Position numbers and translations under genes: made by a program. The notes beneath the pieces are model-generated. The model was given only the letters and a program-made list of their open reading frames with translations. It ran no database searches and was not told the DNA's origin. This document shows positions 1-64,000 of a DNA stretch of 64,000 bases, piece after piece (position 1 is the first letter of the stretch; the number at the start of each line of letters is the position of its first letter). Where the stretch lies: the NCBI GenBank assembly GCA_003153935.1, contig PMCA01000011.1, positions 67,912 to 131,911 on the forward strand, read 5' to 3'. The stretch is from Elusimicrobiota bacterium (GTDB lineage: Bacteria; CAYTYR01; UBA6262).

Positions 1-594
1 GATCTTATAATTGGCGCCTATCTGAAAGAGCCGGGCCTTATTTATTACCAGTTCCCCGACCAGGTTCATCAAGTTATCCAGGTGTTCGATGTTAATACGC
101 ACGCTGGTCTGGGTTTTTTTCTTGTCGGCTTCGCTACTTACTGTTTTTTTTTCGCCTGCGGTGGAATCGGTCGGTGTTTCTTTCGCCGGAGCCGGACCTT
201 CGGCTGGCTTAGTCTCCAGGACCATCTTCAACTTGACGGTCATGGCCGTAATATCCACTTTGCGGTCTTCCCCGCTGGCCACTTCCTGTAACAATGGCTC
301 CAGCACATCCAGGGCTTTGAACAGCACTTCGATAATTTCCGGAGTGACCTTAGCTTCCTGTTTGCGCAGGACATCCAGCAGGTCTTCCATCTGGTGCGCC
401 AGGGTGGTGATCTTCTGGTAACCCATGGTCGCCGCCATACCTTTCATGGTATGGGCCAAACGAAAGATCTCGTTCAATAGCTCCAGGTTTTCCGGGGCTT
501 TTTCCAATTCCAACAGGGATTTGTTGAGATTCTGGAGATATTCCGTCGCTTCACTGATGAACATGTCCTTATAGCGCGACATATCTTCGGTCAT
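1..594 (-). CDS. cheA: Chemotaxis histidine kinase CheA, N-terminal part (gene continues beyond window start)
   Basis: Reverse-strand translation from the ATG at 594 gives MTEDMSRYKDMFISEATEYL...HTMKGMAATMGY (Hpt/P1 phospho-His motif) followed by SVRINIEHLDNLMNLVGELVINKARL (start of dimerisation/kinase region). Not in the ORF track because it is truncated at the window edge. Confidence 0.85.
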   Translation of the reverse strand, partial: MTEDMSRYKDMFISEATEYLQNLNKSLLELEKAPENLELLNEIFRLAHTMKGMAATMGYQKITTLAHQMEDLLDVLRKQEAKVTPEIIEVLFKALDVLEPLLQEVASGEDRKVDITAMTVKLKMVLETKPAEGPAPAKETPTDSTAGEKKTVSSEADKKKTQTSVRINIEHLDNLMNLVGELVINKARLFQIGANYKI

Positions 595-603
595 GGCAAC
601 CCC

Positions 604-1659
604 TTAGATCAGTTTTAATATCTCTTCGACAATCTTATTGGCTGGCACTACTTTATCAACTACTCCCTCTTCGATAGCCGCCTTGGCCATGCCAAAGACG
701 ATACTGGAAGATTCATCCTGGGCGATAGTCTTGCCGCCCACCGCCTTGATCGCTTTGAGTCCTTTAACGCCGTCACGGCCCATGCCGCTCAACAGGACGC
801 CGATGGCTTTCGCTCCGTATACTTGCGCCGCGGCTTCCATCATCGCGTCAATGCAAGGTTTTACCCGGTGAATGGAGGGTTCACTTGATAAAGTAATTGC
901 TCCGCCTTTCTTTATTCTTTCCACCTTTATAGTATAGCTTTCGGGCGCTAAAAAGGCTGTAGAGGAGGGGACAATATCCCCGATCTTGGCCTCCCGTACG
1001 CCGATCTTGGAAATATTGCTTAAACGTTCGGTGAAAGATTTGATAAAAAATGATGGCATATGTTGCGCCACCAAAACTCCGCTGGGCAGGTCATAAGGGA
1101 ATAAGGGCATGATCTCCATCAGCACTTTCGGCCCTCCGGCTGAAGATCCGATGCAAATTACCCGGTCAGACGGTTCCGCCACTCCGGTCACTCTCTCCCG
1201 GATACGGGTGGTGGGATATAAAACTTTCAATTTATTGCGGTCGATGCGGGCAGCGATCTTGATCTTGTCGATTAATTCGTTCTTGACTTTATCAATCTCC
1301 ATTTTGATACTGCCCAGATCAGCGTCTTGGGGCTTGGTAACAAAATCTACGGCACCGAATTCCAGCGCTTTTAGCGTGGCCTCCGCTCCATCCCTGGTAA
1401 CCTTGCTGAACATAACTACCGGCGTCGGATTGGTCTTCATCAACATCTCCAGGGCAGTCAAACCATCCATTTCCGGCATAATAATGTCCAGGGTGATAAC
1501 GTCGGGATTAAGATTTTTGACCTTCTCTACCGTTTCCCGGCCGTCACTGGCGGTACCTACCACGGTTATCTGCGGGTCAGAATTAAGCATATCCGTGATG
1601 ATTTTGCGCATAAAGTTGCTATCATCAACAACCAGTACCTTTATCTTTTCCACGCTCAA
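604..1659 (-). CDS. cheB: Protein-glutamate methylesterase CheB (REC + CheB methylesterase domains)
   Basis: N-terminal receiver KVLVVDDSNFMRK...LDIIMPEMDG. C-terminal methylesterase with GSSAGGP and the conserved catalytic region. 351 aa. Confidence 0.9.
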   Translation of the reverse strand: MSVEKIKVLVVDDSNFMRKIITDMLNSDPQITVVGTASDGRETVEKVKNLNPDVITLDIIMPEMDGLTALEMLMKTNPTPVVMFSKVTRDGAEATLKALEFGAVDFVTKPQDADLGSIKMEIDKVKNELIDKIKIAARIDRNKLKVLYPTTRIRERVTGVAEPSDRVICIGSSAGGPKVLMEIMPLFPYDLPSGVLVAQHMPSFFIKSFTERLSNISKIGVREAKIGDIVPSSTAFLAPESYTIKVERIKKGGAITLSSEPSIHRVKPCIDAMMEAAAQVYGAKAIGVLLSGMGRDGVKGLKAIKAVGGKTIAQDESSSIVFGMAKAAIEEGVVDKVVPANKIVEEILKLI

Positions 1660-1676
1660 ACCCCTTTCCTCAATGG

Positions 1677-2042
1677 TTACGTCTTCAAAACTTTTCTAAC
1701 CGCTTCAATCACCTTTTCCGGCTGGAACGGTTTGATAATGAAATTTTTGGCACCGGCTTGCATGGCTTCCACGATCAGAGCTTCCTGCCCCATGGCACTG
1801 ACCATCAGGATCTGGGCGCTGCCATTTACTTTCATGATCTCCTTAACCGCTTTAATCCCGTTCTCTCCCGGCATGATGATATCCATGGTTACCAGATCGG
1901 GTTTTAATTCGGTATACTTGGCCACAGCTTGTTCGGCGTTTTCCGCTTCCCCGGCAATTTCATAACCCTCTTTAGAAAGAATGTTCTTGAGGGTCATACG
2001 CATGAAAGCTGAGTCATCCACAATCATAATCCTTGTTCCCAT
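1677..2042 (-). CDS. cheY: Single-domain response regulator, CheY-like
   Basis: 121 aa, IMIVDDSAFMR...DLVTMDIIMPGENG...KNFIIKPF. Sits between cheR and cheB. Confidence 0.8.
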   Translation of the reverse strand: MGTRIMIVDDSAFMRMTLKNILSKEGYEIAGEAENAEQAVAKYTELKPDLVTMDIIMPGENGIKAVKEIMKVNGSAQILMVSAMGQEALIVEAMQAGAKNFIIKPFQPEKVIEAVRKVLKT

Positions 2043-2088
2043 AATTTATCGCCTCCCCCTTTTGTTGAGTTCGTTGAAAACCTGAACT

Positions 2089-2904
2089 CTAGCTTTTTTG
2101 GAAAATCCGTTCGGTTACATTGAACCTTTCGAATAAACCCTCGTTGACGCTCATTAAGCTTTCTACTTTCCCCAGGACCAGGAATCCTTTAGGATTCAGG
2201 CTTTTGTAAAAATTCACCAGCATCCTGGTCTGCATTTCCTTGGTCAGGTAGATCATCACGTTGCGGCAAAAAACAATATCCAGGTTCTTCAGCGGTTCCT
2301 CGCGGATAAAATCATGTTTGATGAATTTAACCATCGAGCGGATCTCATCTTTGACCCGGAATTTGCCGGTTTCCGGTATAAAATACTTGCTTACTACATC
2401 CGGCACCGCGTTCTCCAGGGCGGCCGGCCCGTAAATCCCGGCCCGGGCCTTATTCAAACTGAAATCATCTATGTCCGTCCCAAAAATAGAAATAGTATAC
2501 TTGTCCAGGTTGCTTTTGAGCCGGTCCATCAGGCAAATAGAGATGGAATACGGTTCTTCGCCGCTGGAACAACCGCAGCTCCAAACCCTGATGATATTAT
2601 TCTGGCTCTTTTTCTTTTCTGCCAGTAGCGAAGGTATCACCACGCTGTCAAAAACCTTATACACGGATATGTCCCGGAAGAACTGGGTAACATTGATAGT
2701 AATATCGTCAAAGAGCTTAATATACTCTTCCGGGTGGTTATCCAGAACGTTGGCGTATTCATTGAAGGTGGACACCTTCCAGGCCCGCATGCGCACGCCA
2801 AAGCGTCTTTTCAGGTAACTTTCACGGTACTGCCGGCAATCAAATCCGCGATCCTTAAAAATTTTCCTGACTAAATATTCAAAATCCGGTTCGCTATATG
2901 TCAT
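2089..2904 (-). CDS. cheR: Chemotaxis protein methyltransferase CheR
   Basis: 271 aa with CheR N-terminal helical domain and SAM-MTase region (IRVWSCGCSSGEEPYSI, VFCRNVMIYL). Confidence 0.9.
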   Translation of the reverse strand: MTYSEPDFEYLVRKIFKDRGFDCRQYRESYLKRRFGVRMRAWKVSTFNEYANVLDNHPEEYIKLFDDITINVTQFFRDISVYKVFDSVVIPSLLAEKKKSQNNIIRVWSCGCSSGEEPYSISICLMDRLKSNLDKYTISIFGTDIDDFSLNKARAGIYGPAALENAVPDVVSKYFIPETGKFRVKDEIRSMVKFIKHDFIREEPLKNLDIVFCRNVMIYLTKEMQTRMLVNFYKSLNPKGFLVLGKVESLMSVNEGLFERFNVTERIFQKS

Positions 2905-2905
2905 T

Positions 2906-3445
2906 TTATTCCGCTGCCGCCTGGTTTTCTTTTTTGGCGCCAGTGGCTCCCGGACCTTCCTCCGCAGCCATCTTATTCAATTTTTCCAGGGTGCTCTTCT
3001 CCAGGTCAGTCAGGACCTTATCCAGGTCCAGCAATATGATGAGGCGCCGATCCATTTTACCCACGCCCTTGAGGTATTCGGCGTCAATATCGGTAATGGT
3101 CGGCGGTAAAGGGTCGATCGCATCATTGGCAAGGCGCAGGACTTCACTCACGCTGTCTACCACCAACCCGACGGTTTGGCTGGAAACCTCGGCCACTACC
3201 ACCCGGGTATTGGCGTCATCCTCCTTTTTGGTCAGACCGAAACGGTCCCGCAGGTCGATTATGGGGATAATCTTGCCGCGCAGATTGATCACGCCCTCTA
3301 CAAAAGTGGGCATGCCCGGTATACGGGTGATACCTACCGGGCGAATAATTTCCTGAACTTGCGCGATGCCGATGCCATATTCTTCGTTGGACAGGCCAAA
3401 GACCACTATTTGGGAGGTGCCTTCTTCTTTCTTCTCCTGGATCAT
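2906..3445 (-). CDS. cheW: Chemotaxis coupling protein CheW
   Basis: 179 aa CheW-like domain (VVFGLSNEEYGIGIAQVQEIIRPVGITRIPGMPTFVEGVINLRGKIIPIIDLRDRFGL). Confidence 0.85.
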   Translation of the reverse strand: MIQEKKEEGTSQIVVFGLSNEEYGIGIAQVQEIIRPVGITRIPGMPTFVEGVINLRGKIIPIIDLRDRFGLTKKEDDANTRVVVAEVSSQTVGLVVDSVSEVLRLANDAIDPLPPTITDIDAEYLKGVGKMDRRLIILLDLDKVLTDLEKSTLEKLNKMAAEEGPGATGAKKENQAAAE

Positions 3446-3514
3446 GTTGGTCTCCTTAAAATTATCCTTGGACCTCGACCATATTTTTGGTAAAGTTAGA
3501 CTCTATTCAATTGA

Positions 3515-3543
3515 TTTTATTATATATCCGGGCACTTTGTCAA
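3515..3543 (-). promoter_or_regulatory. Candidate sigma70-like promoter upstream of cheW (minus-strand TTGACA at 3543..3538 with an AT-rich TATATAAT-like -10)
   Basis: Minus-strand sequence is TTGACAaagtgcccggaTATATAATaaaa in the 120-bp gap between pilQ and cheW. Spacer length is ambiguous. Confidence 0.2.
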
Positions 3544-3565
3544 GTACATTTATCCGTCAGGAATT

Positions 3566-5119
3566 TTATTTCCTCTCCTGCTCTATTTTCAACATATTTT
3601 CGCGGGAATATTCCTCGATCCGGCTGGAAGTCAGGATATGAGGCGTGACAAAGATCATCAGGTCGACTTTCTGAACTGTATCGCTGTTTTGCCGGAACAG
3701 GGCCCCCAGCAAGGGAATGCTGCCCAGGATCGGGATCTTATAAGAAACCTTGGATTTGCGGGTGGTGGTCAAACCTCCGATTACCACGGTTTTGCCGTCG
3801 CGCACGTTAACCTTGGTAGAAGCTTTCCGGAGAGATCTTATCGGGATCCCGATGTTTTCCCCGTTCTGGAAGGATACTTCCGGTTCCAGCTCCAGGTTAA
3901 CTACGTTACCCTCTTTAATATGCGGCGTAACGCCCAGGATTATACCGACATCCAGAAATTCTATGGCGTACTGAGGATTACCCTTGGCGTCATAGCCGGA
4001 AAATTGGTTATACGGGAACTTATCGGTTATTTCTATCCTGGCCTTTTCATTGTTGACCACCGTAATGGTGGGATTGGACAGGAGTTCGGCCTTATTGGTA
4101 GTTACCAGCGCGTTGATCATGGCCCGGAATTTATCTGTTACTTCGCCGTAAACCAGGCTAGTGCCCAGGCCCTGCGTAACATAACCCAGATTCTGGGTAT
4201 CCGTAGCTATGGGTGGGGTGTTGTACACGGTATTAAAAGTGAAAGTCTGGCCATGGCTGCCAGGCTGGTAGATCCACTGGGCGCCGATCTGGCTCAAAAC
4301 ATTGGAATTCACTTCAACTAATTCCGCGCTGATGATAACCTGGGGAGTTTCCCGGTCCAATTTCAGCACTAGGTCCGCGATCTTATCCAGAATATTATTC
4401 TGATCCTTAACTACCAAGGAGTTCAGGCTTTCATCCACATCCGCGGCTCCGTCCGAAGACAGGGTCTTGGCGATCTCATCCTTTACTTTGGCCGCGGAGG
4501 CGTATTGCAAGGTGAAAACACGGGTTTGAACTTCGGTGCCGGACCCGGCGGGCCGTTCTGAACCGGCCGATTTCACGTCCAGCGCGTCAATGACATCAAT
4601 GATACGGTTAAAATTCCTATAGGTATCGGAAACTATCAGAACTTTGGTCTCGCGGTCCACGTCGATATTACCTTGCGCGCTTAACACATTGACCACCGTG
4701 GTCTTAGCTTGCAGCGGATCCATGTTCTTGATGTTGAAGATCCGGGTATCGATCTGGGTGGGCAGGAGAGCCGAGATCTCGATAATATTTTTATCCGGGA
4801 AAACCTTATAGGCGAAACCGCTGTTGGTGAGAATGGAGGTCAGCACGTCTTCGATCGGTACATCCTTAAAAAAGAAATTAACCTTGCGGCCCCGAACCTT
4901 GTCCACCAGATAAAAATTTATGTTGTTCTGCTGGGACAGGAGTCGGAGAGCATCGTCCAGGTCGACGTTGCGGAAATCGATGGAGATTTTCTTGGCTCGG
5001 ACCAGATCCCAAAAATTCGGATTGTCCGCGGCCCAAAGCCGGGCCGTCGGCAGCGGCCCCGGTACTATCCAGGAAACCGCCAGGAACAGCGCTATTGCCA
5101 AGATTATTTTTTTATACAT
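3566..5119 (-). CDS. pilQ: Type IV pilus secretin PilQ
   Basis: 517 aa. Signal peptide, N-terminal AMIN/N0-like region, C-terminal secretin domain (VISAELVEVNSN, GGLTTTRKSKVSYKIPILGSIPLLGALFR, LMIFVTPHIL). Confidence 0.85.
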   Translation of the reverse strand: MYKKIILAIALFLAVSWIVPGPLPTARLWAADNPNFWDLVRAKKISIDFRNVDLDDALRLLSQQNNINFYLVDKVRGRKVNFFFKDVPIEDVLTSILTNSGFAYKVFPDKNIIEISALLPTQIDTRIFNIKNMDPLQAKTTVVNVLSAQGNIDVDRETKVLIVSDTYRNFNRIIDVIDALDVKSAGSERPAGSGTEVQTRVFTLQYASAAKVKDEIAKTLSSDGAADVDESLNSLVVKDQNNILDKIADLVLKLDRETPQVIISAELVEVNSNVLSQIGAQWIYQPGSHGQTFTFNTVYNTPPIATDTQNLGYVTQGLGTSLVYGEVTDKFRAMINALVTTNKAELLSNPTITVVNNEKARIEITDKFPYNQFSGYDAKGNPQYAIEFLDVGIILGVTPHIKEGNVVNLELEPEVSFQNGENIGIPIRSLRKASTKVNVRDGKTVVIGGLTTTRKSKVSYKIPILGSIPLLGALFRQNSDTVQKVDLMIFVTPHILTSSRIEEYSRENMLKIEQERK

Positions 5120-5123
5120 TGCC

Positions 5124-5678
5124 TCAACCTCCCCTGACCCTCAAAGTTATAGTTTTCGCATCGTTTTTTAGCAATACCCGGTTCTTTAAAATACTTATGA
5201 CCAGGTAAGCTTTTTTACCTTTGATATAAAGATATTCGCCTTCGTGCACTACTTGACCGTTAATGACCGCCAAGGCTTTATTCTTGTACCAGGCTATGCC
5301 TGTAAGCTCCAGCAGGTCTTCCTCTTTAGCGGGAGTTACCGCTACAGGACCGGGAGTTACCGTATTATTCTCCGGGCTCGAATCGCCTGCACCGACAAAG
5401 GGATCCCGGCCCCAAGCTTGGCCGCTGCTGTCACCAGCCGCTTCCGGTGTTGATCCCAGTACGGCGAATTCCTTCTCCGTCGTATTGGCCCTGGTCGATG
5501 GTACGGACTCAACCGGTACCGCAGTGTCCGTCACTTCTCCCGTCGCCGCGGGCGCGCTTTCCGGTGCCGGAGTTGGTTTTAATACCATCTGTTTGTAAAC
5601 AAATAAAATAGCCAGTCCCAGCGCGACCAGGATAATGATTTGCTTTTTGTCGGGTGACTTCTTTCCTTCCGGAGCCAT
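5124..5678 (-). CDS. PilP-like pilus assembly protein (membrane anchor, Pro/Ala-rich linker, C-terminal beta domain)
   Basis: 184 aa. N-terminal TM helix, a low-complexity linker rich in Pro, Ala, Thr and Glu, and a C-terminal KALAVINGQVVHEGEYL...LLKNDAKTITLRV like PilP/GspC beta-sandwich. Sits between pilO and pilQ. Confidence 0.5.
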   Translation of the reverse strand: MAPEGKKSPDKKQIIILVALGLAILFVYKQMVLKPTPAPESAPAATGEVTDTAVPVESVPSTRANTTEKEFAVLGSTPEAAGDSSGQAWGRDPFVGAGDSSPENNTVTPGPVAVTPAKEEDLLELTGIAWYKNKALAVINGQVVHEGEYLYIKGKKAYLVISILKNRVLLKNDAKTITLRVRGG

Positions 5679-5680
5679 GG

Positions 5681-6244
5681 TTATCCTTCACTGCTAATGA
5701 TATACGTATATACCTGCAGGGTAACATCGATATAAGGCAGCTTTTCCGTATTGCGGGTGATCTTCAGGCTTTCCACCTTGATCAACCGTGGCAGTTTTTT
5801 CAAGTTAGCTAAATATTCGCCCAAATTACGGTAACGGCAGCGCATGGTGATCTCGATCGGCAGCCGGTTATAGGACAAACCTCCCTGCTGTTCCCCTGTT
5901 TCCAGGGGTTTAGTATTGATCGAAACATAAGTGATATTAGCCTGGTTGGCCACAGTGGCCAGGGCTTGCAGCAAGCTGGGGATCTGCTTGGAATCCGGCA
6001 GTTTATTCCTAAAGTACTGCCATTGCTGTTCCATCTTACCGGCTTCTTCGCGGATCTTATTCAGGTCCCGCAGAAATTCGTAGGCTCGTTGTATCTCATC
6101 GTTTATTTGTTGTATCTCCGCTTTTTGCTGCGCGATCTTATCACGGGCCGGCTGGATAAAGAAATACTGGCTGAAGCCGGCGATACCGGCGAAGATCAGG
6201 AAGTATTTCAATAAAGCCTTTTCTTTCGCGCCTATCTTTTTCAT
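5681..6244 (-). CDS. pilO: Type IV pilus assembly protein PilO
   Basis: 187 aa. N-terminal TM, coiled coil, C-terminal ferredoxin-like region. Sits between pilMN and pilP-like. Confidence 0.7.
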   Translation of the reverse strand: MKKIGAKEKALLKYFLIFAGIAGFSQYFFIQPARDKIAQQKAEIQQINDEIQRAYEFLRDLNKIREEAGKMEQQWQYFRNKLPDSKQIPSLLQALATVANQANITYVSINTKPLETGEQQGGLSYNRLPIEITMRCRYRNLGEYLANLKKLPRLIKVESLKITRNTEKLPYIDVTLQVYTYIISSEG

Positions 6245-8004
6245 GGTTGGCCGCCAAGCTCGTCTTTTAGTTTACACTGCACCTCGAACGTTATAAAATT
6301 TTTATTCTGTCCTGCCGCTTCCTGCTCCTTTTGCAGGGAGATCAAGTCGGTATCCTTAAAATAGGCCGATTTTTCCAGTGCTTGCAAGAACTGGGCCAGG
6401 ACCGCCTCCGGCCGGTCTCCTCCCAGCATCACCATGCCTTTTAAATTGAGAATGGGTAAGAGTGACGGCGGTGTTACTCTCGGAGTGCCAGCAGCTTCGG
6501 CTCCGGTGGTCGGCGGCGGAACCGCGGAGGCGTCAATTTTTTCCTTTTCAAAGGAAAGTTCATCCAAAATTACCCGGCCGGGGGTTATGTTGCTCAGGGA
6601 CTTGAGCATTTCTACCCATTTAGGATCTCCGACCGTCAATAGGTTGATTAAATTTTGCCGGGTGGTCATTTTTTCTTTTAATTGCTGCAGTTCATAGGCC
6701 TGGGATACCTGCTGTTTAATATCATCCAGGGCCGTCTGGTTGCTGGACACGATCTTCTGATAAGTCCTGATTTGCATGTACAATGAAATATAGACCATGC
6801 CAAAAATGAAAACTATCAGGAAACTGATAATGGCTGTCATAGCGCTGCGGGCAGTCTTAGAGGCCTGCTCCTTCAGCTCCTGCGGCAACAGGTTGATGCC
6901 TTTGGTACCGGTCAGCGCCGCGCCGACAGCAATGGATAATCGCGGGCTCAGTTCGGCCAGTTCTTTTTGGCGCTCCTCCGGCAAGTCCATCTGTATGTTT
7001 TTTAGGGGTTGGCTTACTTCGACGTCCATGCCTAAAGCGCCTTGCAGGAATTCACGCAACCCTTTTAATTCCGCGTTGCCGCCCAACAAAACTACTTTGG
7101 CCACCCGCCGGCCGCGCGATTCTTCTCGATAATAGTCCAGGGAACGGCGTATTTCGTTGGCCAACCGCTCCATCACCGGCCGCACTAAAGGCACGATCTG
7201 GTTGCTATTGATCTCGGGGGTCAACTGCTGGGGATTTTTTTCATCCGGAATGCCCCAGTTCTTTTTCAGGATATCCGCCTGATTTATATCTATTTCTATC
7301 TGCCCGCTGTCAGAGATCAGGGTGCCAACCATAGCCCGGGTGATGGTGTTGCCGCCTAGCGGAATCTCCCGGTTAAAGACCAGGGTTTCCCCAAAGAATA
7401 TGTTGATCGTGGTGGCTTCGGCGCCGGTATTGACCACGGCCAGGGCCTCATCAGCCTTGAAATAATCATTTTTCTTAAAGATCTCCCGCAGGGCGAAAGG
7501 CGCGACAGTGACGCTTTGCGGGCGTATCTGCACGTTCTGCAGCAGGGCCAGGTGCTGGTCGATAACGAATTTCTCTACGGCTACTACCAGCAGTTCCAGC
7601 TTCTTAACATTTTTATCGGTAACTTCTCCCAATACCTGATAATCTACTACCGCGTTCTCAATAGGGAAGGGGATGTGCTCCTTGGCTTCCCATTTCACCG
7701 CCTCCAGCAATTCATCTTTGGGCATGTTCGGCACCAACACTTTGCGTACCGACACGCGCTGGCCGGAGATCACCGTAACTATTCTGGTTTTTTTAAGATT
7801 GATCCCTTCGATACTTTTGCGCAATACCTCCAGGACTACTTCCATGGAAACATTTTCTTTTTTCTCGGTACTTAAGGGAAATTCACCTATGCGGTAGTCC
7901 ACTACCGCCAAGCCATTGACGCTTTCTTTCAGCACGATGACCTTAACCGCGGTGGTACCGATATCCAAACCCACCAAAGGTTGTATGTTACGGATGAATT
8001 TCAC
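6241..8004 (-). CDS. pilMN: PilM-PilN fusion protein (actin-like ATPase PilM fused to bitopic PilN)
   Basis: 587 aa. N-terminal ~360 aa PilM/FtsA-like (VGLDIGTTAVKVIVL, VVNTGAEATTINIF), then the INLLP motif that starts PilN, a TM helix (AMTAIISFLIVFIFGMVYISLY) and a periplasmic domain. Confidence 0.8.
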   Translation of the reverse strand: MKFIRNIQPLVGLDIGTTAVKVIVLKESVNGLAVVDYRIGEFPLSTEKKENVSMEVVLEVLRKSIEGINLKKTRIVTVISGQRVSVRKVLVPNMPKDELLEAVKWEAKEHIPFPIENAVVDYQVLGEVTDKNVKKLELLVVAVEKFVIDQHLALLQNVQIRPQSVTVAPFALREIFKKNDYFKADEALAVVNTGAEATTINIFFGETLVFNREIPLGGNTITRAMVGTLISDSGQIEIDINQADILKKNWGIPDEKNPQQLTPEINSNQIVPLVRPVMERLANEIRRSLDYYREESRGRRVAKVVLLGGNAELKGLREFLQGALGMDVEVSQPLKNIQMDLPEERQKELAELSPRLSIAVGAALTGTKGINLLPQELKEQASKTARSAMTAIISFLIVFIFGMVYISLYMQIRTYQKIVSSNQTALDDIKQQVSQAYELQQLKEKMTTRQNLINLLTVGDPKWVEMLKSLSNITPGRVILDELSFEKEKIDASAVPPPTTGAEAAGTPRVTPPSLLPILNLKGMVMLGGDRPEAVLAQFLQALEKSAYFKDTDLISLQKEQEAAGQNKNFITFEVQCKLKDELGGQP

Positions 8005-8028
8005 TCTTTTCCCTTTCGTACCGCAAAC

Positions 8029-8994
8029 TTAATATAAAGCCGCATTGCTGTAAACATTACTGCTGATCTGATCCCAGATGGAAGTTATATTGGTATTCGC
8101 CAAAGTACTCGGCATCACCCGGAAGATGGTAGCTCCCGGTCCGGGAGTACTGGTCAACACGCAACTGCGCACATATTTCTCGGTGAAACTGGCTCCGGAT
8201 ATGTTGTTAATGCGGCAGCGCGAGCGGATGCGTATCCAGGGCACTTCGATCTCGCTCATTTGCACCCGGTTCCCGCTATAACCGGTGATATTACACTGCA
8301 AATAATTAACGTCGGTAACAACAGCCGGAAAAATATCGTTCCACTGGTTGGTTCCGGGATCAACGGCCCGAGTATATCTAACCGTGTAAGTTACGCCGTC
8401 AGTCGAAGTAGACCAGGAATAATTTGTCGGCCGTCCCGCCGCTGCCGCTCCCTGGCGCCTCATTCTTATTTCATTAACGGCGTAATTAGAGCCGTTGGGG
8501 AACTGGATGGTCAAAGTTACCAGCGGGCCGGGGTTATTGACGGTCCGCCAACTGCTCGCCATATTACCATCCACGGCATTAGCCAGGACATTCGCTCCTT
8601 GTACGCCCACATTGGAAGTAATATTAGCGATACCAAAAGGCGCCGGATTAGTACTCAAAGCCAGATTCCAATTATCAACAAGGAAACTGTAACTTACCGA
8701 AAGATTATTTGGCAAATTCTCTGTCTGGGGACCGAAAGTTCCCAGGTTCCCGGCTGCCGGCTGGATCGTGTTCCAGATATTCAAGGAATTATTCTGTAAA
8801 TATTGCACCGCGCGGGCCTGGGCCGCGTCGGCGGCATAGAAAGCCTGGATGCCAGCTTGTTTAACGGCTACGTCCGCCGTACCCCGCCCGGTCAATTCTA
8901 TATAGGCGACCACTATGCCAGCGACCATGATAACGAAGAAAAATACGAAAATTAAGGCAAATCCGTTCTTTTTAGTTAATATTTTTAACGACAT
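8029..8994 (-). CDS. PilX-N family minor pilin-like protein with C-terminal discoidin (F5/8 type C)-like domain
   Basis: 321 aa. N-terminal hydrophobic PilX_N-like segment (GFALIFVFFFVIMVAGIVVAYIEL...AGIQAFYAADAAQARAV). C-terminal part matches the F5/8 type C pattern (ANAVDGNMASSWRT..PLVTLTIQFPNGSNYAVNEIRMRR...STDGVTYTVRY...VQMSEIEV). Confidence 0.6.
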   Translation of the reverse strand: MSLKILTKKNGFALIFVFFFVIMVAGIVVAYIELTGRGTADVAVKQAGIQAFYAADAAQARAVQYLQNNSLNIWNTIQPAAGNLGTFGPQTENLPNNLSVSYSFLVDNWNLALSTNPAPFGIANITSNVGVQGANVLANAVDGNMASSWRTVNNPGPLVTLTIQFPNGSNYAVNEIRMRRQGAAAAGRPTNYSWSTSTDGVTYTVRYTRAVDPGTNQWNDIFPAVVTDVNYLQCNITGYSGNRVQMSEIEVPWIRIRSRCRINNISGASFTEKYVRSCVLTSTPGPGATIFRVMPSTLANTNITSIWDQISSNVYSNAALY

Positions 8995-9530
8995 TATAGA
9001 TTCCGCGGATGTATTTCAAAACGCAAAGCCAAGTTTTGGGTATTTTTGGTTTCGTCAAGTGTCACGATTATCTGATTGCCGACACCGGAAAAATTAGTGC
9101 TGGGAGGTGGGTTTATACCATAGCAGAGTGAACGCCCCGAACCAAAAACCGGGACGCCATTATAGGTCATAAAACGTAATTCATAGGAAGCAAATGGGTA
9201 AGTGCTGGGCCAACCGGCATCACTGGGATTATAGAGGTAAAAGATACAGGATTCCGCGCCCGGAGTGGTCGGATCAACGTTGGCGGTAAAAATAATCCGC
9301 CCCGGATTAATGATCGTAAAAGTGCTGGCTTTCACTAAATAATTATTCATCAGGTCCCGGGCTTGGGATAACTCACCGCGCAGGTTATAAGTATCCTGGC
9401 CGCTGTTCCAGATTCTCATAACAGACGGGTAAAAAGAAACAGTTATGGCCAACAATATCGACAGGAGCGCTATGGCCACCAATAATTCGACTATCGTGAC
9501 ACCCTTCTGGCTGGGTATAATACTCTCCAC
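8994..9530 (-). CDS. Minor pilin / pseudopilin with prepilin N-terminal methylation motif (PilW-like)
   Basis: 178 aa. QKG|VTIVELLVAIALLSILLAI class III signal, then a beta-rich globular part. Confidence 0.65.
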   Translation of the reverse strand: MESIIPSQKGVTIVELLVAIALLSILLAITVSFYPSVMRIWNSGQDTYNLRGELSQARDLMNNYLVKASTFTIINPGRIIFTANVDPTTPGAESCIFYLYNPSDAGWPSTYPFASYELRFMTYNGVPVFGSGRSLCYGINPPPSTNFSGVGNQIIVTLDETKNTQNLALRFEIHPRNL

Positions 9531-9564
9531 CTCTACCTTAAATTATAAGCGCTATATATCTAAT

Positions 9565-9945
9565 TTAATAATTTCCAACGTAAGTTTCCAGTCTAGTCAC
9601 TGGATTGGTCGCCTGTTTAGCGGCCACATAGGAAACGCTGACCACCACGTCTTTTATCTGCCCGGGCAGGGCGCCGATGGGAGTGACAACTACTTGATAT
9701 GAATAATCTACATAAGGAGCGGCATAGGATGTCAGAGCCACCGGATTGACATTGGCGAAGGAGAGATTCTTTATGCTCTCCATTCTTTCCTGCGCCAGGG
9801 TAAGCGCTATGGAATTTTTCCCGGATAGCGAGTCATGATATTGTCCTTCACCCATAATAACCACTACCTCGGCCAAGCCGACCGCCAGGAGCGCGAAGGC
9901 GAAGATTATCTCAACAACCGTAAAACCGTGAGCATTCTTGAACAT
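9565..9945 (-). CDS. Minor pilin (PilV/GspI-like) with prepilin N-terminal methylation motif
   Basis: 126 aa. AHG|FTVVEIIFAFALLAVGL class III signal. Confidence 0.65.
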   Translation of the reverse strand: MFKNAHGFTVVEIIFAFALLAVGLAEVVVIMGEGQYHDSLSGKNSIALTLAQERMESIKNLSFANVNPVALTSYAAPYVDYSYQVVVTPIGALPGQIKDVVVSVSYVAAKQATNPVTRLETYVGNY

Positions 9946-9967
9946 AATCCCTTAAATAGCAGGTAGG

Positions 9968-10004
9968 GGTGGCTGTTTGAGCTTAATTAGGCCCAAACAG
10001 CCAC
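9968..10004 (-). terminator. Strong stem-loop (13-bp stem) just downstream of the major pilin gene. Putative partial terminator/attenuator.
   Basis: GGTGGCTGTTTG-agcttaattagg-CCCAAACAGCCACC. No clean U-tract follows on the minus strand, so a leaky terminator is more likely than a strong one. Confidence 0.4.
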
Positions 10005-10045
10005 CTGTATACCTAAATTAAATTAATTTAATTTGTATCTGCCTA

Positions 10046-10594
10046 CTAGTTGCTCTGAGGTGTGCCATTGGAAACATAAATCGATGTTCCCGCTGCGGTT
10101 ACTGCTCCGGTAGCCGCAGTTGTGCACGCCGTGTTCACCCGGCCGGTGCCGTTGGACCAGATCACGTAATATCCTTGGGCATTGACATAAAAGCCATACT
10201 CCACGGCTCCCGCTGCCGGCGAGAACGGATCCATTAATTCCGCGCTCAGCATGATCGGGCCGTTGGTTCCCAGCACGTTAGTAGTATGGTCAACAGTCAA
10301 GTGCGTGGTCATCCAACCCGTACCGGATACTCTTGAACCAGTATACGCCGCCTGTGCGCCGGTATCGGTATTATCAGGATACTTGGCTAACCCAGTAGAG
10401 CGTGGCGCAGCCGCATAAGCCTCTACGGCAGTACGCAGGGTCGCCAGATTTGACCTGGCCTTGGATTTTGCTCCCTCGTCCTGCATCCCTCTGAAACGTG
10501 GCAAACTAATACCGATTAAAATAGCAATGATTGCCATCACTATCAGAAGCTCGATAAGGGTAAATCCTTCCTTGTTCTTAAAAGCTCTCATCAT
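10046..10594 (-). CDS. pilA: Type IV major pilin / GspG-like pseudopilin (PilA-like)
   Basis: Class III signal MMRAFKNKEG|FTLIELLIVMAIIAILIGISLP. The ORF track start at 10648 adds an unlikely 28-aa leader, so the internal Met at 10594 is preferred. Mature part is rich in Gly, Thr and Ala, as in pilins. Confidence 0.7.
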   Translation of the reverse strand: MMRAFKNKEGFTLIELLIVMAIIAILIGISLPRFRGMQDEGAKSKARSNLATLRTAVEAYAAAPRSTGLAKYPDNTDTGAQAAYTGSRVSGTGWMTTHLTVDHTTNVLGTNGPIMLSAELMDPFSPAAGAVEYGFYVNAQGYYVIWSNGTGRVNTACTTAATGAVTAAGTSIYVSNGTPQSN

Positions 10595-10652
10595 TTTTTT
10601 CACCTCCTTTCTTTTTGAAATATACCACAATTCACTTACTCTATTCAAGTTT

Positions 10653-11861
10653 TTACTTAACCACCTTCATCATATCAAACATCGGCAAGAAGACGCTGGC
10701 CAGCAGGAAGCCCACGGCCGAGCCCACCAGAATCAGGAACACAGGTTCGATCAGAGTAGTAAGCTTTTTAACGCTATAACTGACGTTGGTATCATAAAAA
10801 TCAGCTATCTTGGTGAGCATGGTGTCCAGACTGCCGGATTCTTCGCCGACCGCGATCATCTGGATGGTATCCGGCGGGAATTCCTCACTGATACGCAACG
10901 GCTCAGCGATCTTGCTACCTTCAGTTACGCCTTCCCTGACCCGCCTGATAACCCGGGCGATAATTTCGTTGCCTACAACTTTTTCCACTATCTCCAAAGA
11001 TTCCAGGATAGGTACGCCGCTGGCTGTTAAAGTAGCCAGGGTGCGGGCAAACCTGGCGATGGCTATTTTGCGGGCCAGCACACCCACTACCGGGACCTTC
11101 AACAGGTATTTATCAAACATCAGGGTGCCGGCGGGAGTGGCAAAATACCATTTCAGCGTGACCCAGACCCCGATAAAACCGGCGATAATTACATACCAGA
11201 ATTTCCGGACTATCTGGCTGAAAATAAATACTATCTGCGTCGGCATCGGTAATTTGACGCCGGCTTTCAGGAATACATCAACGAACATCGGGATGAGAAA
11301 GATGGACAGGAACATGATCACGGAGAACCCGACTATCACCAGGATGATGGGATAAACCATCGCGCCTTTTATTTTTTCTTCCAGGTCCGCCTGGTGTTCG
11401 GCGAAAATGGCCAGACGGTTCAAGACCGTATCCAGGGTGCCGCTGACCTCGCCGGCATGTACCATGTGGATCGTCAATTTATTGAAGACCCGCGGATGCT
11501 TGGCCAAGGCGTCGGAAAAAGTGCCGCCGGCCTCGATACCGCGGTAGACGTCCTGGATGATCTCCCGGAACTTGCGGTTTTCCACCTGTTTGGTCAAGGT
11601 ACGCAAACTGGTCAGTAATGACAAGCCCGCACCAATCATATTGGCTAACTGTACGTTAAAAAGGATCAGGTCCTCGTTCTTTACTTTGACAAACCTGTCG
11701 CCAAAACCGAGCTTGATCCCGGATTTTTGTTCCGTGATATCGGTTACAAAATAGCCGATGCTTCCTAATTTGGACGCCAAGGCTTCCCGGTTCTTGGCTT
11801 CCATCACGCCTTTTATCTGTTTGCCCATTTCGTCCCGGGCTTTATAAACGAAAACTGCCAT
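10653..11861 (-). CDS. pilC: Type IV pilus inner-membrane platform protein PilC (GspF family)
   Basis: 402 aa. Two GspF repeats, three TM segments, typical PilC N-terminus. Confidence 0.9.
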   Translation of the reverse strand: MAVFVYKARDEMGKQIKGVMEAKNREALASKLGSIGYFVTDITEQKSGIKLGFGDRFVKVKNEDLILFNVQLANMIGAGLSLLTSLRTLTKQVENRKFREIIQDVYRGIEAGGTFSDALAKHPRVFNKLTIHMVHAGEVSGTLDTVLNRLAIFAEHQADLEEKIKGAMVYPIILVIVGFSVIMFLSIFLIPMFVDVFLKAGVKLPMPTQIVFIFSQIVRKFWYVIIAGFIGVWVTLKWYFATPAGTLMFDKYLLKVPVVGVLARKIAIARFARTLATLTASGVPILESLEIVEKVVGNEIIARVIRRVREGVTEGSKIAEPLRISEEFPPDTIQMIAVGEESGSLDTMLTKIADFYDTNVSYSVKKLTTLIEPVFLILVGSAVGFLLASVFLPMFDMMKVVK

Positions 11862-11879
11862 TAGCTGACCTCGGCTCTT

Positions 11880-13583
11880 TTAATCTTCCTGGGTGGCCCT
11901 GATCACCTCGTCCACCGTGGTAACGCCTTGCAGAACTTTCAATATACCGTCATCGCGCATGGTTTTCATCCCGGCCAGCACCGCTTCCTTGCGCACTACG
12001 TCCATAGAGGTTTTCTGGACGATCAGGCTGCGGATCTTATCATTAGGCAACATAAGCTCGAAAATACAAATACGTCCCTTGTAGCCGGTACCCATGCAGG
12101 TCTTACAGCCTTTGCCATGGTATACCTTCACCCCTTTTTTTGCCGGGTCAATACCGGCCTGCTGCAATAGTCCGTCCGGTGGTTTGAATTCTTCCTTGCA
12201 ATTGGGGCAGATCTTGCGTACCAGGCGCTGGCCGATAACCGCCAGCACCGATGAGGAAACCAGGAACGGCTCCACACCCATATCTACCAACCGGGTAACC
12301 GCGCCCGGCGCGTTATTGGTATGCAGGGTGCTGAAGACCAAATGACCGGTAAGAGCCGCCTGGATGGCGATCTCCGCCGTCTCCAGGTCTCTGATTTCTC
12401 CGACCATCACCACGTCCGGGTCCTGACGCAGAATAGCGCGCAAGCCGGAGGAAAAGGTCAGCCCGGCCTTAACGTTGACCTGCGCCTGCCGGATAAGTTT
12501 TAACCTATATTCCACCGGGTCCTCAACGGTTATGATATTTTTATCGATGGTATTAATAACATTCAAGGAGCTGTAAAGGGTGGTGGTTTTACCGCTGCCG
12601 GTAGGCCCCGTCACCAAGACGATACCGTAAGATTTTTTAATCGTTTTATTAAATTCTTCCAGGACATCCGGCGCGAACCCAAGTTGTTCCAGCCCCAGCA
12701 GGGCTTTGGATACGTCCAGGATCCTCATGACGATATTTTCGCCGTAAATAGTGGGCAAGGTAGAGACACGCATGTCCACCTGCCGGTTCTCCACCTTGAT
12801 GCGGAACCGGCCGTCCTGCGGCACGCGTTTTTCGGCGATATCCATTTCGCTCATGATCTTGACGCGTGACAAAATAGCGGCCTGGATGTTCTTAGGCGGC
12901 GCCGGCACTTCCTGCATCACCCCGTCTATGCGATAACGGATGCGGAGCATGTTCTCTTCCGGCTCGATATGTATGTCGCTGGCTCCATCCCGGATAGCAT
13001 TCATGATTAGCAGGTTCACCAGTTTTATGACCGGCGCTTCTTCCGCCAGGTCCTGTAATTTTTTAGCCTCGATGTCATGTTCGCCAGTCCCGAGCAGTTC
13101 GCCTTCGTCCTCTTCGATCTTCTTGATCACTTCGTCCATGGTGCCGGTGACGCCGTAATACTGGTCGATCGCCCTTTTAATATCGCTGTCCGTAGCCAGC
13201 GCCGGTTCCACCGTGCAACCCGCTTTCAGGCTGACTTCGTCGATAGCAAAAACGTTCAGAGGATCCGCCATGGCTACAGTTAAAGTATCGCCGATCTTGA
13301 ACAACGGCACCAGCTGGTATTTCCTGGCAACGTATTCTGGTACCAGGTTGACCGTTTCCGGGTCCACCAGGTAATCCTTCAGGTCGACATGCGGTATGCC
13401 GAGCTGCTCACCGAGAAAACTGACCAGGGCCTCTTCACTGATCAGGTTCAGCCGCACTAACACCTTGCCCAGCCTCTCGCCGGATTCATGCTGTACTTTC
13501 AAGGCCTCATCGATCTGCTGTTTGCTTACCAGCCCAGCCTCTACCAGTATTTCCCCTAATTTTTTCTTCTCGCCTTTTACCAC
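11880..13583 (-). CDS. pilB: Type IV pilus assembly ATPase PilB (GspE family)
   Basis: 567 aa. GspE_N/MshEN N-domain, Walker A GPTGSGKTTTLYS, Asp/His boxes, tetracysteine motif CPNCK...CKTCMGTGYKGR. Confidence 0.9.
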   Translation of the reverse strand: MVKGEKKKLGEILVEAGLVSKQQIDEALKVQHESGERLGKVLVRLNLISEEALVSFLGEQLGIPHVDLKDYLVDPETVNLVPEYVARKYQLVPLFKIGDTLTVAMADPLNVFAIDEVSLKAGCTVEPALATDSDIKRAIDQYYGVTGTMDEVIKKIEEDEGELLGTGEHDIEAKKLQDLAEEAPVIKLVNLLIMNAIRDGASDIHIEPEENMLRIRYRIDGVMQEVPAPPKNIQAAILSRVKIMSEMDIAEKRVPQDGRFRIKVENRQVDMRVSTLPTIYGENIVMRILDVSKALLGLEQLGFAPDVLEEFNKTIKKSYGIVLVTGPTGSGKTTTLYSSLNVINTIDKNIITVEDPVEYRLKLIRQAQVNVKAGLTFSSGLRAILRQDPDVVMVGEIRDLETAEIAIQAALTGHLVFSTLHTNNAPGAVTRLVDMGVEPFLVSSSVLAVIGQRLVRKICPNCKEEFKPPDGLLQQAGIDPAKKGVKVYHGKGCKTCMGTGYKGRICIFELMLPNDKIRSLIVQKTSMDVVRKEAVLAGMKTMRDDGILKVLQGVTTVDEVIRATQED

Positions 13584-13602
13584 TTTTATCCCCGCAGATT
13601 AT

Positions 13603-13986
13603 TTACTTCTTCATGCCTTGTTCAATGGTTTGGTTAATCTTCCTGATAAGTTCTTCCGGTTCGAATGGCTTGGTCATATAAACGTCGGCTCCGGTCTTAA
13701 AACCAGTCTCCTTATCCACTTCCTGCATGCGCGCGGTCAGCATGATGATCGGAATATGTTTATATTTGTCGTCAAATTTTAATATCCGGCAAACTTTGAA
13801 ACCGTCCATTTTGGGCAACATTATATCCAGGACTATCAGGTCCGGGTTTTCCGTCCGGGCCATTTCCAAGCCCTGGAAGCCATCCATAGCCAAGACAATG
13901 GTAAACCCAGCACTCTCCAAATTCATTTTCACTAATTCCCTGATCAAAGCGTCATCTTCAACTACCAGGATCTTTTTACCGGCCAT
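13603..13986 (-). CDS. Stand-alone response regulator receiver protein
   Basis: 127 aa REC domain (KILVVEDDALIREL...LIVLDIMLPKMDG...MLTAR...YMTKPF). Confidence 0.8.
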   Translation of the reverse strand: MAGKKILVVEDDALIRELVKMNLESAGFTIVLAMDGFQGLEMARTENPDLIVLDIMLPKMDGFKVCRILKFDDKYKHIPIIMLTARMQEVDKETGFKTGADVYMTKPFEPEELIRKINQTIEQGMKK

Positions 13987-14012
13987 TGCTTCCTCCTCAC
14001 AGAATACAGTTG

Positions 14013-14103
14013 CGAGTTATTAAGTTACGAGTGAGCGAGTTTTGGATTAAATTATTAATTTATGAATACCCTAACTCGTAACTCGAAACACGAACTCGTA
14101 ACT
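14013..14103. repeat. Intergenic direct and inverted repeats (AACTCGTAACT x2 direct, AGTTACGAGT inverted) between the two receiver genes
   Basis: AGTTACGAGT at 14023-14032. AACTCGTAACT at 14073-14083 and 14093-14103. These can form alternative long-range hairpins in the minus-strand transcript just upstream of the RBS of the 13603..13986 gene. Confidence 0.35.
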
Positions 14104-14106
14104 GTT

Positions 14107-14472
14107 TTATTCAAGCAGTTTCGTAATTTTTTCCGCCAGGCTTAACGGATCAAAAGGCTTGGTTATGTATTCATCAGCACCGGCAGCCAGTCCCTTTTCG
14201 ATCTCGTCTTTCTGCGCTTTGGCCGAGATCATGATGACCTTGGTGCCCGCGGTCTCCGGATGGCTTTTTATCTGCCGGCAAACCTCGTAGCCGTTCAGAT
14301 CCGGCATCATCACGTCCAGCAGGACCAGGTCGGCTTTTACCTCCAGCGCCTTAGCCAGCCCTTCCCGCCCATTATGAGCGCGAATGATCGTAAACTTGTC
14401 TGGTTCGAAACTATATTCGAACAGGTCCAAGATCAAAGGATCATCATCTACGATCAATATTTTTTTTGTCAT
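14107..14472 (-). CDS. Stand-alone response regulator receiver protein
   Basis: 121 aa REC domain (KILIVDDDPLILDL...LVLLDVMMPDLNG...ISAK...YITKPF). Confidence 0.8.
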   Translation of the reverse strand: MTKKILIVDDDPLILDLFEYSFEPDKFTIIRAHNGREGLAKALEVKADLVLLDVMMPDLNGYEVCRQIKSHPETAGTKVIMISAKAQKDEIEKGLAAGADEYITKPFDPLSLAEKITKLLE

Positions 14473-14476
14473 CCTA

Positions 14477-17020
14477 TCAACCCATGATCCTGTCGATTTC
14501 CGCTACCAGCTCCTTGACTTTGAACGGCTTGGTTATATAGCGTAAAGCCCCCAATTCCAGGCCTTTCCTTTTATCTTCATCCATCTTGCGGGCGGAAATA
14601 ATTATTACCGGTATCCGCTGGATAAATAGGTCCGGATCGGCCTTCAGCTGCTTCAGTACTTCATACCCGTCCAGCTTGGGCATCATCACATCCAGCAGGA
14701 TCAGAGCCGGTTTCAATTCTTTCGCTTTAGCCAGAGCCTCTTCGCCGTCTATGGCCACTTTGGTGTTATATCCCTCTTCCGACAGGGTGATCTTGATAAG
14801 TTCAACTACGTTAGGCTCATCGTCAGCGATCAGGATGGTGCCGCGCTTCTTGCCGCCGCGCACACCCAGGGTCTCGCTGACCTTGGATAACAATTGCTTC
14901 TTATCTACCGGTTTATTCAGATAATCAACCACGCCCATCTGGCGGGTCTGGCTCTCTTTATCCTGTAAGATAGAAACTATCATTACGGGAATATCTTTGG
15001 TTTGGGTGTCTTCTTTGAGCGCTTTCAATACCTGGATGCCATCCATATCAGGCAATTTTATATCCAGGAGTATTAAATCTGGTTTGGCTTCCCGCGCTTG
15101 CTGTAATGCCTGGTACCCGGTCAGGGCCCAGATAACGTGATAGCCTTCATCCTCCAGGTATATCTTATGCAGGTTGAGGATGTCCTGTTCGTCGTCCACC
15201 AGCAGAATGGTTTTTTGCCCGGGTAGTGCGTGCCGGCCGCGGGCCTCACCCAACAGCTCGCCTTCACTGGAAACAGGCCGGAAAGCCGGCAAAGTAAAGC
15301 AGAAACGGCTGCCTTTGTTGGGCCCGTCACTTTCGGCCCAGACCTTGCCTTCATGCATCTCTACGATCCTCTTGACAATGGCCAATCCCAGGCCGGCCCC
15401 GCCGGTTTGCCGGGTCGATGATGAATCCACCTGGTAGAATTTTTCGAATATTTTTTCCAGTTCCTCCGGGGGAATGCCGATACCGCTGTCACTGATGCGC
15501 GCTTCCACCTGGTTCTTGTCTTTTTCAAAAATTTCAATGATGACTTTGCCGTTTTCCGGGGTGAACTTAAAAGCGTTAGTGAGGAAGTTGGCCAGTACCT
15601 GCAGCAACTTATCTTTATCGGCGTAGACAAAGGGCAGGTCATCCTGGATGATGGCGGTCAAACTTATCTTTTTCTGGTCGAAATGGGAACGCATGCGCTC
15701 GATCACGGTTTCCGTCAGCGCTTTCAGGCTGATCGAAGCTTTGTTCATCCGGACCTGGCCGGCTTCGATGCGGGAGAGGTTCAGCAGGTCGGTGATCAAA
15801 GTGGTCAAATGGTCGCTTTGCTCTTCCACGATCTTGAGGAATCTTTTCTGGCTATCGCTGATCTCGCCGGCACGGCCGGCTAGCATCAGGGCGGTATAGC
15901 CCTTTATCGAAGTTAAAGGGGAGCGCAACTCATGGGAAACCATGGAGAGGAAATCGCTCTTGGCCTGGTTTAATTCGCGTAACTTCACCACTAACTGCTG
16001 TTCCTGGGAATAAAGCCGGGCGTTTTCCAGCGCTACTGCGGCCTGGTCGCCAAAAGCCCGTACCAGGTCGATCTGGTGCTGCGTGAATTGTCCGGGATTC
16101 TTGGTGTAAAGGCAAAAAGCGCCTTTAGCCATGTTCTTTACTATCAGGGGGACGCAAAGCAGGGAAGCCATTTTTTCTTGCTGGACGATGGGATTGGACT
16201 GGTACGCCTCATCCCGGTTTAACTCCGGGATGATGACCACGCGTTTTTCCTGTATGGTCTTCCCGGTAATACTGTTATCTACCCGGACAGACTGGGGGTG
16301 AAGGTTGGTATCAACCCCGTAGCTGGCGCTGAGGATCAACTCCTGGCCGGTTTCGTTGAGCAGCCGCAAAGTACAGGCATCCGCCCTGGCAAATTCGGTT
16401 ATGGACCTGACGATAAAATCCAGCACTTCTTTCAAGTCCAGGCTGGCGCCCATCAAGGTGCATAATTTGATCAGTGACTGCAATTCTTTTTGCTGTAACC
16501 AATTCTCTTTTTCCACTTGTTTGAGAATGGTTATATCGGTGAAAAGGTAGATAGAGCCGGCTATTTTGTTCTGGCGGTAGAGAGGCAGGACCTTAACCAT
16601 GGTTTCCATGATGTGACCGCTCTTAGACCGGATGGTGGTTTGGATGAGGCGTTGCTCAGCGGCTTTGCGGTAATTGATCTCTGTTTTAAGCTTATCGCGT
16701 TCGGATTCAACTATCAATTCGGACAGGTTTTTGCCCCGCAACTCGGACGCGGTAAATTCCAGGAATCTTTCGCCGCTGTAATTGACAAAGGTGATGCTCT
16801 CAGTCAGATCGCAGGCAACAACGGCGTCCACTCCTTCGGTCAGAACGCTGGTGGCGATCTCTCTTTCCCCGTCCATGTCGCCGAAATCAAGATCAGGGTC
16901 CTCAGTGCGCAGGGCCAGCTTTCTTATGCCCCTGTTCTGCCAAAAAATACCGGCCAATAACACTGTGATGATACCGATGAAAACGAGCAAGAAGACATTG
17001 AAGACTTGATTGATGGTCAT
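14477..17020 (-). CDS. Hybrid sensor histidine kinase (TM-PAS-GAF-HisKA-HATPase_c-REC-REC)
   Basis: 847 aa. N-terminal TM, PAS-like and GAF regions, H-box SHELRSPLTSIKGY, ATP-binding G-boxes (DSGIGIP, GGAGLGLAIVKR), two C-terminal receivers (ILLVDDEQDI...LLDIKLPDMDG and ILIADDEPNV...LLDVMMPKLDG). Confidence 0.85.
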   Translation of the reverse strand: MTINQVFNVFLLVFIGIITVLLAGIFWQNRGIRKLALRTEDPDLDFGDMDGEREIATSVLTEGVDAVVACDLTESITFVNYSGERFLEFTASELRGKNLSELIVESERDKLKTEINYRKAAEQRLIQTTIRSKSGHIMETMVKVLPLYRQNKIAGSIYLFTDITILKQVEKENWLQQKELQSLIKLCTLMGASLDLKEVLDFIVRSITEFARADACTLRLLNETGQELILSASYGVDTNLHPQSVRVDNSITGKTIQEKRVVIIPELNRDEAYQSNPIVQQEKMASLLCVPLIVKNMAKGAFCLYTKNPGQFTQHQIDLVRAFGDQAAVALENARLYSQEQQLVVKLRELNQAKSDFLSMVSHELRSPLTSIKGYTALMLAGRAGEISDSQKRFLKIVEEQSDHLTTLITDLLNLSRIEAGQVRMNKASISLKALTETVIERMRSHFDQKKISLTAIIQDDLPFVYADKDKLLQVLANFLTNAFKFTPENGKVIIEIFEKDKNQVEARISDSGIGIPPEELEKIFEKFYQVDSSSTRQTGGAGLGLAIVKRIVEMHEGKVWAESDGPNKGSRFCFTLPAFRPVSSEGELLGEARGRHALPGQKTILLVDDEQDILNLHKIYLEDEGYHVIWALTGYQALQQAREAKPDLILLDIKLPDMDGIQVLKALKEDTQTKDIPVMIVSILQDKESQTRQMGVVDYLNKPVDKKQLLSKVSETLGVRGGKKRGTILIADDEPNVVELIKITLSEEGYNTKVAIDGEEALAKAKELKPALILLDVMMPKLDGYEVLKQLKADPDLFIQRIPVIIISARKMDEDKRKGLELGALRYITKPFKVKELVAEIDRIMG

Positions 17021-17056
17021 CTGTAATTATTACCTGCTTTTGAGAAAATTTTCGTT

Positions 17057-18490
17057 CTAGAAAATTTCCGAATACAGAGTCACCTGATTGCGTCCGTGAG
17101 CCTTGCCCCAGTTCAGCGCTTCCTCACTCATCTTCAAAAGTTCTTCCTTGTCATCCGTATCGCCGGGGAAAGTACCCAACCCCATGGTTATGGTAATGTT
17201 GATCACCCCGTTGGGAACAACAAACCCGTGATTTTCCACCAACTGCCTGATACGCCCGGCCACGGCCCGGGAGCCGTCACGCGGCGTGTTTGGCAGGATC
17301 ATGGCTATGCCGTCACCCTCAAAACGGGCGGCGAAATCGACTTCTCGGGTATTATGCATGCAGATCTTGGCCAGTTCACACAGGATTGTGTCGCCCACCG
17401 GATGGCCGTAGGTATCATTGTATACTTTAAAATGGTCCACGTCGAGGATCAGCAGTGACATTTCCTGCTTAAAGCGCTTGGCCCGTGCCAGTTCTTCGCC
17501 TAGTCTCTGGTTAAAGTATTTCTGCACGTACAGTTTGGTCAGGCTGTCAACGATGGTGGCCTCTTCCATTCTCTTGGCCAGGCGGATACTCTGGATCGCT
17601 GTGGCCATCTGATTGCCGAACAGCAATAAATACTTTTCGTCTTCAGCGGACAGCAATTGTTTGGAAAAAACGTTATCGATAGTCAGGACGCCAAGGTATT
17701 CGTCTTTGGTCTTAATCGGCAGGTTAATTATGGGTTTGTGGCGGATATCGTCTACCTGTTTGGAAAATAATGTATCGACTACTTCATTTATGCCGGGGCG
17801 GAGAGGATACTTGTACTCCTCTATCGAACGGACAGTGCCGCCGGCATCCACGGCCATTTTGCCGTTAAGCATATTCTTATCCTGGTCGATCAGGAACAGC
17901 TTGGCCCGATCCACTCCCAGGTGCTTGACGATATTCTTCAGGATTATTTCCAGCGCTTCGCCCAGGTCCATGGTGCGTACGATCGAATTATTGATCCGGG
18001 ACAAAACTAATAGTTCATCGGTCAGGTTCTGGTTCTTCTCTTGCAGGGAGGCGCCTTCGATGCCAATCTCGAATTTACCCACGAATTCCTGCGCCCGTTT
18101 CGTTTGTTCGTCGCTAAAAGGCGTTTTGGATACCATCATATCCGCCCGCAGGATAGCAATCACGCCGCTGTCATTCCTGATGGGCAGATAAAGGGTCAAC
18201 CCGTTATCGGCGAGCACGCATTCTTTTTTCCCCAAAGCCAATTCGCTGAGGCCAAGATCGCCGCTCTCGGTGGAGATCTTTTCTTCCAGGTTAAGCAGGC
18301 CCTTGCCGTCAATGATAAATCGGCTTTTAAAAACTTGCTCGTTCTTATCCAGGAGAAAGACCGTGGCCCGGTCGCAGTTTACATAGTTCAGGAGGGCTTG
18401 TAATCCTTTCTTCAATACCGCGTCTAATCCATTTTTGATATCTTTGAAGGCTTCTACCAGTTCTTCCCAGACCTTTTTCTGCTCGGCCAT
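17057..18490 (-). CDS. Tandem GAF-domain protein with degenerate GGDEF domain (A-site EGDGI instead of GGEEF; I-site RxxD intact)
   Basis: 477 aa. Two GAF-like regions, then a GGDEF fold with DSLT, DVDHFKVYNDTYGH and GD motifs present. The signature reads R-EVD-FAARF-EGDGI-AMIL. Confidence 0.8.
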   Translation of the reverse strand: MAEQKKVWEELVEAFKDIKNGLDAVLKKGLQALLNYVNCDRATVFLLDKNEQVFKSRFIIDGKGLLNLEEKISTESGDLGLSELALGKKECVLADNGLTLYLPIRNDSGVIAILRADMMVSKTPFSDEQTKRAQEFVGKFEIGIEGASLQEKNQNLTDELLVLSRINNSIVRTMDLGEALEIILKNIVKHLGVDRAKLFLIDQDKNMLNGKMAVDAGGTVRSIEEYKYPLRPGINEVVDTLFSKQVDDIRHKPIINLPIKTKDEYLGVLTIDNVFSKQLLSAEDEKYLLLFGNQMATAIQSIRLAKRMEEATIVDSLTKLYVQKYFNQRLGEELARAKRFKQEMSLLILDVDHFKVYNDTYGHPVGDTILCELAKICMHNTREVDFAARFEGDGIAMILPNTPRDGSRAVAGRIRQLVENHGFVVPNGVINITITMGLGTFPGDTDDKEELLKMSEEALNWGKAHGRNQVTLYSEIF

Positions 18491-18560
18491 TTGCTACCTC
18501 CTCGCCGAAATCACCTTTTCCAATTCATCTTAATTTAACATATCTCGACAATTTTGTCAA

Positions 18561-18604
18561 TAAAAACCCCTAGCCAAATTTAAGCATTTTAGCTAGGGGA
18601 AAAT
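18561..18604 (-). terminator. Rho-independent terminator for the 18632..19405 gene (8-bp GC-rich stem CCCCTAGC/GCTAGGGG, then a U-run on the minus strand)
   Basis: Minus-strand sequence is aattttCCCCTAGCtaaaatgcttaaatttgGCTAGGGGttttta, directly downstream of the stop at 18632. Confidence 0.55.
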
Positions 18605-18631
18605 TACTATCGGGTCTATAGGACAAACGGG

Positions 18632-19405
18632 CTAATTACCCGCTTCGTAAGTCTCTATTTTTTGGAAGCGTTTGTTCATTTCGGCGAAGGTAGCGTCCAT
18701 GTCCTCAAAAATGCGTTTCAGGTCGTTGATCTGGTCTTCGTGCTCTATCATCTTATTATGCATATGTTCGACGTCGGTGCTTACCTTATGCAGATAGCGG
18801 CTGGTTTCTTCCACATTTTTGGCAAATTTTTCCACGTCAGGAGACTTGGCTTCCTTGGGCATCTTCGCCAGTTCCGTCATACTGCCCTGCACCTTGACAA
18901 CGTTCTTGCCCATTTCCTCTACCTGCCGCTGGTTGCCGGCCAGCGCGTCGTTGAAGCGGTGAGTCTTCTCATACAGGTCTTCGATCCTCTTATTCAGGTT
19001 GCTCAATAATTCTTTGTTGCTATCCTGTAATTTAGCCAATACTTCGTCAGCCTTGATACCGGGCCCGCTCTTCTGGGCGGTTTCCACCTGTTTTTTCATA
19101 TCGTCCAGACCCTTCTGGAAGGTGCTGATCTGGGCGTCCCATTTGTTCAGCCGGGCGTACAGGTCCTCCACTTTGCGGTTCAGGGTCGCGCCGATGTTCT
19201 TGCTTTCGGCGAACATGGCGTCAATGTCCTTGGAAAATTTCTTGAAGGCTTCGGGATCGCCGCTAGCCAGGTTCCCCGACTCCAGGGCCTTGTAGGCCTT
19301 GCCTAACCAGCGGATCAGGACGATGACCATGACTCCCATGACGAGCATCATGATGTTGTAAATTATCTCATGCCGTTCCACGAAAATCATTTTTAAAAAT
19401 TCCAT
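18632..19405 (-). CDS. Membrane-anchored coiled-coil protein, function unknown
   Basis: 257 aa. One N-terminal TM helix (IMMLVMGVMVIVLIRWL), the rest charged heptad-rich with a repeated KxxE pattern. Confidence 0.5.
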   Translation of the reverse strand: MEFLKMIFVERHEIIYNIMMLVMGVMVIVLIRWLGKAYKALESGNLASGDPEAFKKFSKDIDAMFAESKNIGATLNRKVEDLYARLNKWDAQISTFQKGLDDMKKQVETAQKSGPGIKADEVLAKLQDSNKELLSNLNKRIEDLYEKTHRFNDALAGNQRQVEEMGKNVVKVQGSMTELAKMPKEAKSPDVEKFAKNVEETSRYLHKVSTDVEHMHNKMIEHEDQINDLKRIFEDMDATFAEMNKRFQKIETYEAGN

Positions 19406-19419
19406 CTATTCACCTCTTT

Positions 19420-20274
19420 TTATTCTTCGAAAATAACGTTATCTATATATAAGGTGCTGTTAGTAGGCGTACCTAAATATTGCTCGAATACGACGGCGTA
19501 ATTACCATTCATCTGCGTCCAGTTCTTAACATCGGTAAAAGCCTTTAAGGGGATAGAAACTCTCTGCCAGGTGGTGCTGGCGCCGTATGGCAGATATTCC
19601 CGGATATCAACCTTGGAGGCGTTTTCACCGTCCCCCAGCTCGATCTCGAACACTTCGCCGCCTTTGGCGCCTTTTACGTAAAAGCTTACCCGGCGGAATT
19701 TGGTCAGGTCCACTCCGTTCAATTTGCTGTAATAACCGGCATAGCCGTTATTAACGTTGTACACCAGTTTCAGGATATATCCGCCTTCTTCATAAACATT
19801 CGAAGCGTTGCCTTTTTGGTAAGACTCCAGGCAGAAACCGCCGGTGCCGCCGAAGGTGCCGGTATAGCCGCCTAATATATTCCGTTTGGATGAATCGTTA
19901 AAATTATCCAGGATCAATTTAGCCGAAGGCGCCGGTTTGGGCGGAGCAACCGGTTCCGCGGGTTTTACCGCCACTGGCTGTGGTTCCAATTTAGGCGCCG
20001 GTTTGGGCGTTACTTTCGGCAAAGGCGGTATAGGCGTAGGTTTAGGCTTAATGACCACCTGTTCTATAGGCAATGGTTCTGGCACCTGTATAACTTTCGG
20101 CGGGGGCGTTGGCTCCTCCACCTTGGCCTGTTGGATTATCGGAGCGTTCTGGCTGGTCGAGACGGCCGTAGTAAAGAATATCTGTTGCACGAGGAAACGA
20201 GCGGCCTCCAGCATTACCAGCGAGTTGATGATAAATATGATTACTAACATGTTCCTGCGCGTAGGCATTCGCAT
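19420..20274 (-). CDS. Secreted protein with Pro-rich linker and C-terminal galactose-binding-like/CBM-like domain
   Basis: 284 aa. Signal/TM at N-terminus, ~90 aa PxP/PKP low-complexity linker, C-terminal ~150 aa ending in LYIDNVIFEE like CBM-type jelly-roll domains. Confidence 0.45.
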   Translation of the reverse strand: MRMPTRRNMLVIIFIINSLVMLEAARFLVQQIFFTTAVSTSQNAPIIQQAKVEEPTPPPKVIQVPEPLPIEQVVIKPKPTPIPPLPKVTPKPAPKLEPQPVAVKPAEPVAPPKPAPSAKLILDNFNDSSKRNILGGYTGTFGGTGGFCLESYQKGNASNVYEEGGYILKLVYNVNNGYAGYYSKLNGVDLTKFRRVSFYVKGAKGGEVFEIELGDGENASKVDIREYLPYGASTTWQRVSIPLKAFTDVKNWTQMNGNYAVVFEQYLGTPTNSTLYIDNVIFEE

Positions 20275-20334
20275 ACCTCTAATAATAAATATGCCCTAAT
20301 TTTGTTAATCAGTCAATAATAATTTTAGCTTTTT

Positions 20335-21165
20335 TTACCATTTTTCTGCTCTATCCAGGACGTAAACCTTCATTGCCCTTTTGCCAAAACGGTCACATTC
20401 GGCCTCGTTATCCACAGCCAAGTCAATTCGTTTCCCCTTAATGGCGCTACCCGTATCGGCTGCATAAGCATACCCGTAACCCGGGATATACAACCTGGTG
20501 CGCAGGGGAATAACCCGGGGATCAACCGCCACAAAACCGCGCCGCAAAACCAGCCCCAGGCAGGTATGGATACCGTCTCCCCCCGGATAACACAGCGGAT
20601 CATAAGGATAATACGAGGTCGCCACCACCCGGATGCTTTTAGCTTTGGTCAGGTCATATTCCCGGGCGATCTTCCCCTTGCTGTTTTTCAAGATCAGTTT
20701 ATAGACCGGCTTCTTTTCTATTTTTTCGGCCACGATCTGCCTCGTATATTCTACCTGGTCATGATAATTTATCTTGATTTGCCGGCGACGGTTACCGACA
20801 TAACCGCGCTGTATTTCCACCAGCCGCAGGTTACGGCGGGATTCGTCCCGTTGAGTGACAGTGTACGGCAGGTTATCCTGACTGTTAATAATTTCCTCAG
20901 TAACTTTTACTATGCTTATATCCTGCCCCGGCGGCAGGCGCTGTTCAAGTTCCGGAGTGATGATATCGTTAGGTCCGTATTCTATCCGGTTAGCTTCCAG
21001 GATATGGGCCACCTGTCGGTCAATAGCCCGGACGTTGATCACCTTGCCGTCCACTTTAATATTCACTTTGGCGTAGATCCAGTAATAGGGGATCAGGACC
21101 ATGCTGCAAAACACCGCGGTGACAGTCCAGAAATTCGGCAGTTTTTTTTGTCCGTTATTTACCAT
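20335..21165 (-). CDS. YabE-like cell-wall-associated protein (TM-DUF348-G5-3D domain architecture)
   Basis: 276 aa. N-terminal TM, C-terminal 3D domain (VVATSYYPYD...GYGYAYAADTGSAIKGKRIDLAV...MKVYVL). Sits where Bacillus yabE lies relative to metS-tatD. Confidence 0.7.
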   Translation of the reverse strand: MVNNGQKKLPNFWTVTAVFCSMVLIPYYWIYAKVNIKVDGKVINVRAIDRQVAHILEANRIEYGPNDIITPELEQRLPPGQDISIVKVTEEIINSQDNLPYTVTQRDESRRNLRLVEIQRGYVGNRRRQIKINYHDQVEYTRQIVAEKIEKKPVYKLILKNSKGKIAREYDLTKAKSIRVVATSYYPYDPLCYPGGDGIHTCLGLVLRRGFVAVDPRVIPLRTRLYIPGYGYAYAADTGSAIKGKRIDLAVDNEAECDRFGKRAMKVYVLDRAEKW

Positions 21166-21769
21166 AGCTCTTTTCTTTCATGATATCGTCATTATGACGC
21201 AACCGGAAGGTCACTCCCAGCTCCCCGGTCACTATTTGTTCCATTTTTTTCACGTCCATCTCCGGCAGGGCTACGGCCGTGACGGTTACCCGGCGAATGT
21301 ATTTTTTGCACTCCAGTATGAACTCTTTCACTTTTTGATAAGTGTCCGGACCGAATTCCGGTTGGCATAGTTCCTGGTACTTCTCGGCGTTCTCCGCGTT
21401 CAGGCTGACGCTGACCGCGTCAATATACGGGGCCAGTTCCGGTACGATATTGCGCTTATATATAAGATTTCCATGCCCGTTGGTATTCAGCCGGACGGTT
21501 ACTTTTTTTTCTTTTAGGTACTTAGCCACGGCCAGCACTTCGGGTAGTCGCAGCAGCGGTTCGCCATAGCCGCAAAAAACCACTTCCCGATACTGGTCCG
21601 GATCGCCTATGGCGGCGATCAATTCTTCCATCGTCGGTTCAGCTGCCAGTTTTAAATTATACCCCTGCAATTGATCAGTTTTAAAGCGCACGCAAAAACT
21701 GCAGGTATTGGTGCAGCGGTTGGTTATATTTAAGTATAGAGAGTGTCCGATACGGTAAACTATATCCAT
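21155..21769 (-). CDS. Radical SAM protein, TatD-associated family
   Basis: 204 aa. CxxxCxxC cluster motif NRCTNTCSFCV near the N-terminus, small SPASM-less radical SAM core. Immediately downstream of tatD on the same strand with an 11-bp overlap with the yabE-like gene. Confidence 0.75.
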   Translation of the reverse strand: MDIVYRIGHSLYLNITNRCTNTCSFCVRFKTDQLQGYNLKLAAEPTMEELIAAIGDPDQYREVVFCGYGEPLLRLPEVLAVAKYLKEKKVTVRLNTNGHGNLIYKRNIVPELAPYIDAVSVSLNAENAEKYQELCQPEFGPDTYQKVKEFILECKKYIRRVTVTAVALPEMDVKKMEQIVTGELGVTFRLRHNDDIMKEKSYGK

Positions 21770-22543
21770 TTAAACCCCGGCTAACGGTAATTTAAAAAGC
21801 CGCGCGGCGTTGGCGGTAGTCTGCCGGGCGATGGTAGCGCTATCCGTGTTCCTTAACTCGGCTACTTTGGCCGCCATGTGCACCAGGTAGCTGGGCTCGT
21901 TGCGCCCGCCCCGATGCTGTTGCGGGGCCAGATAAGGAGCGTCTGTTTCCAGCAATAATTTGTCGGCTGGCAAATACTTTACCGCATCCTGCAGGACCAG
22001 TGAACGGGGAAACGTAACTACGCCGGTAATGCCGATCAAATAACCCAGCCCGACTAGCTCCTCCGCTTCGGAGCGGTTACCGGAAAAACAATGGATAACC
22101 CCGGTCAGACCCGTATATTTTCTTAAAATATCTATTACCTCGTTGGTGGCTTCACGGCTATGGACCACCACCGGCAAGCCCAATTCCCGGGCCAAGTCCA
22201 GCTGGGCGATAAAAGCCTGGCGTTGTACGTCTTTAGGGGAAAGGTTGCGGTAATAATCCAAACCGATCTCCCCGATAGCTACCACTTTCTTTTCTGCCGT
22301 TAACTGTTTAATGACTTGCGCCGTGGCCGGAGTAAAGTTACAAGCGTCGTGGGGATGAACCCCGACGACGGCAAAAATACAGTCGTGCTGAGCGGCCAGG
22401 GATACGGCTTGCCAGCTGGACGATTCGTCGTAACTGACCACAATGATCAGCTCCACCCCGGCATTTTTAGCCCTGGTCATGACCGCCGCCTGGTCCTGGC
22501 TGTAGACCTTATCCTGCAAATGAGCGTGAGTGTCTATGAGCAA
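21770..22543 (-). CDS. tatD: TatD family metal-dependent deoxyribonuclease/hydrolase
   Basis: LIDTHAHLQD...HSREATNEV...GEIGLDYY motifs. The ORF track start (22684) overlaps metG by 150 bp in another frame, so the TTG at 22541-22543 just before LIDTHAHL is the likely start. Confidence 0.8.
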   Translation of the reverse strand: MLIDTHAHLQDKVYSQDQAAVMTRAKNAGVELIIVVSYDESSSWQAVSLAAQHDCIFAVVGVHPHDACNFTPATAQVIKQLTAEKKVVAIGEIGLDYYRNLSPKDVQRQAFIAQLDLARELGLPVVVHSREATNEVIDILRKYTGLTGVIHCFSGNRSEAEELVGLGYLIGITGVVTFPRSLVLQDAVKYLPADKLLLETDAPYLAPQQHRGGRNEPSYLVHMAAKVAELRNTDSATIARQTTANAARLFKLPLAGV

Positions 22544-24090
22544 CGCGCGCCCTCTTCGTTTATTTCCAGTTTGGGGAATAAGGGTTGGCCCTTGAGTATG
22601 CGTGTTTTGCCCGGGAACTGGTTGAGGCTGGTTTTTGTAATTTCCAGCTCTGCCGGCGTTCCGGGTAATCCCAGCTGTTCCCACATCAGCTGGCTGATCT
22701 TGGGCATGAACGGGGAAAGATAGACGGCGACCAGGCGCAAAATATCCACCAGGTTATAGAGGACAGCGGCTAATTCTTCCTTATCCGTTTTGGCTAATTT
22801 CCACGGTGCTTTATTTTCAATATACCGGTTAGCGGCGTCAATTATCTCCCAGATCCTTTCCAACGCTAAACTAAAAGCCAGCTCGCTTAAATGCTGCTCG
22901 ATCCTGGCCGGCAAGGCCTGTGCCAGCCGGGTTAAAGTCTCGTCCGTTTTTCGCCCTGGAGCTGGATCCGGCACGATCCCTGCAAAATATTTTTCCAGCA
23001 TGGTCAGGGTACGATTGAGCAGGTTGCCGAGATTATTGGCCAGGTCCGCCTGGTAACGCGCGGACAAAGCGGTCTCGGAGAAATCCCCGTCCTGGCCAAA
23101 GGGCACTTCCCGCAGCAGGAAGTAGCGATAACTATCCACGCCGAACTGCGCGCTGATCTTAAGCGGGTCCACTACGTTGCCACGCGACTTGGACATCTTC
23201 TCTCCGGCGATGGTCCACCAGCCATGGGCAAATATCTTTTTCGGCAGCTCGATCCCGGCCGCCAGCAGCAGCGCCGGCCAAATTATCGCGTGGAACTTCA
23301 AGATATCCTTGCCGATCACCTGCACATCGGCGGGCCAGACCCGGCCGAAGCGTTCCGGTTCTATTCCGTATCCCGGCGCGCTGATGTAATTAAGGAGCGC
23401 GTCGAACCAGACATAGATCACCTGTTCCTGGTCGAAGGGACAGGCAATGCCCCACCCTCCGATCCGGCTGCGGGGACGGGAAACGCTGAGATCCCTTAAC
23501 CCGCTTTTGACAAAATTTACGATCTCATGATAGCGGCCCAACGGCTGCACAAAATCCGGATGGCTTTCTATATAAGCCAGCAACTGATCCTGGTATTTGG
23601 ACATGCGGAAGAAATATGTATTCTCTTTAAGTTTTTCCAGGGGACGCCCGCAATCCGGGCACAGTCCTTTTTCTATCTGCGTCTCCAGGTAGAAGGTCTC
23701 GCAGGGAACGCAATACCACCCTTCATACTGGCCGGGATAGATATCACCTTTGGCATGCAGATCGGCAAATAACTTCTGCACCACCTTTTCATGCCGGGGA
23801 TCGGTAGTGCGGATAAAATCATCGTTACCGATATTAAGGGCTTTCCACATGGCTTTGTATTTTTCCACTACTTCGTCCACTAATTGCTGTGGTTCTTTAC
23901 CGGCCGCCTTGGCCGCCTGGCTGACTTTCTGCCCATGCTCGTCGGTGCCGGTCAGGAAATAGGTCTCCCGCCCGTTCAGTCGCTGGTAGCGCGACAGCAC
24001 ATCGCAGGCAATCGTGGTATACGAATGCCCGATATGGGGCGTATCGTTTACGTAATAGATCGGGGTGGTAATATAAAAAACCTTGTTCAT
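22534..24090 (-). CDS. metG: Methionine--tRNA ligase
   Basis: HIGH motif (PHIGHSYT), KMSKS motif, Zn knuckle CPDCG. Start taken at MNKVFYITTPIYY (24090), which abuts the stop of the upstream gene at 24087. Confidence 0.9.
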   Translation of the reverse strand: MNKVFYITTPIYYVNDTPHIGHSYTTIACDVLSRYQRLNGRETYFLTGTDEHGQKVSQAAKAAGKEPQQLVDEVVEKYKAMWKALNIGNDDFIRTTDPRHEKVVQKLFADLHAKGDIYPGQYEGWYCVPCETFYLETQIEKGLCPDCGRPLEKLKENTYFFRMSKYQDQLLAYIESHPDFVQPLGRYHEIVNFVKSGLRDLSVSRPRSRIGGWGIACPFDQEQVIYVWFDALLNYISAPGYGIEPERFGRVWPADVQVIGKDILKFHAIIWPALLLAAGIELPKKIFAHGWWTIAGEKMSKSRGNVVDPLKISAQFGVDSYRYFLLREVPFGQDGDFSETALSARYQADLANNLGNLLNRTLTMLEKYFAGIVPDPAPGRKTDETLTRLAQALPARIEQHLSELAFSLALERIWEIIDAANRYIENKAPWKLAKTDKEELAAVLYNLVDILRLVAVYLSPFMPKISQLMWEQLGLPGTPAELEITKTSLNQFPGKTRILKGQPLFPKLEINEEGARCS

Positions 24091-24908
24091 TTTTTGATTT
24101 CCTTGGCCACCGGTTTGGCGCCGCTGATGTCGGCCAGGCTGCACTCACGCACCGTGCCGTCTTCCATCTCGATAATGATCTTCTGGCATAATATATTTAC
24201 GCTTCTAACCCGGCCGTTGCCTTCTTTGATCTTGATCCGGGAGTCAACTTCCGGATATTTTTTTCGCTCTTCCTGGTAAAAATTATATTCGTAGGACAGG
24301 CAGCACATCAGACGGCCGCAAACCCCGGATATCTTGCTGGACGCCAGGGATAATTCCTGTTCCTTGGCCATGTCTATGGTTACCGGTTTGAAATCCTTGA
24401 GAAAAGTAACGCAGCATAGGCGGCGCCCGCAGCAGCCGAAACCGCCAACCATTTTGGCTTCGTCCCTGACCCCGACCTGGCACATCTCGATGCGCGTCTT
24501 GAATATATAGGCCAAATCCTTTACCAACTCCCGGAAATCCACCCTTTCCGGCGCCGTATAATAGATAAATAATTTACTGCGGCTGAAGGTGTATTCAACT
24601 GTGACCAGTTTCATATTTAATTCCCGGTCTTCCACTTTCTCGACGCAGCTTTTGAACGCCTCTTCCTCTTTTTTCTGGTTAACGCTTACCTGGTTGCGGT
24701 CTTCATTGTTCAACCGCCGCACCAGCTTTTTTATATCGGCCGGCGGAGAGTCGCTGTTTTTCGGCAAAGCTACGACCTGACCTGCTTCCAGGCCATTTTC
24801 CGTTTCCACCAGGCATTCCTCGCCGACGTTCAGCTCCAGCTGTTCCGGCATGATAAAATAACTGATCTCTTTCAGTTTGCGATATGAAACATGCACTATT
24901 TTAGGCAT
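24087..24908 (-). CDS. ricT: PSP1-domain protein (RicT/YaaT homologue)
   Basis: 273 aa. PSP1 C-terminal domain with Cys pairs (GGFGCCGRRLCC, GVCGRLMCC). Conserved position downstream of holB. Confidence 0.8.
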   Translation of the reverse strand: MPKIVHVSYRKLKEISYFIMPEQLELNVGEECLVETENGLEAGQVVALPKNSDSPPADIKKLVRRLNNEDRNQVSVNQKKEEEAFKSCVEKVEDRELNMKLVTVEYTFSRSKLFIYYTAPERVDFRELVKDLAYIFKTRIEMCQVGVRDEAKMVGGFGCCGRRLCCVTFLKDFKPVTIDMAKEQELSLASSKISGVCGRLMCCLSYEYNFYQEERKKYPEVDSRIKIKEGNGRVRSVNILCQKIIIEMEDGTVRECSLADISGAKPVAKEIKK

Positions 24909-25731
24909 TTTTTATCCTTAAGAAAATGTTTTCCAGGGTTAACCGGAGATTTATATTTCTGAACATGTTTTGTTTGGCCTGCAGGATACTGTCCACGATA
25001 TCCTGCCGCACTGGCGCCGAGCCACGGGCATAATGATACAACATCAGATCCAGGATTAAATTTACTCCTTCTTTATCCCAGGACAGTTTTTGCGTGGCGT
25101 TAAAGATATTTTCCCAACTCTGCCCAGGCAAGCCTTGGACGAATTCATCCCATTCTTTCTTCTTGGCAAAGATATCCGCCTGCAGATAGTGTTCGGCTAG
25201 GCCCATGCTGCCCTGGGCGAAAGTCGCCAGGAAACTTAATTGCTCCTTATCTAACCCGTCGCGGTTCGGCAGTAAACCGGCCATTTCTTCCGCGGTTAAC
25301 GGCAGGAAATTTATCCGCTGGCACCGGGACAGGATAGTGGGCAACAGGGCCGCGGGATTGGCGCTGACCAGCACCAAAACTGAATCCCCCGGCGGTTCTT
25401 CCAGTGTCTTAAGCAAACAGTTAGCGGCGTCCTTGGTTAAAATATGCGCGTTATCAATGATAAAAACCTTATATTTAGCTACCAGGGGCCGCAGCATTAT
25501 TTCTGCCTGCAATTCCCGTACCTGCTCTATTTTTATAGCGTTGGTTTTTTCTTCCTTGCTGATGATTCGGACATCCGCCTGCAGCGCCCGCGCGAATTCC
25601 AGCGCCACCAGCTTTTTGCCTACGCCTTCCGGACCGGCAAACAGATAGGCCGAAGCGACTTGCCCGTTCTTGACCGCCTGCCGCAACCTGGTTCTTATTT
25701 CCTTATGCCCTACTATGGGCGCTGTTTCCAT
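24901..25731 (-). CDS. holB: DNA polymerase III delta-prime subunit
   Basis: 276 aa AAA+ clamp-loader fold (AYLFAGPEGVGKKLVA, KVFIIDNAHIL...LKTLEEPP). Confidence 0.8.
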   Translation of the reverse strand: METAPIVGHKEIRTRLRQAVKNGQVASAYLFAGPEGVGKKLVALEFARALQADVRIISKEEKTNAIKIEQVRELQAEIMLRPLVAKYKVFIIDNAHILTKDAANCLLKTLEEPPGDSVLVLVSANPAALLPTILSRCQRINFLPLTAEEMAGLLPNRDGLDKEQLSFLATFAQGSMGLAEHYLQADIFAKKKEWDEFVQGLPGQSWENIFNATQKLSWDKEGVNLILDLMLYHYARGSAPVRQDIVDSILQAKQNMFRNINLRLTLENIFLRIKNA

Positions 25732-26357
25732 GATCGTATTTTCTTTTCCAGTAGTTTAATTATCAGTTGATGCGTTTTCTCAATTGATTGTTTGGCCGTG
25801 ATTATTTTGATGCGGCCCGGTTCCCGCCTGGCCAAGGCCAGGTACCCATTACGGACCCGGCGGTGAAAAGCCAGCTTTTCTCTTTCAAACCGGTCCTTGG
25901 TCCCTTTAGCTTGGAGCACTTTTCTCAGTCCCCGCGCCGGGTCTATGTCCAGCAGGAAGGTCAGATCCGGGGCCAACCCCTGGGCTGCCAGGTTATTCAT
26001 TTGGCTGATCATCTTCCGGTCCAAGCCGCGTCCATAACCCTGGTAAGCCAGTGTAGCGTCATTAAACCTCTCACAGACTACTACGCTACCGGCGGCTATC
26101 GCCGGCTTGATCAAATGTCCGACATGCTGGGACCGGCAGGCCCAATAAAGGAAAAGTTCACCCGCGGGGGTGATCTTATTAGCAGGAGCCAATAGGATGC
26201 CGCGTAGCTTTTCGGCTACTGAATCACCACCCGGTTCCCGGGTATGCACCGCCTGCCAACCGTTCTTCTTCAAATAGTCGACCAATAAAAGGGCCTGGGT
26301 GGTTTTGCCACTGCCATCGGGCCCTTCCAGTGTAATAAACAGCCCGGATTTTTTCAT
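25713..26357 (-). CDS. tmk: Thymidylate kinase
   Basis: 214 aa. P-loop FITLEGPDGSGKTTQ, DRF/LID region. Confidence 0.9.
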   Translation of the reverse strand: MKKSGLFITLEGPDGSGKTTQALLLVDYLKKNGWQAVHTREPGGDSVAEKLRGILLAPANKITPAGELFLYWACRSQHVGHLIKPAIAAGSVVVCERFNDATLAYQGYGRGLDRKMISQMNNLAAQGLAPDLTFLLDIDPARGLRKVLQAKGTKDRFEREKLAFHRRVRNGYLALARREPGRIKIITAKQSIEKTHQLIIKLLEKKIRSWKQRP

Positions 26358-26362
26358 TTTAT

Positions 26363-26857
26363 TTACTCGTTTTTAAGGTGGGTGTAGCTTTCCAGAGTTA
26401 CCATTTGCTCGTTCTTAGCTAAAACCAGCTTGATATAGATGCAGCGCGGATCCTCATCCGGGGGAATAGTGGCCGGATTGCTTTTGGCGAAATATATCTG
26501 ATTTAAATTGGCGGTAACGGTGCTTTCCACTCCATTCAATTGACGCCATAAGGTCGTGCCGTTTAAATAATAGCTCACGTTGAAGGTCCCGGTATCCTTT
26601 ACCATAGTGAAAGATATTTTGCTGTTGGCCGGCGTAGCTCCAGTATATACTACGACTGTGGACGCTTGCGCTTGCCGGATATACTGGGTCATTTCGTCCA
26701 TAGCTACCCGGGCGCCCTGCTGTACTTCTACCTGGGAATAATTCTTCTTCCAGCTTTTGGCAGTGTTTTCAAAAAATCTAGCACCAGCTATAACCAGCAC
26801 CCCCATTATCATGACTACCATCATGATTTCTGTGAGGGTAAACCCTTTATCCTTCAC
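26363..26857 (-). CDS. Pseudopilin / minor pilin with prepilin N-terminal methylation motif (GspJ/PilW-like)
   Basis: 164 aa. DKG|FTLTEIMMVVMIMGVLVIAG class III signal. Confidence 0.65.
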   Translation of the reverse strand: MKDKGFTLTEIMMVVMIMGVLVIAGARFFENTAKSWKKNYSQVEVQQGARVAMDEMTQYIRQAQASTVVVYTGATPANSKISFTMVKDTGTFNVSYYLNGTTLWRQLNGVESTVTANLNQIYFAKSNPATIPPDEDPRCIYIKLVLAKNEQMVTLESYTHLKNE

Positions 26858-26907
26858 GCTGTCCCCCGAGAGCCTAAACTTTCTTCCCTACGGACATATT
26901 ATACTGA

Positions 26908-28323
26908 TTATTTCACTTCTTGCCAAGTAATAATTTTAAATGGGTACAAGCTGTCGGCATTGCTTATGGCGGTGGGGTCGTAAAGTATATCCGCAGTGCC
27001 AAGGATAGCCGCCACATCAACCATGGATTGGGTCAAGATACTACCGCGAATTAAGGCATGCCCGGCCATATGAAAACTGCCTAAGACATAGATAACGCCG
27101 TCGAATTGTCCGCCGCCATTCATGTCAAAATCGCCATTTACTATCAAGATCCCGCTGCCCGACCAGCCCGCATTGACATGAAAATTACCCTCGATCCAGG
27201 TGATCCCATGGCAAGCCACGTTATTGGCCGGGTTATAATATTTAGCATTGGCAAACCCAACTAATTGCGCCTGGGTCAAACCGAAAACATCTTCAAAACT
27301 GGGGAAGGGAGCGTTCCCTGTGGGAGGATTGCCGGCGACTGAACCGCTGCCAAAGGTGTTGACATTGTTGCCCACAGGCACCAGCACCCCGGTTATAGAA
27401 CCGCCGCCAATATGGGCGTTACCGCCTATGTTAACGTTACCGCCGCATGTCAACGCGCTGTCCACGGAGATATTGCCCGCTAATTTTTCGACGGTTGCTT
27501 TTATCTTCTTGGAATATACGCTTACTTTACTGGTAGACAATATGTCCCGTTTATTGGGAAAGCCGGCCGGCGTGGAAACAACCACAGTAAATTGGCCCTC
27601 TCCTAACGAAGTCCCGTCCTCTCCGGCATAGCTGGCGTCTCGGTTCAATTCCCACATCGCTTTTTCTATCCCGGCGTCAGCTACATAAAGAGCGCTATTC
27701 CCCTTACTGCTTTTTACGGTTTTTTGGCTTTCGCTCCTGGTAACATAAACCAAGGAAGTGCCTATACCTAAAACAATGATCAGTACGCCTACGGCAAATA
27801 GCAGGGTATTACCTCGGTTATCTTTGACCTTCATTTTCCTGACTAGGATGAAGATCCCAAACCCTAACAGGACTAAAAGCATCGCTCCCGGCAGCCAGAT
27901 AGGCCAGCCAGAGCCACTTTCTTCATTGGCCAAGGCTTTTTCTCTGGCTTGCGCTGCTTCTTTATTAATCATGACCATTGATGGTGCTGGTTGGCTGCCT
28001 ATAGGGGATACCGTGTTCGTATTTTGGTTAGCTGGTATATTAAGCTTGTCACTGTTGGCCTTCTTCCTGGCAATTTCCTCTTTGGAAGGCATGGGATAGG
28101 ACCTGGGCGCCGGCTTAACCAGGGGAACCTTGATACCTGATAAGGCTTTGGCTTTCTTTTCAGTAAGGATCTGCTGTTTCATGGCATCTTCGCGAGCTAC
28201 AGCGCTACTCAAGTCCGGGACGCCATCAGCCACGTTCCGTAAAGCAAACACCTGACTGCAAACCGTTATTAACATTAATGTCATTATTACTGAAGTTAAT
28301 AAAACCTTATGTTTCGACATCAT
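26908..28323 (-). CDS. PilX-N family protein with N-terminal 160-aa extension and C-terminal Gly-rich beta-helix-like repeats
   Basis: 471 aa. Residues ~163 onward (MKVKDNRGNTLLFAVGVLIIVLGIG...ALYVADAGIEKAMWEL) align with the start of the downstream paralog. C-terminal repeats GGNVNIGGNAHIGGGSITG...VNGDFDMNGGGQFDGVIYVLGSF. The start abuts the upstream stop, which supports the long form. Confidence 0.55.
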   Translation of the reverse strand: MMSKHKVLLTSVIMTLMLITVCSQVFALRNVADGVPDLSSAVAREDAMKQQILTEKKAKALSGIKVPLVKPAPRSYPMPSKEEIARKKANSDKLNIPANQNTNTVSPIGSQPAPSMVMINKEAAQAREKALANEESGSGWPIWLPGAMLLVLLGFGIFILVRKMKVKDNRGNTLLFAVGVLIIVLGIGTSLVYVTRSESQKTVKSSKGNSALYVADAGIEKAMWELNRDASYAGEDGTSLGEGQFTVVVSTPAGFPNKRDILSTSKVSVYSKKIKATVEKLAGNISVDSALTCGGNVNIGGNAHIGGGSITGVLVPVGNNVNTFGSGSVAGNPPTGNAPFPSFEDVFGLTQAQLVGFANAKYYNPANNVACHGITWIEGNFHVNAGWSGSGILIVNGDFDMNGGGQFDGVIYVLGSFHMAGHALIRGSILTQSMVDVAAILGTADILYDPTAISNADSLYPFKIITWQEVK

Positions 28324-28332
28324 CCCTCCGGA

Positions 28333-29763
28333 CTATCTAACTTCCTGCCAGGAAACCAGGTATACGCCCCGCACCCGTGGCAACCCCAGATCAATAAACC
28401 TGTTCGGATCGCTATTATAACGGCTGTGCGCGCGTTCATCATAGTTGAACGTCAGACCGCTGCGATATATTATGGCTTCATCTTTGGAGATAATTGAACC
28501 GTTAAACTGGACGTCGTAACCAGAGCGGCCGGCCCAGGCATGATTGGTGTAAAACAGGCCTTCAATTTTAGAGGTATAGTTTGAAGCTAAATCGCTATAA
28601 TTGTTCACTCCCGCAGGCAAATTGCCAAAGGTAGTTACCGGCGTCTGTGTTTCCACGTCGGTCCAATTATAATTGCGCTCAATCACGCCATCTTCATTGG
28701 GGTCCGCACCCATATCAAATAAATATTGATCAGAGTACCACTGATCAGACCCGTTATATCCGTAATGATTATCCTTGGTATAATCGCCTAATATGATGTT
28801 ACCCCTGGCGGCATAAGCCACCATATCGCAATTTTTATTAGCATCTACCCATTGGTCTTCGGTTTGGCCTGCCGCCGGCCGCGGGGTAGCGGGCGCGTTT
28901 TTGTATCCCAAATTATCGGCAACATAAATGTTCCTACCGGTATATAAGGTCCCTTTACCGGTAACCACTCCTTTAAGGATAACATCTCCTCTCACCACTA
29001 CAGTACCGGTTATCTCAATAGGATGAGCAGAAGTGCCAACAAGTACTATGTTGCCGCTTTCACCGGCATCATCACCATAAACCTTGTCGATTACCGTGGC
29101 TCCGTTGATTGTCACCGTACCACTGGAAGTAAAAGCCTTGGATTCATAATAATCCAGAGACTGGAGATTAGGCATTGGTAACTGTTCAGAAAATTCATGT
29201 TGATGCGCCGGATTCCCACCCAGACCGCGGACTGGAGTACCATGGTCATCTATTTCTGCTCCGGCATAGATATCCCCTTCCACCTTGGGCCCATCAACAA
29301 AATCAAAACGCCCGTTGGAACGAACGTCGCCATAGGCTGTAATATCATGGCCCCAATACCAGCCCCAGTTATTAATGAAGTAACAATAATCAAAGACCCG
29401 CGAAATAGGATCTTTTTCAATTACCGCTTTTATCTTCTTCGTAACATTAATGCTGGTACTGTTCATTAAGGCGGTAGAAAAGAGTTGGTAGCGGCTGCTG
29501 GTTAGCTGGGTAACTGCCACGCTGAATGACCCTACGCCTAACGGAGTATTATTCTCTCCTATATAGGCATCATTATTGGTGAACTCCCAGATGGCTTTTT
29601 CAATGCCACCGTCGGCGATATAAAGAGCTTCTACTGATTTTTGGCTACGCAGGGTGTTTTTGCTGTTGCTGTGGGAAAGAAAAACCAGGGTACTTCCTAT
29701 CATAAAGATCAGCAGTAAAAACCCAAGCATGTAAACTGTGGTGAACCCTTTATTTTTTTTCAT
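28333..29763 (-). CDS. PilX-N family protein with C-terminal beta-helix-like repeat domain (paralog of 26908..28323)
   Basis: 476 aa. MKKNKGFTTVYMLGFLLLIFMIGSTLVFL...ALYIADGGIEKAIWEF (PilX_N). C-terminal GTVVVRGDVILKGVVTGKGTLYTGRNIYVADN repeat region. Confidence 0.6.
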   Translation of the reverse strand: MKKNKGFTTVYMLGFLLLIFMIGSTLVFLSHSNSKNTLRSQKSVEALYIADGGIEKAIWEFTNNDAYIGENNTPLGVGSFSVAVTQLTSSRYQLFSTALMNSTSINVTKKIKAVIEKDPISRVFDYCYFINNWGWYWGHDITAYGDVRSNGRFDFVDGPKVEGDIYAGAEIDDHGTPVRGLGGNPAHQHEFSEQLPMPNLQSLDYYESKAFTSSGTVTINGATVIDKVYGDDAGESGNIVLVGTSAHPIEITGTVVVRGDVILKGVVTGKGTLYTGRNIYVADNLGYKNAPATPRPAAGQTEDQWVDANKNCDMVAYAARGNIILGDYTKDNHYGYNGSDQWYSDQYLFDMGADPNEDGVIERNYNWTDVETQTPVTTFGNLPAGVNNYSDLASNYTSKIEGLFYTNHAWAGRSGYDVQFNGSIISKDEAIIYRSGLTFNYDERAHSRYNSDPNRFIDLGLPRVRGVYLVSWQEVR

Positions 29764-29779
29764 AGGCCACCTCCTTAGG

Positions 29780-30226
29780 TCAAATGCCCCTGGCGACCAA
29801 GCTAACGTATTCCATGTTGCGCTGGGCGCCGCGTTCTTCCCACACCACTTTTACCGATACCTGCTTCAATCCCTGATCTATAGCCGAAGCGGTTAATACT
29901 CCGCCCACCGTCTGCATATAAGTGACTTTAACTTGCCGGTTAAACATCAAGGACCCCTTCTGGGTTAATCCCTTGGTAACATCAACCGCCCAGACATCGG
30001 AGGTCCAGACCCCTTCCGGCAAAGAGTCATAATCCCGGTTCTTCAAGTCCTCCATTTTCGCCCTGGCAAAGTTACTGGCCAGGGTTTCAAATTCACTGGC
30101 TTTGGCCGACATGGTAACTGAGCCGAACAATTTCGCTACTACGATCATAGAGTAGCCAAGAAGCAGGATACCCAAGCAAATTTCTATCAGGGTGAAACCA
30201 CGTTTATTTTTGAAGCATTTTAACAT
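29780..30226 (-). CDS. Minor pilin (PilV/GspI-like) with prepilin N-terminal methylation motif
   Basis: 148 aa. NKRG|FTLIEICLGILLLG class III signal. Confidence 0.65.
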   Translation of the reverse strand: MLKCFKNKRGFTLIEICLGILLLGYSMIVVAKLFGSVTMSAKASEFETLASNFARAKMEDLKNRDYDSLPEGVWTSDVWAVDVTKGLTQKGSLMFNRQVKVTYMQTVGGVLTASAIDQGLKQVSVKVVWEERGAQRNMEYVSLVARGI

Positions 30227-30370
30227 ATATCCTCCTGCCGATCAACTACTCCCCTAATATAAATATACCACTAAATCTCGTCTATATCAATGTATCATTT
30301 ACGGGGTATTGTACTCCAAGTAGAGGCTAAAAAGCAAGGATAATTGATAAATAAAATGGACAAAAAAATA

Positions 30371-30458
30371 CGGAGAGACAGGGATTCGAACCCTGGGTGA
30401 GGTCACCCCCACATACGCTTTCCAGGCGTACGCCTTCAACCACTCGGCCATCTCTCCA
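30371..30458 (-). tRNA. tRNA-Ser (anticodon GGA)
   Basis: GGAGAGATGGCCGAGTGGTTGAAGGCG-TACGC-CTGGAAA-GCGTA + long variable arm + GGTTCGAATCC T-loop. 88 nt. No encoded CCA. Confidence 0.8.
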
Positions 30459-30482
30459 TTTAGGATATTGGTATTATATTAT

Positions 30483-30572
30483 TGGCGGAGGCGGAAGGAT
30501 TTGAACCTTCGGTCCGGTTACCCGGACTCCGGTTTTCGAGACCGGTGCACTCAACCACTATGCGACGCCTCC
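30483..30572 (-). tRNA. tRNA-Ser (anticodon CGA), CCA encoded
   Basis: GGAGGCGTCGCATAGTGGTTGAGTGC-ACCGG-TCTCGAA-AACCGG... long variable arm, GGTTCAAATCC T-loop, terminal CCA. Confidence 0.8.
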
Positions 30573-30583
30573 AAAGTTATTAT

Positions 30584-30667
30584 CCAGTTTTCCCTCCCTT
30601 GAAGTCTTCGACTTCATACAGGGAGGACAGGCGAGACTGGCGCCTTCAACCACTCGGCCACCCTTCC
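30584..30667 (-). other. tRNA-Ser-like 5'-half fragment (acceptor + D-arm + anticodon stem) with a 40-nt hairpin at the anticodon-loop position. No T-arm or 3' acceptor strand.
   Basis: Minus strand: GGAAGGGTGGCCGAGTGGTTGAAGGCG-CCAGT-CTCG[CCTGTCCTCCCTGTATGAAGTCGAAGACTTCAAGGGAGGG]AAA-ACTGG. The 5' half is near-identical to tRNA-Ser(GGA). Confidence 0.4.
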
Positions 30668-30676
30668 AACTCTACT

Positions 30677-30736
30677 CCGGTTTTCCCCCCGTTGAAGTCT
30701 GTCGACTTCAATACACGGGGGACAGGCGAGACCGGT
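30677..30736 (-). other. tRNA-Ser(CGA)-like anticodon-arm fragment with the same hairpin at the anticodon-loop position
   Basis: Minus strand: ACCGGT-CTCG[CCTGTCCCCCGTGTATTGAAGTCGACAGACTTCAACGGGGGG]AAA-ACCGGAGT. The flanks match the anticodon arm of the real tRNA-Ser(CGA) (ACCGGTCTCGAAAACCGGAGT). Confidence 0.35.
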
Positions 30737-30738
30737 AA

Positions 30739-31194
30739 CTATTTTCGTTTTTCTTTAAAAAACTCTTTTATTAACTCTCTGCATTCTTTTTCTAAAATAC
30801 CAGCATGAACCTTAATGCGATGGTTTAATTTTTTATTACCGGTCACATTTAATACACTGCCGCAAGCCCCGGCTTTCGGGTCTTTGGCTCCAAAATGCAG
30901 TTCCCTGACCCTGGCGTTTACCAATGCTCCTGCGCACATGGCGCAGGGCTCGATGGTTACATAAAGGATGACCTCGGGGAGACGGTAATTGCCGATCTTT
31001 TTGGCCGCTCTACGCAAGGTAACTATTTCCGCATGGGCAGCGGGGTCCGTTGTCATGATCGGGCAGTTATGCCCACGGGCGATTATTTTCCCGTCGAGAA
31101 CTGCCACTGCCCCAATTGGGACCTCATTTTTTCGCTTCGCTTTGCGGGCTTCTTTAAGCGCTGCTTGCATGAAATATTCATTTGTTCTTATCAT
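30739..31194 (-). CDS. tadA: tRNA adenosine(34) deaminase TadA
   Basis: CMP/dCMP deaminase Zn motifs HAEI and PCAMCAGAL. Start taken at MIRTNEYF (31194), because the ORF track extension reads through the tRNA-Arg gene. Confidence 0.85.
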   Translation of the reverse strand: MIRTNEYFMQAALKEARKAKRKNEVPIGAVAVLDGKIIARGHNCPIMTTDPAAHAEIVTLRRAAKKIGNYRLPEVILYVTIEPCAMCAGALVNARVRELHFGAKDPKAGACGSVLNVTGNKKLNHRIKVHAGILEKECRELIKEFFKEKRK

Positions 31195-31207
31195 CGAATA
31201 AAAAAAG

Positions 31208-31281
31208 CGCGCCCTACAGGATTCGAACCTGTGGCCTACTGATTCGTAGTCAGTCGCTCTATCCAACTGAGCTAAGGGCGC
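31208..31281 (-). tRNA. tRNA-Arg (anticodon ACG)
   Basis: GCGCCCTTAGCTCAGTTGGATAGAGCG-ACTGA-CTACGAA-TCAGT-AGGCC-ACAGGTTCGAATCCTGT-AGGGCGC-G, 74 nt. Confidence 0.85.
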
Positions 31282-31345
31282 ATGGAAAGTCCCCTATGGG
31301 ACTAGTACATTATATATTGTTTCGTGGCAGGTTTCAAGGAGAATT

Positions 31346-32020
31346 TCACGGTTTATAGGCAGGATTAAACAAGACTACGATCTCTCCTTTTAGCGGCCTG
31401 ACAGTGATTTTATCGATCAGCTCTGTCAGGGTTCCACGTAGAACTTCCTCGAATTGCTTGGTTATTTCCCTGGCTATCACTACGTAAATATCTCCCAGGG
31501 TCTCGCGCATGATCTTCAAGGTTGCCAGGATCCGGTAAGGCGATTCATAGAAAACCACGGTTCTTTCCAACTGCCCCAGGCCGGCCAGGGTTCTGGCCAA
31601 TTTGCCCTTTTTACGCGGCAAGAATCCCTCAAAGACAAAACTGTCGGTCGGCAAGCCCGACAAAACCAGCGCGCTTATAACAGCGGAGGGACCAGGGATC
31701 ACCGTAATCTGTATATTCCGTTTGACCGCTTCCTTTATGATCAGGAACCCCGGGTCGGATATCCCTGGGGTGCCGCTATCTGAAACCAGGGCGATCTCCT
31801 TACCCAGCTCCAATTCCTCAAGAAGGTAATCCAGTTTTTTTACCTTATTATATTCGTAGAAACTGGTGGTCGGAGTGTGAATGTCAAAATGCGCCAGCAG
31901 TTTCCTGGTGTACCGGGTATCTTCACAAGCGATCAGAGATACTTGTTTCAGCGTCTCTATCGCCCTAAAAGTAATATCCCCCAGGTTGCCAATGGGGGTC
32001 GCTACGATAAATAATGCCAT
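31346..32020 (-). CDS. rsmI: 16S rRNA (cytidine1402-2'-O)-methyltransferase RsmI
   Basis: 224 aa tetrapyrrole-methylase fold (LFIVATPIGNLGDIT, ACEDTRYTRKLL). Confidence 0.85.
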   Translation of the reverse strand: MALFIVATPIGNLGDITFRAIETLKQVSLIACEDTRYTRKLLAHFDIHTPTTSFYEYNKVKKLDYLLEELELGKEIALVSDSGTPGISDPGFLIIKEAVKRNIQITVIPGPSAVISALVLSGLPTDSFVFEGFLPRKKGKLARTLAGLGQLERTVVFYESPYRILATLKIMRETLGDIYVVIAREITKQFEEVLRGTLTELIDKITVRPLKGEIVVLFNPAYKP

Positions 32021-32032
32021 CTATGGTCCTGT

Positions 32033-32179
32033 CTACTTTTTTTCTCTCAAGGTAGGGCAGAATATATAATCCTTGCTTTCGCAATATTTAATCTTATATT
32101 GGTCGTCAACTACCAGCGGGCGATCGGGATAAGCGACGCAACAATCAGTGTCGGTTTTTTTCAAGAAAGGGCAAGCCAT
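32033..32179 (-). CDS. Possible small Cys-rich protein (48 aa, C3..C13-C14..C33..C41)
   Basis: Translation MACPFLKKTDTDCCVAYPDRPLVVDDQYKIKYCESKDYIFCPTLREKK fills the gap between rsmI and the HD-GYP gene. Below the ORF-track length cutoff. No RBS check done. Confidence 0.25.
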   Translation of the reverse strand: MACPFLKKTDTDCCVAYPDRPLVVDDQYKIKYCESKDYIFCPTLREKK

Positions 32180-32195
32180 AAAACCACCCCCGGTA

Positions 32196-33428
32196 CTATG
32201 TCATCTTAGCTTTTTTATCGCGAATTATTTTCAAAAATATCGTTACCAGGTCAGGATCGAACTGGGTCCCGGAACACCGTTTCAATTCTTTAAGCGCCGT
32301 CTCTTCAGGTAATCCTTTCCGGTAAGGCCGATCGCTGACCATCGCGTCGTAGGAATCAGCTACGGTGATCATCCTGGCCACTAAAGGTATGTCTTCTCCC
32401 GTGATCTTATCCGGATAGCCGCCACCGTTATAATGCTGGTGATGGTAATAAATCAACGGAGCCAGGGCGCTCAGGAATTCTATCGGCTTTACCATGTCGC
32501 TGCCGGTAACCGGATGTTTCTTGATCTCGGTAAATTCATCGTCAGTTAGGCGTCCGGGCTTTAACAGGATCTCTTCCCTGATACCGATCTTTCCTATATC
32601 ATGGATAACCGCTGCGGCTTCGGCTACTTTCTTCATTTCCGGGTCAAGCCGCATTTCCTCCGCCATACTTATCACATATTCGGTAACCCGTTGCGAATGT
32701 CCATAGGTGTAGTGATCCTTGGCATCTACGGCCATAGACAAGGTTTTAATTACACCCAGGTAGACTTGCTGTAAATTTTTGTACAGGTTCAGGTTTTCCA
32801 GGACGATCGCGGTCTGGTCGGCCAAAGTAGCCAACACCCTTAAATCTTCAGGGGCGAACTGACCTTCGCCAATTTTATCATTAACATTTATAATGCCGAT
32901 AACTTTGTTTTGGATCTTCAACGGCACGCTGATAAAGGAGCCTTGGTTAAAGGGGGTGACCTCTCCCAAGGCGAGTTTTATAAACTCTCCCGAAGATAAG
33001 TGGTCTCCTTTTTGCCCGCTTTCGTTGAAAATCCTCTGGCTTATAGGTAAATTCGCCCCATTTGTATCTACGCCATCAAACCCGAGAACCGCTCGCAGCT
33101 CCAGGTGATTGGTTTTATTGTCAAATAAGAATAAAGATCCTCGTTTGGCCCCTAATATCTTAATGGCGTTAGCCAGGGCTAACTTAGCGATCTCGCCCAA
33201 CTCCAAAGTGGTCGGAGTGATATTCAGTTGATGGAAAGAGCTCATCAGCCCCAGCAAACCGTTAAGTTCATCGGAATAATTCCGCAGTTTGCCCTGGGCG
33301 TCCTTTAATTGGGATAGTATCTGGTCAGTTTCTTCCGAGGCTTCTTTTTTCCATAAGGAATTAAAGATAATGAAAGAAGCTATTACTACCCCGATCACGA
33401 TAATGAAATTATAAATAACAGAGGACAT
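32196..33428 (-). CDS. Membrane-anchored GAF + HD-GYP domain protein (variant motif HHQ..NGGGYP)
   Basis: 410 aa. N-terminal TM, GAF region, HD motif (VIHDIGKIGI), HHQHYNGGGYP in place of the canonical HHExxDGxGYP. Confidence 0.85.
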   Translation of the reverse strand: MSSVIYNFIIVIGVVIASFIIFNSLWKKEASEETDQILSQLKDAQGKLRNYSDELNGLLGLMSSFHQLNITPTTLELGEIAKLALANAIKILGAKRGSLFLFDNKTNHLELRAVLGFDGVDTNGANLPISQRIFNESGQKGDHLSSGEFIKLALGEVTPFNQGSFISVPLKIQNKVIGIINVNDKIGEGQFAPEDLRVLATLADQTAIVLENLNLYKNLQQVYLGVIKTLSMAVDAKDHYTYGHSQRVTEYVISMAEEMRLDPEMKKVAEAAAVIHDIGKIGIREEILLKPGRLTDDEFTEIKKHPVTGSDMVKPIEFLSALAPLIYYHHQHYNGGGYPDKITGEDIPLVARMITVADSYDAMVSDRPYRKGLPEETALKELKRCSGTQFDPDLVTIFLKIIRDKKAKMT

Positions 33429-33633
33429 AGGGTAGAACCTCTTTCTTGAGGCATATTGACTTTCAACATTACCCCAATATAAAAGTAACTCTACTTTACA
33501 TCCCTGTCAATGGGTTTATGTACCACAACCGCGCCCTTTTAGTCAACCCAAAATTACGTCATTCTCCTTGACAAACAGCCACTTTTATGTTAAAAGTTCA
33601 TTTCACTGAAAATCCTGAATAGCGAGGGATCCC

Positions 33634-34119
33634 ATGGTACAAAAAACACTGGTTTTGATCAAACCGGATGGATTGCAAAAATCACTTACCGGTAATATTC
33701 TTACCAAATTATCCGAGGCCAAGCTGGATATAGTGGGAGCCAAGGTAGTTCGTGTTTCTAAAGAACTGGCGGAACAACATTATCAACACCTTAAGGATAA
33801 GCCCTTTTTTACTGAATTAGTAAGATATATACAGGGGAAATTGCATGGCCCGCACTATGAGCGGGTCCTGGCCCTGGTATACGAAGGCGAGGATGCCATT
33901 AACCGGGTGAGAAAGATAGCGGGGGCCACTAATCCTGAAGAGGCCGATCCTACCACCATCCGTGGCGCTTATGGCCGTATCACTACCAAAGGCGTTTATG
34001 AGAACGTTATACACTCTTCCAGCGACCCTAAAGACGCTGAGAGGGAGATCGCCTTATGGTTCAAGCCTGAAGAAATTGTCGTCTCATCGGCCGAACCGAA
34101 GAAAGAGGACCAGGCATAA
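33634..34119 (+). CDS. ndk: Nucleoside diphosphate kinase
   Basis: 161 aa. LVLIKPDG, NVIHSSSD active-site region with a short C-terminal extension. Confidence 0.9.
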   Translation: MVQKTLVLIKPDGLQKSLTGNILTKLSEAKLDIVGAKVVRVSKELAEQHYQHLKDKPFFTELVRYIQGKLHGPHYERVLALVYEGEDAINRVRKIAGATNPEEADPTTIRGAYGRITTKGVYENVIHSSSDPKDAEREIALWFKPEEIVVSSAEPKKEDQA

Positions 34120-35312
34120 TGGTATTAGCTAAACGGGCCACCTTAATAAGCCCCTCCTTGACCCTGGGCATAACCGCTAAAGTTAACCAGCTTTGCTCCC
34201 AGGGCATTGATGTGATAGGGTTTGGAGCCGGCGAACCTGATTTTGACACTCCCGTTTATATAAAGGAGGAGGCGATCAGGGCCCTTAATTCCGGTTTTAC
34301 TAAATATACCGCTACTTCGGGTATCAAGGAGCTTAAAGAAGCTATCATCGCCAAATTCCAACGGGATAATCGGTTGGTTTATACTCCCGAAGAGATCATT
34401 GTTTCCTGCGGCGCTAAGCATTCTTTATATAACGCTATACAGGTGCTGTGCGAGAAGGGTGATGAGGCCATTTTGGCCTCACCGTACTGGAACAGCTATC
34501 TGGAAATGATCAAGCTCAGCGGCGCTAAGCCGGTTATCATTAAGACCAAAGAAAAAGATGGCTTTAAGATACTACCGGAAGCGCTGCAGCAGAAAATTTC
34601 TCCTAAGACCAAACTGTTGATCCTGAACAGCCCATCCAACCCCACCGGCACGGTTTATACCCCGGTGGAGATCAAGGCCCTGGGCCGGATCATCGCCGAT
34701 AATAATATAATGACGATCTCCGACGAAATCTACGAAAAGCTGATCTACAGCGATGTCGTGCCGGTCAGCCTGGCTTCCTTAAGCGACAAATTAAAATCCT
34801 TGACCTTGGTGATTAATGGGGTCAGTAAAACTTATGCTATGACCGGCTGGCGGATCGGCTACGCAGCCGGGAGCAAAGAGATCATAAAAGCCATGACGAA
34901 CCTGCAGGACCATTCTACTTCCAACCCGGTTTCTTTCGTGCAAAAGGCGGCGGTCGTCGCCCTGAACGGGCCGCAGAACGAGCTGGAAACAATGCGCCAG
35001 GAGTTCAAGAAAAGACGGGATTATATGGTAGCCAGGGTAAATTCCTTAAAAGGATTATCCTGCCTTAACCCCGATGGCGCTTTTTACGTGTTTGCCAACG
35101 TAAAAAAGCTTTTTAATAAGAATATCAAAGGCCTTGAGGTAAAAGATTCCTTGTCTTTAGCGGAATGCTGGTTGAACGAGGCTCGGGTAGCAGTGGTCCC
35201 GGGGGCCGCATTCGGTGCAGATAATTATGTAAGATTTTCCTACGCCACCAGTTTTGAGAAAATCAAGACCGGGCTGGACAGGATTGAAACACTGATCAAT
35301 AAATACTATTAA
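34119..35312 (+). CDS. Aspartate/aromatic aminotransferase (class I PLP-dependent)
   Basis: 397 aa. PLP-Lys region NGVSKTYAMTGWRIGY, fold type I. Confidence 0.85.
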   Translation: MVLAKRATLISPSLTLGITAKVNQLCSQGIDVIGFGAGEPDFDTPVYIKEEAIRALNSGFTKYTATSGIKELKEAIIAKFQRDNRLVYTPEEIIVSCGAKHSLYNAIQVLCEKGDEAILASPYWNSYLEMIKLSGAKPVIIKTKEKDGFKILPEALQQKISPKTKLLILNSPSNPTGTVYTPVEIKALGRIIADNNIMTISDEIYEKLIYSDVVPVSLASLSDKLKSLTLVINGVSKTYAMTGWRIGYAAGSKEIIKAMTNLQDHSTSNPVSFVQKAAVVALNGPQNELETMRQEFKKRRDYMVARVNSLKGLSCLNPDGAFYVFANVKKLFNKNIKGLEVKDSLSLAECWLNEARVAVVPGAAFGADNYVRFSYATSFEKIKTGLDRIETLINKYY

Positions 35313-35325
35313 GGAAGAGGAGCCT

Positions 35326-36570
35326 ATGCGGCAAAAACAAAATAAGATTTATATTATCGATGTGACCAATCGTGACGGCGTGCAGACGGCGCGCCTGGGA
35401 TTGGCCAAGTTACAGAAAACCATATTGAATATCTACCTTAACGAGATGGGCGTATTCCAGTCCGAATTTGGCTTCCCGGTAACGCGCCATGAAACTAATT
35501 ACCTGAACGCCAACCTGGACCTGGCAGCCAAGGGGTACCTGGCGCCGATCCGCCTGAGCGGCTGGATCAGGGCGACGGTAGAAGACGTAGAGAACGCTTT
35601 CTCCAAAGTTCATAAGACAAAATACCTGAATCTGTCCATTTCTACCAGCGACCAAATGATCGTCAATAAATTTAAGGGTAAACTCGATCATAAGGGTATA
35701 TTGAAGGAAATGACCGCGGCCGTGAAGCGCGCCCGTAAACTTGGGGCGGAGGGAATCGGCGTTAATGCTGAGGACGCGTCACGCACCAGGATGGATTATT
35801 TATTGGAATTCGCCTATGCCGCCAAGCTGGCCGGCGCTGATCGACTGCGTTACTGCGATACATTGGGGTATGATGACCCCTTTTCTATATATGAGCGCAT
35901 TAAGAAACTAGCCCTGGCCACAAAAATGCCGATTGAATTACATTGTCACAACGATCTGGGTATGGTGGTAGGAACTTCCGTTGCCGGAGCTAAGGCGGCC
36001 ATTGACGCCGGGGTTGACGCTTATATTAATACCACGGTAAATGGCATGGGCGAACGGGCAGGTAATGCCGACCTGGTTTCTGTCCTATTGGCGATCAAAT
36101 ATGCCAGCAGTTTCAGCGAAAAATACCGCTTGAGTGACGGTATCAATCTTTCCAAGGCCTGGAAGATAGCTAAATACGCTTCTTACGCTTTTGGCGTTCC
36201 TATACCGATCAACCAACCTGGCGTAGGAGCCAATGCGTTCGCTCATGAATCAGGCATACACGCGGACGGCGCCTTGAAGGACCGCCGCAATTATGAATTG
36301 TACGACTATGAGGTTTTGGGTCGCGGCGAACCGGAGATAATAGAGACCGGACGCCAGATAGTCGCCGGGGAATATAGCGGTATTAAAGGCTTCCGTAACG
36401 TCTACGGCAAATTGGAAGTAGAATTCAAGGATGATAAGGAAGCGACCAAGATATTGGAGATGGTCCGCTATGCAAATGTCCATACGCAGAAACCATTAAC
36501 CAATGATGAACTTATATTCATAGCCAAATATCCGGAGCAAGCCAGGCAAATAATTACCGTAACACCTTAG
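35326..36570 (+). CDS. 2-isopropylmalate synthase / homocitrate synthase family protein (DRE-TIM metallolyase)
   Basis: 414 aa. IIDVTNRDGVQ and ELHCHNDLGMVVGTSVAG motifs. Lacks a long LeuA regulatory C-domain. Confidence 0.75.
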   Translation: MRQKQNKIYIIDVTNRDGVQTARLGLAKLQKTILNIYLNEMGVFQSEFGFPVTRHETNYLNANLDLAAKGYLAPIRLSGWIRATVEDVENAFSKVHKTKYLNLSISTSDQMIVNKFKGKLDHKGILKEMTAAVKRARKLGAEGIGVNAEDASRTRMDYLLEFAYAAKLAGADRLRYCDTLGYDDPFSIYERIKKLALATKMPIELHCHNDLGMVVGTSVAGAKAAIDAGVDAYINTTVNGMGERAGNADLVSVLLAIKYASSFSEKYRLSDGINLSKAWKIAKYASYAFGVPIPINQPGVGANAFAHESGIHADGALKDRRNYELYDYEVLGRGEPEIIETGRQIVAGEYSGIKGFRNVYGKLEVEFKDDKEATKILEMVRYANVHTQKPLTNDELIFIAKYPEQARQIITVTP

Positions 36571-36610
36571 CGAGTTGATAGTTGATTGTTGATAGTTAAT
36601 AGAATAAGCA

Positions 36611-36655
36611 AAAAAATAAAGCGCTAGTCTTTTCGATTAGCGCTTCGTTTTTTCT
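36611..36655. terminator. Bidirectional Rho-independent terminator between convergent genes (AAGCGCTA-loop-TAGCGCTT flanked by an A-run and a T-run)
   Basis: aaaaaaataAAGCGCTAgtcttttcgatTAGCGCTTcgttttttc. A second perfect hairpin, GTCCCGA-tcaga-TCGGGAC, lies at 36667-36685. Confidence 0.5.
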
Positions 36656-36708
36656 ATCAACTACGAGTCCCGATCAGATCGGGACGGACTATCAACTATG
36701 AACTGTTT

Positions 36709-37560
36709 TTATCTAACGCCCTTCATTACGTTCATTATTCTTTGCAGATCGTCATCGGAATAGAATTTCACTTCAATCTTGCCTTTTCCCCGACGGTATT
36801 TAATATTGACATGGGCGCCCAAAATGCGCTGCAATTCTTCCTCCGCCTCCAGCACATGGACATTTTTGTGCTTGGTGGTGGTAATATCTATTTTCCTGAG
36901 TTTTTTTACCACTTCCTCGGTGTCCCGCACGCTCAGTTTTTCACCGAATATTCTTTTGGCCATTGATTCCTGGTCCTCAAAGCTTTCCAGCCCCATAATC
37001 GCTTTGGCATGTCCTGCTGAAAGATTCCCGTTCAGGATCTGGCTTTTAACTTCGCTGGGCAACTTAAGTAAACGCAACATATTGGCAACCGATGAACGAT
37101 CTTTGCCTATCCTCTTGGACAGGTCTTCCTGGCTCAGATTGAAATTATCCATTAACTGCTTATAGGCTTCGGCTTCCTCTAAAGGATTCAGGTCTTCGCG
37201 CTGGATGTTTTCCACTAATGATAATTCGAACATTTCCGCGTCGTTGACGTCTTTAATTATGGCTGGCACATCTGACAACCCGGCCGCCTTGGCCGCCCGC
37301 CATCTGCGTTCCCCGGCGATCAGTTCGTATCCGCCTTCACACTTCCGCAGCAGTAAGGGATGGACCAGGCCGCTGGTCTTTATGGAATTGGCCAGTTCGG
37401 TAATTTTCTCTTCATTAAAATAATGCCTGGCCTGATATTTGTTAGGTATGATATTGTCCAGCCTGACATGGCTGATACTATCATTAATAATTACATCGCC
37501 ATCGCTTAGCGTTACTCCCGGTATTAGCGCTTCCAATCCCTTACCCAGAGCTTTATGCAT
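36709..37560 (-). CDS. parB: Chromosome partitioning protein ParB
   Basis: 283 aa. ParB box LIAGERRWRAAKAAGL, HTH region, C-terminal dimerisation domain. Confidence 0.9.
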   Translation of the reverse strand: MHKALGKGLEALIPGVTLSDGDVIINDSISHVRLDNIIPNKYQARHYFNEEKITELANSIKTSGLVHPLLLRKCEGGYELIAGERRWRAAKAAGLSDVPAIIKDVNDAEMFELSLVENIQREDLNPLEEAEAYKQLMDNFNLSQEDLSKRIGKDRSSVANMLRLLKLPSEVKSQILNGNLSAGHAKAIMGLESFEDQESMAKRIFGEKLSVRDTEEVVKKLRKIDITTTKHKNVHVLEAEEELQRILGAHVNIKYRRGKGKIEVKFYSDDDLQRIMNVMKGVR

Positions 37561-37588
37561 CTTTGCCTCCTCAATTTATTTTCCTGAA

Positions 37589-38479
37589 TTATTCCTGGTG
37601 ATTTTCTCCGGTAACTGCCGGCACCGCCTCTGCGGTAGCATCCTCGTCAACGCCCTCGGATATTGCTTCAGAAGTTTCCTCAATGGTCGGACTCTTTACC
37701 TGTTCTTCCCCATGCCTGTGGCCGATAACTTCTTTGGCCAGTTCGGCATACGCCACCGCCCCCTTAGAATGAGGGTCATACAGCAAAATAGGTTTCCCGT
37801 GGCTGGGAGCTTCCGAGAGCCTGACCGTCCTGGGGATTACTGTGGTATAAACCTTGCTCTTGAGATATTTCCGCACCTCATCCACTACTTGCCCGGATAG
37901 GTTAACCCGTGAATCATACATAGTTAACAAAACCCCTTCCACTTTAAGATCCGGATTCAGGTTCTTCCTGATCAGTTCAATGGTGTTGAGTAGCTGCCCC
38001 AGCCCCTCCAGCGCGTAATATTCGCATTGCATCGGAATTATCACTGAATCAGCAGCGGTTAAACTGTTAACGGTCAATAACCCCAGTGAAGGCGGACAAT
38101 CTATGATTATGTACTTGTATACGCTATTTAGTTTTTCCAGAGCCTTACGCAGGCGGGTTTCACGGGCCAGAACGTTTACTAATTCAATCTCTGCCCCAAT
38201 CAGGTGTATATTTGCGGGAACGACGTCCAGCCAATCGACATCGCTTGGCACAATTGCATCTTCGATGAGGGTTTCTTCTATTAGTACGTTATATATGGTG
38301 CTTTTCAAGTCATTTTTATCAACGCCTACACCAGCGGTGCTATTACCCTGTGGATCCATATCAATCAGTAGTGTTTCCTGTCCCTGCTGCGCAAGGTAGG
38401 CGGATAGATTAATAGCGGTTGTTGTTTTACCTACCCCACCTTTTTGATTGGCTACAGCAATAACCTGGCTCATTACCAC
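37589..38479 (-). CDS. parA: Chromosome partitioning ATPase ParA/Soj
   Basis: 296 aa. Deviant Walker A ANQKGGVGKTTTAINL. Acidic C-terminal tail. Confidence 0.9.
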   Translation of the reverse strand: MVMSQVIAVANQKGGVGKTTTAINLSAYLAQQGQETLLIDMDPQGNSTAGVGVDKNDLKSTIYNVLIEETLIEDAIVPSDVDWLDVVPANIHLIGAEIELVNVLARETRLRKALEKLNSVYKYIIIDCPPSLGLLTVNSLTAADSVIIPMQCEYYALEGLGQLLNTIELIRKNLNPDLKVEGVLLTMYDSRVNLSGQVVDEVRKYLKSKVYTTVIPRTVRLSEAPSHGKPILLYDPHSKGAVAYAELAKEVIGHRHGEEQVKSPTIEETSEAISEGVDEDATAEAVPAVTGENHQE

Positions 38480-38553
38480 CCCTGTAAATTACTCTGATCG
38501 ATTCGTGTTCATTTTAACAAACACCAATAAATAATGCAAGCAAAATTTTATGC

Positions 38554-39489
38554 TTACCGCTCTTTTATGTACCTATACCATTGATCCTGGAAATCATCCA
38601 GGCTTTTAAACTGGTTTTTGTAGGTGCTCAGTAGTGCCTTCTCCACATTGTCTTCTTTTTTTAAACTTAGGCAGAATTCGTTAAATTTAGCCCTCCCCAG
38701 CTTATGTATCATAAATTCAACAGTACTAAGAGATTGCGCGTACCACAGGTTGATCATGGTCGTCTTGCCTTGCTTCAAAATATCCGCCTTAATAAGCTCT
38801 CTGAAAGGAAAGTATCCACCATTTCTTAACTCCGTCATCCTATTTTCCAGGCTGATGATAAGACTACTATGAACTACTTTGCGTTCTTCATAGGTAGCTA
38901 GCCCTTCGGACAACCACCTCATGGTTATTGGGTCGTATTGCCTACCCATATAATTATACAGCAACATATGTGTTATCTCATGAGGTATCAGGCCAGTTAA
39001 GTTCACCCCTTCAAATGAATAGAAGCTATTCTTATTATAGATGGCCCTGCCCACTGACCACATGGGTTGTCTGATCTTTGACCTGTATTCGTCCTCGTTC
39101 TTAAATATAAATATCTTTATCTTTTTATTGGCCTGAATTTTGAAACTAAGATCTTCGATTATTCTATCATAGACACCCTCAATAGAATCTCCTATGTCTT
39201 CGCAAACTTCATTATTATGGGCATATATCTTGAAGTGGTCGGTTTCCTTACTGCAATAGCTTGCCTCGCTGATCTCCGGGACTTCCATCCCAAAGTTAGA
39301 ATCCACATTGAATTCCGCGTGTTTCTCCAACTCATACAGAATCCTCATCTGATCCATGATCTCCATATTCTGGGCTTGCATTTCCTTTATGCGGTTGTTA
39401 AGGTAGGCTATATGGCCAATATAAACCAATAGAATGCTTACTAAAACTATGAGCAGTAGGATTTTGACCCGTTCTTTACGTGATTTCAT
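38554..39489 (-). CDS. Membrane-anchored protein with HExxH (HEITH...EGLATYEE) putative zinc-metallopeptidase motif
   Basis: Start taken at MKSRKERVKILLLIV (39489). The longer ORF-track start would run into a parS-like site. Single TM, then a ~280-aa domain with HEITHMLL and a downstream EGLAT. Confidence 0.45.
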   Translation of the reverse strand: MKSRKERVKILLLIVLVSILLVYIGHIAYLNNRIKEMQAQNMEIMDQMRILYELEKHAEFNVDSNFGMEVPEISEASYCSKETDHFKIYAHNNEVCEDIGDSIEGVYDRIIEDLSFKIQANKKIKIFIFKNEDEYRSKIRQPMWSVGRAIYNKNSFYSFEGVNLTGLIPHEITHMLLYNYMGRQYDPITMRWLSEGLATYEERKVVHSSLIISLENRMTELRNGGYFPFRELIKADILKQGKTTMINLWYAQSLSTVEFMIHKLGRAKFNEFCLSLKKEDNVEKALLSTYKNQFKSLDDFQDQWYRYIKER

Positions 39490-39505
39490 TATGGCTCCTA
39501 TAGTT

Positions 39506-39521
39506 TGTTGCACGTGAAACA
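39506..39521. promoter_or_regulatory. parS-like site TGTTGCACGTGAAACA (1 mismatch)
   Basis: Matches the parS consensus TGTTTCACGTGAAACA at 15/16 positions. Confidence 0.6.
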
Positions 39522-39538
39522 TGGCTTTTAGCACATAT

Positions 39539-39554
39539 TGTTTCACGTGAAACT
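39539..39554. promoter_or_regulatory. parS-like site TGTTTCACGTGAAACT (1 mismatch)
   Basis: 15/16 match to the parS consensus. Confidence 0.6.
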
Positions 39555-39581
39555 ATGATTTGCACTTAGAACAGCCAAAAA

Positions 39582-39597
39582 TGTTTCACGTGAAACA
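39582..39597. promoter_or_regulatory. parS site TGTTTCACGTGAAACA (perfect)
   Basis: Exact 16-bp palindromic parS consensus between rsmG and the peptidase-like gene. Confidence 0.8.
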
Positions 39598-39606
39598 TTT
39601 TTTGGC

Positions 39607-40332
39607 TTATAATGGCCTTTTTTGTGGAATCCCTGACTTTCTTGGATACTTTTGAGGGGTGGACTGCTTTTTTCTAATGAAAATGAAGGTCCGTATAAAA
39701 TCCTTTATACCAATCTCTATGAACCTTTCTTCCTCTCCTCCCAACTCTATTATAGCTTGCCTAGCTCCTTCCAGCTCTTGTTTTCCTTTAGGTCCTTTGT
39801 AAGCAACAAAATATCCATCAGACTTAATAAAAGGTAACGCTAACTCAACCAATGTATTCATCTCGGCTACTGCCCGGCTAACTACTATATCAAACTTCTC
39901 CCTGTACACTGGATGGTGAGCATATTCCTCTGATCTACCCCAAATTACGCTTACTTTGTCCAACATTAGCTTTTCAACTATTTCCTGAAGAAATTCTGTT
40001 TTCTTCTTGGTCGCCTCTATTATAACCAGCTGAAGATCAGGAAAGACTATCTTTATCGGTATCCCGGGGAATCCAGCTCCTGAACCTATATCAAGCAGCG
40101 TAATATCCTTACTCCCAGATATAGTTTCTTTAAATTGTTGGTGCACCGCTAAGGAGTCTATAAAGTGCTTCCATATAATTTCTTCGGTTTCGCTATTGGA
40201 AATAAGATTAAATTGGCTGTTCCTTTCCTGTAAAAGACCTAAATAGTCCATGAACGCTCTTTCCTGTTCATTTGTTAGGCTCAAGCCTATAGACTTTATT
40301 GCCTCCCTAAGCATTTCCTGCTCTGTTCCCAT
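39607..40332 (-). CDS. rsmG: 16S rRNA (guanine527-N7)-methyltransferase RsmG (GidB)
   Basis: 241 aa. SAM-binding LLDIGSGAGFPGIPIKIVFP. Confidence 0.85.
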   Translation of the reverse strand: MGTEQEMLREAIKSIGLSLTNEQERAFMDYLGLLQERNSQFNLISNSETEEIIWKHFIDSLAVHQQFKETISGSKDITLLDIGSGAGFPGIPIKIVFPDLQLVIIEATKKKTEFLQEIVEKLMLDKVSVIWGRSEEYAHHPVYREKFDIVVSRAVAEMNTLVELALPFIKSDGYFVAYKGPKGKQELEGARQAIIELGGEEERFIEIGIKDFIRTFIFIRKKQSTPQKYPRKSGIPQKRPL

Positions 40333-40349
40333 TGAAATTACCCCAAAAA

Positions 40350-40365
40350 TGTTTCACGTGAAACA
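40350..40365. promoter_or_regulatory. parS site TGTTTCACGTGAAACA (perfect)
   Basis: Exact parS consensus in the 44-bp gap between the patatin gene and rsmG. Confidence 0.8.
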
Positions 40366-40376
40366 TTTTTTACCCA

Positions 40377-41276
40377 TTATTTGAATATTTGGCCTATAAA
40401 CCTCTTGAATCTTGCCTTCCTGATAGTTTCTTTGATCTGCTCAAGCTTTGACCATACTGCCCTTTCCCCTCTTTTGGCGCAATAGTCAATTCTCTTAAAA
40501 TTAGCCCAGTGAATATTACCTACTGCCGGGTTTATTACTATATCCGCGGCTAACAGGTTAAGATCGTTCAGCTTAGTACCAGTTATATAGTTGGCCCTGG
40601 ATATAACCTCCAGGCCATTATCGAGTTTGTCTAGATATCGCTTCCTGCTCTTTACATTTACCGCAATGACTATATCTGCCCCAAGCTTGCGACACCCGTT
40701 AATGGGACACTCGCTTACTGAACCGCCATCTGCTATCAGGTCCCCGTTCCATTCCACAGGAGGCAATATCCCTGGGATACTGGCACTGCCAAGTACAGCC
40801 TTTCTTAATGGGCCGTCTTCTATGACGATTTCTTCACCTTTGAAAAGATTGGTTGCAGTGGCGGCAAAGGGAATGCCCAGCTTTCTTATCTCTATATCGG
40901 GTAGTAATTCATTAATGACGTTTTCTATCCTATCCTTCGAAATTACGCTCAACCTGGTTTTAATGATCGTGCTTAAATACGCTCTCTTTATGAAACCGCT
41001 AAACTTATATAAAAGACCTTCCCGGTCTTTCTCCTTATTCAGGTCAAACATTAATGCCCGGAATGATCCGGTCTCTACGCAAGCTCTAACCTTAGTCATA
41101 ACAGTGTTAATATCAGGATTATACGCGTACAGAGCCCCGATTATTGCCCCCATGCTTGTACCGGAAATTACATCTATGGGAATCTTTTCCTCCTCAAGAA
41201 CCTGCAGTACTCCAAGGTGTGCAAGCCCCCTGGCCCCTCCTCCGCCCAAAGCCAACCCAACTTTTACCTTTGCCAT
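40377..41276 (-). CDS. Patatin-like phospholipase (RssA-like)
   Basis: 299 aa. GxGxxG oxyanion motif LALGGGGARGLAHLGVL, nucleophile GTSMG, catalytic DGG. Confidence 0.8.
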   Translation of the reverse strand: MAKVKVGLALGGGGARGLAHLGVLQVLEEEKIPIDVISGTSMGAIIGALYAYNPDINTVMTKVRACVETGSFRALMFDLNKEKDREGLLYKFSGFIKRAYLSTIIKTRLSVISKDRIENVINELLPDIEIRKLGIPFAATATNLFKGEEIVIEDGPLRKAVLGSASIPGILPPVEWNGDLIADGGSVSECPINGCRKLGADIVIAVNVKSRKRYLDKLDNGLEVISRANYITGTKLNDLNLLAADIVINPAVGNIHWANFKRIDYCAKRGERAVWSKLEQIKETIRKARFKRFIGQIFK

Positions 41277-41303
41277 ATTGCCTCCTGATATTTCAAGCGC
41301 AAA

Positions 41304-42710
41304 TCATTTGCCAATACAGAACCTGGAAAATATTATATTTAATACGTCCTCGCCTATACGTTCCCCGGTTATTTCTCCCAAGTTTTCAATACTCGCTCTT
41401 AAGTTCGGGGCTATAAACTCCTCCCCTGCATCCCTGCCGGCATCAATTAATGCTTCTGCAAGGCGTTTAATTGCCTGTTTCAGCGCCAAAAAGTGTCTTT
41501 GGCTGGTAATGATGCTGTTTTCCGGTAAACCACCACCTACCCGGCTTTTTAGCGCTTGTTTGATTATCGCCTGTTCCAGGGCGCCCAGTCCTGTGCCTTT
41601 TAATGCACTGAACCCTATGGCTTTATCAACGCCAAGAGCCTTGAGCTCAGGCCCTTTTATCACGGCGGGGAGATCTCTCTTGTTCAAGATGGCTATATAA
41701 TTTTTACCTATAAGCTTTGGGCCTATGGCTTTGTCTTCTTTTGACAGCGGCCTATTACCGTCGACAACCCAGAGCAATATATCCGCTTTCTCTATCGCTC
41801 TTTTGGTTCTCTCCTGGCCAATCTTTTCTATTTTATTGTTTGAGCTTCTTAGTCCAGCCGTATCCATCAGCCGTATCAGATGCCCTTTTATACTAATTAC
41901 ATCCTCTACTATATCCCTGGTGGTTCCAGGCAGCTCCGTAACGATGGCCTTTTCTTCTCTCAACAGGCAATTAAGCAGGCTGGATTTGCCCACATTTGGC
42001 TTGCCGATAATAGCGACTCGTATCCCCTCTTTAATTATCTTGCCCTTATCATACGTTTCAATTAGCTTTTCTAATTCCGCCTTGTTGTTTTTTATGCGGG
42101 TTACCACTTCATTTCTCGTCATGGTTTCCAGTTTTTCTTCCGCATAATCTATATTTGCCTCCATTTGCGCCAATATTTCCGTTAAATCGCCCTTTACTTC
42201 TTTTATCTTGTTAGATAATTTCCCCTCTAGCTGCTCCAGCCCTATTTTTAGCGCGGCCTCCGTCTTGGCAGATATAATATCGGCTACGGCCTCCGCCTGG
42301 CTCAGGTCAATTCTACCGTTCAGGAATGCTCTTTTGGTGAATTCACCTGGTTCGGCCAGCCTGGATCCGGCCGCGGTTATCGCCCCGAGTATGCTTTTTA
42401 AGATCAGGGACCCGCCATGGCCATAGAGCTCTACTGTTTCTTCCCGGGTATAAGAATGAGGCGCGCGCATGATGACCGCTAAGACCGCTTCGCCAGCGGC
42501 CGCGCCCTTATTTATCTTACCGTAATATAATTTATGTGTAGCCATATTGGCCACAGATATTCTGTCGGTGGTTTCAAATATTTGCGCCAATATTTTAGGC
42601 GCTTCGGGGCCGCTGATCCTGATCACGCCCAGCCCGCCGCTGCCAGAAGGCGTGGCAATGGCCGCGATAGTGTCCGACAGGTAAGTTATAGCCTTTGGTG
42701 TTTTCTTCAT
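41304..42710 (-). CDS. mnmE: tRNA modification GTPase MnmE (TrmE)
   Basis: 468 aa. G-domain GKPNVGKSSLLN, C-terminal CIGK tetrapeptide. Confidence 0.9.
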   Translation of the reverse strand: MKKTPKAITYLSDTIAAIATPSGSGGLGVIRISGPEAPKILAQIFETTDRISVANMATHKLYYGKINKGAAAGEAVLAVIMRAPHSYTREETVELYGHGGSLILKSILGAITAAGSRLAEPGEFTKRAFLNGRIDLSQAEAVADIISAKTEAALKIGLEQLEGKLSNKIKEVKGDLTEILAQMEANIDYAEEKLETMTRNEVVTRIKNNKAELEKLIETYDKGKIIKEGIRVAIIGKPNVGKSSLLNCLLREEKAIVTELPGTTRDIVEDVISIKGHLIRLMDTAGLRSSNNKIEKIGQERTKRAIEKADILLWVVDGNRPLSKEDKAIGPKLIGKNYIAILNKRDLPAVIKGPELKALGVDKAIGFSALKGTGLGALEQAIIKQALKSRVGGGLPENSIITSQRHFLALKQAIKRLAEALIDAGRDAGEEFIAPNLRASIENLGEITGERIGEDVLNIIFSRFCIGK

Positions 42711-42810
42711 TAGTAAAATATCTTATACCAAATATGCCTTAAAAGCAATAAAAAAACCCTTGCAGCATATTCTGCCGCAAGGGCCATTTATATATGGTCC
42801 CTGACTATTT

Positions 42811-43485
42811 TTAGTCAGGTATGATAACGATCCTTCTAAAGGCGCCTTCCCCTTCGCTCTCTGTGCGCACCCCGGTGGTTTCTTTTAAGGCCAGGTGCAC
42901 TATTCTCCTGTCATGCGCGCTCATCGGCTCCAGGACATCCTTGGCGCCGGACAGGCGTACTTTTTCCGCCCGGCTAAGAGCCAGTTTTATTAAAGCCTCT
43001 TCACGACGGCCACGGTACCCTTCGGTGTCTACCACTATCTTATATTTATCTTCAATAGCTACGTCTTTAACCAGTCCGGCCTTGATCATCCGGTTAGCCA
43101 TCAGGTTAACAATATACTGCAGAGCTTCCAGGGTCTGCCCTTTCTTCCCTATCAGCAGCGCGCTGTCGAGGCTTTCTATGCTGATAACAATATGCTCCGG
43201 CTTATGTTCAATGCAGGTGTCTCCGTCTATTTCCATCTTGGTTAATATATTATTAACGATTTCGCGCGCCTTGATCGCCAGTTCGCCGCCACCCGCCTTA
43301 ATTTCTTCCGTTTCTTTCATTATAACCTTCACTCGGGCCGGCGCTCCACCCATCAAGCCGAATAATCCCGCCTTGCCCTCGTCAATGATTTTTACCTCTA
43401 CATCGTCCTGCTTGGCTTTTAGTTCGGTTAAAGCTTTTTGTATTGCTTCCTCTACGGTTTTCCCTTCTACTTCGATCTCTTTCAT
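42811..43485 (-). CDS. khpB: Jag/KhpB RNA-binding protein (Jag_N-KH-R3H)
   Basis: 224 aa. Conserved position downstream of yidC. R3H region near the C-terminus. Confidence 0.8.
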   Translation of the reverse strand: MKEIEVEGKTVEEAIQKALTELKAKQDDVEVKIIDEGKAGLFGLMGGAPARVKVIMKETEEIKAGGGELAIKAREIVNNILTKMEIDGDTCIEHKPEHIVISIESLDSALLIGKKGQTLEALQYIVNLMANRMIKAGLVKDVAIEDKYKIVVDTEGYRGRREEALIKLALSRAEKVRLSGAKDVLEPMSAHDRRIVHLALKETTGVRTESEGEGAFRRIVIIPD

Positions 43486-43509
43486 TTTAACCGCTCCTCG
43501 TATGCCTGC

Positions 43510-45072
43510 TTATTTTACCACTTCAACTTTGGCTTCCCGCTTATGGATAAAAAGGTACTGCCCAGCCATGGAAACAATACTGTTGATGAACCAGTATAAA
43601 ACCAGGCCGCTGGGCACGTTCCAAAAGAAAAACGTAAAAATTATCGGCATAAACATTACCATCTTGGCCTGCTGAGGATCCACGTTGGACATCTTCTGTT
43701 GCAGCAGCATGGAAATACCCATCACCAGTGGCAGGATGTTTATATTAATACCGGCAATAGCCGTCACTGTATCCGGCAGAGACAAGTCTTTTATCCAGAA
43801 AATAAAGGGGGCTTGACGCAGCTCAATCGTATATCTAATGGTGTTATATAAGGCGAACAGGATGGGCATTTGCAGCAGCATCGGCAGACAGCCGCCAAAG
43901 GGATTGACTTTATGCGCCTTATACAGGTTCATTATCTCTATATTTAGTCTTTTGGCGTCATCTTTATACTTTTCCTGCAATTGCTTCATTAAGGGTTGCA
44001 CACGCTGCATTTCTTTCATGGAGCGATAGCTCTTTAAAGTCAGGGGCAGCAATATTATCTGCAGGATCAGGGTCAATATTACTATCGCCCAGCCATAATT
44101 GTGCACCATACCGTTAATGCCGTTAAGCACGTAATAGCAGAGCTTTTCACTGGGGCCAAAGCCGACGATACGTTCCAGATTGGGTGCTATTGTCTTCAGG
44201 GTCTTATATTCCTTAGGGCCGATATACAGGTCAACCGCATCTTTCTTGGTTTCTCCCGGCGCCAGGATGTATTCTTTTTGCACTAGTCCGACGCTAATCT
44301 TTTTGTCCTGGTTTTTATCGCTTACCACACCCTCGAAAATAGTTTGCGCGGGTAACAAGGTCGCGGCAAAATACTGGCTGCTCAAGGTGACCCAGGAAAC
44401 CACGCCATTCTGCCCGGCGGGTTTTACGCCTTTTTGGAATTTCCCGTCGATCCAGGCCTCGGCATTATTGGTTTCGGCTTTGCTATTTAAGGGGTTTAGT
44501 CCCGGGCCCCAGCTTAAAGTATATCCCGGGATTTTGATGGGAGCGTTCCCTTTATTCTGAAAAATAGCGACGGTGCTGTGTAAATAACCTTCGCCCTTGA
44601 AAATATATTGCCTGGTGATCTCCAAGCCATTGGCTAATTGGATAGTCAGGGACAGGGTCTTGGTTTCGCCAGCTGAGACCTGCAGGCTTTCCTGGCCCGT
44701 ATTATATTCCATCTCTGACAAGAATGGTTCCTGGCCAGTCAGTAAAGCCAGCGGTTTTTTCCCATTCAAAGTGTTGCTGGAGATCATGGTCAGCCATTTA
44801 TTATCTTTATCTTTGATCTGCCAGCTCAGCAGGGAAGCTCCTCTGGTGCTGATGGCGACCTTATTATTAGGAGTGTCAATTAAGATTGTTTTTTCACCGG
44901 TATTTTTAGGCGTAACCGGGGTACTGATAGCCTCGGGGGCGAGATTGGAGCTGGTCGCGGTCGCGGCAGGCGTCTTGGTGGCAGGGGGCGGTGTGCCAGC
45001 GGGCATTAAATACATAAAGGTCACGATAACCAGCATTGATAAAAACGTTGCTATTAAAGCTCTTTTTTCCAT
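43510..45072 (-). CDS. yidC: Membrane protein insertase YidC
   Basis: 520 aa. Large periplasmic P1 domain plus 60-kDa inner-membrane-protein core (five C-terminal TMs). Confidence 0.9.
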   Translation of the reverse strand: MEKRALIATFLSMLVIVTFMYLMPAGTPPPATKTPAATATSSNLAPEAISTPVTPKNTGEKTILIDTPNNKVAISTRGASLLSWQIKDKDNKWLTMISSNTLNGKKPLALLTGQEPFLSEMEYNTGQESLQVSAGETKTLSLTIQLANGLEITRQYIFKGEGYLHSTVAIFQNKGNAPIKIPGYTLSWGPGLNPLNSKAETNNAEAWIDGKFQKGVKPAGQNGVVSWVTLSSQYFAATLLPAQTIFEGVVSDKNQDKKISVGLVQKEYILAPGETKKDAVDLYIGPKEYKTLKTIAPNLERIVGFGPSEKLCYYVLNGINGMVHNYGWAIVILTLILQIILLPLTLKSYRSMKEMQRVQPLMKQLQEKYKDDAKRLNIEIMNLYKAHKVNPFGGCLPMLLQMPILFALYNTIRYTIELRQAPFIFWIKDLSLPDTVTAIAGININILPLVMGISMLLQQKMSNVDPQQAKMVMFMPIIFTFFFWNVPSGLVLYWFINSIVSMAGQYLFIHKREAKVEVVK

Positions 45073-45083
45073 TTTTTTTCCTT

Positions 45084-45296
45084 TTATTTTACTGGATCAT
45101 GACCACCTGGATGAAAAGGGTGGCATTTCAGGATCCGTTTCACCCCTAAAAAACAACCTCGGGCGACCCCGTATTTTTCCACCGCCTCCAGGCAATATTG
45201 CGAGCAGGAAGGGGTGAACCGGCACGCTCGAGGGAAAAAGCGAGAAAAAGCTTGATATATCTTAATTAGGGCAATAACTGTTTTTCTGGCTAGCAT
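45084..45296 (-). CDS. yidD: Membrane protein insertion efficiency factor YidD
   Basis: Conserved [25 protein letters not shown]...[17 protein letters not shown]. Start taken at the internal Met (45296), so it does not overlap rnpA. Confidence 0.7.
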
Positions 45297-45298
45297 GC

Positions 45299-45658
45299 TT
45301 ATATTAGATGCGCTTTCTGGCAAAGGTCGATAAATGCCGGCTGGAGCATGGCTCCGGTAATTTTCCGCGCCGCCGGTTTCAGGACTAAAACTATCAGGGT
45401 GGGACTTTTTAGCCGGTGTTTATTCTGCCGGTAGGCCTCACGCAAGACCCGTTTCAGGTAATTTCTCTGAGGGGCCGAGCCAACCTTGCGCGAAGCTACG
45501 ATTCCAAGCTTAGAACCTTCCGGGCCAGGCCCCGGGGCTTTTTTAAAATACATGATAAACCAGGGCGCGCTATAACGCTTGCCTGTATTATATACATCGC
45601 TGAATTCTTTTTTCTTTTTGAGCCGTTCCAGACGGCTTAGGGTAAAAGCAAGGGACAT
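45299..45658 (-). CDS. rnpA: Ribonuclease P protein component
   Basis: 119 aa. Basic RNR-like region ([22 protein letters not shown]). Confidence 0.8.
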
Positions 45659-45659
45659 T

Positions 45660-45794
45660 TTATACCGTTAATTTTTTTCTTCCTTTTTGTCGACGAGCTT
45701 TCAGGACCCGGCGTCCGCCGCGGGTTTTCATCCGCTTCCTGAAACCGTGGGTTTTTTTGCGTTTACGATTATTGGGTCTAAATGTAGGTAGCAT
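45660..45794 (-). CDS. rpmH: 50S ribosomal protein L34
   Basis: [44 protein letters not shown]. Start taken at the internal Met to give the canonical 44-aa L34. Confidence 0.8.
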
Positions 45795-45845
45795 TGTTCC
45801 TCCTAAGAAGTAACTTGCTTTTAACAATGTGCTAATATACCCCAT

Positions 45846-46089
45846 TTAGCATTAATTGTCAAGCGATAATCTGCATATTTATGCTCTTTATATGGTTATT
45901 ATTCACATTATTTTTTTCTTGACTTATTATTGCTTTTTTAGTAAAATATGCCTGTGCTGAGAATAGCGCGTTCCATTTACCCTACAATTAGGATTTGGCC
46001 AAAAGCACTACATTATATAGAAAAGAACCAACTTATCCACAATTGTGAATAATTCTGTGGATAACATTTTTTATAGGGGCTCCTTTAGT
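45846..46089. promoter_or_regulatory. Putative oriC / dnaA promoter region with DnaA boxes
   Basis: AT-rich 244 bp between divergent rpmH and dnaA. Perfect DnaA boxes TTATCCACA (46033-46041) and inverted TGTGGATAA (46057-46065). One-mismatch box TTATTCACA at 45899-45907. Confidence 0.6.
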
Positions 46090-47457
46090 ATGGCAATAAC
46101 TCCGCAAGAAGCTTGGGAATCGACAATAAATGATCTAAAAGGCTCTTTGGAAGAAGAGGTTTTTGATCTGTGGGTAAAGCCTACAAAGTACGTCTCTTTT
46201 GAGGGTGGGGTGCTGAATCTGGAGGTACCTAACAAGTTTTTCCAGGAATGGCTGACAGAACACCTTTTACGGCAAACCGTCGATGTTTTTTCGAAACATA
46301 TCGACGCTGAAACCCAGGTTTCTTTAAAATTTAATATTTCTTCCGCTTACCAGGACCCGGCGGGCCAGATCAAAAAGGAAGCTATTGAGCCTTTGCCGAC
46401 CACTAACACGGAAACAAAGTTCGATGATCCGCGTTTTAATCCAAAATATACTTTTGAGACTTTTGTTATCGGTCCCAGTAACCGTTTTGCCCAGGCGGCC
46501 TCACAAGCTGTGGCCAAAGAGCCCGGTAAAGCTTATAATCCGCTATTTATTTATGGCGGCGTAGGGTTAGGAAAGACCCATTTGTTACACTGTATAGGCC
46601 ATTTTATTAAGACCAATTATCCTAATTTACGCCTTCTATATATCACCAGCGAACATTTCGTTAATGAATTCATCGATTCTATCCGGTATTCCAAGCCAAC
46701 CGAATTCCGGACCAAATACCGCAATGTGGATGTGCTGCTGGTTGACGACGTACAGTTCTTTGGCGGTAAAAATAGTTCCCAGGAAGGGTTTTTTCATACT
46801 TTTAACGCTCTTTATGAAACCCATAAGCAGCTGGTGTTTTCCAGCGACCGGCCGCCTAAAGAGATTCCAGATCTGGAAGAACGGCTCACCTCGCGTTTTG
46901 AATGGGGCCTGGTTACCGATATCCAGCCGCCTGACCTTGAAACCAGGATAGCTATATTGCGCCGTAAGCTGGAAGTGGAGAAGGTTAGCGTTCCGGATGA
47001 TGTCTTAATGTTCATTGCTACCAGGATCAAATCTAATATTCGCGAGTTGGAAGGGGCTTTGATCAGGATCGTAGCCTTTTCCTCTCTTACCGGCAGGCGG
47101 ATTAACCTGGATCTGGCGGAAGAAATCCTGCGGGACCTGGTCCCGGCCAGAGAATTAGAGCCGAACGTGACCATTGAACAAATTCAAAAGGTGGTCGCGC
47201 GCCAGTTCAACATCGACATCCGGGATATGGTAAGCAGAAGAAGAACCGATGCCATCGCTTATCCCCGTCAGATCGCCATGTATTTAGCTCGCAGCCTGAC
47301 TGAGTTGTCTTTGCCTGAGATCGGAGCGGCTTTTGGCGGTCGTGATCATACCACCGTACTGTATGCGTACGAAAAAATCAGCGGGAAGGTCAACACTGAC
47401 CCGTTTTTCGCGGCTTTGATAAATAAGATCATAATGGAGATAAAGAATAAGATATGA
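46090..47457 (+). CDS. dnaA: Chromosomal replication initiator protein DnaA
   Basis: AAA+ Walker A GGVGLGKTHLL, box VII, C-terminal DNA-binding HTH. Start taken at MAITPQEAWE, because the ORF-track start at 46045 lies inside the DnaA-box pair. Confidence 0.9.
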   Translation: MAITPQEAWESTINDLKGSLEEEVFDLWVKPTKYVSFEGGVLNLEVPNKFFQEWLTEHLLRQTVDVFSKHIDAETQVSLKFNISSAYQDPAGQIKKEAIEPLPTTNTETKFDDPRFNPKYTFETFVIGPSNRFAQAASQAVAKEPGKAYNPLFIYGGVGLGKTHLLHCIGHFIKTNYPNLRLLYITSEHFVNEFIDSIRYSKPTEFRTKYRNVDVLLVDDVQFFGGKNSSQEGFFHTFNALYETHKQLVFSSDRPPKEIPDLEERLTSRFEWGLVTDIQPPDLETRIAILRRKLEVEKVSVPDDVLMFIATRIKSNIRELEGALIRIVAFSSLTGRRINLDLAEEILRDLVPARELEPNVTIEQIQKVVARQFNIDIRDMVSRRRTDAIAYPRQIAMYLARSLTELSLPEIGAAFGGRDHTTVLYAYEKISGKVNTDPFFAALINKIIMEIKNKI

Positions 47458-47661
47458 GTAACTTGGCTTTTCTGTTAGTAAGACGGTTTATTTGGTTTTT
47501 TTTCTAACAGTGTTCATAAAACAGGTCTTTATCAACTTTTTAAAACTAATGTCTTTTGTATATTTATCAAAGCTTTTGCCGCTTATCAACATATTTGAGC
47601 GCTTATTAATATTATTGTTACTGCTTTGTATATAAGTTATATATATTAAAAGGAGGAAAGT
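47458..47661. promoter_or_regulatory. AT-rich dnaA-dnaN intergenic region with DnaA-box-like TTATCAAC(A/T) elements. Possible second oriC module/DUE.
   Basis: TTATCAACT at 47529-47537. TTATCAACA at 47583-47591. TTTATCAAA near 47563. Long A/T runs. Confidence 0.35.
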
Positions 47662-48777
47662 ATGAAGATCGTATGCTCCCAGGCAGATTTACTAAAAGGG
47701 GTTCAAAGCGTCCAAGCGATCATCTCATCACGAGCTAGTTTACCGGTATTATCAAATATTTTATTAGAAACCCAAAAAGATAAATTAAAATTAGCCGCCA
47801 CAGACCTTGAAGTTGGTATTAAAACGGAGATCCCCACAGAAATACTAAAAGAAGGCTCTATTACCATACCAGCCAAGATATTATTTGATATAGTAAGGGA
47901 ATTACCCAACCAGGATATACAGCTGGAAGTGACCAATGAATATAAGATCATACTATCCTGCGGCAAAATAATCTTTAAGATAATGGGCTTGCCAAAAGAC
48001 GAATTCCCTATTATTCCTGATTTTAAAGAGGATAATGCTTTCACTATTTCCGCCGGGTTGCTTAAAGAAATGATCCAAAAGACAATTTTTGCCATCTCTA
48101 ATGATGAAACCAGGTATATTTTAACCGGGGTCCTGGTACAAACCAGCAACGGCAATATGGAAATGATAGCTACGGATGGGCGCCGGTTATCCTATATTAA
48201 TGGTGGCAAACTGGATAAACAGGGTAAAAACAAACTGGATGTTATAGTGCCGTCTAAGGCCTTGCGTGAAGCCAGCCGCCTGATAGGGGAAAAGGAAACC
48301 GGGGATAAGGACCTGGTGAAAATAGAGCTTACGGAAAACCAGATCGCTTTAAAATTAGATTCTACCGTGTTGGTATCGCGCCTGGTGGAGGGGAAATTCC
48401 CCAATTATAAGCAGGTTATTCCCAAAGATCACAGCACCAGCGTGACCTTGGATACGGAAAAACTGTTAAATGCGGTGAAAAGAGTATCCCTGTTGTCTCC
48501 GGAAAAGGCGGAGTCGGTGAAACTGCAGTTTATCAAAGAGAAATTAATTATCTCTTCCATGGCCCAAGGATTAGGGGAGGCGCAAGAAGAACTCGAGATC
48601 GATTATAAGGGCGCGAACCTGGAAACAGCGTATAATCCCAAGTATTTAATGGATGTGCTCAAAGTTATCAAAGCCGGACAGATAGAAGTTGAGCTAAGCA
48701 ATGCCATGAGCCCCGGCGTGATCAAACCCAAGAGCGGGGAAGAGTACCTCTATGTCATAATGCCGATGCGGCTGTAG
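47662..48777 (+). CDS. dnaN: DNA polymerase III beta sliding clamp
   Basis: 371 aa, three-domain beta-clamp. Strong RBS AAAGGAGG upstream. Confidence 0.9.
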   Translation: MKIVCSQADLLKGVQSVQAIISSRASLPVLSNILLETQKDKLKLAATDLEVGIKTEIPTEILKEGSITIPAKILFDIVRELPNQDIQLEVTNEYKIILSCGKIIFKIMGLPKDEFPIIPDFKEDNAFTISAGLLKEMIQKTIFAISNDETRYILTGVLVQTSNGNMEMIATDGRRLSYINGGKLDKQGKNKLDVIVPSKALREASRLIGEKETGDKDLVKIELTENQIALKLDSTVLVSRLVEGKFPNYKQVIPKDHSTSVTLDTEKLLNAVKRVSLLSPEKAESVKLQFIKEKLIISSMAQGLGEAQEELEIDYKGANLETAYNPKYLMDVLKVIKAGQIEVELSNAMSPGVIKPKSGEEYLYVIMPMRL

Positions 48778-48779
48778 GT

Positions 48780-49881
48780 ATGTATTTAAAATCATTGGGG
48801 TTACAGAATATACGCAACTATGAAAAAATTGAATTAAACTTTGCTCCGGGGATCAATCTCTTTATCGGGCCTAACGGTTCCGGCAAGAGTAATTTACTGG
48901 AAGCTATATATTTTTTGCACACGGGACGCTCTATCCGGGTGATGAACGAGCAGGAGATCATTCGTTGGGGCGAAACTGAGGCCTATATCAGGGGAGAAGT
49001 GGATAATGGCAACGGCCTCCGGCGCGTAGGGATCGGGCTGAACTCAGACCGGGATAAAGAGATACAACTGGATAAAAAAAATCTCAACGGGCCGGGCGAA
49101 CTCAGGAATGCTGTCCCGGAAGTGCTGTTAACCAATAAAGACGGGGAACTGATAAGCGGCGAACCGGTACTGCGGCGAGCCTATTTAAATCAGTGCCTGT
49201 TGGCCATCGAGCCGGAATACAGCTATCAACTGCTAAAACTGAAAAAGATACTGATCTCCCGGAACGAGATCCTACGGCAGATAAGGGATGAGAGACAAAA
49301 ACAGGACACCCTGACAGTCTGGAACCAGAGTCTGGAGGAAGTTTCCGGATTCATCACAAAAAAACGCCGGGAAATAATACAGCGGCTTCAGGAAATAGCT
49401 AACGGGCTGTTGCAGAGACTTAATCCTGACAGCGTAAGAAATATAAAACTGGATTATAAGACTAATTGCCCGGAAGACCCGAAAGCCTGGGCCAACTTGT
49501 GGCTGATGATACAGGGCGAGGAAGTAAAACAGGCCCGCACATTGGTGGGGCCGCAGCGCGACGACGTGGAGATCGGGGTGGAAAAGGACAAGAAGAACGT
49601 GCACCTGCGGTTATTCGGGTCCCAGGGAGAACAAACCCTTACCGCCTATGTGCTAAAATTGAGCCAGGCAGAGATCATAAAAGAAGACAAGAAGCAGAAA
49701 CCGATAATCCTGGCCGATGATATCTTCGCGGAAATAGATGAAAACACTCAGCGCAAAGTGCTGAGTTATTTCCAGGAAACGGAGCAGGTGTTTTTGACTG
49801 CGACCGATCTGGACAGGATAAAGAACCTGCCGACGCCTAACCAGGTGTTCCGGGTCAGCGGCAATGAATGCGTGCGGGTCA

Positions 49882-49904
<23 letters not shown>
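48780..49904 (+). CDS. recF: DNA replication and repair protein RecF
   Basis: 374 aa. Walker A GPNGSGKSNLLEAI, ABC signature and Walker B near the C-terminus. Confidence 0.85.
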
Positions 49905-52693
<2,789 letters not shown>

Positions 52694-52723
52694 ATATTAT
52701 TAATTTCGAGGAGAAGAGATTAA

Positions 52724-55198
52724 ATGGCGGAAGCATTTAAGGAAAATATCGTACCCCGTAATATAGAAGAGGAGATGAAATCCTCCTACATAGATTATTC
52801 CATGAGCGTGATCGTCGGACGCGCCCTCCCGGACGTGCGGGACGGTTTAAAGCCGGTCCATCGGCGCATTTTATACGCCATGAAAGAATTGGGGCTGGTC
52901 CATAATAAGGCCTACCGCAAAAGCGCTACGGTCGTCGGTGACGTGCTCGGTAAATATCACCCGCACGGGGATATGGCGGTCTATGATTCGATCGTACGCA
53001 TGGCCCAGGATTTTTCGCTGCGCTATCCTTTAATAGATGGGCAAGGGAATTTTGGATCCATCGACGGTGATCCGGCGGCGGCTTACAGATATACGGAAGT
53101 TCGTATGGCCGCGCTGGCGGAAGAATTACTGAAGGATATTGATAAGAATACGGTGGATTTCGCGCCGACCTTTGACAACTATAGGGAAGAACCACTGGTA
53201 TTGCCGGCGGCTTTCCCCAATCTGCTGGTCAACGGCTCCAGCGGTATCGCAGTGGGCATGGCCACGAATATCCCGCCGCATAATTTAGGCGAAGTGATCG
53301 ATGCGATCATTTGCCTGATCGAAACTCCGGAAGCGGATATAAAAGAATTGATGAAGTATATTAAAGGGCCTGATTTCCCGACTGCGGCCACTATCCGCGG
53401 TAAAGGAGGTATCCGGGACGCTTATATGACCGGGCGCGGCTCGGTTATGTTGCAGGCTGTGGTGGAGACCGAGGACATAGGTAACGGTAAAGAAGCTATT
53501 ATTGTTAAGGAGCTGCCGTACCAGGTAAACAAAGCCACTTTGCTCGAAACTATCGCCGACCTGGTCAAGGACAAGAAGATCGAGGGCATTTCCGATCTGC
53601 GCGATGAATCTGACCGCGAAGGCATCAGGGTAGTTATTGAGCTGAAACGCGATGCCAACACCGAACTTATCCTGAACCAGCTCTTCAAGCATACCCAGTT
53701 ACAAACTTCATTCGGCATCATCATGCTGGCCCTGGTCAATAACCGGCCGCGTGTACTTAACCTTAAAGAGATGCTGGTTTATTACCTGCGCCACCGGCAG
53801 GAAGTAACGATACGGCGCACCAAGTTCGATTTGGCAAAAGCCGAGGCACGGGCGCATATTTTGGAAGGCTTGAAGATCGCCGTTGACAATATTAATAAAG
53901 TAGTCAAGATCATAAAAGAATCTAAGGACGTGGATGAGGCGCGGGAAGGGCTGATGACTACTTTTGGCTTATCCAAGATACAGGCCCAGGCTATTCTGGA
54001 CATGCGCCTGCAACAGCTGACCGGACTGGAACTGGAAAAACTGGAACGTGAATACCTGGAATTATTAAAAACCATCGAACGGCTGAAAGCTATTCTGGCC
54101 GATCCTAAAAAAGTGCTGGCGTTGATAAAGGAAGAATTGCTGCAGATCAAGGAAAAATATGACGACAAGCGCCGGACCAAGATCATCGCCCAGGAAGCGG
54201 AAGATCTTTCCATGGAGGACTTGATCGAAGAGGAATCCGTGGCTGTGACCATCTCGCACGCCGGCTACGTTAAGCGTATACCGGCCTCCACTTACCACGC
54301 CCAGAATCGCGGCGGTAAAGGCGTAACCGGGGTCACTACGCGCGAGGATGATTTCATCGAGGACGTGTTTGTCACCTCCACGCACGATTATATGCTGCTC
54401 TTCAGCAATATCGGGAGGGTTTATTGGATAAAGGTATATGAGATCCCGGAGGGCGGACGCGTGGCCAAAGGCAAGGCCATAGTCAATTTGGTCAAGCTAT
54501 CCAAGCCCGATGAAATGGTGACCGCGGCTATTACCATTCATGATTTCAACAAGGAGAACGTTTTCCTGATGATGATAACCAAGCAAGGGACGGTAAAAAA
54601 GACACCCTTGAGCGAATACAGCAATCCACGGGCCGGAGGCATTATCGCCATTAATCTGGAAGACAGCGATGAACTGATGGGCGTTAAAATGACTGACGGC
54701 TCTCAGGAGATAATTATCGGCACGCGCGACGGGCTGGCCATCCATTTCAAAGAAGAAGAAGTCAGGCCGATCGGCCGGGTGGGTAAGGGAGTGCGGGGTA
54801 TAGAACTGCGCAAAGAAGACCAGGTCGTCGGCATGGAAGTGGTGAAAAAAGAAGAGATCATCCTGGTAGCAACGGAAAATGGCTACGGCAAAAAAACCAA
54901 GGTTAAGGAATACCGGATACAAAGCCGCGGCGGCAAGGGCGTGATCAATATTAAAGCTAACGAGCGTAACGGCAGGGTTATCAGCATTAAGAGGGTTTCC
55001 GATAACGACGATATCATGGTCATCACCCAAAAGGGTGTCGTGAACCGTCAGCCGGTAAAGGCTATCTCCACGATGGGTCGTAATACTCAAGGGGTAAGGC
55101 TCATTAAATTGCAGGAGGGGGACAGGCTGGTATCCGTAGCCAGAATGATACACGAGTCGGAAGTGCCTAAGGACGAACAGGATGATAAAAAAGTTTGA
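52724..55198 (+). CDS. gyrA: DNA gyrase subunit A
   Basis: 824 aa. Active-site Tyr region (AAMRYTE), QRDR HPHGD, GyrA-box, C-terminal beta-pinwheel repeats. Confidence 0.95.
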
Positions 55199-55625
55199 GC
55201 CGATCGACCAATACAGCGATTCCGAGCTGGGCCTGATAGTTAACGGTGATGACCTGCAGCAGCTGTATTACCATGCGACCATCGGGATGCTGAAGATGAT
55301 CTCCGATACCAACAAGGTCAGAGAGTTGACCAAGGTTAAGATCCAGGCCCAGGGCTCCAGCAAAGAAGAAACCCTGGTTAATTTCCTGAACGCGGTCCTG
55401 AACCAGGTCAATAATAATGATATGCAATTCGCCGCGGTTATGATAACCTACGCCGATTTGAACAGCATCGAAGCGGAGTTAAAGGGCGAAGAATATAACC
55501 GTAATAAACACGATAAAAAAGGAACTATTAAAAGAGTGATCTTTCGCGATGTAACCATTAAAAAAACCGCCCAGGAAGTCAACGGACCGCTGGTATGGCA
55601 CACCGAATTACATTTCGCAGTATAA
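55182..55625 (+). CDS. Archease-like protein
   Basis: 147 aa. Aligns with the archease pattern KxF/YExxDxxxDxxLxxxGDxLxxLFxxAxxGM...VxVxaqG...LLxxFLxxxL. Overlaps the gyrA stop by 17 nt. Confidence 0.55.
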
Positions 55626-55638
55626 AGAGGGCAAGACC

Positions 55639-56913
55639 ATGTTAGATATTAAGAAGATCAGAGAAAACGCTGCACAGATGGAAGAAAGATTGACCAAGCG
55701 CGACCCCAGGATCAACCTGAAACAATTACAGACCAAAGATACGAAGCGTAAAGCGCTCCTGCTGCAGGTGGAGGAATTAAAAGCTAGGCGTAATAAGGCC
55801 AGCGATGAGATCGCGGTCCTGAAAAAAGATAAAAAAGACGCTTCCGCCCTGATCCAGGATATGCAGACAGTATCCGCCCAGATAAAAGCCCTGGACCCTG
55901 AATTAAAAACGCTGGAAGAGGAAATCGATGCAGAACTATTAAACATCCCTAATACCCCGGATGATACTGTGCCCGTCGGGAAAGACGAAAAGGATAATAA
56001 GATTATCCGGGAATGGGGGAAAAAACGGATTTTTGATTTCACCCCCCGGGATCATACGGATGTCGGCGAAATCTTGGGGATATTGGATTTTAAAACCGCG
56101 GCCAAGATCAGCGGCGCCAGGTTTGCTTTGCTTAAGGGGCCAGGGGCGATGCTGGAAAGGGCGATCATTTCATTCTTTTTAGAAACCCATATTCAAAAAC
56201 ACGGCTACCAGGAAGTCTGGGTCCCGTTCCTGGTTAATCCGCAAAGCATGCAAGGGACTGGACAATTACCTAAATTTGAGGCAGAGTTATTTAAGTGCCG
56301 TGACGATGAATACTACCTGATCCCCACTGCGGAGGTCCCAGTGACCAATATCCACCGCGATGAGATCATGGCTGAGGCGGACTTGCCCCGGAAATATGTT
56401 TGTTATACAGCTTGCTTCCGGAGAGAATCCGGCTCATACGGTAAGGATACCAGGGGGCTGATACGCAATCACCAGTTCAATAAAGTGGAGTTGGTAAAAT
56501 TCGTAAAACCGGAAGAATCGTTTAAGGAATTAGAGGTACTGACCGGAGACGCCGAAGAGGTTCTGCAATTGCTGGGGTTGCCCTACCGGGTGGTGGCCTT
56601 ATGCACAGGGGACCTGGGTTTTTCCAGCGCCAAAACATACGACCTGGAAGTCTGGATGCCGGGCGAGAACCGGTACCGGGAAATATCTTCCTGCAGCAAC
56701 TTTACCGATTACCAGGCGCGCCGGATGAACATAAAATATCGCGGCCAGGATAAGGGTATTAACTTTGTCCACACCTTGAATGGTTCTGGCGTCGCGGTGG
56801 GCCGGACGTTTGCGGCTATATTGGAGAATTACCAGCAAAAAGACGGTAGCCTGGATATCCCGGCGGCTCTGCAAAAATATATGAACGGCCTGATGGCGAT
56901 CAGCAAATTATAA
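55639..56913 (+). CDS. serS: Serine--tRNA ligase
   Basis: 424 aa. N-terminal coiled-coil arm, class II motifs 1-3 (FRRE, GSG..VGRT). Confidence 0.9.
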
Positions 56914-56923
56914 GAGGTGACCT

Positions 56924-57229
56924 ATGCCAATAGCCAAGATCAAAGACTGGGAACTGAACACCAAGGCCAACGCGGAGTTTGTTAAAAAATCTATTGATAC
57001 GCAACACTTGAAAATAGGCACCACTAACGGTATTGTACAGGTAGCCGGGGAAATAGTATTTACCGGCGCGAAGATTGACGCCAGTATAGACGCGGAAGTT
57101 ATCAATGTGCTAAAATCGGTGGACCGTATGATCAAGACGATCAACGGGGTAAAGGATGTTAAATACTCGTTAACTAACTGGCAGAAAACCGGCGGCAACT
57201 GGGGCCGTCGCGCCAAAGAAGTAGGCTGA
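56924..57229 (+). CDS. Small BON-like domain protein, function unknown
   Basis: 101 aa. Pattern NGIVQVAGEIVF...DVKY resembles BON/OsmY-type domains. Weak call. Confidence 0.35.
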   Translation: MPIAKIKDWELNTKANAEFVKKSIDTQHLKIGTTNGIVQVAGEIVFTGAKIDASIDAEVINVLKSVDRMIKTINGVKDVKYSLTNWQKTGGNWGRRAKEVG

Positions 57230-57234
57230 TAATT

Positions 57235-57313
57235 GGAGGCGTCGCATAGCGGTTGAACCGGTCTTGCCTGTCCCCCTGTCCTGAAACCGTAGGTTTCAAG
57301 GGGGGAAAACCGG
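57235..57313 (+). other. tRNA-Ser-like 5'-half fragment with ~40-nt hairpin at the anticodon-loop position, immediately upstream of tRNA-Ser(TGA)
   Basis: GGAGGCGTCGCATAGCGGTTGA-ACCGG-TCTTG[CCTGTCCCCCTGTCCTGAAACCGTAGGTTTCAAGGGGGG]AAA-ACCGG. The 5' half is near-identical to tRNA-Ser(CGA) at 30483-30572. The anticodon nucleotides (TGA) match the adjacent real tRNA. Confidence 0.4.
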
Positions 57314-57321
57314 AAAGCAAT

Positions 57322-57408
57322 GGAGGGGTGACCGAGTGGTTTAAGGTGCTGGTCTTGAAAACCAGTGTGGGCTAACGCTCACCGGGGGTTCAAATCCCTC
57401 CCCCTCCG
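57322..57408 (+). tRNA. tRNA-Ser (anticodon TGA)
   Basis: GGAGGGGTGACCGAGTGGTTTAAGGTG-CTGGT-CTTGAAA-ACCAG + long variable arm + GGTTCAAATCC. 87 nt. Confidence 0.8.
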
Positions 57409-57453
57409 ATTAAAACAAAAACATAATAGTAATGATTTTTTAACCGATAATTT

Positions 57454-57544
57454 GGAGAGGTGGCCGAGTGGTTGAAGGCAGCCGCCTGCTAAGCGGTTGT
57501 ACGGGTGAAAACCTGTACCCTGGGTTCGAATCCCAGCCTCTCCG
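57454..57544 (+). tRNA. tRNA-Ser (anticodon GCT)
   Basis: GGAGAGGTGGCCGAGTGGTTGAAGGCAG-CCGC-CTGCTAA-GCGG + long variable arm + GGTTCGAATCC. 91 nt. Confidence 0.8.
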
Positions 57545-57581
57545 TTTTAATTTTTAATCCACCCGAACATAGGGAGCCGGA

Positions 57582-57950
57582 ATGCCGGATTATTCCAGAG
57601 TAATGTTCATACGCCATAAGGGCAAAGAGATCTTGCAGCTGGACTTTTCCAAGTGCAAGTATGAAGAATTCCTGGTAGAAGTGGAAAAAGCCAGGGGTAT
57701 TGTAACTGAGCAGGCGCCTAAGTCCCTGTTGATCCTTAAGATCGTGCAGGATTTCAATTTTAATAAGGAAATTACCAGGTCAATGAAGGAGTTCGCCACC
57801 CATAACCTGCCTTTCGTAAAAGCCGCCGCGGTGGTGGGAGTTACGGGACTGAAAAAGATCATTTATGACGCTATTGAACGATTAACCGGCAGCGAATTCA
57901 GGTATTTTAACGATGTAGATACGGCTAAAGACTGGTTGGCCGAACAATAA
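57582..57950 (+). CDS. Hypothetical ~120-aa protein, tandem paralog 1 (conserved FSKC, ATHN and C-terminal AKxWLA motifs)
   Basis: 122 aa. Shares clear similarity with the next ORF. A loose resemblance to STAS-like regulator C-termini is not supportable without HMMs. Confidence 0.5.
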   Translation: MPDYSRVMFIRHKGKEILQLDFSKCKYEEFLVEVEKARGIVTEQAPKSLLILKIVQDFNFNKEITRSMKEFATHNLPFVKAAAVVGVTGLKKIIYDAIERLTGSEFRYFNDVDTAKDWLAEQ

Positions 57951-57961
57951 AGGGGTGGATA

Positions 57962-58324
57962 ATGGATAAAATAAATTATATCGATTATAAAGGCAAAACC
58001 ATATTATATATTAATTTCTCCAAATGCCATCCGCGGGATATTCAGCCGATAATAGAAGAGGCTAAAAAAGTGGCGGCGCATCAATCTCCGGGCACAGTTC
58101 TTACTCTGACCAATGTCGCGGATATGATGTTCGACAAAAAGACCAATGACAAAATGAAAGACTTGGCTACGCATAACCATCTTTTTACCAAGGCGGAAGC
58201 GGTGATCGGGGCGACCGGGGTATTAAAGGTCATCTTTGACGCCATCGTCCTGTCAGGCAAGGGCAAGGTTAAGCTGTTTGACGATATGTTGTCTGCCAAA
58301 GAATGGCTGGCCGGGCAGAAATAG
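57962..58324 (+). CDS. Hypothetical ~120-aa protein, tandem paralog 2
   Basis: 120 aa. Aligns with paralog 1 at KGKxIL..FSKC, ATHNxxFxKAxAVxGxTGxLKxIxDAI and FxDxxxAKxWLAxQ. Confidence 0.5.
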   Translation: MDKINYIDYKGKTILYINFSKCHPRDIQPIIEEAKKVAAHQSPGTVLTLTNVADMMFDKKTNDKMKDLATHNHLFTKAEAVIGATGVLKVIFDAIVLSGKGKVKLFDDMLSAKEWLAGQK

Positions 58325-58336
58325 GTTTTGTTATAC

Positions 58337-58409
<73 letters not shown>

Positions 58410-58447
58410 TATTTTTCCTCAAAGATGCGGCCAATAGAGGTATTTCC

Positions 58448-59068
58448 ATGGGTACTACTGATAACGTCAAAGAGAAGCAGTTCAGATTTCTTTACCGGTT
58501 GTACCAGTTAAGCGAAGGCGATGAAAACCATCCGGTAGAGGTCGGTAAGATCCGCGAAGAGATCGGCGCAAGCAATACCTTTGCCAAAGATATAATCGAC
58601 TATCTGGAAACAGAGGGCTTGCTAAATTTCCAACCCGGCAGTGACACGGTCAGCATTACTCCCGGCGGCGATGACGAGATCGAAAACGCTTTGATCAATT
58701 CCGACAAAGCCACCGCTCATTTCCCTCCCATGGATAAAATTTATACCACCAGGAAAATGGAAATGGATATGTCCGCCGCCAGCATTTCAGATCTGCAGCT
58801 GGTCACCATCGGCAGTAATAAGCACCGTGAACTTAAAGAAGTGATCGGCCTACTGAAAGAGGCCGCGGATCAACTGGGTCTCGACACCCAACAGAATAAT
58901 ACCCTGCAGGTAGAGATAAACACCATCGAAGGACAACTGCTTTCTTCCAAGCCCAAAGCCAACCTGATTCCCAAAAGCCTGGACTCAATCAGGAGAATTT
59001 TGGAAGGCAGTTCAGGCAATCCCCTGGGCAGCAGCATCCTGACCAAGATCATGTCCATTATAAGTTAA
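58448..59068 (+). CDS. Hypothetical protein (206 aa, acidic, no recognisable domain)
   Basis: Start moved to MGTTDNVKEKQ (58448), because the ORF-track start at 58328 overlaps tRNA-Ala. Confidence 0.45.
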   Translation: MGTTDNVKEKQFRFLYRLYQLSEGDENHPVEVGKIREEIGASNTFAKDIIDYLETEGLLNFQPGSDTVSITPGGDDEIENALINSDKATAHFPPMDKIYTTRKMEMDMSAASISDLQLVTIGSNKHRELKEVIGLLKEAADQLGLDTQQNNTLQVEINTIEGQLLSSKPKANLIPKSLDSIRRILEGSSGNPLGSSILTKIMSIIS

Positions 59069-59084
59069 CCCCAAAGGAGAAATA

Positions 59085-60779
59085 GTGGCATATTTAGTCT
59101 TAGCGAGAAAATACCGGCCGCAAAATTTTGCCGAGGTTATCGGACAGGAGCCGGTGGTCCAAACCCTGCAAAACGCCATTACCAGCGGCAAGATCGGGCA
59201 TGCTTATTTATTCAGCGGCCCGCGCGGCGTCGGTAAAACTACGGTTGCCAGGATATTTGCTAAAGCGGTTAACTGCGATAAGGGACCCAGCGCCGAACCA
59301 TGCGGCAAGTGCAGTATCTGCGCGGAGATCGCAGCTGGCACCGCTTTGGATGTATTGGAGATTGACGGCGCTTCCAACCGCGGCATTGAGGAAATACGGA
59401 CTCTGCGGGAAAATGTGAAATTTGCCCCGGCCTACGCCCGTTATAAAATATATATTATAGATGAAGTTCACCAGGTGACCGATGCCGGGTTTAACGCCCT
59501 GTTAAAGACCTTGGAAGAGCCGCCGGAGCAGGTTATTTTTATCTTCGCTACTACTGAACCGCAAAAGATCCCGGAGACTATTCTATCCCGCTGCCAGAGA
59601 TATAATTTCCGCTTGATCACGATAGAACAGATTGAAAAACAATTAAGCGCGATCACCAAAAAAGAGAAGATCGATATCTCCCGGGAGGCCTTGCTGCTGG
59701 TCAGCCAGGCCGCTGAAGGCAGCATGCGCGACGCCCAGAGTATTCTGGACCAGGTTATATCCTTTATCGGCCCCGGCCAAAAGATAGACGAAGCCAAGGT
59801 CCGGTCCATTCTCGGCTTTACCGGTCAGGGGCTGCTGTTGAAATTTGGCCAGGCTATTTTAGCTAACCAGCCGCAGGAAACGCTGGACCTGGTTAAGGAA
59901 GCGCAGGCCTCGGGTTTGAACCTGCACCAGTTAACCAAAGACCTGGTGGAACATTTTCGCAACTTGTTGATAGCCAAGATAAGTTCGACGCCGCAGGAAT
60001 TGATCAACCTGTCGCAGGGATCCATCAAGGCGCTTAAAGACCAGGCCGCTAACAGCAGAGAAGACGCTTTGTTGAATTATATTGAAAAAGCCAGTGATTT
60101 GGAGAACCAGATGAAATACACCGATCAACCGCAGATAGTGCTGGAGATCGGATTAGTAAAGCTGTCCCAACCGTACTTATCCGTCGATGAAATCCTGCAG
60201 CGGTTAGAAACCTTGGAGCAAAAACTGTCCGGCACCCCGATTCGATCCGGTCCGGACAGCGCTCCTGCCCCGGGGGTTAGTCCCGGACGGAAAATTATAG
60301 AGAATGACCGCGGGCTTAAGGTTGACTCCAGCCTGCCCTTGGCCAAGCAATGGAAGGTGATATTGGAGGAAACAGGGAAGCAAAAACCGGTATTAGCGGT
60401 ATCATTACAGGAGGCCAGGCCCTCTAACCTGCAAGGGAATATATTAACGCTGGAGTTCGGACAACAGGCTAAGTTCCAGAAGAGCACCCTGGAGAGAGCG
60501 GAGAACTTGAAGCTGGCGGAGGAGATAGCCAGCCGGGTTTTTAACGCCAAGATCAGGATAAAAAGCGTGTTTGGCACAGGGATGGAAGAGATCCCGGCAG
60601 CGCTGGAAGAAGGCATAGAGATAGAAGAAACGGAAGTGATATTGCCTAACGGCGACGACCTGAAACAGGTTGCAACCGGGCCAACCACAGCGGCCAATGA
60701 CCCAATGGTACAGAAAGTCCTGGATATTTTTGAGGGCGAGATAATGCCAAAAACAAAAGACCAAGGGAGGAACGCGTAA
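59085..60779 (+). CDS. dnaX: DNA polymerase III subunit gamma/tau
   Basis: 564 aa. Walker A GPRGVGKTT, Zn module CGKCSICAEI, SRC motif. Confidence 0.9.
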   Translation: MAYLVLARKYRPQNFAEVIGQEPVVQTLQNAITSGKIGHAYLFSGPRGVGKTTVARIFAKAVNCDKGPSAEPCGKCSICAEIAAGTALDVLEIDGASNRGIEEIRTLRENVKFAPAYARYKIYIIDEVHQVTDAGFNALLKTLEEPPEQVIFIFATTEPQKIPETILSRCQRYNFRLITIEQIEKQLSAITKKEKIDISREALLLVSQAAEGSMRDAQSILDQVISFIGPGQKIDEAKVRSILGFTGQGLLLKFGQAILANQPQETLDLVKEAQASGLNLHQLTKDLVEHFRNLLIAKISSTPQELINLSQGSIKALKDQAANSREDALLNYIEKASDLENQMKYTDQPQIVLEIGLVKLSQPYLSVDEILQRLETLEQKLSGTPIRSGPDSAPAPGVSPGRKIIENDRGLKVDSSLPLAKQWKVILEETGKQKPVLAVSLQEARPSNLQGNILTLEFGQQAKFQKSTLERAENLKLAEEIASRVFNAKIRIKSVFGTGMEEIPAALEEGIEIEETEVILPNGDDLKQVATGPTTAANDPMVQKVLDIFEGEIMPKTKDQGRNA

Positions 60780-60780
60780 A

Positions 60781-61083
60781 GTGGACATGTTCAAACTTTT
60801 AAAGCAAGCTAAAGAAATGCAATCACAGATGAAGAAAATGCAGGACGAATTAAAAGACAAAACTGTCGAAGCGGATTATCAGGGCGTAAAAGTAGTCATG
60901 AACGGGAAATTGGAAGTGCTTTCCCTGAAGATTGATCCTGCTGTGCTAGCCGGCAACCAGGCGGATAAGGTAGAAAGAATTGTCTTAAGAGCGGTTAATG
61001 ACGCGATCGGGAAAACCCAGGCCTTGATGGCCGGTGAAATGAAAAAAATATCCGGCGGGATGAATATACCGGGATTAACCTAG
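60781..61083 (+). CDS. ybaB: Nucleoid-associated protein YbaB/EbfC
   Basis: ~100 aa (MFKLLKQAKEMQSQMKKMQDEL...). GTG at 60781 or ATG at 60787. Conserved dnaX-ybaB-recR order. Confidence 0.85.
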   Translation: MDMFKLLKQAKEMQSQMKKMQDELKDKTVEADYQGVKVVMNGKLEVLSLKIDPAVLAGNQADKVERIVLRAVNDAIGKTQALMAGEMKKISGGMNIPGLT

Positions 61084-61093
61084 GATAAAATAG

Positions 61094-61693
61094 ATGGTTT
61101 ACCAGATACAGAGCTTGCAAAAGTTAGTGGACGCCTTGCACCGTTTGCCGGGGATAGGCCCGAAATCGGCGGAGAGGCTGGCCTATTATATATTGAAAAC
61201 AAATAAAGAAGAGGTAATAGACCTGGCGGAGGCGATCAAGCTGGCCAAAGAGAGCATTAGGTATTGCTCGATTTGCAGTAATGTGACTGATTTCGACCCT
61301 TGCTCCATTTGCGCTAATGAGAACCGCGACCATACCCAGATCTGCGTAGTGGAAGAACCCTTTGACGTTATCGCCCTGGAGAAGACCAAGGGTTTTAAGG
61401 GCGTATATCACGTTCTATTAGGAGTGCTTTCGCCGATCGAAGGTATCGGGCCGGACGACCTAAAAATAAAGGAATTGTTGGCGCGCATAGAAAAGGACAA
61501 GGTCACAGAAGTTATCATCGCTACCAATCCTAACGTTGAGGGTGAGGCTACGGCCATGTACCTGTCGAGGCTGATCAAACCCCTGGGGGTAAAGGCCGCC
61601 CGTATTGCTTATGGCTTACCAATCGGCTCCAGTCTCGAATTCGCTGACGAAGTGACCTTAGGTAAAGCACTGGAAGGAAGAAAAGAAATTTAG
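61094..61693 (+). CDS. recR: Recombination protein RecR
   Basis: 199 aa. HhH, C4 zinc finger CSICSNVTDFDPCSIC, Toprim. Confidence 0.9.
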   Translation: MVYQIQSLQKLVDALHRLPGIGPKSAERLAYYILKTNKEEVIDLAEAIKLAKESIRYCSICSNVTDFDPCSICANENRDHTQICVVEEPFDVIALEKTKGFKGVYHVLLGVLSPIEGIGPDDLKIKELLARIEKDKVTEVIIATNPNVEGEATAMYLSRLIKPLGVKAARIAYGLPIGSSLEFADEVTLGKALEGRKEI

Positions 61694-61714
61694 CGTTTTG
61701 GATAAGAGGTTGTT

Positions 61715-63163
61715 ATGAAAAGAACGGCATTACTCCTGGCAATTTTACTTAGCACATTGACTATTAAAACCACCTTGGCAGAAGAAATTTATGCTAAACC
61801 GGACCAGGAATTTATGAGCGGTGACTTGCAAGATAAATATGATGACATCAAAACTGGCACTTTGCGTTTCCTTGATAGCTTAAGATCACCCGAAACAGGA
61901 TTATTGCAAAGCTACAAAAGCAGCAGCTTATACTACTACATACCTTCCTCTAATACCTTTGAAAAAGGTCAGGAACCCTACCTGGACAATCAGGCGTATA
62001 CCTATGATATGGCTACGGCCATCATGATTTATGCTGCTACGGGCCAGGCAGAAAAAGCCAAACGTATAATTGAAGTTCTTAATAAGGAATTTTACCGGGA
62101 GAAGAATGGGCAGATCGGGTTACTGACTTCTTATCGTTGCGACCATTTTGCCAGCGACAAAACGCTGATCATGGGTGATGACGGTGACCGCATCCATGTC
62201 GGTCCGAGCATGTGGGTCGCGTTAGCCTGTTTGCAGTATACCCGTATAACCGGTGACGGGAAGTACTTCCCCTTTGTCGTAGATATCGCCAAGTGGGCTT
62301 CGGCTTTACCGCATTATAAATATCCAGACGGTAAATTAGGAGGGGTTTCGATGGGCTCCGGCTGGGGGCCGGACTGGAGTCGGGTTTATTCTACGGAAAA
62401 TTGTAAGGATTATTACTCTATCTTAGTAATTTTATCGCGTATGTACTCACAATGTTCAGATAAAGTCAGACAAGTTTTTATAGATAAAAAATTTACCGAT
62501 AAAGAAATGAACAGGGAAATGGCCGGAATGGAGCGGTGGTTTAAGGAAATTGCCTATAACAAGGAAACTGGCGGCTTCAATTGCGGCTATAATGAAGATG
62601 GACTGGATACCTGTAAGGCCCTGGATACCATTAGCAATAGTATCTCGGTAGTGGGGCCGGAAAAACTTAAGAAGTGGGGCATAGATCCTTTTGGCTTGAT
62701 AGAATTCGCGGAAAAATATCTCCAGGTAAAAGACACTATTAAGGGACAATCCGTGGAAGGATTTGATTTTACGGTTCCGGAGGAAATAGGGAATAAGCGC
62801 CGCAGAGTTATCTGGATAGAAGGAACAGCCCAAATGGTTCTGGCCTATAAGATCATGTCACAATATAGTGCTTCGATCGGGGATACAACCAAGGCTAAGG
62901 ACTATAAAGATAAAGCCGTCAAATTCAGCGGACAGCTGGATAAGATCGCAGAGCTGATAAACTTACCGGATCAGGCTTTGCCCTACGTAACCTATAACCC
63001 GGGCGACCAGGAGAGAATAATGACCCTCCGTTCGGAATGGGAGATTCCCAGGGCGCCAACGGGCCGCTGGGTAGGGTGCATTGCCAGCACGGCCTGGCGG
63101 TTCTTCAGCTTAACCTATTACAATCCCATGATGATGGGATCCTTTTCCTTCTGTTTTGAGTAG
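61715..63163 (+). CDS. Secreted protein of unknown function (signal peptide; possible alpha/alpha-toroid glycosidase-like fold)
   Basis: 482 aa. N-terminal signal MKRTALLLAILLSTLTIKTTLA. No confident motif. Rich in Trp, Tyr and Asp like carbohydrate-active enzymes. Confidence 0.4.
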   Translation: MKRTALLLAILLSTLTIKTTLAEEIYAKPDQEFMSGDLQDKYDDIKTGTLRFLDSLRSPETGLLQSYKSSSLYYYIPSSNTFEKGQEPYLDNQAYTYDMATAIMIYAATGQAEKAKRIIEVLNKEFYREKNGQIGLLTSYRCDHFASDKTLIMGDDGDRIHVGPSMWVALACLQYTRITGDGKYFPFVVDIAKWASALPHYKYPDGKLGGVSMGSGWGPDWSRVYSTENCKDYYSILVILSRMYSQCSDKVRQVFIDKKFTDKEMNREMAGMERWFKEIAYNKETGGFNCGYNEDGLDTCKALDTISNSISVVGPEKLKKWGIDPFGLIEFAEKYLQVKDTIKGQSVEGFDFTVPEEIGNKRRRVIWIEGTAQMVLAYKIMSQYSASIGDTTKAKDYKDKAVKFSGQLDKIAELINLPDQALPYVTYNPGDQERIMTLRSEWEIPRAPTGRWVGCIASTAWRFFSLTYYNPMMMGSFSFCFE

Positions 63164-63166
63164 GGC

Positions 63167-63195
63167 TTGACAAAGGCGGTCAAATCTGATATTAT
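63167..63195 (+). promoter_or_regulatory. Candidate sigma70 promoter for the por operon (TTGACA-17 nt-TATTAT)
   Basis: TTGACA at 63167-63172, 17-nt spacer, TATTAT at 63190-63195. About 70 bp upstream of porG with an intervening short stem-loop. Confidence 0.45.
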
Positions 63196-63265
63196 TAATC
63201 AGTAAGTTGGGGGTCTCTGGTGATATATCAGAGGCCTATTTCATTGATATAAAAGGAGCAAAAGA

Positions 63266-63847
63266 ATGGGCAAGTTAACAGAGATTCGCTGGCATGGCAG
63301 GGGTGGCCAGGGAGCGAAAACGGCCGCGCTATTGTTCGCCGATGCCGCCTTAGGAGAGGGTTTATATATCCAGGCTTTTCCGGAGTATGGCCCGGAACGC
63401 ATGGGCGCGCCTGTGCAGTCCTTTGACCGCTTGAGCGATGAGCCGATAACTATTCATTGCGGGGTCACTAATCCCAGTGTCGTAGTAGTGCTGGACCCTA
63501 CTTTGATCGGCACCGTAGATGTCACCCAGGGATTACCGGAAAACGGGGCGATCATTATCAACACCAGCGAAACAGCAAAGAATATCAAAGCTAAGCTGGG
63601 ATTGACCAAAGGGAAAGTCTATACTGTAGATGCTTCGGCTATTTCCCGCGATACCATTGGCAAGGATATTCCTAATACTCCGATGTTGGGGGCGCTGGCC
63701 AAGGTAACCGGCCTCATCAATTTTGAGCGTATGGTGGAAGATAACCGCAAAAAACTAACCTTGAAGTTCAAAAACAAGCCAGAGGTCATTGAAGGTAATA
63801 TTAAATCCATTCAACGTGCTTATGAAGAAGTAAAAGGCGAGGAGTAA
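63266..63847 (+). CDS. porG: Pyruvate/2-oxoacid:ferredoxin oxidoreductase gamma subunit
   Basis: 193 aa. EIRWHGRGGQGAKTAALLFA motif typical of POR/KOR gamma subunits. Confidence 0.8.
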   Translation: MGKLTEIRWHGRGGQGAKTAALLFADAALGEGLYIQAFPEYGPERMGAPVQSFDRLSDEPITIHCGVTNPSVVVVLDPTLIGTVDVTQGLPENGAIIINTSETAKNIKAKLGLTKGKVYTVDASAISRDTIGKDIPNTPMLGALAKVTGLINFERMVEDNRKKLTLKFKNKPEVIEGNIKSIQRAYEEVKGEE

Positions 63848-63851
63848 AATA

Positions 63852-64000
63852 ATGGCAGAAATTAAAACAGAAAAGAAAAAAGGCTGGAAGGATCTACCCG
63901 CCTGCGACTATCTGGAAGCGGGCAGCGCAACAGCGTTCGAGACTGGGGACTGGCGCAGCGAAAAACCGGTATGGATACCGGAAAATTGCATCCAATGCTT
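63852..64000 (+). CDS. porD: Pyruvate:ferredoxin oxidoreductase delta subunit (4Fe-4S ferredoxin), 5' part (continues beyond window)
   Basis: MAEIKTEKKKGWKDLPACDYLEAGSATAFETGDWRSEKPVWIPENCIQC with the start of a CxxC ferredoxin motif. Truncated at the window end. Confidence 0.6.
   Translation, partial: MAEIKTEKKKGWKDLPACDYLEAGSATAFETGDWRSEKPVWIPENCIQC

What the first reader, a model, noticed from the sequence alone, without database searches (positions are those of the whole stretch)
1..18490. Single co-directional supercluster joining a Che-type chemosensory module, a complete type IVa pilus set, a multi-receiver phosphorelay and a c-di-GMP protein
Seventeen consecutive minus-strand genes run GAF-GGDEF(degenerate), hybrid kinase with two receivers, two receivers, pilB, pilC, pilA, three minor pilins, pilMN, pilO, pilP-like, pilQ, cheW, cheR, cheY, cheB, cheA. 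Intergenic gaps are short or overlapping. In most studied bacteria the T4P genes are scattered over several loci and the Pil-Chp chemosensory system is separate. No MCP and no pilT/pilU retraction ATPase lie within the cluster in this window. The layout suggests one regulon in which chemosensory and c-di-GMP inputs converge on pilus assembly.
Basis: partly seen in the sequence, partly recalled or inferred. Interest (0 to 1): 0.6.

Follow-up and report, generated by a model that had tools for sequence, protein, structure and literature searches.

The report
Pilus cluster fused to chemotaxis operon
An uncultured, probably Elusimicrobiota-related bacterium keeps the genes for a type IV pilus, a two-component sensor set, c-di-GMP-binding proteins and a Bacillus/Thermotoga-style chemotaxis operon (with an unusual FtsA-like ATPase) in one conserved block, which suggests, but does not prove, that chemotaxis signalling steers the pilus rather than a flagellum.

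Summary
The gene calls are right. Domain searches confirm 17 of the 19 minus-strand genes. The PilP-like gene and the 321-aa minor pilin rest on weaker evidence.

Four points need correcting:
- The block runs past window position 1. After cheA come an FtsA-like 712-aa gene, cheC, cheC, cheD and a receiver, then pcrA/gatC. There is no MCP and no pilT.
- The shared strand is not informative. The window holds oriC, and 44 of 47 genes left of it are on the minus strand.
- The pilus set is not complete. PilT and PilD are missing, and more minor pilins lie at 26.4-30.2 kb.
- No Hpt domain supports a true phosphorelay.

The single-regulon idea is partly supported. Four relatives keep the whole order. 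More distant lineages join pilus genes to a che operon in other arrangements. PilB carries a tandem MshEN c-di-GMP motif. The GGDEF protein is degenerate (EGDGI) but keeps its RxxD I-site, so it is probably a receptor. However, a conserved sigma-70-like promoter lies between pilQ and cheW, so this is not one operon.

The che genes resemble the F1 (CheC/CheD) type, not Pil-Chp. A roughly 715-aa FtsA-like protein is a recurrent member of such che operons. I rate this a new variant of a known kind.

The parts
17057..18490 (-). GAF + degenerate GGDEF protein (477 aa). Motif EGDGI replaces GGDEF, and the I-site REVD is retained. Probably a c-di-GMP receptor, not a cyclase.
   Evidence: Pfam GGDEF 1.6e-37 and GAF. 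Motif read directly. The same EGDG[IV] and REVD occur in L007-L009.
18532..18560 (-). Sigma-70-like promoter match (TTGACA-17-TAAATT with an extended TG) upstream of the GGDEF gene.
   Evidence: Consensus match only; conservation could not be tested because the relatives' loci are cut inside this gene.
14477..17020 (-). Membrane-anchored hybrid histidine kinase: TM-PAS-GAF-HisKA-HATPase-REC-REC (847 aa). No Hpt domain.
   Evidence: Pfam. Single N-terminal hydrophobic segment.
14107..14472 (-). Stand-alone receiver RR1 (121 aa).
   Evidence: Response_reg 6.1e-29.
13603..13986 (-). Stand-alone receiver RR2 (127 aa), directly upstream of pilB. This REC-pilB pairing recurs in Omnitrophota-type loci.
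   Evidence: Response_reg 1.8e-29. In 16 of 28 distant loci a REC (41-56% identity) lies directly upstream of pilB. Its closest paralogue is RR3, at the far end of the che module (51% identity).
11880..13583 (-). PilB-type extension ATPase (567 aa) with an N-terminal tandem MshEN c-di-GMP-binding motif (K8-Q31, 5-residue spacer, R37-Q60).
   Evidence: TIGR02538 678.4 bits (cutoff 675.65). GspE also passes, at 647.8 against 630.25. NF053729 65.5 bits against 38. Motif definition from PMC5013675. Conserved in relatives.
10653..11861 (-). PilC/GspF platform protein (402 aa).
   Evidence: T2SSF x2, 2.4e-63. Close to both PilC and GspF models, below their cutoffs.
10046..10594 (-). Major pilin (182-aa precursor; leader MMRAFKNKEG, then mature FTLIELLIV...).
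   Evidence: N_methyl 3.4e-9. Sequence. Gene call of 182 aa on the source scaffold.
9960..10045 (-). Strong stem-loop immediately 3' of the pilin gene (15-bp stem, no U-tract). A likely mRNA-stabilising element or partial terminator.
   Evidence: MFE -39.8 kcal/mol, z = -4.9. Present in L007-L009 with compensatory stem changes.
9565..9945 (-). Minor pilin, 126 aa (GspI/PilV-sized; G|FTVVE).
   Evidence: N_methyl. Weak PilV hit. Sequence.
8994..9530 (-). Minor pilin, 178 aa (GspJ/PilW-sized; G|VTIVE).
   Evidence: N_methyl 6.6e-7. Sequence.
8029..8994 (-). Large minor pilin, 321 aa. GspK/PilX-like (G|FALIF, no Glu5), carrying an F5/8-type-C / CBM32-like lectin domain. A candidate tip adhesin.
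   Evidence: F5_F8_type_C 1.7e-8. GspK 0.0011 over the N-terminus. Weak PDB hits are CBM32 modules 4a41 and 2j1a.
6241..8004 (-). PilM-PilN fusion (587 aa): actin-like cytoplasmic domain, one TM helix, periplasmic PilN domain.
   Evidence: PilM_2 1.5e-46 and PilN 2.5e-7. TIGR01175 182 bits, above the 133 cutoff. TM helix at 384-414. Fused homologues in Omnitrophota.
5681..6244 (-). PilO (187 aa).
   Evidence: PilO 2.7e-22; T2SSM_b 2.6e-7.
5124..5678 (-). PilP/GspC-HR-like protein (184 aa): N-terminal membrane anchor, Pro/Ala/Thr-rich linker, C-terminal beta domain with a WGRDPF motif.
   Evidence: No Pfam or NCBIfam hit. The two best PDB hits of the family profile are GspC HR domains 2lnv and 3oss, at E 0.09 and 0.23. 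It sits between pilO and pilQ in all relatives.
3566..5119 (-). Secretin (517 aa; STN/N0, two Secretin_N domains, secretin domain).
   Evidence: Secretin 7.9e-46. Equally similar to GspD and PilQ models, below both cutoffs.
3514..3543 (-). Conserved sigma-70-like promoter (TTGACA-18-TAAAAT) in the pilQ-cheW gap. The che module has its own promoter.
   Evidence: Best match in the region, 11 of 12. Conserved in L006-L009 and recognisably in L065, while the gap length varies from 124 to 688 nt.
2906..3445 (-). CheW (179 aa).
   Evidence: CheW 1.9e-43.
2089..2904 (-). CheR methyltransferase (271 aa).
   Evidence: CheR 6.5e-54 and CheR_N.
1677..2042 (-). CheY (121 aa). It is 94-97% identical in relatives.
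   Evidence: Response_reg 1.2e-30. Best curated model is CheY_Halo. Conservation.
604..1659 (-). CheB methylesterase (351 aa).
   Evidence: CheB_methylest 3.8e-55 plus REC.
1..594 (-). First 198 codons of CheA (full length 542 aa: P1/Hpt, no P2, P3, P4, P5). The cluster continues off-window with the FtsA-like 712-aa gene, cheC, cheC, cheD and REC (RR3), then pcrA.
   Evidence: Hpt and H-kinase_dim. Full gene and downstream genes on L002.

Best explanation
**What it is.** This is a conserved block of about 23 kb and 25 genes, 19 of them in the window. It belongs to an uncultured diderm bacterium whose GyrB is closest to Elusimicrobiota MAGs. It encodes a type IVa-like pilus machine:
- PilB, PilC and a major pilin.
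- A GspI/J/K-like minor-pilin trio, whose largest member carries a lectin domain.
- Fused PilMN, PilO, a PilP-like protein and a secretin.

**Three signalling inputs sit around it.**
1. c-di-GMP. PilB carries an N-terminal MshEN tandem motif that should bind c-di-GMP and gate pilus extension. The GAF protein with a degenerate GGDEF keeps its I-site, so it acts as a c-di-GMP receptor or adaptor, not a cyclase.
2. A membrane-anchored PAS-GAF hybrid kinase with two stand-alone receivers. RR2 is the conserved upstream neighbour of pilB and probably acts on the motor directly as a single-domain regulator.
3. An F1-like chemosensory pathway: CheW, CheR, CheY, CheB, P2-less CheA, two CheC, CheD, an FtsA-like ATPase and a receiver RR3 that is paralogous to RR2. 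It is transcribed from its own promoter. Its receptors are encoded elsewhere in this genome, though in-cluster in some relatives. Its output is the pilus.

**Shown versus inferred.**
- Shown: gene content, motifs, synteny conservation and promoter conservation.
- Inferred: c-di-GMP binding, who phosphorylates whom, and that the che output is the pilus.
For: - **Domain calls.**
- **Block boundaries.** The block is bounded by housekeeping genes: yabE-like/tatD/metG upstream and pcrA/gatC downstream.
- **Synteny.** The whole order is kept in L006-L009. L065, at 39% PilMN identity, also keeps the pilQ-che junction.
- **Independent arrangements.** L074 reads PilC, an MshEN+PilZ protein, two pilins, then CheC-CheA-CheC-FtsA-like-CheR-CheY-CheD-CheB-CheC-CheW. 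L084 reads secretin, pilin, then the same che operon. L057 reads T4P genes followed by CheW-CheY-CheY-CheA.
- **Frequency.** Six of 11 che-embedded FtsA-like loci with enough flank have pilin or T4P genes directly upstream.
- **MshEN motif.** It is in the same register as V. cholerae MshE and above the NF053729 cutoff.
- **Degenerate GGDEF.** EGDGI with REVD is conserved in relatives.
- **Receivers.** RR2 and RR3 are the closest REC pair, at 51% identity. The REC-pilB pairing occurs in 16 of 28 distant loci.
- **Lectin minor pilin.** A lectin-bearing GspK-like minor pilin argues for an external adhesive fibre.
- **Literature.** Most free-living Elusimicrobiota carry Che, MCP and T4P genes but no flagellar genes (10.1101/2022.07.08.499144).
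Against: - No experiment or transcript data exist.
- No PilT or PilD lies in the window or in about 140 related loci, so a motile extend-retract cycle is unproven.
- No MCP lies in this genome's cluster.
- The che module has its own conserved promoter, so co-regulation with the pilus genes is not shown.
- Much of the synteny evidence comes from relatives close enough that adjacency could be inherited rather than selected. L065 also shares the pcrA-gatC flank.
- Many Omnitrophota carry the same che operon away from pilus genes: L062, L064, L066, L073, L078, L085 and L086.
- PilB motif 2 has Asn where the turn Gly is expected.
- Whether this organism lacks flagella could not be checked.
Confidence: 0.6

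Rival explanations
1. Neighbours without coupling. The pilus cluster and the che operon are two independent units that sit side by side on the leading strand near oriC. The che pathway would control something else, such as a flagellum encoded elsewhere, gliding, or a non-motility output.
For: - The che module has its own conserved promoter.
- Strand bias explains the co-directionality.
- The che proteins look like the flagellar/archaellar F1 type: CheA_Halo, CheY_Halo, CheC_Thtogales and a Thermotoga-type CheD.
- The same che operon lies away from pilus genes in many Omnitrophota loci.
- L065 shares flanking housekeeping genes, so adjacency there may simply be inherited.
Against: - Pilus-che adjacency recurs in at least three different gene orders.
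- RR3, at the end of the che module, is the closest paralogue of the pilB-adjacent RR2.
- Flagella are reported absent from most free-living Elusimicrobiota that carry Che and T4P genes.
- No flagellar gene appears in the window or in any fetched locus.
Confidence: 0.22
2. The machine is a type II secretion-like system, or a non-retractile pseudopilus exporter, rather than a surface pilus. The signalling genes would then regulate secretion.
For: - The gene order ATPase, platform, major pilin, three minor pilins (126, 178 and 321 aa, the last lacking Glu5), fused PilM-N (GspL-like topology) and PilO (GspM-like) mirrors gspE-F-G-(H)-I-J-K-L-M.
- The ATPase passes the GspE cutoff, at 647.8 against 630.25. 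The secretin scores slightly better on GspD than on PilQ. PilO hits GspM weakly.
- The PilP-like profile hits GspC HR domains.
- There is no PilT.
- A CBM-containing exported protein is encoded just upstream, at 19420-20274.
Against: - The cytoplasmic domain matches PilM strongly (PilM_2 1.5e-46; TIGR01175 above its cutoff) and does not match GspL. It also keeps nucleotide-binding residues.
- PilO scores far better on the PilO model than on GspM.
- The ATPase also passes the type IVa PilB equivalog.
- The mature pilin, about 172 aa, is larger than typical GspG (my own knowledge).
- A lectin domain on the tip minor pilin makes sense only for an exposed fibre (inference).
- Omnitrophota homologues are treated as T4aP, and V. 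archaeovorus expresses them (PMC10066038).
Confidence: 0.1
3. The che-like pathway and the c-di-GMP proteins control pilus or matrix gene expression, or biofilm commitment, in the manner of the Wsp or Dif pathways. They would not give moment-to-moment control of the motor.
For: - A degenerate GGDEF receptor heads the cluster.
- An HD-GYP phosphodiesterase lies nearby, at 32196-33428.
- PilB with MshEN is known to act as a signalling protein for EPS in Myxococcus (PMC5544727, listed).
- There is no retraction ATPase.
Against: - No DNA-binding response regulator and no REC-GGDEF output lies in the block.
- All four stand-alone receivers (RR1, RR2, CheY and RR3) are single-domain.
- The full adaptation set (CheR, CheB, CheC, CheD) suggests temporal sensing.
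Confidence: 0.08

Closest known systems
Pil-Chp (P. aeruginosa) and cyanobacterial Tax/Pix chemosensory systems that steer type IV pili
   Same: A CheA/CheW/CheY/CheR/CheB-type pathway is associated with a type IVa pilus. Single-domain receivers are the likely outputs onto the extension motor.
   Different: - CheA here has one Hpt and no C-terminal receiver, where ChpA/PilL have several Hpt domains plus a REC.
- CheC x2 and CheD are present.
- The best curated matches are F1-type (haloarchaeal and Thermotoga) models.
- The che genes are physically joined to the pilus assembly genes.
- An FtsA-like ATPase is part of the operon.
Archaeal F1-type Che system coupled to the archaellum through CheF (PMC2666748)
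   Same: An F1-like CheA/W/Y/R/B/C/D set is linked to a type IV filament machine instead of a bacterial flagellum. A lineage-specific extra protein is encoded inside the che operon.
   Different: - The extra protein here is an FtsA/PilM-fold ATPase with beta-grasp-like repeats, not CheF.
- The filament is a secretin-dependent bacterial pilus.
- No interaction data exist.
Omnitrophota type IVa pilus clusters (Seymour et al. 2023, PMC10066038)
   Same: The core order is the same: HK/REC, pilB, pilC, pilin, minor pilins, fused pilMN, then pilO and pilP. PilB identity is 50-60% and PilMN identity about 30%.
   Different: - In Omnitrophota the che operon is usually elsewhere. That paper reports a type-2/3 F-ATPase next to the pilus genes instead.
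- The words chemotaxis and flagell- do not occur in that paper.
MshE/PilB c-di-GMP-gated pilus ATPases (V. cholerae MshE; PMC5013675)
   Same: There are two 24-residue motifs with a 5-residue spacer, in the same register as MshE (K8-Q31 and R37-Q60 here; R9-Q32 and R38-Q61 in MshE).
   Different: Motif 1 has Arg->Lys and motif 2 has the turn Gly->Asn. Binding has not been measured.
Degenerate-GGDEF c-di-GMP receptors such as PelD (GAF + degenerate GGDEF) and PopA
   Same: A GAF domain is followed by a GGDEF domain with a broken active site and an intact RxxD I-site.
   Different: - This protein has no transmembrane segments.
- No polysaccharide synthase genes are in the fetched context.
- The comparison with PelD and PopA rests on my own knowledge, not on a test here.
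Type II secretion system operon gspC-O
   Same: The gene order E-F-G-I-J-K-L-M matches. The fused PilMN has the topology of GspL. There is a GspK-like minor pilin without Glu5 and no retraction ATPase.
   Different: PilM- and PilO-type sequences take the place of GspL and GspM. The tip pilin bears a lectin domain. The secretin and platform score below the T2SS equivalog cutoffs.

Membership tests
Type IVa pilus machinery | PilB-type extension ATPase | tested here: met
   TIGR02538 678.4 bits against a cutoff of 675.65. The GspE model also passes.
Type IVa pilus machinery | PilC platform protein and prepilins with the G|F/V-x-x-x-E N-terminus | tested here: met
   T2SSF x2. N_methyl hits, with leader and Glu5 read directly in three pilins.
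Type IVa pilus machinery | PilM-PilN-PilO alignment subcomplex | tested here: met
   PilM_2 1.5e-46, PilN 2.5e-7 and PilO 2.7e-22. PilM and PilN are fused in one 587-aa protein.
Type IVa pilus machinery | PilP lipoprotein linking PilNO to the secretin | tested here: inconclusive
   No Pfam or NCBIfam hit. The best PDB hits of the family profile are GspC HR domains at E 0.09 and 0.23. Position and architecture fit.
Type IVa pilus machinery | PilQ secretin | tested here: met
   Secretin, Secretin_N x2 and STN. PilQ subfamily score 221.9, below its 284 cutoff; GspD 227, below 351. It is a secretin, but the subtype is unresolved.
Type IVa pilus machinery | PilT/PilU retraction ATPase | tested here: not met
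   None in the 64-kb window, in the 9.4 kb beyond position 1, or in about 140 related loci. The rest of the genome could not be searched.
Type IVa pilus machinery | PilD prepilin peptidase | tested here: not met
   No Peptidase_A24 hit among the window genes scanned. It may be encoded elsewhere.
Type II secretion system | GspL, GspM and GspC inner-membrane components and a GspD secretin above family cutoffs | tested here: not met
   No GspL hit. GspM 34.9, below 60. GspD 227, below 351. GspF 370, below 424. Only GspE passes.
Tfp-class (Pil-Chp) chemosensory system | ChpA/PilL-type CheA with multiple Hpt domains and a C-terminal receiver | tested here: not met
   CheA is 542 aa with one Hpt, then dimerisation, HATPase and CheW domains, and no REC.
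Tfp-class (Pil-Chp) chemosensory system | Dedicated PilJ-type MCP in the operon | tested here: not met
   cheW and cheR are 1 nt apart and no MCP lies in the block. Relatives L009 and L065 do have an in-cluster MCP.
F1-like (Bacillus/Thermotoga/archaeal) chemotaxis class | CheC and CheD present alongside CheA, W, Y, R and B | tested here: met
   CheC x2 (about 163 bits each on CheC_Thtogales) and CheD (163 bits on PRK13490), all below equivalog cutoffs. The best solved relative of CheA is T. maritima CheA, at 1e-112.
F1-like (Bacillus/Thermotoga/archaeal) chemotaxis class | Assignment by class-specific CheA/CheW/CheB/CheR profiles (MiST; Wuichet & Zhulin classification) | not testable with these tools
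   Those profiles are not available here. CheA lacks the P2 domain that Omnitrophota homologues keep.
Diguanylate cyclase (active GGDEF) | GG[DE]EF active-site motif | tested here: not met
   The motif is EGDGI in the window and EGDGV in L007-L009.
Degenerate-GGDEF c-di-GMP receptor | Intact RxxD I-site five residues upstream of the degenerate motif | tested here: met
   REVD-FAARF-EGDGI, conserved in relatives. Binding itself has not been tested.
MshEN c-di-GMP-binding domain | Two 24-residue RLGxx(LVI)(LVI)xxG(LVI)(LVI)xxxxLxxxLxxQ motifs with a 5-residue spacer | tested here: met
   K8-Q31 and R37-Q60, with R->K in motif 1 and G->N in motif 2. NF053729 65.5 bits, above 38.
His-Asp-His-Asp phosphorelay | An Hpt domain or protein between the receivers | tested here: not met
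   No Hpt in the kinase, RR1 or RR2. The only Hpt in the block is CheA P1.

The most novel reading that the evidence does not exclude
The roughly 715-aa FtsA-fold ATPase with C-terminal beta-grasp-like repeats may be a previously unrecognised output or adaptor component of an F1-like chemosensory pathway. It is always encoded 0-1 gene after cheA and next to a cheC in Elusimicrobiota-related and Omnitrophota che operons. Together with CheC-family CheY~P-binding proteins and the RR2/RR3 receivers, it would couple CheA signalling to the PilM/PilB base of a type IV pilus. That would be a bacterial counterpart of archaeal CheF, in lineages that navigate with pili rather than flagella.
Probability: 0.25. 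Interest if true: 0.75.

Novelty: new variant of a known kind. Interest (0 to 1): 0.55.

Why it matters
Chemosensory control of type IV pili is understood only for the Pil-Chp, Tax and Frz systems. All of these use their own specialised signalling classes and are encoded apart from the pilus genes.

Here a Bacillus/Thermotoga/archaeal-style che set, with CheC and CheD, is welded to a pilus assembly cluster. The lineage is uncultured, and its closest named relatives mostly lack flagella. The block also holds c-di-GMP receptors and a conserved receiver next to the motor ATPase.

If the coupling is real, it gives three things:
- A compact, testable module for how F-class chemotaxis can be re-targeted to a pilus.
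- A candidate coupling protein, the FtsA-like ATPase.
- A behavioural handle (directed pilus-based attachment or motility) for Elusimicrobiota and Omnitrophota, groups suspected of epibiotic or predatory lifestyles.

If it is not real, the finding is simply a tidy pilus cluster next to a che operon.

Full report
**Source and setting.** The window matches an ENA metagenome scaffold, WOOD18-1 scaffold_127, of about 132 kb. It holds the replication origin region. On the plus strand, dnaA is at 46045, followed by dnaN, recF, gyrB and gyrA. On the minus strand lie rnpA, yidC (with a periplasmic domain), jag, mnmE, gidB, parA and parB. GC skew changes sign near 45 kb. From the ORF lists and domain searches I count 44 of 47 protein genes between 1 and 45 kb on the minus strand. 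A run of 17-19 co-directional genes is therefore expected from leading-strand bias and is not evidence of an operon. GyrB is 84-88% identical to a small set of unnamed MAGs. The next hits, at 61-67%, are almost all labelled Elusimicrobiota or Endomicrobia. I therefore treat the organism as an Elusimicrobiota-affiliated uncultured lineage. This is a similarity argument, not a phylogeny.

**Checking the observation.** There are two weak spots.
- The 184-aa 'PilP-like' gene (5124-5678) has no family hit. A profile built from 22 positional homologues finds GspC HR domains as its two best PDB matches, but only at E 0.09 and 0.23. The family shares a WGRDPF motif and a C-terminal beta domain.
- The 321-aa protein (8029-8994) has a prepilin-like N-terminus without Glu5 and a faint GspK hit. 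It also carries an F5/8-type-C (CBM32-like) domain.

Its motif is EGDGI, preceded at the canonical distance by an intact RxxD I-site (REVD). Both features are conserved in three relatives.

**What lies beyond position 1.** cheA begins at 594 and runs off the window. The scaffold shows the rest:
- CheA is 542 aa (Hpt, dimerisation, HATPase, CheW-like domains; no P2).
- Next comes a 712-aa FtsA-like protein, two CheC paralogues, CheD and a stand-alone receiver (RR3).
- Then come pcrA, gatC and gatA.

There is no MCP and no pilT. The real block is therefore about 23 kb and 25 genes, bracketed by housekeeping genes on both sides (yabE-like, tatD and metG upstream).

**Pilus or secretion system?**
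- The ATPase passes both the type IVa PilB and the GspE equivalog cutoffs. The secretin and platform sit between the two families.
- The gene order ATPase, platform, major pilin, three minor pilins (126, 178 and 321 aa), fused PilM-N and PilO mirrors gspE-F-G-I-J-K-L-M. The PilM-N fusion has the topology of GspL.
- Against a T2SS, the cytoplasmic domain matches PilM strongly (TIGR01175 above its cutoff) and keeps the nucleotide-binding residues. PilO matches PilO far better than GspM.
- The largest minor pilin carries a lectin module, which makes sense only on an exposed fibre (inference).
- Homologous clusters in Omnitrophota are treated as T4aP and are reported as expressed in V. archaeovorus (PMC10066038).

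I call it a T4aP-like machine with T2SS-like organisation. I keep T2SS-like secretion as a minor rival. The set is not complete:
- No PilT or PilD is present in 64 kb.
- Four further pilin-like genes, two of them PilX-like and about 470 aa long, lie at 26363-30226.

**Comparative evidence.** An alignment of fused PilMN homologues retrieved 57 genome loci. I scored their six-frame ORFs with the window proteins.
- Four relatives with about 70% PilMN identity keep the entire order from the GGDEF gene to cheC.
- In these relatives the Che proteins are more conserved (CheY 94-97%, CheB 87-91%) than the periplasmic and surface pilus parts (49-73%).
- About 50 Omnitrophota-type loci (about 30% PilMN identity) keep kinase/receiver, pilB, pilC, pilin, minor pilins, pilMN and then pilO/pilP.
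- A stand-alone receiver lies directly upstream of pilB in 16 of 28 testable loci. A kinase lies within 4 kb in 21 of 28.
- These loci carry no che genes, except L057.

The kinase/receiver-pilus association is therefore old and widespread. The che fusion is lineage-specific.

**The che module and the FtsA-like protein.** The 712-aa protein gives a confident AlphaFold model (pLDDT 84).
- Its N-terminal half superposes on FtsA (target TM-score 0.84) better than on PilM (0.66-0.74).
- The ATP-binding motifs are invariant across 41 homologues.
- The C-terminal 350 residues form about five small beta-rich repeats, with faint ThiS/TGS/ubiquitin-like hits.

Full-length homologues at 41-54% identity are common in Omnitrophota and related MAGs. 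In every context I examined at that identity level, the gene sits inside a che operon, 0-1 gene after cheA and next to a cheC. Nineteen of the 80 best metagenome loci are of this kind. Of the 11 with enough upstream flank, six have pilin or other pilus genes directly upstream.
- L074 reads PilC, an MshEN+PilZ protein, two unknown genes and two pilins, then CheC-CheA-CheC-FtsA-like-CheR-CheY-CheD-CheB-CheC-CheW.
- L084 reads secretin, three unknown genes and a pilin, then the same che operon.
- L065, a relative at 39% PilMN identity, keeps pilMN-pilO-pilP-pilQ-cheW-MCP-cheY-cheB-cheA-FtsA-like-cheC-REC-pcrA.
- The close relative L009 has a 497-aa MCP between cheW and cheR. The missing receptor in the window is therefore a local loss or relocation.

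Pilus, che and c-di-GMP-binding genes thus come together repeatedly in different orders. This is the strongest argument for a functional link. The caveats are real:
- Several Omnitrophota carry the same che operon away from pilus genes.
- More distant members of the FtsA-like family (33-42% identity) have unrelated, Firmicutes-type neighbours.

**Which che class?** CheA has one Hpt and no receiver. CheC and CheD are present. The best curated models are haloarchaeal CheA and CheY and Thermotoga CheC and CheD. The best solved relative is T. maritima CheA. This is not the Pil-Chp class. It resembles the F1 class, whose archaeal members control another type IV filament, the archaellum, through the adaptor CheF (PMC2666748). 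Formal class assignment needs profiles I do not have.

From direct reading of the sequences:
- CheC2 keeps one ExxN phosphatase site.
- CheC1 has both sites altered, so CheC1 may be a binding protein rather than an enzyme.

**c-di-GMP.** PilB has two 24-residue MshEN motifs with a 5-residue spacer, in the same register as V. cholerae MshE. They read K8-Q31 and R37-Q60, with one Arg->Lys and one turn Gly->Asn. The domain passes the NCBIfam MshE-related model and is conserved in relatives. The degenerate GGDEF with an intact I-site is best read as a receptor. A GAF-HD-GYP protein with intact HD and GYP motifs lies at 32196-33428. No active cyclase is in the window.

**Transcription units.**
- The best sigma-70-like match in 19.6 kb lies in the 120-nt pilQ-cheW gap. 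Its -35 and -10 elements are conserved in five relatives, although the gap varies from 124 to 688 nt. The che module therefore has its own promoter.
- A second good match precedes the GGDEF gene.
- A 15-bp hairpin with compensatory changes follows the pilin gene. This is a common way to raise pilin mRNA relative to downstream genes (my own knowledge).

The block is therefore several transcription units, not one operon. Whether they form one regulon is untested.

**Receivers.** RR2, next to pilB, and RR3, at the far end of the che module, are each other's closest paralogues (51% identity). CheY is only about 30% identical to either. This ties the two ends of the block together. It suggests that both the hybrid kinase and CheA may feed the same type of single-domain regulator acting on the motor (inference). 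No Hpt domain exists outside CheA, so a classical multi-step phosphorelay is not supported.

**Verdict.**
- A published genome survey already noted that most free-living Elusimicrobiota have Che, MCP and T4P genes but no flagella, and proposed stimulus-guided twitching (10.1101/2022.07.08.499144).
- Four things are new here: the physical fusion, the F1-like nature of the pathway, the conserved receiver-pilB pair, and the FtsA-like che-operon protein.
- I rate it a new variant of a known kind, of moderate interest. Confidence that the che pathway acts on the pilus is about 0.6.

Noticed in passing
L002:12702-14840 (source scaffold, just left of window position 1); homologues P0069-P0188: A 712-aa protein with an FtsA fold and about five beta-grasp-like C-terminal repeats sits between cheA and cheC. 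Homologues at 40% identity or more are embedded in che operons of Omnitrophota and related MAGs. More distant ones (33-42%) have housekeeping, Firmicutes-type neighbours such as DAHP synthase/chorismate mutase and BrxC. I found no description of it in the paper library.
   Followed up: yes
window 26363-30226 (-): A second pilin locus is separated from the main block by tmk-holB-PSP1-metG-tatD. It holds a 148-aa prepilin, two PilX-like proteins of about 470 aa (ALY[IV]AD.GIEKA motif, one with a long N-terminal extension) and a 164-aa prepilin.
   Followed up: partly
window 32196-33428 (-): A membrane-anchored GAF-HD-GYP protein with intact HD and GYP motifs. It is a likely c-di-GMP phosphodiesterase, 14 kb from the pilus block.
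   Followed up: partly
window 45000-56000: Chromosomal origin region. On the minus strand lie rnpA, yidC, jag, mnmE, gidB, parA and parB. On the plus strand lie dnaA, dnaN, recF, gyrB and gyrA. GC skew switches sign near 45 kb. This explains the strand bias of the finding.
   Followed up: yes
window 9960-10045 (-): A 15-bp hairpin directly after the major pilin gene (z = -4.9), without a U-tract. It is conserved in three relatives with compensatory stem changes.
   Followed up: partly
L009:15255-16748 and L065:5475-6896: Relatives carry an MCP (TM-HAMP-MCPsignal) inside the che module, between cheW and cheR in L009 and in place of cheR in L065. The window genome has none there.
   Followed up: yes
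L074:921-1919: A 333-aa protein combines an MshEN domain and a PilZ domain, two c-di-GMP-binding modules. It is encoded between pilC and pilin genes, directly upstream of a che operon that contains the FtsA-like gene.
   Followed up: partly
L007:14798-15486: In one relative the pilQ-cheW gap is expanded to 688 nt by inserted sequence, possibly a small mobile or repeat element. The promoter-like core is retained.
   Followed up: no
window 18632-20274 (-): Two genes lie directly upstream of the GGDEF gene. One encodes a 257-aa membrane-anchored coiled-coil protein. The other encodes a 284-aa protein with a Pro-rich linker and a CBM30/CBM11-like domain. Whether they belong to the block is unknown, because the relatives' loci end before this point.
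   Followed up: no
L011, L012, L020, L025, L028 and others: Several loci whose pilus clusters look like those of Omnitrophota come from MAGs labelled Planctomycetia or Candidatus Scalindua. Close relatives of the window are variously labelled Clostridia, Elusimicrobia or 'bacterium'. The public taxonomic labels for these lineages are inconsistent.
   Followed up: no

What the first reader, a model, noticed from the sequence alone, without database searches (positions are those of the whole stretch)
8029..8994. Minor pilin-like protein carrying a discoidin (F5/8 type C) carbohydrate-binding-like domain: candidate pilus-tip adhesin
The N-terminus is a PilX-N type hydrophobic pilin-like helix. 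The C-terminal ~150 aa match the F5/8 type C pattern (A.DGN...S.W.....P..L.L.........V....R....S.DG..Y.V....E). A lectin-like module on a minor pilin would place a glycan-binding head at the pilus tip.
Basis: partly seen in the sequence, partly recalled or inferred. Interest (0 to 1): 0.6.

Follow-up and report, generated by a model that had tools for sequence, protein, structure and literature searches.

The report
Pilus-tip minor pilin with inserted lectin-like domain
This gene encodes the capping subunit of a type IV pilus that has a sugar-binding-type (discoidin/CBM32) domain built into its middle, so the pilus probably carries its own adhesive head; the design is conserved across Omnitrophota-like uncultured bacteria but is a variation on a known theme.

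Summary
The ORF lies on the minus strand (8029-8994, 321 aa). It matches Pfam F5_F8_type_C above the gathering score (35.1 vs 28.2 bits, E=1.7e-8). A confident AF2 model (pLDDT 90.6) superposes on CBM32 carbohydrate-binding modules (TM about 0.8).

Two corrections apply. The discoidin domain (aa ~120-250) is not C-terminal. It is inserted between strands b2 and b3 of the pilin sheet, and a conserved 70-aa C-terminal part completes the pilin fold. The window protein also gives no direct PilX_N hit, although 36 of 131 homologues do and 38 of 131 weakly hit GspK.

The protein has an invariant Gly-1 and no Glu5 or any acidic residue at +1 to +10 in 131/131 homologues. It is always the third gene of an I-J-K-like minor-pilin trio inside a PilB-PilC-pilin-PilMN-PilO-secretin operon with no PilY1 gene.

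Best reading: it is the apical PilK/GspK/PilX-class subunit and displays a lectin-like head at the pilus tip. The ligand is unknown, because the canonical CBM32 galactose residues (His, Arg, Asn, aromatic) are absent.

The family has at least 139 members, mostly from Omnitrophota, and I found no description of it in the literature searched. It is a new variant of known modular or insertion-bearing tip pilins.

The parts
8029..8994 (-). Target gene: 321-aa PilK/GspK/PilX-class minor pilin with an inserted discoidin (F5/8 type C, CBM32-like) domain
   Evidence: ORF. PF00754 at 35.1 bits against cut-off 28.2. 19 close and at least 139 wider homologues. AF2 model with pLDDT 90.6.
8962..8994 (-). 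Short basic leader (aa 1-11, MSLKILTKKNG) ending in the invariant Gly-1. This is the putative prepilin-peptidase site G11|F12.
   Evidence: Gly present in 123/123 aligned sequences at this column. Cleavage itself is inferred, not shown.
8791..8961 (-). Pilin alpha1 helix (aa 12-68): a hydrophobic alpha1N without Glu5, then alpha1C carrying the family motif F-Y/W-x-A-E/D-A-(G/A)
   Evidence: Helix 10-68 in the model. No Asp or Glu at +1 to +10 in 131/131 sequences. Weak GspK match over aa 10-87. PilX_N hits in 36/131 homologues.
8665..8739 (-). Pilin beta-strands b1-b2 (aa 86-110), ending in the conserved motif SY.F.VDNWNLA
   Evidence: Strands 86-94 and 97-110. Invariant F104, D107, W109, N110, L111 in the close family.
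8245..8637 (-). Discoidin / F5_F8_type_C / CBM32-like beta-sandwich (aa ~120-250), inserted between pilin strands b2 and b3
   Evidence: Pfam. PDB profile hits to CBM32. Foldseek TM 0.76-0.84 to 2j1a, 4zxe and 2v72. pLDDT 88-97.
8032..8241 (-). C-terminal remainder of the pilin module (aa 252-321): strands b3 (252-263) and b4 (270-281), and a short terminal strand at 308-310 inside the near-invariant W307-D/N-E motif. The terminal strand is a candidate cis 'C-beta' strand.
   Evidence: Secondary structure. In the close family this is among the most conserved segments tabulated (H=0.63; only alpha1N, 0.57, and the short loop 165-170, 0.39, are lower). W307 and E309 are at least 90% conserved across 131 sequences. 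The functional analogy comes from PMC13533445.
8994..9530 (-). Minor pilin 2 (178 aa, G|VTIVELL, has Glu5), at the PilJ/GspJ-like position
   Evidence: N_methyl 29.1 bits. Weak hits to GspJ, HpsB and PRK10557. Conserved synteny.
9565..9945 (-). Minor pilin 1 (126 aa, G|FTVVEI, has Glu5), at the PilI/GspI/PilV-like position
   Evidence: Weak hits to PilV (E=1.3e-3), XpsI and GspI. Conserved synteny.
10046..10648 (-). Major type IVa-like pilin (mature N-terminus FTLIELLIVMAIIAIL). The likely true start gives a 182-aa product, as called in L001.
   Evidence: N_methyl 36.3 bits. PDB hits to Geobacter PilA-N (E=2.7e-12), M. xanthus PilA and other T4aP pilins.
10653..11861 (-). Platform protein PilC/GspF
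   Evidence: T2SSF, E=2.4e-63. PilC and GspF models.
11880..13583 (-). Extension ATPase PilB with an N-terminal MshEN c-di-GMP-binding domain
   Evidence: TIGR02538 PilB 678.4 bits (cut-off 675.65). NF053729 c-di-GMP motif 65.5 bits (cut-off 38). MshEN Pfam.
6241..8004 (-). PilM-PilN fusion (587 aa)
   Evidence: PilM_2 E=1.5e-46 and PilN E=2.5e-7. TIGR01175 182 bits against cut-off 133.
5681..6244 (-). PilO/GspM-like protein
   Evidence: PilO, E=2.7e-22.
5124..5678 (-). Conserved 184-aa protein at the PilP/GspC position, with no family hit in this window
   Evidence: No Pfam or NCBIfam hit. A conserved gene of about 178 aa sits at this position in L003-L006, with a faint T2SSC hit in L006.
3566..5119 (-). 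Secretin (PilQ/GspD-like)
   Evidence: Secretin E=7.9e-46, plus Secretin_N and STN.
13603..18490 (-). Upstream regulatory block: two single-domain response regulators, a PAS/GAF hybrid histidine kinase and a GAF-GGDEF cyclase
   Evidence: ORFs. Pfam annotations of the identical locus L001.

Best explanation
The gene encodes the apical (PilK/GspK/PilX-class) minor pilin of a type IVa-like pilus. Its globular pilin domain is split by a complete discoidin/CBM32-type beta-sandwich, inserted between the second and third strands of the pilin sheet. This is the same kind of mid-sheet position that the alpha-domain occupies in GspK.

Proposed mechanism:
1. The protein is anchored in the inner membrane by its hydrophobic alpha1N. 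It is probably cleaved after Gly11.
2. It joins the two upstream minor pilins (I-like and J-like, both with Glu5) to form the I-J-K initiation complex. Because it lacks Glu5, it sits on top of that complex.
3. No PilY1/PilC gene is present, so the protein supplies the last beta-strand of its own sheet in cis. The candidate is the conserved W-D/N-E strand at about aa 306-310.
4. PilB, activated by c-di-GMP through its MshEN domain, polymerises the major pilin underneath the complex and pushes it out through the secretin.
5. The discoidin domain then sits at the very tip. Its variable apex loops bind a ligand, most probably a carbohydrate on a surface, a polymer or another cell, giving tip-mediated adhesion.

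Shown here: the domain identity, the insertion topology (from a confident model), the absence of Glu5, the conserved gene order and the family distribution. Inferred: cleavage, tip location, the cis strand, ligand class and adhesion.
For: - **Discoidin domain.** PF00754 scores above its cut-off. It is present in 128/131 homologues. A CBM32 sequence profile gives E=5e-7. Foldseek gives E about 1e-8 with TM 0.76-0.84 to CBM32 modules solved with Gal, LacNAc, chitosan or alginate ligands.
- **Insertion topology.** The deep-MSA AF2 model has pLDDT 90.6 and pTM 0.82. It shows alpha1 at 10-68, strands at 86-94 and 97-110, the sandwich at 120-250, then strands at 252-263 and 270-281 and a short strand at 308-310.
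- **PilK class.** Gly-1 is present in 123/123 sequences. No acidic residue occurs at +1 to +10 in 131/131. PilX_N hits 36/131 homologues, best E=2e-8. GspK hits 38/131, best E=2.8e-6. The top PDB hit of the pilin-only profile is ComZ, on the AEAGLQK helix, but at only E=0.41.
- **Published framework.** PilK homologues invariably lack Glu5. The I-J-K gene order is almost invariably syntenic. PilK supplies the terminal strand in cis when PilY1 is absent. PilK homologues in adhesin-less systems carry large insertions, and the GspK alpha-domain lies mid-sheet (PMC13533445; PMC8179133).
- **Context.** The same gene order (PilB-PilC-major pilin-minor ~125 aa-minor ~178 aa-this gene-PilMN-PilO) is found in the window and in 6 other loci. 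These range from 43% identical relatives to Omnitrophota at about 27% identity. None has a PilY1-family gene.
- **Machine type.** PilB reaches the T4aP equivalog cut-off and carries a c-di-GMP-binding MshE-type motif. The major pilin matches T4aP pilins.
- **Variable loops.** The loops that align with the CBM32 sugar-binding loops (aa 150-158 and 180-188) are the most variable parts of the domain in the wider family (H=2.26 and 2.40, against 0.9-1.7 for the strands). CBM32 sites lie in variable apex loops (PMC5291390).
- **Common ancestry of the whole architecture.** An Omnitrophota homologue aligns from aa 9 to aa 241, across both modules (E=1e-17).
Against: - No experiment exists for any family member.
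- The canonical CBM32 galactose-site residues are absent. The His position is Arg150 (Glu or Gln in the wider family). The stacking aromatic position is Asn153. The Arg/Asn pair aligns with Q181 (or R180) and A186. Discoidin domains elsewhere bind lipids or proteins, so the ligand class is open.
- The window protein itself fails PF14341, PF07963 and the GspK equivalog cut-off.
- No multimer model of the I-J-K complex could be made.
- No prepilin peptidase or PilT gene lies in the 64-kb window.
- The I-like and J-like assignments of the two upstream minor pilins rest on weak hits and on gene position.
Confidence: 0.65

Rival explanations
1. The locus is a type II secretion-like machine, and the protein is the GspK-like cap of a short pseudopilus. 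The discoidin domain would replace the GspK alpha-domain. It would contact cargo (for example glycosylated or giant exoproteins) or the secretin, rather than mediate adhesion.
For: - Weak GspK similarity in this protein and in 38/131 homologues.
- The ATPase also passes the GspE equivalog cut-off, and PilO also hits GspM.
- The Omnitrophota major pilins hit T2SSG.
- No PilT gene lies in the window.
- T2SS-like loci next to giant genes are described in Omnitrophota (bioRxiv 10.1101/2023.11.21.568195). Two Omnitrophota loci here are followed by a TpsB gene and a giant ORF.
Against: - The best ATPase model is T4aP PilB (678 bits).
- PilM reaches its subfamily cut-off, and a PilM-PilN-PilO set is present rather than GspC/L/M.
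- The major pilin is about 155 aa when mature, and its alpha1N matches T4aP pilins better than GspG.
- A c-di-GMP-gated MshE-type ATPase and a flanking chemosensory cluster fit a regulated surface pilus.
- No GspH-like fourth minor pseudopilin is present.
Confidence: 0.15
2. It is a tip pilin, but the discoidin domain binds something other than a carbohydrate. Candidates are a protein receptor, a membrane lipid (as in factor V/VIII C2) or a mineral surface.
For: - The canonical CBM32 His/Arg/Asn/aromatic galactose site is missing.
- The fold also matches APC10/DOC and IFT25, which are protein-binding discoidin folds, at TM about 0.6-0.78.
- By the authors' own statement, CBM32 specificity cannot be read from sequence (PMC5291390).
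Against: - All of the best sequence and structure matches are bacterial carbohydrate-binding modules: CBM32 with Gal, LacNAc, GalNAc, chitosan, alginate or fucose.
- The NCBIfam 'NADase-type glycan-binding domain' model hits 47/131 family members.
Confidence: 0.2
3. The insertion has no external ligand. It acts only as a folding or timing device, or as a plug, for tip-complex licensing and secretin gating. This has been suggested for other insertions in PilK homologues.
For: [quoted passage not shown]
Against: - A complete, well-conserved ligand-binding fold is retained in 128/131 members.
- The fold is duplicated or triplicated in some relatives (P0020, P0028, P0030, P0031). That is typical of avidity-driven binding modules, not of a timing loop.
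- Its apex-equivalent loops are the most variable regions.
Confidence: 0.1
4. It is not a pilin at all. It would be a signal-anchored periplasmic or outer-surface discoidin protein that merely sits in the operon.
For: There is no N_methyl or PilX_N Pfam hit for this protein. Cleavage and incorporation into a filament have not been demonstrated.
Against: - Invariant Gly-1 followed by a ~20-residue hydrophobic stretch.
- A 59-residue alpha1 packed against a 4-stranded sheet in a pLDDT-90 model.
- PilX_N and GspK hits in homologues.
- A fixed position directly after two bona fide minor pilins, with start/stop overlap.
Confidence: 0.05

Closest known systems
GspK (XcpX), the T2SS minor pseudopilin at the apex of the GspI-J-K tip complex (PDB 3CI0, 5VTM)
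   Same: It lacks Glu5. It is the third gene after the I-like and J-like minor pilins. [quoted passage not shown] There is weak N-terminal sequence similarity.
   Different: The inserted domain is a ~130-aa discoidin/CBM32 beta-sandwich rather than the ~180-aa alpha-domain. The score is far below the GspK equivalog cut-off (18.6 vs 130). The host machine looks like a T4aP (PilB, PilMNO) rather than a T2SS.
PilX/PilK of type IVa pili (Pfam PilX_N, PF14341)
   Same: Same class of apical minor pilin without Glu5. 36/131 family members hit PilX_N, and one is named 'Tfp pilus assembly protein PilX' by JGI.
   Different: Classical PilX/PilK proteins are small and recruit a separate PilY1/PilC adhesin, which donates the last beta-strand in trans. 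Here no PilY1 gene is present and the binding module is built into the pilin itself.
Insertion-bearing PilK analogues: Thermus ComZ (PDB 6QVI), Caulobacter CpaL, V. cholerae competence PilX
   Same: These are tip minor pilins in systems without PilY1, and they carry a large functional domain within the pilin fold. ComZ is the top (non-significant) PDB hit of the pilin-only profile, on the shared AEAGLQK helix motif.
   Different: Their insertions lie between the sheet and the donor C-terminal strand, and they have other folds (a beta-solenoid in ComZ). Here the insertion is mid-sheet and is a discoidin domain (PMC13533445).
Modular lectin-bearing minor pilins: Streptococcus sanguinis PilC (ConA-like lectin module) and ETEC CofB (H-type lectin domain)
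   Same: The concept is the same: a minor pilin presents a lectin-type module at the pilus tip (PMC8179133; PMC9934059; PMC6048534).
   Different: In those proteins the module is appended C-terminally through a linker, to a pilin with a canonical class III signal peptide. The lectin folds differ. In the InterPro survey of about 1,200 modular pilins, F5/8 type C on a pilin appears only once.
CBM32 carbohydrate-binding modules (e.g. C. perfringens NagJ/GH84C CBM32, 2J1A; Paenibacillus chitosan-binding DD1, 4ZXE)
   Same: Same beta-sandwich fold (TM 0.76-0.84, 20-22% identity). The conserved scaffold motifs are present: A-x-D-G, W149, R177, P189, Y192, W194 and the terminal E250.
   Different: It is not attached to a glycoside hydrolase. 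The canonical Gal-site His/Arg/Asn/aromatic residues are not conserved.

Membership tests
F5/8 type C (discoidin) domain, Pfam PF00754 | Sequence score above the Pfam gathering threshold | tested here: met
   35.1 bits against 28.2, E=1.7e-8, aa 131-242 covering model positions 8-118 of 127. 128/131 homologues also match.
F5/8 type C (discoidin) domain, Pfam PF00754 | Eight-stranded beta-sandwich (jelly-roll-like) fold | tested here: met
   AF2 pLDDT is 88-97 over aa 120-250. Foldseek gives probability 1.00 and TM 0.76-0.84 normalised to CBM32 targets.
CBM32 (CAZy family 32 carbohydrate-binding modules) | Closest sequence and structure relatives are characterised CBM32 modules | tested here: met
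   PDB profile hits 2j7m/2j1a (E=5e-7), 2v5d, 4a41 and 4lks. The Foldseek top 20 is almost entirely CBM32.
CBM32 (CAZy family 32 carbohydrate-binding modules) | Canonical galacto-type site: a His after the conserved Trp, an aromatic at +3, and an Arg...Asn pair in the next apex loop (PMC5291390) | tested here: not met
   The aligned positions are R150, N153, Q181 (or R180) and A186. His and an aromatic never occur at these columns in 131 sequences. This excludes the canonical Gal site. It does not exclude carbohydrate binding in general.
CBM32 (CAZy family 32 carbohydrate-binding modules) | Demonstrated carbohydrate binding | not testable with these tools
   This needs recombinant domain and glycan-array, ITC or pull-down experiments.
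Type IV pilin / class III signal peptide (PF07963, TIGR02532) | Gly at -1 followed by a ~20-residue hydrophobic alpha1N | tested here: met
   KKNG|FALIFVFFFVIMVAGIVVAY. Gly is present in 123/123 aligned sequences.
Type IV pilin / class III signal peptide (PF07963, TIGR02532) | Glu at +5 and an N_methyl motif hit | tested here: not met
   Position +5 is Phe. There is no acidic residue at +1 to +10 in 131/131 sequences. PF07963 gives no hit. This is the expected state for PilK/GspK-class subunits (PMC13533445).
Type IV pilin / class III signal peptide (PF07963, TIGR02532) | Pilin fold: a long N-terminal helix packed on a 4-stranded antiparallel sheet | tested here: inconclusive
PilX N-terminal domain, Pfam PF14341 | Significant match to the PilX_N model | tested here: inconclusive
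   The window protein gives no hit at E<=1. 36/131 full-length homologues do hit, with best E=2e-8.
GspK (NCBIfam NF037980 equivalog) | Score above the equivalog cut-off, and the alpha-domain insertion | tested here: not met
   18.6 bits against cut-off 130, N-terminal 80 residues only. The inserted domain is a beta-sandwich, not the alpha-domain. The protein works like a GspK but is not a GspK orthologue.
PilI-PilJ-PilK tip initiation complex (PMC13533445) | Syntenic I-J-K gene order, with K lacking Glu5 and I and J retaining it | tested here: met
   The order is 9565-9945 (FTVVE), 8994-9530 (VTIVE), 8029-8994 (FALIF). The same order occurs in 6 other loci.
PilI-PilJ-PilK tip initiation complex (PMC13533445) | [quoted passage not shown] | not testable with these tools
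   Only single-chain prediction was available. The candidate cis strand is aa 308-310 within the conserved W307-D-x-I motif.
Modular pilins sensu Raynaud et al. 2021 (PMC8179133) | A pilin module plus a functional domain that is not specific to T4P biology | tested here: met
   A pilin module plus PF00754. It differs in that the module is inserted, not C-terminally grafted. It also lacks IPR012902, so it would have been missed by that survey.

The most novel reading that the evidence does not exclude
Omnitrophota and neighbouring uncultured lineages, which are proposed predators or parasites of other microbes, have dispensed with PilY1. Instead they build a CBM32-type lectin directly into the apical PilK subunit, at the GspK alpha-domain site. 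The hypervariable apex loops, and the 1-3 tandem copies of the domain, would set which host or prey surface glycan the pilus grabs. That would make this small gene a host-range determinant for a whole phylum of nanobacteria.
Probability: 0.3. Interest if true: 0.65.

Novelty: new variant of a known kind. Interest (0 to 1): 0.45.

Why it matters
Type IV pili are nearly universal in Omnitrophota and are thought to mediate attachment to host or prey cells (PMC10066038), but no adhesin has been named. This gene offers a concrete, testable candidate: a 130-residue soluble domain that can be expressed and screened for ligands.

It also adds a third solution to how tip complexes acquire function. Besides a separate PilY1 and a C-terminally grafted module, a standard lectin fold can be inserted mid-sheet in PilK, at the position of the enigmatic GspK alpha-domain.

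The protein lacks the N_methyl signature, so it is invisible to signature-based surveys of modular pilins. Such surveys therefore undercount this class.

Tried and rejected
- **Plus-strand reading.** The plus-strand reading of the given coordinates is full of stops.
- **First AF2 run.** The run with only the 19 close homologues gave pLDDT 65.7 with the pilin part unresolved. It was superseded by the 131-sequence run.
- **Pilin-only profile.** I built a profile with the discoidin domain excised in silico (alignment A4). Against PDB sequences it gave only non-significant hits: ComZ at E=0.41 and MtrC at E=0.68.
- **Upstream minor pilins.** PDB sequence searches with the two upstream minor pilins gave nothing informative.
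- **Genome-collection scans.** The scan with the wide alignment failed for lack of a conserved stretch. The close-family scan found only 6 species-level genomes, with uninformative or inconsistent organism labels ('Elusimicrobia bacterium', 'uncultured Clostridia bacterium', 'bacterium'). The phylum of the window organism remains unresolved.
- **Mobile-element origin.** I considered and rejected a phage or plasmid origin. The window contains dnaA-dnaN-gyrB, parAB, yidC and a GC-skew switch.
- **Conserved disulfide.** I considered a conserved C260-C278 disulfide. It is rejected because position 278 is Val or Ile in several close homologues.
- **Literature.** Searches for a discoidin or F5/8 domain on a pilin found no description of this family.
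Full report
**1. The observation.**
The coordinates 8029-8994 delimit an ATG-initiated ORF of 321 codons on the minus strand. The plus-strand frame is interrupted by stops. The start codon overlaps the stop codon of the preceding gene by one base (…CTATAATGTCG…). The next gene begins 24 nt after the stop. The ORF is therefore embedded in a tightly packed operon.

Pfam confirms the discoidin claim. F5_F8_type_C (PF00754) matches aa 131-242 with E=1.7e-8 and 35.1 bits, above the curated cut-off of 28.2. The related PF22633 falls just below its cut-off.

The PilX_N claim is not confirmed directly. Neither PF14341 nor the N_methyl motif PF07963 appears at E<=1. NCBIfam gives only a weak match of aa 10-87 to the N-terminus of GspK (E=1.1e-3, 18.6 bits against a cut-off of 130).

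**2. Relatives.**
A word-indexed search of 5.8 billion proteins found 19 proteins of 321-362 aa at 43-100% identity. All come from metagenome-assembled genomes. They are either unnamed or labelled 'discoidin domain-containing protein' or 'hypothetical protein'. The window itself is identical to a contig of a Stordalen Mire peat MAG (GCA_003154495.1).

An exhaustive profile search of 1.84 billion cluster representatives returned 603 hits. Most are discoidin repeats in very large proteins. A set of 227-450-aa proteins, however, align from the N-terminal helix through the discoidin domain to the C-terminus.

A second profile search recovered at least 139 such proteins of 260-300 aa. Where named, they come from Candidatus Omnitrophota, and JGI calls one of them 'Tfp pilus assembly protein PilX'.

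Across 131 aligned members:
- 128 match PF00754.
- 112 match PF22633.
- 36 match PilX_N, with best E=2e-8.
- 38 weakly match the GspK model.
- 12 match Verru_Chthon cassette protein A.

An Omnitrophota member aligns with the window protein from aa 9 to aa 241 (28% identity, E=1e-17). The two-module architecture is therefore ancestral to the family, not an independent fusion. Some relatives carry two or three tandem discoidin domains at the same place (P0020, P0028, P0030, P0031).

**3. Structure.**
With only the close homologues, AF2 resolved the discoidin core but not the rest (pLDDT 65.7). With the 131-sequence alignment the model reaches mean pLDDT 90.6 and pTM 0.82.

The order of elements is:
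- a 59-residue helix (10-68) and a short helix (70-77);
- two strands (86-94, 97-110);
- the beta-sandwich (about 120-250);
- two long strands (252-263, 270-281) and short strands at 290-292 and 308-310.

This is the signature of a type IV pilin (alpha1 plus a four-stranded sheet) split by a domain inserted between its second and third strands. The discoidin domain is thus internal, not C-terminal.

Within the close family, the 70 residues that follow the domain belong to the best conserved parts of the protein. Strands b3-b4 have H=0.63, and only alpha1N (0.57) and the short loop 165-170 (0.39) are lower.

Foldseek against the PDB returns CBM32 carbohydrate-binding modules as the top hits. 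These include NagJ/GH84C CBM32 with galactose or LacNAc, CpGH89 and CpGH31 CBM32s, Paenibacillus chitosan-binding modules and AlyQ CBM32. Scores are E about 1e-8, TM 0.76-0.84 relative to the target, and 17-22% identity. A sequence profile finds the same modules.

**4. Pilin class.**
The residue before the hydrophobic helix is Gly in all 123 sequences that cover the column. No sequence of the 131 has Asp or Glu anywhere at +1 to +10.

By contrast, the major pilin (FTLIELL) and the two upstream minor pilins (FTVVEI, VTIVELL) all have Glu5.

According to PMC13533445:
- PilK/GspK/PilX homologues 'invariably lack Glu at +5', which marks them as the most apical subunit.
- The I-J-K gene order is almost invariably syntenic.
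- In systems without PilC/PilY1, the K subunit supplies the last beta-strand of its own sheet in cis.
- K homologues in adhesin-less systems (CpaL, Thermus ComZ, V. cholerae competence PilX) carry large insertions.

The protein studied here fits each of these points. It is third in a trio of minor pilins and lacks Glu5. It has a mid-sheet insertion. It ends in a short strand inside a near-invariant W-D/N-E motif (W307 and E309 are at least 90% conserved in 131 sequences). No PilY1-type gene is present in any of the seven loci examined.

**5. The machine.**
All on the minus strand, the operon encodes:
- a GAF-GGDEF cyclase, a PAS/GAF hybrid kinase and two response regulators;
- PilB, PilC and a major pilin;
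- the three minor pilins;
- a PilM-PilN fusion, PilO, a conserved small protein at the PilP position and a secretin;
- a CheW-CheR-CheY-CheB(-CheA) cluster downstream.

PilB reaches the T4aP PilB equivalog threshold (678.4 against 675.65). It carries an MshE-type c-di-GMP-binding motif (65.5 against 38). It also passes the GspE threshold, so that distinction is not sharp.

The presence of PilM-PilN-PilO favours a pilus over a secretion pseudopilus. So do a major pilin whose alpha1N matches T4aP pilins and the chemosensory and c-di-GMP wiring.

The core order PilB-PilC-pilin-minor-minor-discoidin pilin-PilM(N)-PilO is preserved in relatives at 43-50% identity (L003, L005, L006). It is also preserved in three Omnitrophota genomes (L007-L009). 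The window is chromosomal and spans the replication origin (dnaA, dnaN, gyrB, parAB, GC-skew switch). No prepilin peptidase or PilT gene lies within it.

**6. What the domain might bind.**
CBM32 modules bind sugars through variable loops at the apex of the sandwich. The canonical galacto-site uses a His just after the conserved Trp, an aromatic three residues later, and an Arg...Asn pair in the next apex loop. A calcium ion and a short helix cap one side (PMC5291390).

In the HMM alignment to NagJ CBM32, these positions correspond to R150, N153, Q181 (or R180) and A186. Across the family the 'His' column is Arg, Glu or Gln, and the 'aromatic' column is never aromatic. The canonical galactose site is therefore absent, and specificity cannot be predicted. 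The authors of PMC5291390 themselves state that sequence alone is insufficient to classify CBM32 binding.

The scaffold positions are conserved: D142, W149, R177, P189, Y192, W194 and E250. The two loops that align with the sugar-binding loops are the most variable segments of the domain in the wider family (H=2.26 and 2.40, against 0.9-1.7 for the strands). This is compatible with diversifying ligand specificity but does not prove it.

From general knowledge of discoidin domains, and not tested here, the N- and C-termini lie together at the pole opposite the binding loops. That geometry makes the fold well suited to insertion in a loop with the binding face pointing outward.

**7. Explanation and rivals.**
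The best-supported reading (about 0.65) is an apical PilK-class minor pilin that presents a lectin-like discoidin head at the tip of a c-di-GMP-regulated type IVa-like pilus. In this reading it fulfils both the initiation role of PilK and the adhesin role that PilY1 plays elsewhere.

The rivals are:
- a T2SS-like pseudopilus cap in which the domain handles cargo (0.15);
- a tip pilin whose domain binds a non-carbohydrate ligand (0.2, which overlaps with the main reading);
- an insertion that serves only assembly timing or gating (0.1);
- a non-pilin signal-anchored protein (0.05).

The evidence for and against each is listed in the structured fields.

**8. Comparison with the known, and novelty.**
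The concept is established. Modular pilins present functional modules at pilus tips (S. sanguinis PilB vWA and PilC lectin; ETEC CofB H-type lectin). GspK and ComZ have domains inserted within the pilin fold (PMC8179133; PMC6048534; PMC13533445).

In the InterPro survey of about 1,200 modular pilins, an F5/8 type C module follows the pilin signature in a single protein. It precedes the PilY1 domain in two proteins.

The family described here lacks that pilin signature and would have been missed by the survey. It comprises at least 139 clusters and is a fixed component of the pilus operon in Omnitrophota-like lineages. I found no description of it in the searched literature. The Omnitrophota papers mention type IVa pili and discoidin domains only in giant ORFs.

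I therefore classify it as a new variant of a known kind: a PilK/GspK-class tip pilin whose mid-sheet insertion is a CBM32-type lectin fold. Interest is moderate (0.45). A specialist would find it neat rather than startling. It does, however, provide a concrete and easily testable adhesin candidate for a phylum whose host or prey interactions are an open question.

Noticed in passing
window 43510-52693 (and the GC-skew switch at about 44-46 kb): The window spans the chromosomal replication origin region. yidC, mnmE, gidB, parA and parB lie on the minus side. dnaA, dnaN and gyrB lie on the plus side. Cumulative GC skew turns at about 44-46 kb.
   Followed up: partly
window 11880-13583 (-), 17057-18490 (-), 32196-33428 (-): The pilus ATPase carries an MshEN domain with an MshE-type c-di-GMP-binding motif that scores above its cut-off. 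A GAF-GGDEF cyclase heads the operon, and a GAF-HD-GYP phosphodiesterase lies 14 kb away. This suggests that pilus extension is gated by c-di-GMP, as in MSHA pili.
   Followed up: partly
window 604-3445 (-); L001 15550-20966: A chemosensory cluster (CheW, CheR, CheY, CheB, then CheA) directly follows the secretin. In the full contig it is followed by a 712-aa PilM-like protein. The arrangement is conserved in relatives, and L003 adds an MCP.
   Followed up: no
window 6241-8004 (-): PilM and PilN are fused into one 587-aa protein. It resembles the Amuc_1101 family PilM-like protein of Akkermansia (E=1.4e-50, below the family cut-off). The secretin weakly resembles Amuc_1098. This hints at a PVC-type pilus lineage.
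   Followed up: no
L008 5430-7493; L009 6045-7413: In Omnitrophota versions of the operon, a histidine kinase is inserted between the major pilin and the minor pilins. In L008 the I-position gene is a 250-aa protein with a response-regulator receiver domain plus a weak N_methyl pilin motif, which is an odd fusion.
   Followed up: no
L008 11714-15797; L009 12739-16810: Two of the three Omnitrophota loci have a TpsB-type transporter (POTRA_2/ShlB) and a very large ORF running off the contig just downstream of the pilus operon. This recalls the secretion-system/giant-gene linkage reported for Omnitrophota (bioRxiv 10.1101/2023.11.21.568195).
   Followed up: partly
proteins P0020, P0028, P0030, P0031: Some family members carry two or three tandem discoidin domains at the same insertion site (408-448 aa). 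This suggests the insertion site tolerates module expansion.
   Followed up: partly
proteins P0023-P0027; After the family itself, the best-scoring discoidin matches are repeats inside 2,000-3,000-aa proteins (27-31% identity per repeat). The tip-pilin module may share ancestry with the repeats of large surface proteins.
   Followed up: partly
window 30739-31281 (-): A tadA-like tRNA adenosine deaminase ORF (MafB19-deam/dCMP_cyt_deam) abuts, and as listed overlaps, a tRNA-Arg(ACG) gene. That tRNA is the expected substrate of TadA.
   Followed up: no
window 19420-20274 (-), 20335-21165 (-), 26908-29763 (-): Upstream of the operon lie a CBM30/CBM11-like protein and an RpfB-like (G5 + 3D) protein. 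Two adjacent ~470-aa ORFs have no Pfam match.
   Followed up: no

Follow-up and report, generated by a model that had tools for sequence, protein, structure and literature searches.

A GAF-GAF-GGDEF protein with an altered signature upstream of type IV pilus genes in an Elusimicrobiota bacterium: a candidate receptor for c-di-GMP

The locus

The window, by which we mean the whole 64-kb stretch of DNA that was analysed, carries on its reverse strand the gene of a GGDEF protein, which is followed by a hybrid histidine kinase, two CheY-like response regulators, a row of pilus genes and a set of chemosensory genes (Table 1). The preceding gene ends in an intrinsic-terminator-like hairpin with a dG of -18.3 kcal/mol (z -4.26); none of 200 shuffles was as good. 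The kinase starts 36 nt behind the GGDEF gene, the first response regulator 4 nt behind the kinase, the second one after a further 120 nt, and pilB after another 19 nt. From the GGDEF gene to pilB, the intergenic gaps show no terminator-like site on the coding strand. The initial annotation had placed the gene at the head of a pilus supercluster. The terminator, promoter and Shine-Dalgarno elements ahead of it and the co-directional genes behind it agree with this; it heads an array of tightly spaced genes, probably an operon, that extends through PilQ and CheB.

Table 1. Features at the locus, in positions of the window
Feature	Position	Strand	Basis
Target gene, GAF-GAF-GGDEF protein, 477 aa, cytoplasmic	17057..18490	-	ATG-to-stop ORF, Pfam/NCBIfam matches, orthologues
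GAF-1, about residues 21-150	18041..18430	-	hhalign vs GAF-2, Foldseek, conservation
GAF-2, residues 175-300	17591..17968	-	Pfam GAF_3 E 1.4e-9, GAF E 4e-8
GGDEF domain, residues 313-469, canonical fold	17084..17554	-	Pfam, pLDDT, Foldseek, site table
I-site RxxD, R382-E-V-D385	17336..17347	-	Alignment to PleD R359/D362; translation
Altered signature E391-G-D-G-I395 instead of GG(D/E)EF	17306..17320	-	Alignment and motif census
Third I-site Arg, R413 (PleD R390)	17252-17254	-	Alignment to PleD
Intrinsic-terminator-like hairpin ending the upstream gene: 12-bp stem, 9-nt loop, then UUUUU	18562..18599	-	Sequence and RNA fold
Promoter-like TTGACA, 17-nt spacer with TG, TAAATT	18560-18532	-	Match 10/12, best in 6.2 kb
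Shine-Dalgarno GAGGAGG, 6 nt before ATG	18503-18497	-	Sequence
Hybrid histidine kinase, TM-PAS-GAF-HisKA-HATPase-REC-REC	14477..17020	-	Pfam; 36 nt downstream of target
CheY-like single-domain response regulator 1 (RR1)	14107..14472	-	Pfam Response_reg E 6e-29
CheY-like single-domain response regulator 2 (RR2)	13603..13986	-	Pfam Response_reg E 2e-29
PilB-type assembly ATPase, N-terminal MshEN	11880..13583	-	Pfam T2SSE E 5e-144, MshEN E 1.5e-24
Remaining pilus machinery, PilC to PilQ	3566..11861	-	Pfam
PilC	10653-11861	-	Pfam
Pilin-like genes	10046-10648, 9565-9945, 8994-9530	-	Pfam
F5/8-type-C protein	8029-8994	-	Pfam
Fused PilM-PilN	6241-8004	-	Pfam
PilO	5681-6244	-	Pfam
184-aa protein without known identity	5124-5678	-	In pilus array
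PilQ secretin	3566-5119	-	Pfam
Chemosensory genes continuing the array	604..3445	-	Pfam
CheW	2906-3445	-	Pfam
CheR	2089-2904	-	Pfam
CheY-like	1677-2042	-	Pfam
CheB	604-1659	-	Pfam
GAF-HD-GYP protein, HD (276) and GYP (337) motifs intact	32196..33428	-	Pfam HD_5 E 1.6e-39

The MshEN region of PilB consists of two tandem 24-residue motifs (residues 8-31 and 37-60) with a 5-residue spacer, KLGEILVEAGLVSKQQIDEALKVQ-HESGE-RLGKVLVRLNLISEEALVSFLGEQ, and both are kept in orthologues. By the published definition of the c-di-GMP-binding motif (PMC5013675), motif 1 conforms to the relaxed MshEN pattern, while motif 2 has an Asn where this pattern needs G/A/S. PilB is itself a putative c-di-GMP receptor. 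The GAF-HD-GYP protein encoded 14 kb from the target is likely a c-di-GMP phosphodiesterase. Because of this intact protein and the conserved tandem motifs of PilB, c-di-GMP is plausibly in use in the organism. A search of the 64-kb window, small gap ORFs included, found neither PilZ nor EAL nor a second GGDEF domain, nor any canonical cyclase.

Domains and predicted structure

By whole-domain profile match and by fold the protein is a member of the GGDEF domain superfamily. Pfam PF00990 matches residues 313-469 over positions 2-161 of its 161 (E 1.6e-37, 129.2 bits vs a cut-off of 23.8), and NCBIfam TIGR00254 yields E 2e-40 (138.2 bits vs 37.4). The named cyclase equivalogs of NCBIfam stay out of reach: DgcA, the best of them, scores 138.6 bits against a cut-off of 370, and PleD, SiaD, DgcR and others remain far below theirs.

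Above its thresholds, Pfam recognises a single GAF domain (residues 175-300); it finds nothing in the N-terminal ~165 residues. They are a divergent GAF domain. Compared with GAF-2 by hhalign, they give a probability of 96.9% (E 1.5e-10), their weak sequence matches in the PDB are GAF proteins without exception, and AlphaFold models them with a pLDDT of 80-96. Foldseek, run with the first of two AlphaFold models, had as its top matches the tandem GAF-A/GAF-B segments of PDE2A, CyaB2 and PDE5/6 at E about 1e-12 (PDE2A 1mc0, E 5e-13; CyaB2 1ykd also matched). The GAF-GAF-GGDEF architecture proposed initially is therefore right. Inspection of both GAF domains by eye disclosed no convincing cNMP-binding motif of the NKFDE type.

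The first model was built from an orthologue alignment of 11 sequences and left the GGDEF domain at a pLDDT below 50; the second, from 113 sequences, raised it to 91-98. A long helix (282-313) leads from GAF-2 into the GGDEF domain, and the signature lies on a hairpin made of b2 (386-390), a turn (391-393, i.e. E391-G392-D393) and b3 (394-400). The modelled GGDEF domain superimposes on 3ign with a TM score of 0.95 and an rmsd of 1.4 A, and on DosC with a TM of about 0.9.

Signature and active-site residues

Gapless phmmer alignments to 6d9m, WspR and PleD place R382-E-V-D385 on RxxD and E391-G-D-G-I395 on GG(D/E)EF, as had been read from the sequence at the outset. The pertinent piece of the window, 17306-17347(-), translates to REVDFAARFEGDGI: RxxD, then FAARF, then E391, so that RxxD precedes the signature by exactly five residues. 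The other motifs of the fold named in the initial annotation are all there as well, DxLT as D315-S-L-T318, DxDxFKxxND as D350..D359 and GD as G366-D367, and a motif census of the protein found no canonical GG(D/E)EF elsewhere. Position 4 of the signature is thus Gly (G394, corresponding to PleD E371) and position 1 is Glu (E391); the pattern [G/A/S]-G-[D/E]-E-[F/Y] is not matched.

For the remaining residues we use PleD as a reference, in which we take D327/E370 to be the Mg ligands, N335/D344 the guanine contacts and K442/R446 the phosphate contacts. All of these have their equivalents here: D350/D393 for Mg, N358/D367 for guanine and K463/R467 for phosphate, and K355 and R389 are present too. 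The I-site triad R382/D385/R413 is complete and corresponds to PleD R359/D362/R390.

The initial annotation derived the loss of cyclase activity from two substitutions, which differ in weight. The one at position 4 is the serious one. A role as general base across the dimer has been proposed for the Glu commonly found there, and exchanging this Glu for Gln inactivates GacA (PMC6456294); WspR requires it, and activity vanished in every case in which its loss was tested (PMC6456294, citing Malone 2007). Since the published general base is replaced by Gly, cyclase activity has very probably been lost. The exchange of the first Gly counts for little by itself. Of all signature sites, position 1 tolerates most change, and A, S and even H or M occur there in some enzymes (PMC3974145). 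VCA0965 (AGDEF) and ECA3270 (SGDEF), both with intact RxxD, are active (PMC3974145), wherefore a change at position 1 alone does not argue for inactivity; unlike the present protein, however, they keep the Glu at position 4.

Could the protein be an active, if unorthodox, cyclase? Glu-1, sitting in the same hairpin turn, would then replace the base of position 4 and provide c-di-GMP locally for the MshEN domain of PilB. The substrate- and metal-binding residues are intact and, as will be seen, invariant, and HGDEF and MGDEF variants of VCA0965 do work. However, when all residues were scanned at position 1 of VCA0965, the active variants reported were limited to A, G, H and M; Glu is absent from this list (PMC3974145). 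Together with the fate of enzymes deprived of the position-4 Glu, this makes such a cyclase improbable. A cGAMP-producing domain of the Hypr (GacA) type was also considered and dismissed: it needs Ser at the position of PleD D344 (PMC6456294), which is an invariant Asp, D367, in the target.

Conservation among orthologues

EGDG[IV] is carried by all 10 database orthologues (65-97% identical) and by 6 species-representative genomes; an error of sequencing or assembly is thereby ruled out as its source. Proteins of this kind, e.g. P0007, are currently annotated as diguanylate cyclases.

In the 15 sequences of the target clade (group A), position 4 is Gly throughout, and 14 of the 14 other functional residues, every contact to Mg, guanine and phosphate included, are invariant. 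The background is 101 invariant positions out of 163, which gives a hypergeometric P of about 8.5e-4. As had been claimed, RxxD is retained; not only R382 and D385 but also the third Arg, R413, is invariant. Among orthologues, identity amounts to 75-87% in the GGDEF domain, as compared to 61-70% for MetRS and 59-67% for Tmk. GAF-1 is the least conserved part of the protein (43-63%). Synonymous sites are saturated (pS 0.73-0.96, window versus three orthologous loci), which precludes a dN/dS ratio; conservation was instead gauged by amino-acid identity relative to the neighbouring housekeeping genes. As the GGDEF domain surpasses MetRS and Tmk in identity despite this saturation, the gene is not a decaying pseudogene.

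With every other GTP- and Mg-binding residue invariant, a point that the initial annotation had missed, GTP binding by the domain is likely in the target clade. The invariant Mg, guanine and phosphate contacts exceed what a pure I-site receptor would need and point to a GTP-binding role or to residual chemistry for which a receptor reading gives no account. The protein might, then, be a GTP-loaded pseudo-enzyme: its active site would bind GTP and Mg without turnover, occupancy and GAF ligands would set the signalling of the kinase, and c-di-GMP at the I-site would be irrelevant or secondary. The said conservation, which comprises K355 and R389, fits such a GTP sensor, and so do the enzyme-like scores of the domain (129 bits in Pfam, TM 0.95 to 3ign). 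There is a precedent: in Caulobacter PdeA, a GTP-binding GEDEF domain reportedly activates the EAL domain (Christen and colleagues, 2005). We nevertheless consider it rather unlikely, in view of the relatives discussed below, that sensing GTP is the essential function. The two readings, GTP sensor and c-di-GMP receptor, are compatible with each other.

The wider family and a pilus-linked sister

The protein belongs to a wider family of ~480-aa GAF-GAF-GGDEF proteins (P0121-P0153), whose profile matches span residues 8-476 and score 230-350 bits. Their signature is GG(D/E)E[FLIM]. RxxD is present in virtually all of these canonical cousins; its retention alone is, in consequence, not diagnostic and may simply reflect ancestry instead of selection for receptor function. 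Four members were looked up for their context. P0121, P0124 and P0138, all canonical, adjoin a solute-binding-protein gene; downstream of P0121 and P0124 pilus genes are absent, and the contig of P0138 ends too soon to tell. Behind the likewise canonical P0122 lie a response regulator and a FixC-like gene. The wider family is thus canonical and, as far as these four go, not linked to pili.

P0125 is the only other pilus-linked member. Its context reads 3D/CBM...SBP-GGDEF-HK-RRx3-PilB-PilC-pilin, its upstream neighbours differ from those of the target, and the two GGDEF domains are 44% identical. In a neighbour-joining tree, 118 of 200 bootstraps (59%, moderate support) grouped P0125 with the target clade as its sister. 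Its signature is GGDDI. In addition it carries D350C, N358I and R467G, i.e. it has lost a Mg ligand, a guanine and a phosphate contact, and yet the R/D/R of the I-site is intact, the equivalent of R413 included. The feature common to the pilus-linked lineage therefore appears to be the I-site and not the active site, which favours a c-di-GMP receptor. In this respect the initial preference for a receptor over a cyclase gains support from a relative; RxxD as such is not diagnostic, for the reason given above.

The same comparison bears on the rivals. As P0125 has lost one contact each to Mg, guanine and phosphate but retains its I-site, what this lineage conserves cannot be GTP binding. An unorthodox cyclase fares no better: the canonical family members are sensor cyclases and PilB has its MshEN motifs, which would suit it, but the sister P0125 is clearly dead.

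Gene order, too, can be read in different ways. The orthologue genomes share it, but the flanking tmk, holB, metG and tatD are equally collinear. Conserved synteny was therefore given low weight as proof of functional linkage, the unrelated housekeeping neighbours behaving alike; the distant P0125 locus is more informative. The place upstream of pilB might even be accidental, and the protein, regulated by c-di-GMP or by a GAF ligand, might be paired with the adjacent kinase only or act elsewhere, without an output on pili. That the synteny extends over unrelated genes, that canonical relatives live in non-pilus contexts and that the 120-nt gap between RR1 and RR2 could house a second promoter are in line with this. 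Against it, the order GGDEF-HK-RR-PilB-PilC-pilin recurs in the divergent genome of P0125, the gaps between the target and PilB are short and free of terminator-like sites on the coding strand, and the arrangement of a kinase and CheY-like regulators right in front of pilB is reminiscent of known modules of pilus control. An output other than pili is, on balance, improbable.

Recurrence of the E-G-[DE]-G motif

The motif arose independently in three GGDEF lineages at the least and in five at the most; none of 200 bootstraps united groups A, B and C. Outside the target clade it occurs in typical regulatory settings such as a GGDEF-HD-GYP fusion (group B) or tandem GGDEF domains. Most EG[DE]G lineages carry further lesions in the active site, and those of groups C, D and E' are damaged. 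Again, this cuts both ways for a GTP sensor: the fusion of the group B motif to an HD-GYP phosphodiesterase is the classic setting of GTP-sensing GGDEF domains, but the damage in C, D and E' speaks against GTP binding.

Among Gly-4 variants Glu-1 is over-represented: it was seen in 5 of 37 families, or in 3 of 35 if only the unbiased scan is counted (p 0.005), whereas about 270 canonical domains included just 1 case (Fisher p 1e-4 for the 5 of 37). In the domains sampled Glu-1 is about 20-40 times commoner with Gly-4 than with Glu-4. The notion that GG[DE]G variants are sporadic and EG[DE]G variants form stable families was set aside, since the two scans drew on different collections. In a control scan most Gly-4 variants retained Gly-1, so the coupling is not obligatory. 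The over-representation might be taken to support a Glu-1-dependent cyclase, yet this coupling is loose, and most of the independent lineages carry further lethal changes in the active site, so that the motif generally marks inactive domains.

The literature searched made no mention of E-G-[D/E]-G motifs. One may speculate that E-G-[D/E]-G-hydrophobic is no product of random decay but a distinct, convergent state of the hairpin, in which Glu-1 appears upon loss of the position-4 base and, in the target clade, serves either as a substitute base or as a GTP/Mg lock. In the former version, the protein would be an unorthodox, perhaps slow or tightly gated, cyclase that feeds the MshEN domain of PilB; in the latter, Glu-1 would hold GTP/Mg in a non-hydrolysable manner and turn the protein into a GTP-loaded switch. 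We put little trust in this idea. Its blunt form, a swap of Gly-1 and Glu-4 that keeps catalysis, was demoted to a low-probability rival, because most Gly-4 variants keep Gly-1 and most EG[DE]G lineages are dead at other active-site positions. Irrespective thereof, the recurrence of EG[DE]G could sharpen automated calls of "active" versus "degenerate" GGDEF domains.

Proposed function

The reading we favour, with middling confidence, is that the protein is a GGDEF pseudo-enzyme that senses c-di-GMP via its I-site and modulates the adjacent kinase and the output of the pilus. It would be a soluble, probably dimeric sensor composed of two GAF domains, a long helix and the pseudo-enzyme domain. 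The latter keeps its fold and its GTP/Mg pocket, but, being devoid of the position-4 base, would make no or barely any c-di-GMP. The triad R382/D385/R413 most likely binds c-di-GMP made by other enzymes, as in PelD and SgmT. This binding and the ligands sensed by the GAF domains would alter the conformation or the partnerships of the protein, which in turn would modulate the presumably co-transcribed hybrid kinase and the two CheY-like regulators and, finally, the activity of the type IV pilus machine. The putative link to the pilus derives from gene order in collinear genomes and in one more distant genome, that of P0125.

Elusimicrobia-type bacteria are mostly uncultured, and we know of no study on c-di-GMP signalling in them. 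If the proposal is true, the theme of a dead cyclase that governs a surface appendage as a receptor extends to these organisms. The module would be compact, a candidate receptor and a hybrid kinase being joined by two CheY-like regulators and by a PilB that carries MshEN motifs. It would also represent a natural experiment on how an enzyme becomes a receptor upon recruitment to an operon, comprising canonical members outside pilus loci, a GGDDI sister with a wrecked active site and the EGDG[IV] clade, in which the active site is otherwise intact. Specialists of c-di-GMP will hardly be surprised.

Comparison with known systems

The initial annotation generalised too far in stating that such proteins usually act as sensors: TmoK neither makes nor binds c-di-GMP (PMC4877007). 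The comparison has to be made case by case.

PelD of Pseudomonas aeruginosa and Bacillus cereus comes close. It consists of GAF followed by a dead GGDEF domain, as the target probably does, and is encoded inside the operon that it controls, as is proposed for the target. It holds c-di-GMP by the R and D of RxxD and by a third Arg about 32 residues further on, and isothermal titration calorimetry (ITC) shows that all three are needed (PMC7112168). R382/D385/R413 match this triad, the third Arg (R395 in PelD-Bc) following about 31-32 residues after the first. PelD (4etz) was among the Foldseek matches of the first model; its GGDEF domain is too degenerate to be found by a sequence search from the target. 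PelD differs in being membrane-anchored, in having one GAF domain and in acting on a polysaccharide, whereas the target is soluble and has two GAF domains and a near-intact active site.

SgmT of Myxococcus xanthus, a hybrid histidine kinase, has at its C-terminus a degenerate GGDEF domain that serves as receptor. In its mutants, motility that depends on type IV pili is defective (PMC4877007; see also PMC3509222). Receptor and kinase are one polypeptide there but the products of adjacent genes here, and the output of SgmT runs via the DNA-binding DigR to matrix genes, whereas the presumed partners of the target are CheY-like single-domain regulators near pilB.

In the FimX-PilZ-PilB system of Xanthomonas and Pseudomonas, too, c-di-GMP is connected with PilB and pilus assembly by way of a protein whose GGDEF domain is degenerate (PMC8389850). 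Unlike the model proposed here, FimX binds c-di-GMP by a degenerate EAL domain and acts via a PilZ adaptor, and neither domain was found in the window. PopA of Caulobacter and CdgA of Bdellovibrio are degenerate GGDEF proteins that bind c-di-GMP at the I-site in regulatory cascades (PMC3974145); by description, which is all that was compared, they differ in their receiver or other N-termini and in their outputs, cell-cycle proteolysis and predation.

The canonical family P0121-P0153 resembles the target in length, architecture and RxxD and differs from it in the signature, GG(D/E)E[FLIM] instead of EGDG[IV]. DmxA, too, has a GAF-GAF architecture. In M. xanthus it works as an active cyclase, and pilus-dependent motility requires it (PMC4877007). 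The target itself is PelD/SgmT-like, a regulator of a well-known type in a phylum that has received little study.

Architecture and signature

The protein under study belongs to both the GGDEF and the tandem-GAF families. Pfam recognises the GGDEF domain over its full length (residues 313-469, E 1.6e-37), a single GAF domain (residues 175-300) and nothing in the N-terminal 165 residues. NCBIfam, too, arrives at GGDEF at the domain level, and none of its named cyclase equivalogs comes near its own cut-off. The N-terminal 165 residues are a divergent GAF: a profile built from seven orthologues matches the second-GAF profile (probability 96.9%, E 1.5e-10), the weak sequence matches in the PDB are GAF proteins in every case, residues 1-300 yield a confident AlphaFold model, and Foldseek puts the tandem GAF-A/GAF-B segments of PDE2A, CyaB2 and PDE5/6 at the top for the first model. 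A long helix (282-313) runs into the GGDEF domain in the AlphaFold model. The full-length model best matches an Idiomarina phytochrome-linked cyclase, which is laid out as sensor, coiled coil and GGDEF; the GGDEF domain alone superimposes on solved cyclase domains with TM values of 0.9-0.95. The GAF-GAF-GGDEF architecture proposed in the initial annotation thus holds, the first GAF through profile comparison, AlphaFold and Foldseek.

The degenerate EGDGI signature and the retained RxxD, also noted there, are borne out by phmmer alignments to 6d9m, WspR and PleD, which run without gaps and in the same register across the signature. R382-E-V-D385 falls on RxxD and E391-G-D-G-I395 on GG(D/E)EF (nucleotide coordinates verified). 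In this register, PleD D327, K332, N335, D344, R366, E370, R390, K442 and R446 correspond to D350, K355, N358, D367, R389, D393, R413, K463 and R467. Exactly three signature residues differ from those of an active enzyme: Gly-1 is Glu, Glu-4 is Gly and Phe-5 is Ile. The Glu at position 4 probably acts as general base across the dimer; its exchange for Gln leaves GacA inactive, and WspR requires it (PMC6456294). Position 1 is tolerant: enzymes with AGDEF or SGDEF are active, and of all 20 residues tried there in VCA0965, activity was reported only with A, G, H and M (PMC3974145). It is thus the change of Glu-4 to Gly that is decisive. Signature and general base, by which an active cyclase is defined, are both missing, and the protein is very probably a pseudo-cyclase that has lost catalysis. 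The present 'diguanylate cyclase' annotation is probably wrong.

The target also displays the sequence-level features of I-site receptors. Binding of c-di-GMP to PelD needs the same three I-site residues as the R382, D385 and R413 of the target, as seen by ITC (PMC7112168). That the target, too, binds c-di-GMP at this site is a reasonable expectation, albeit a less secure one than the loss of catalysis.

Conservation of the target clade

The EGDG signature is not decay. EGDG[IV] is found in 10/10 database orthologues (65-97% identity to the target) and in six species-representative genomes labelled Elusimicrobia, 'bacterium' or Clostridia, the last label probably being wrong. Two loci, L012 (CAYTYR010000020.1) and L016, are clear orthologues of the Elusimicrobia-type locus in records titled 'uncultured Clostridia bacterium', probably a taxonomic mislabel. 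Synonymous sites are saturated when the window is compared with three orthologous loci; the GGDEF domain is 75-87% identical across orthologous loci, as against 61-70% for MetRS and 59-67% for Tmk, and its conservation is near that of PilB and PilC.

The 15 sequences of the target family are identical at 101 of the 163 domain positions, which include all 14 functional positions examined (hypergeometric P about 8.5e-4). Such strict conservation of the GTP/Mg pocket is unexplained by a c-di-GMP receptor and therefore keeps two alternatives alive. The protein might be a GTP-loaded sensor, a reading that appears unlikely and would still allow for I-site binding. Or it might be an unorthodox active cyclase with Glu-391, at signature position 1, as the base, which we consider very improbable.

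A recurrent E-G-[D/E]-G signature

When 185,579 species genomes were scanned with the back-translated pattern R-[FY]-E-G-[DE]-G-h-x-hhh-P, 25 matches were obtained, about 17 being calculated for chance; 13 of them lie in GGDEF domains and form groups A, B and C.

GGDEF lineages with the E-G-[D/E]-G signature
Group	Description	Loci or source
A	Target family
B	PAS x4-GGDEF(EGEGF)-HD-GYP, ~920 aa, Omnitrophota-type MAGs	L005, L006, L009, L019, L025, L027, L034
C	PAS-GGDEF(EGDGM), 299 aa, Desulfococcus MAG	L010
D	Tandem GGDEF protein with a canonical domain and an EGDGI domain	L047/L057/L077, metagenome scan
E'	Fragment with EGDGF	L053/L081, metagenome scan

A control scan of metagenomes, with position 1 free and RxxD required, yielded 50 genuine GGDEF domains that have Gly-4. 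Counted by family, their position 1 is G 26, S 4, E 3, A 1 and D 1; the Glu count becomes five families once groups A and C are added. Glu-1 is over-represented with Gly-4 (5/37 families versus 1 of ~270 canonical domains, Fisher p 1e-4; 3/35, p 0.005, in the unbiased scan only). It is enriched, without being obligatory. Variants keeping Gly-1 and an intact RxxD, GG[DE]G[FLIM], make up about 26 mostly singleton families in the metagenome scan (L031-L086); most otherwise keep the active-site (A-site) residues, and they may represent sequencing errors, genes inactivated only recently, or variants with a function.

When the motif columns were masked, none of 200 bootstraps united groups A, B and C with one another or with the remaining groups in a single clade, D and E' paired in 54/200, and the nearest neighbours of each group are canonical domains (47%, 42% and 40% identity versus 29-34% between groups). 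Hence the motif has at least three separate origins. Because the A-site is further damaged in groups C, D and E', and group B has no counterpart of PleD R446, EG[DE]G would in general mark inactive, regulatory GGDEF domains; the fusion (B) and tandem (D) architectures agree. The literature searched contained no mention of EG[DE]G motifs. Their recurrence is the sole element able to raise the significance of the case, provided that the pairing of Glu-1 with Gly-4 is functional.

The wider family

A word-indexed search from the target drops from 65% orthologues to ~35% paralogues without intermediates, the latter having the canonical signature throughout. An exhaustive profile search fills this gap with a GAF-GAF-GGDEF family of 465-510 aa (whole-length matches, 230-350 bits), nearly all members having GG(D/E)E[FLIM] and RxxD. 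Genomic context was examined for four canonical members. A solute-binding-protein (SBP) gene directly precedes P0121, P0124 and P0138; downstream of P0121 and P0124 there are no pilus genes, and the P0138 contig ends too early to judge. Downstream of P0122 come a response regulator and then a FixC-like gene.

Another member, P0125 (L030 7871-9331, GCA_017973895.1; signature GGDDI), groups as sister of the target clade in 118/200 NJ bootstraps (motif columns masked). Its gene order is 3D, ..., CBM, ..., SBP, GGDEF, hybrid kinase, three response regulators, PilB (MshEN), PilC, pilins, which makes it a distant positional orthologue, with the SBP gene upstream as in its canonical cousins and kinase, regulators and PilB downstream. 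Its A-site is wrecked (D350C, N358I, R467G, Glu-4 to Asp), the Mg, guanine and phosphate contacts being lost; the equivalents of R382, D385 and R413 are kept. P0125 looks like an evolutionary intermediate between SBP-linked cyclases and a pilus-linked pseudo-cyclase. From the contexts and signatures of P0125 and the target it follows that, within this family, the altered signature accompanies pilus-operon linkage; that the target's linkage is only positional seems quite unlikely. What the two pilus-linked lineages have in common is the I-site triad. It consists of the same residues as those needed in PelD, and this is the strongest argument found for the c-di-GMP receptor that the initial annotation proposed.

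Gene neighbourhood

The claim that the target heads a pilus cluster is fair, in view of the terminator hairpin, promoter and GAGGAGG before it, the array from kinase to CheB behind it, on the same strand and with short gaps, and the housekeeping genes further upstream.

Features of the window
Feature	Position	Strand	Remark
GAF-HD-GYP protein	32196-33428	-	N-terminal hydrophobic segment; HD (276) and GYP (337) intact
Stop codon, coiled-coil membrane protein gene	first in upstream order before target
12-bp hairpin, then UUUUU	upstream of target		dG -18.3 kcal/mol, z -4.3
Sigma-70-like promoter	upstream of target		TTGACA-17 nt with TG-TAAATT; best match in 6.2 kb scanned
GAGGAGG	six nucleotides before target ATG
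Target ORF	17057-18490	-	ATG to stop, 477 aa
Hybrid kinase	14477-17020	-	PAS-GAF-HisKA-HATPase-REC-REC; downstream of target
Two single-domain response regulators	between kinase and PilB	-
PilB	11880-13583	-	MshEN domain
PilC	after PilB
Three pilin-like genes	after PilC
F5/8-type-C protein (discoidin, galactose-binding-like)	8029-8994	-	321 aa; among pilin genes
PilM-PilN fusion	6241-8004	-	587 aa
PilO, gene without assigned function, PilQ secretin	after PilM-PilN
CheW, CheR, CheY-like, CheB	604-3445	-	directly after pilQ; CheY-like 121 aa, 1677-2042
Second pilin-like group	26363-29763, 29780-30226	-	upstream of housekeeping block
N_methyl protein	26363-26857	-	second pilin-like group
Two ~470-aa proteins	within 26363-29763	-	second pilin-like group; no Pfam match
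148-aa ORF	29780-30226	-	second pilin-like group; pilin-like N-terminus KRGFTLIE
Replication origin region	45084-55198	-, then +	yidD-like, rnpA, rpmH ORFs and yidC (-); dnaA, dnaN, recF, gyrB, gyrA (+)

Both C-terminal receivers of the hybrid kinase look canonical by eye (acidic pocket, phospho-acceptor Asp, Thr/Ser, Lys). Its architecture recalls that of ShkA of Caulobacter, where c-di-GMP reportedly binds a pseudo-receiver domain; unlike in ShkA, neither receiver appears degenerate. The F5/8-type-C protein, conserved in the further locus L003, may be a pilus-associated adhesin. The Che genes could mark where a pilus-coupled chemosensory system of the Pil-Chp or Frz-like type begins; up to the window end, neither CheA nor an MCP was seen. 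The second pilin-like group is syntenic in three other loci (L001-L003) and may be what the initial annotation meant by a 'supercluster'. GC skew changes sign near 44-48 kb, and the pilus operon, ~27 kb away from the origin, runs in the same direction as the replication of its arm.

The N-terminus of PilB has two tandem 24-residue MshEN-type motifs, KLGEILVEAGLVSKQQIDEALKVQ and RLGKVLVRLNLISEEALVSFLGEQ, with a 5-residue spacer; an Asn at the conserved turn Gly of motif 2 is the one deviation from the published relaxed MshEN pattern. Since motifs and spacer are conserved in orthologues, the ATPase itself is probably a c-di-GMP receptor. The GAF-HD-GYP protein, likely a c-di-GMP phosphodiesterase, has the only other c-di-GMP turnover-type domain besides the target; no PilZ, EAL or second GGDEF occurs in the 64-kb window. 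These two signs, PilB motifs and GAF-HD-GYP protein, suggest that the organism uses c-di-GMP.

Proposed mechanism and known systems

Via I-site c-di-GMP and a GAF-sensed signal, the target would modulate the adjacent kinase and CheY-like module, whose output would reach the pilus motor. For the entire chain, from pseudo-cyclase through I-site binding to kinase/CheY-like and pilus modulation, the chances of being right and wrong look evenly balanced. Close analogues exist. PelD combines GAF with a dead GGDEF domain, is an I-site receptor and is encoded in the operon that it controls; SgmT joins a hybrid kinase to an I-site receptor domain and acts in pilus-dependent motility (PMC4877007); as to pilus output, FimX-PilZ-PilB comes close. 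The target would thus add to the known PelD/SgmT-like kind, from an unstudied phylum.
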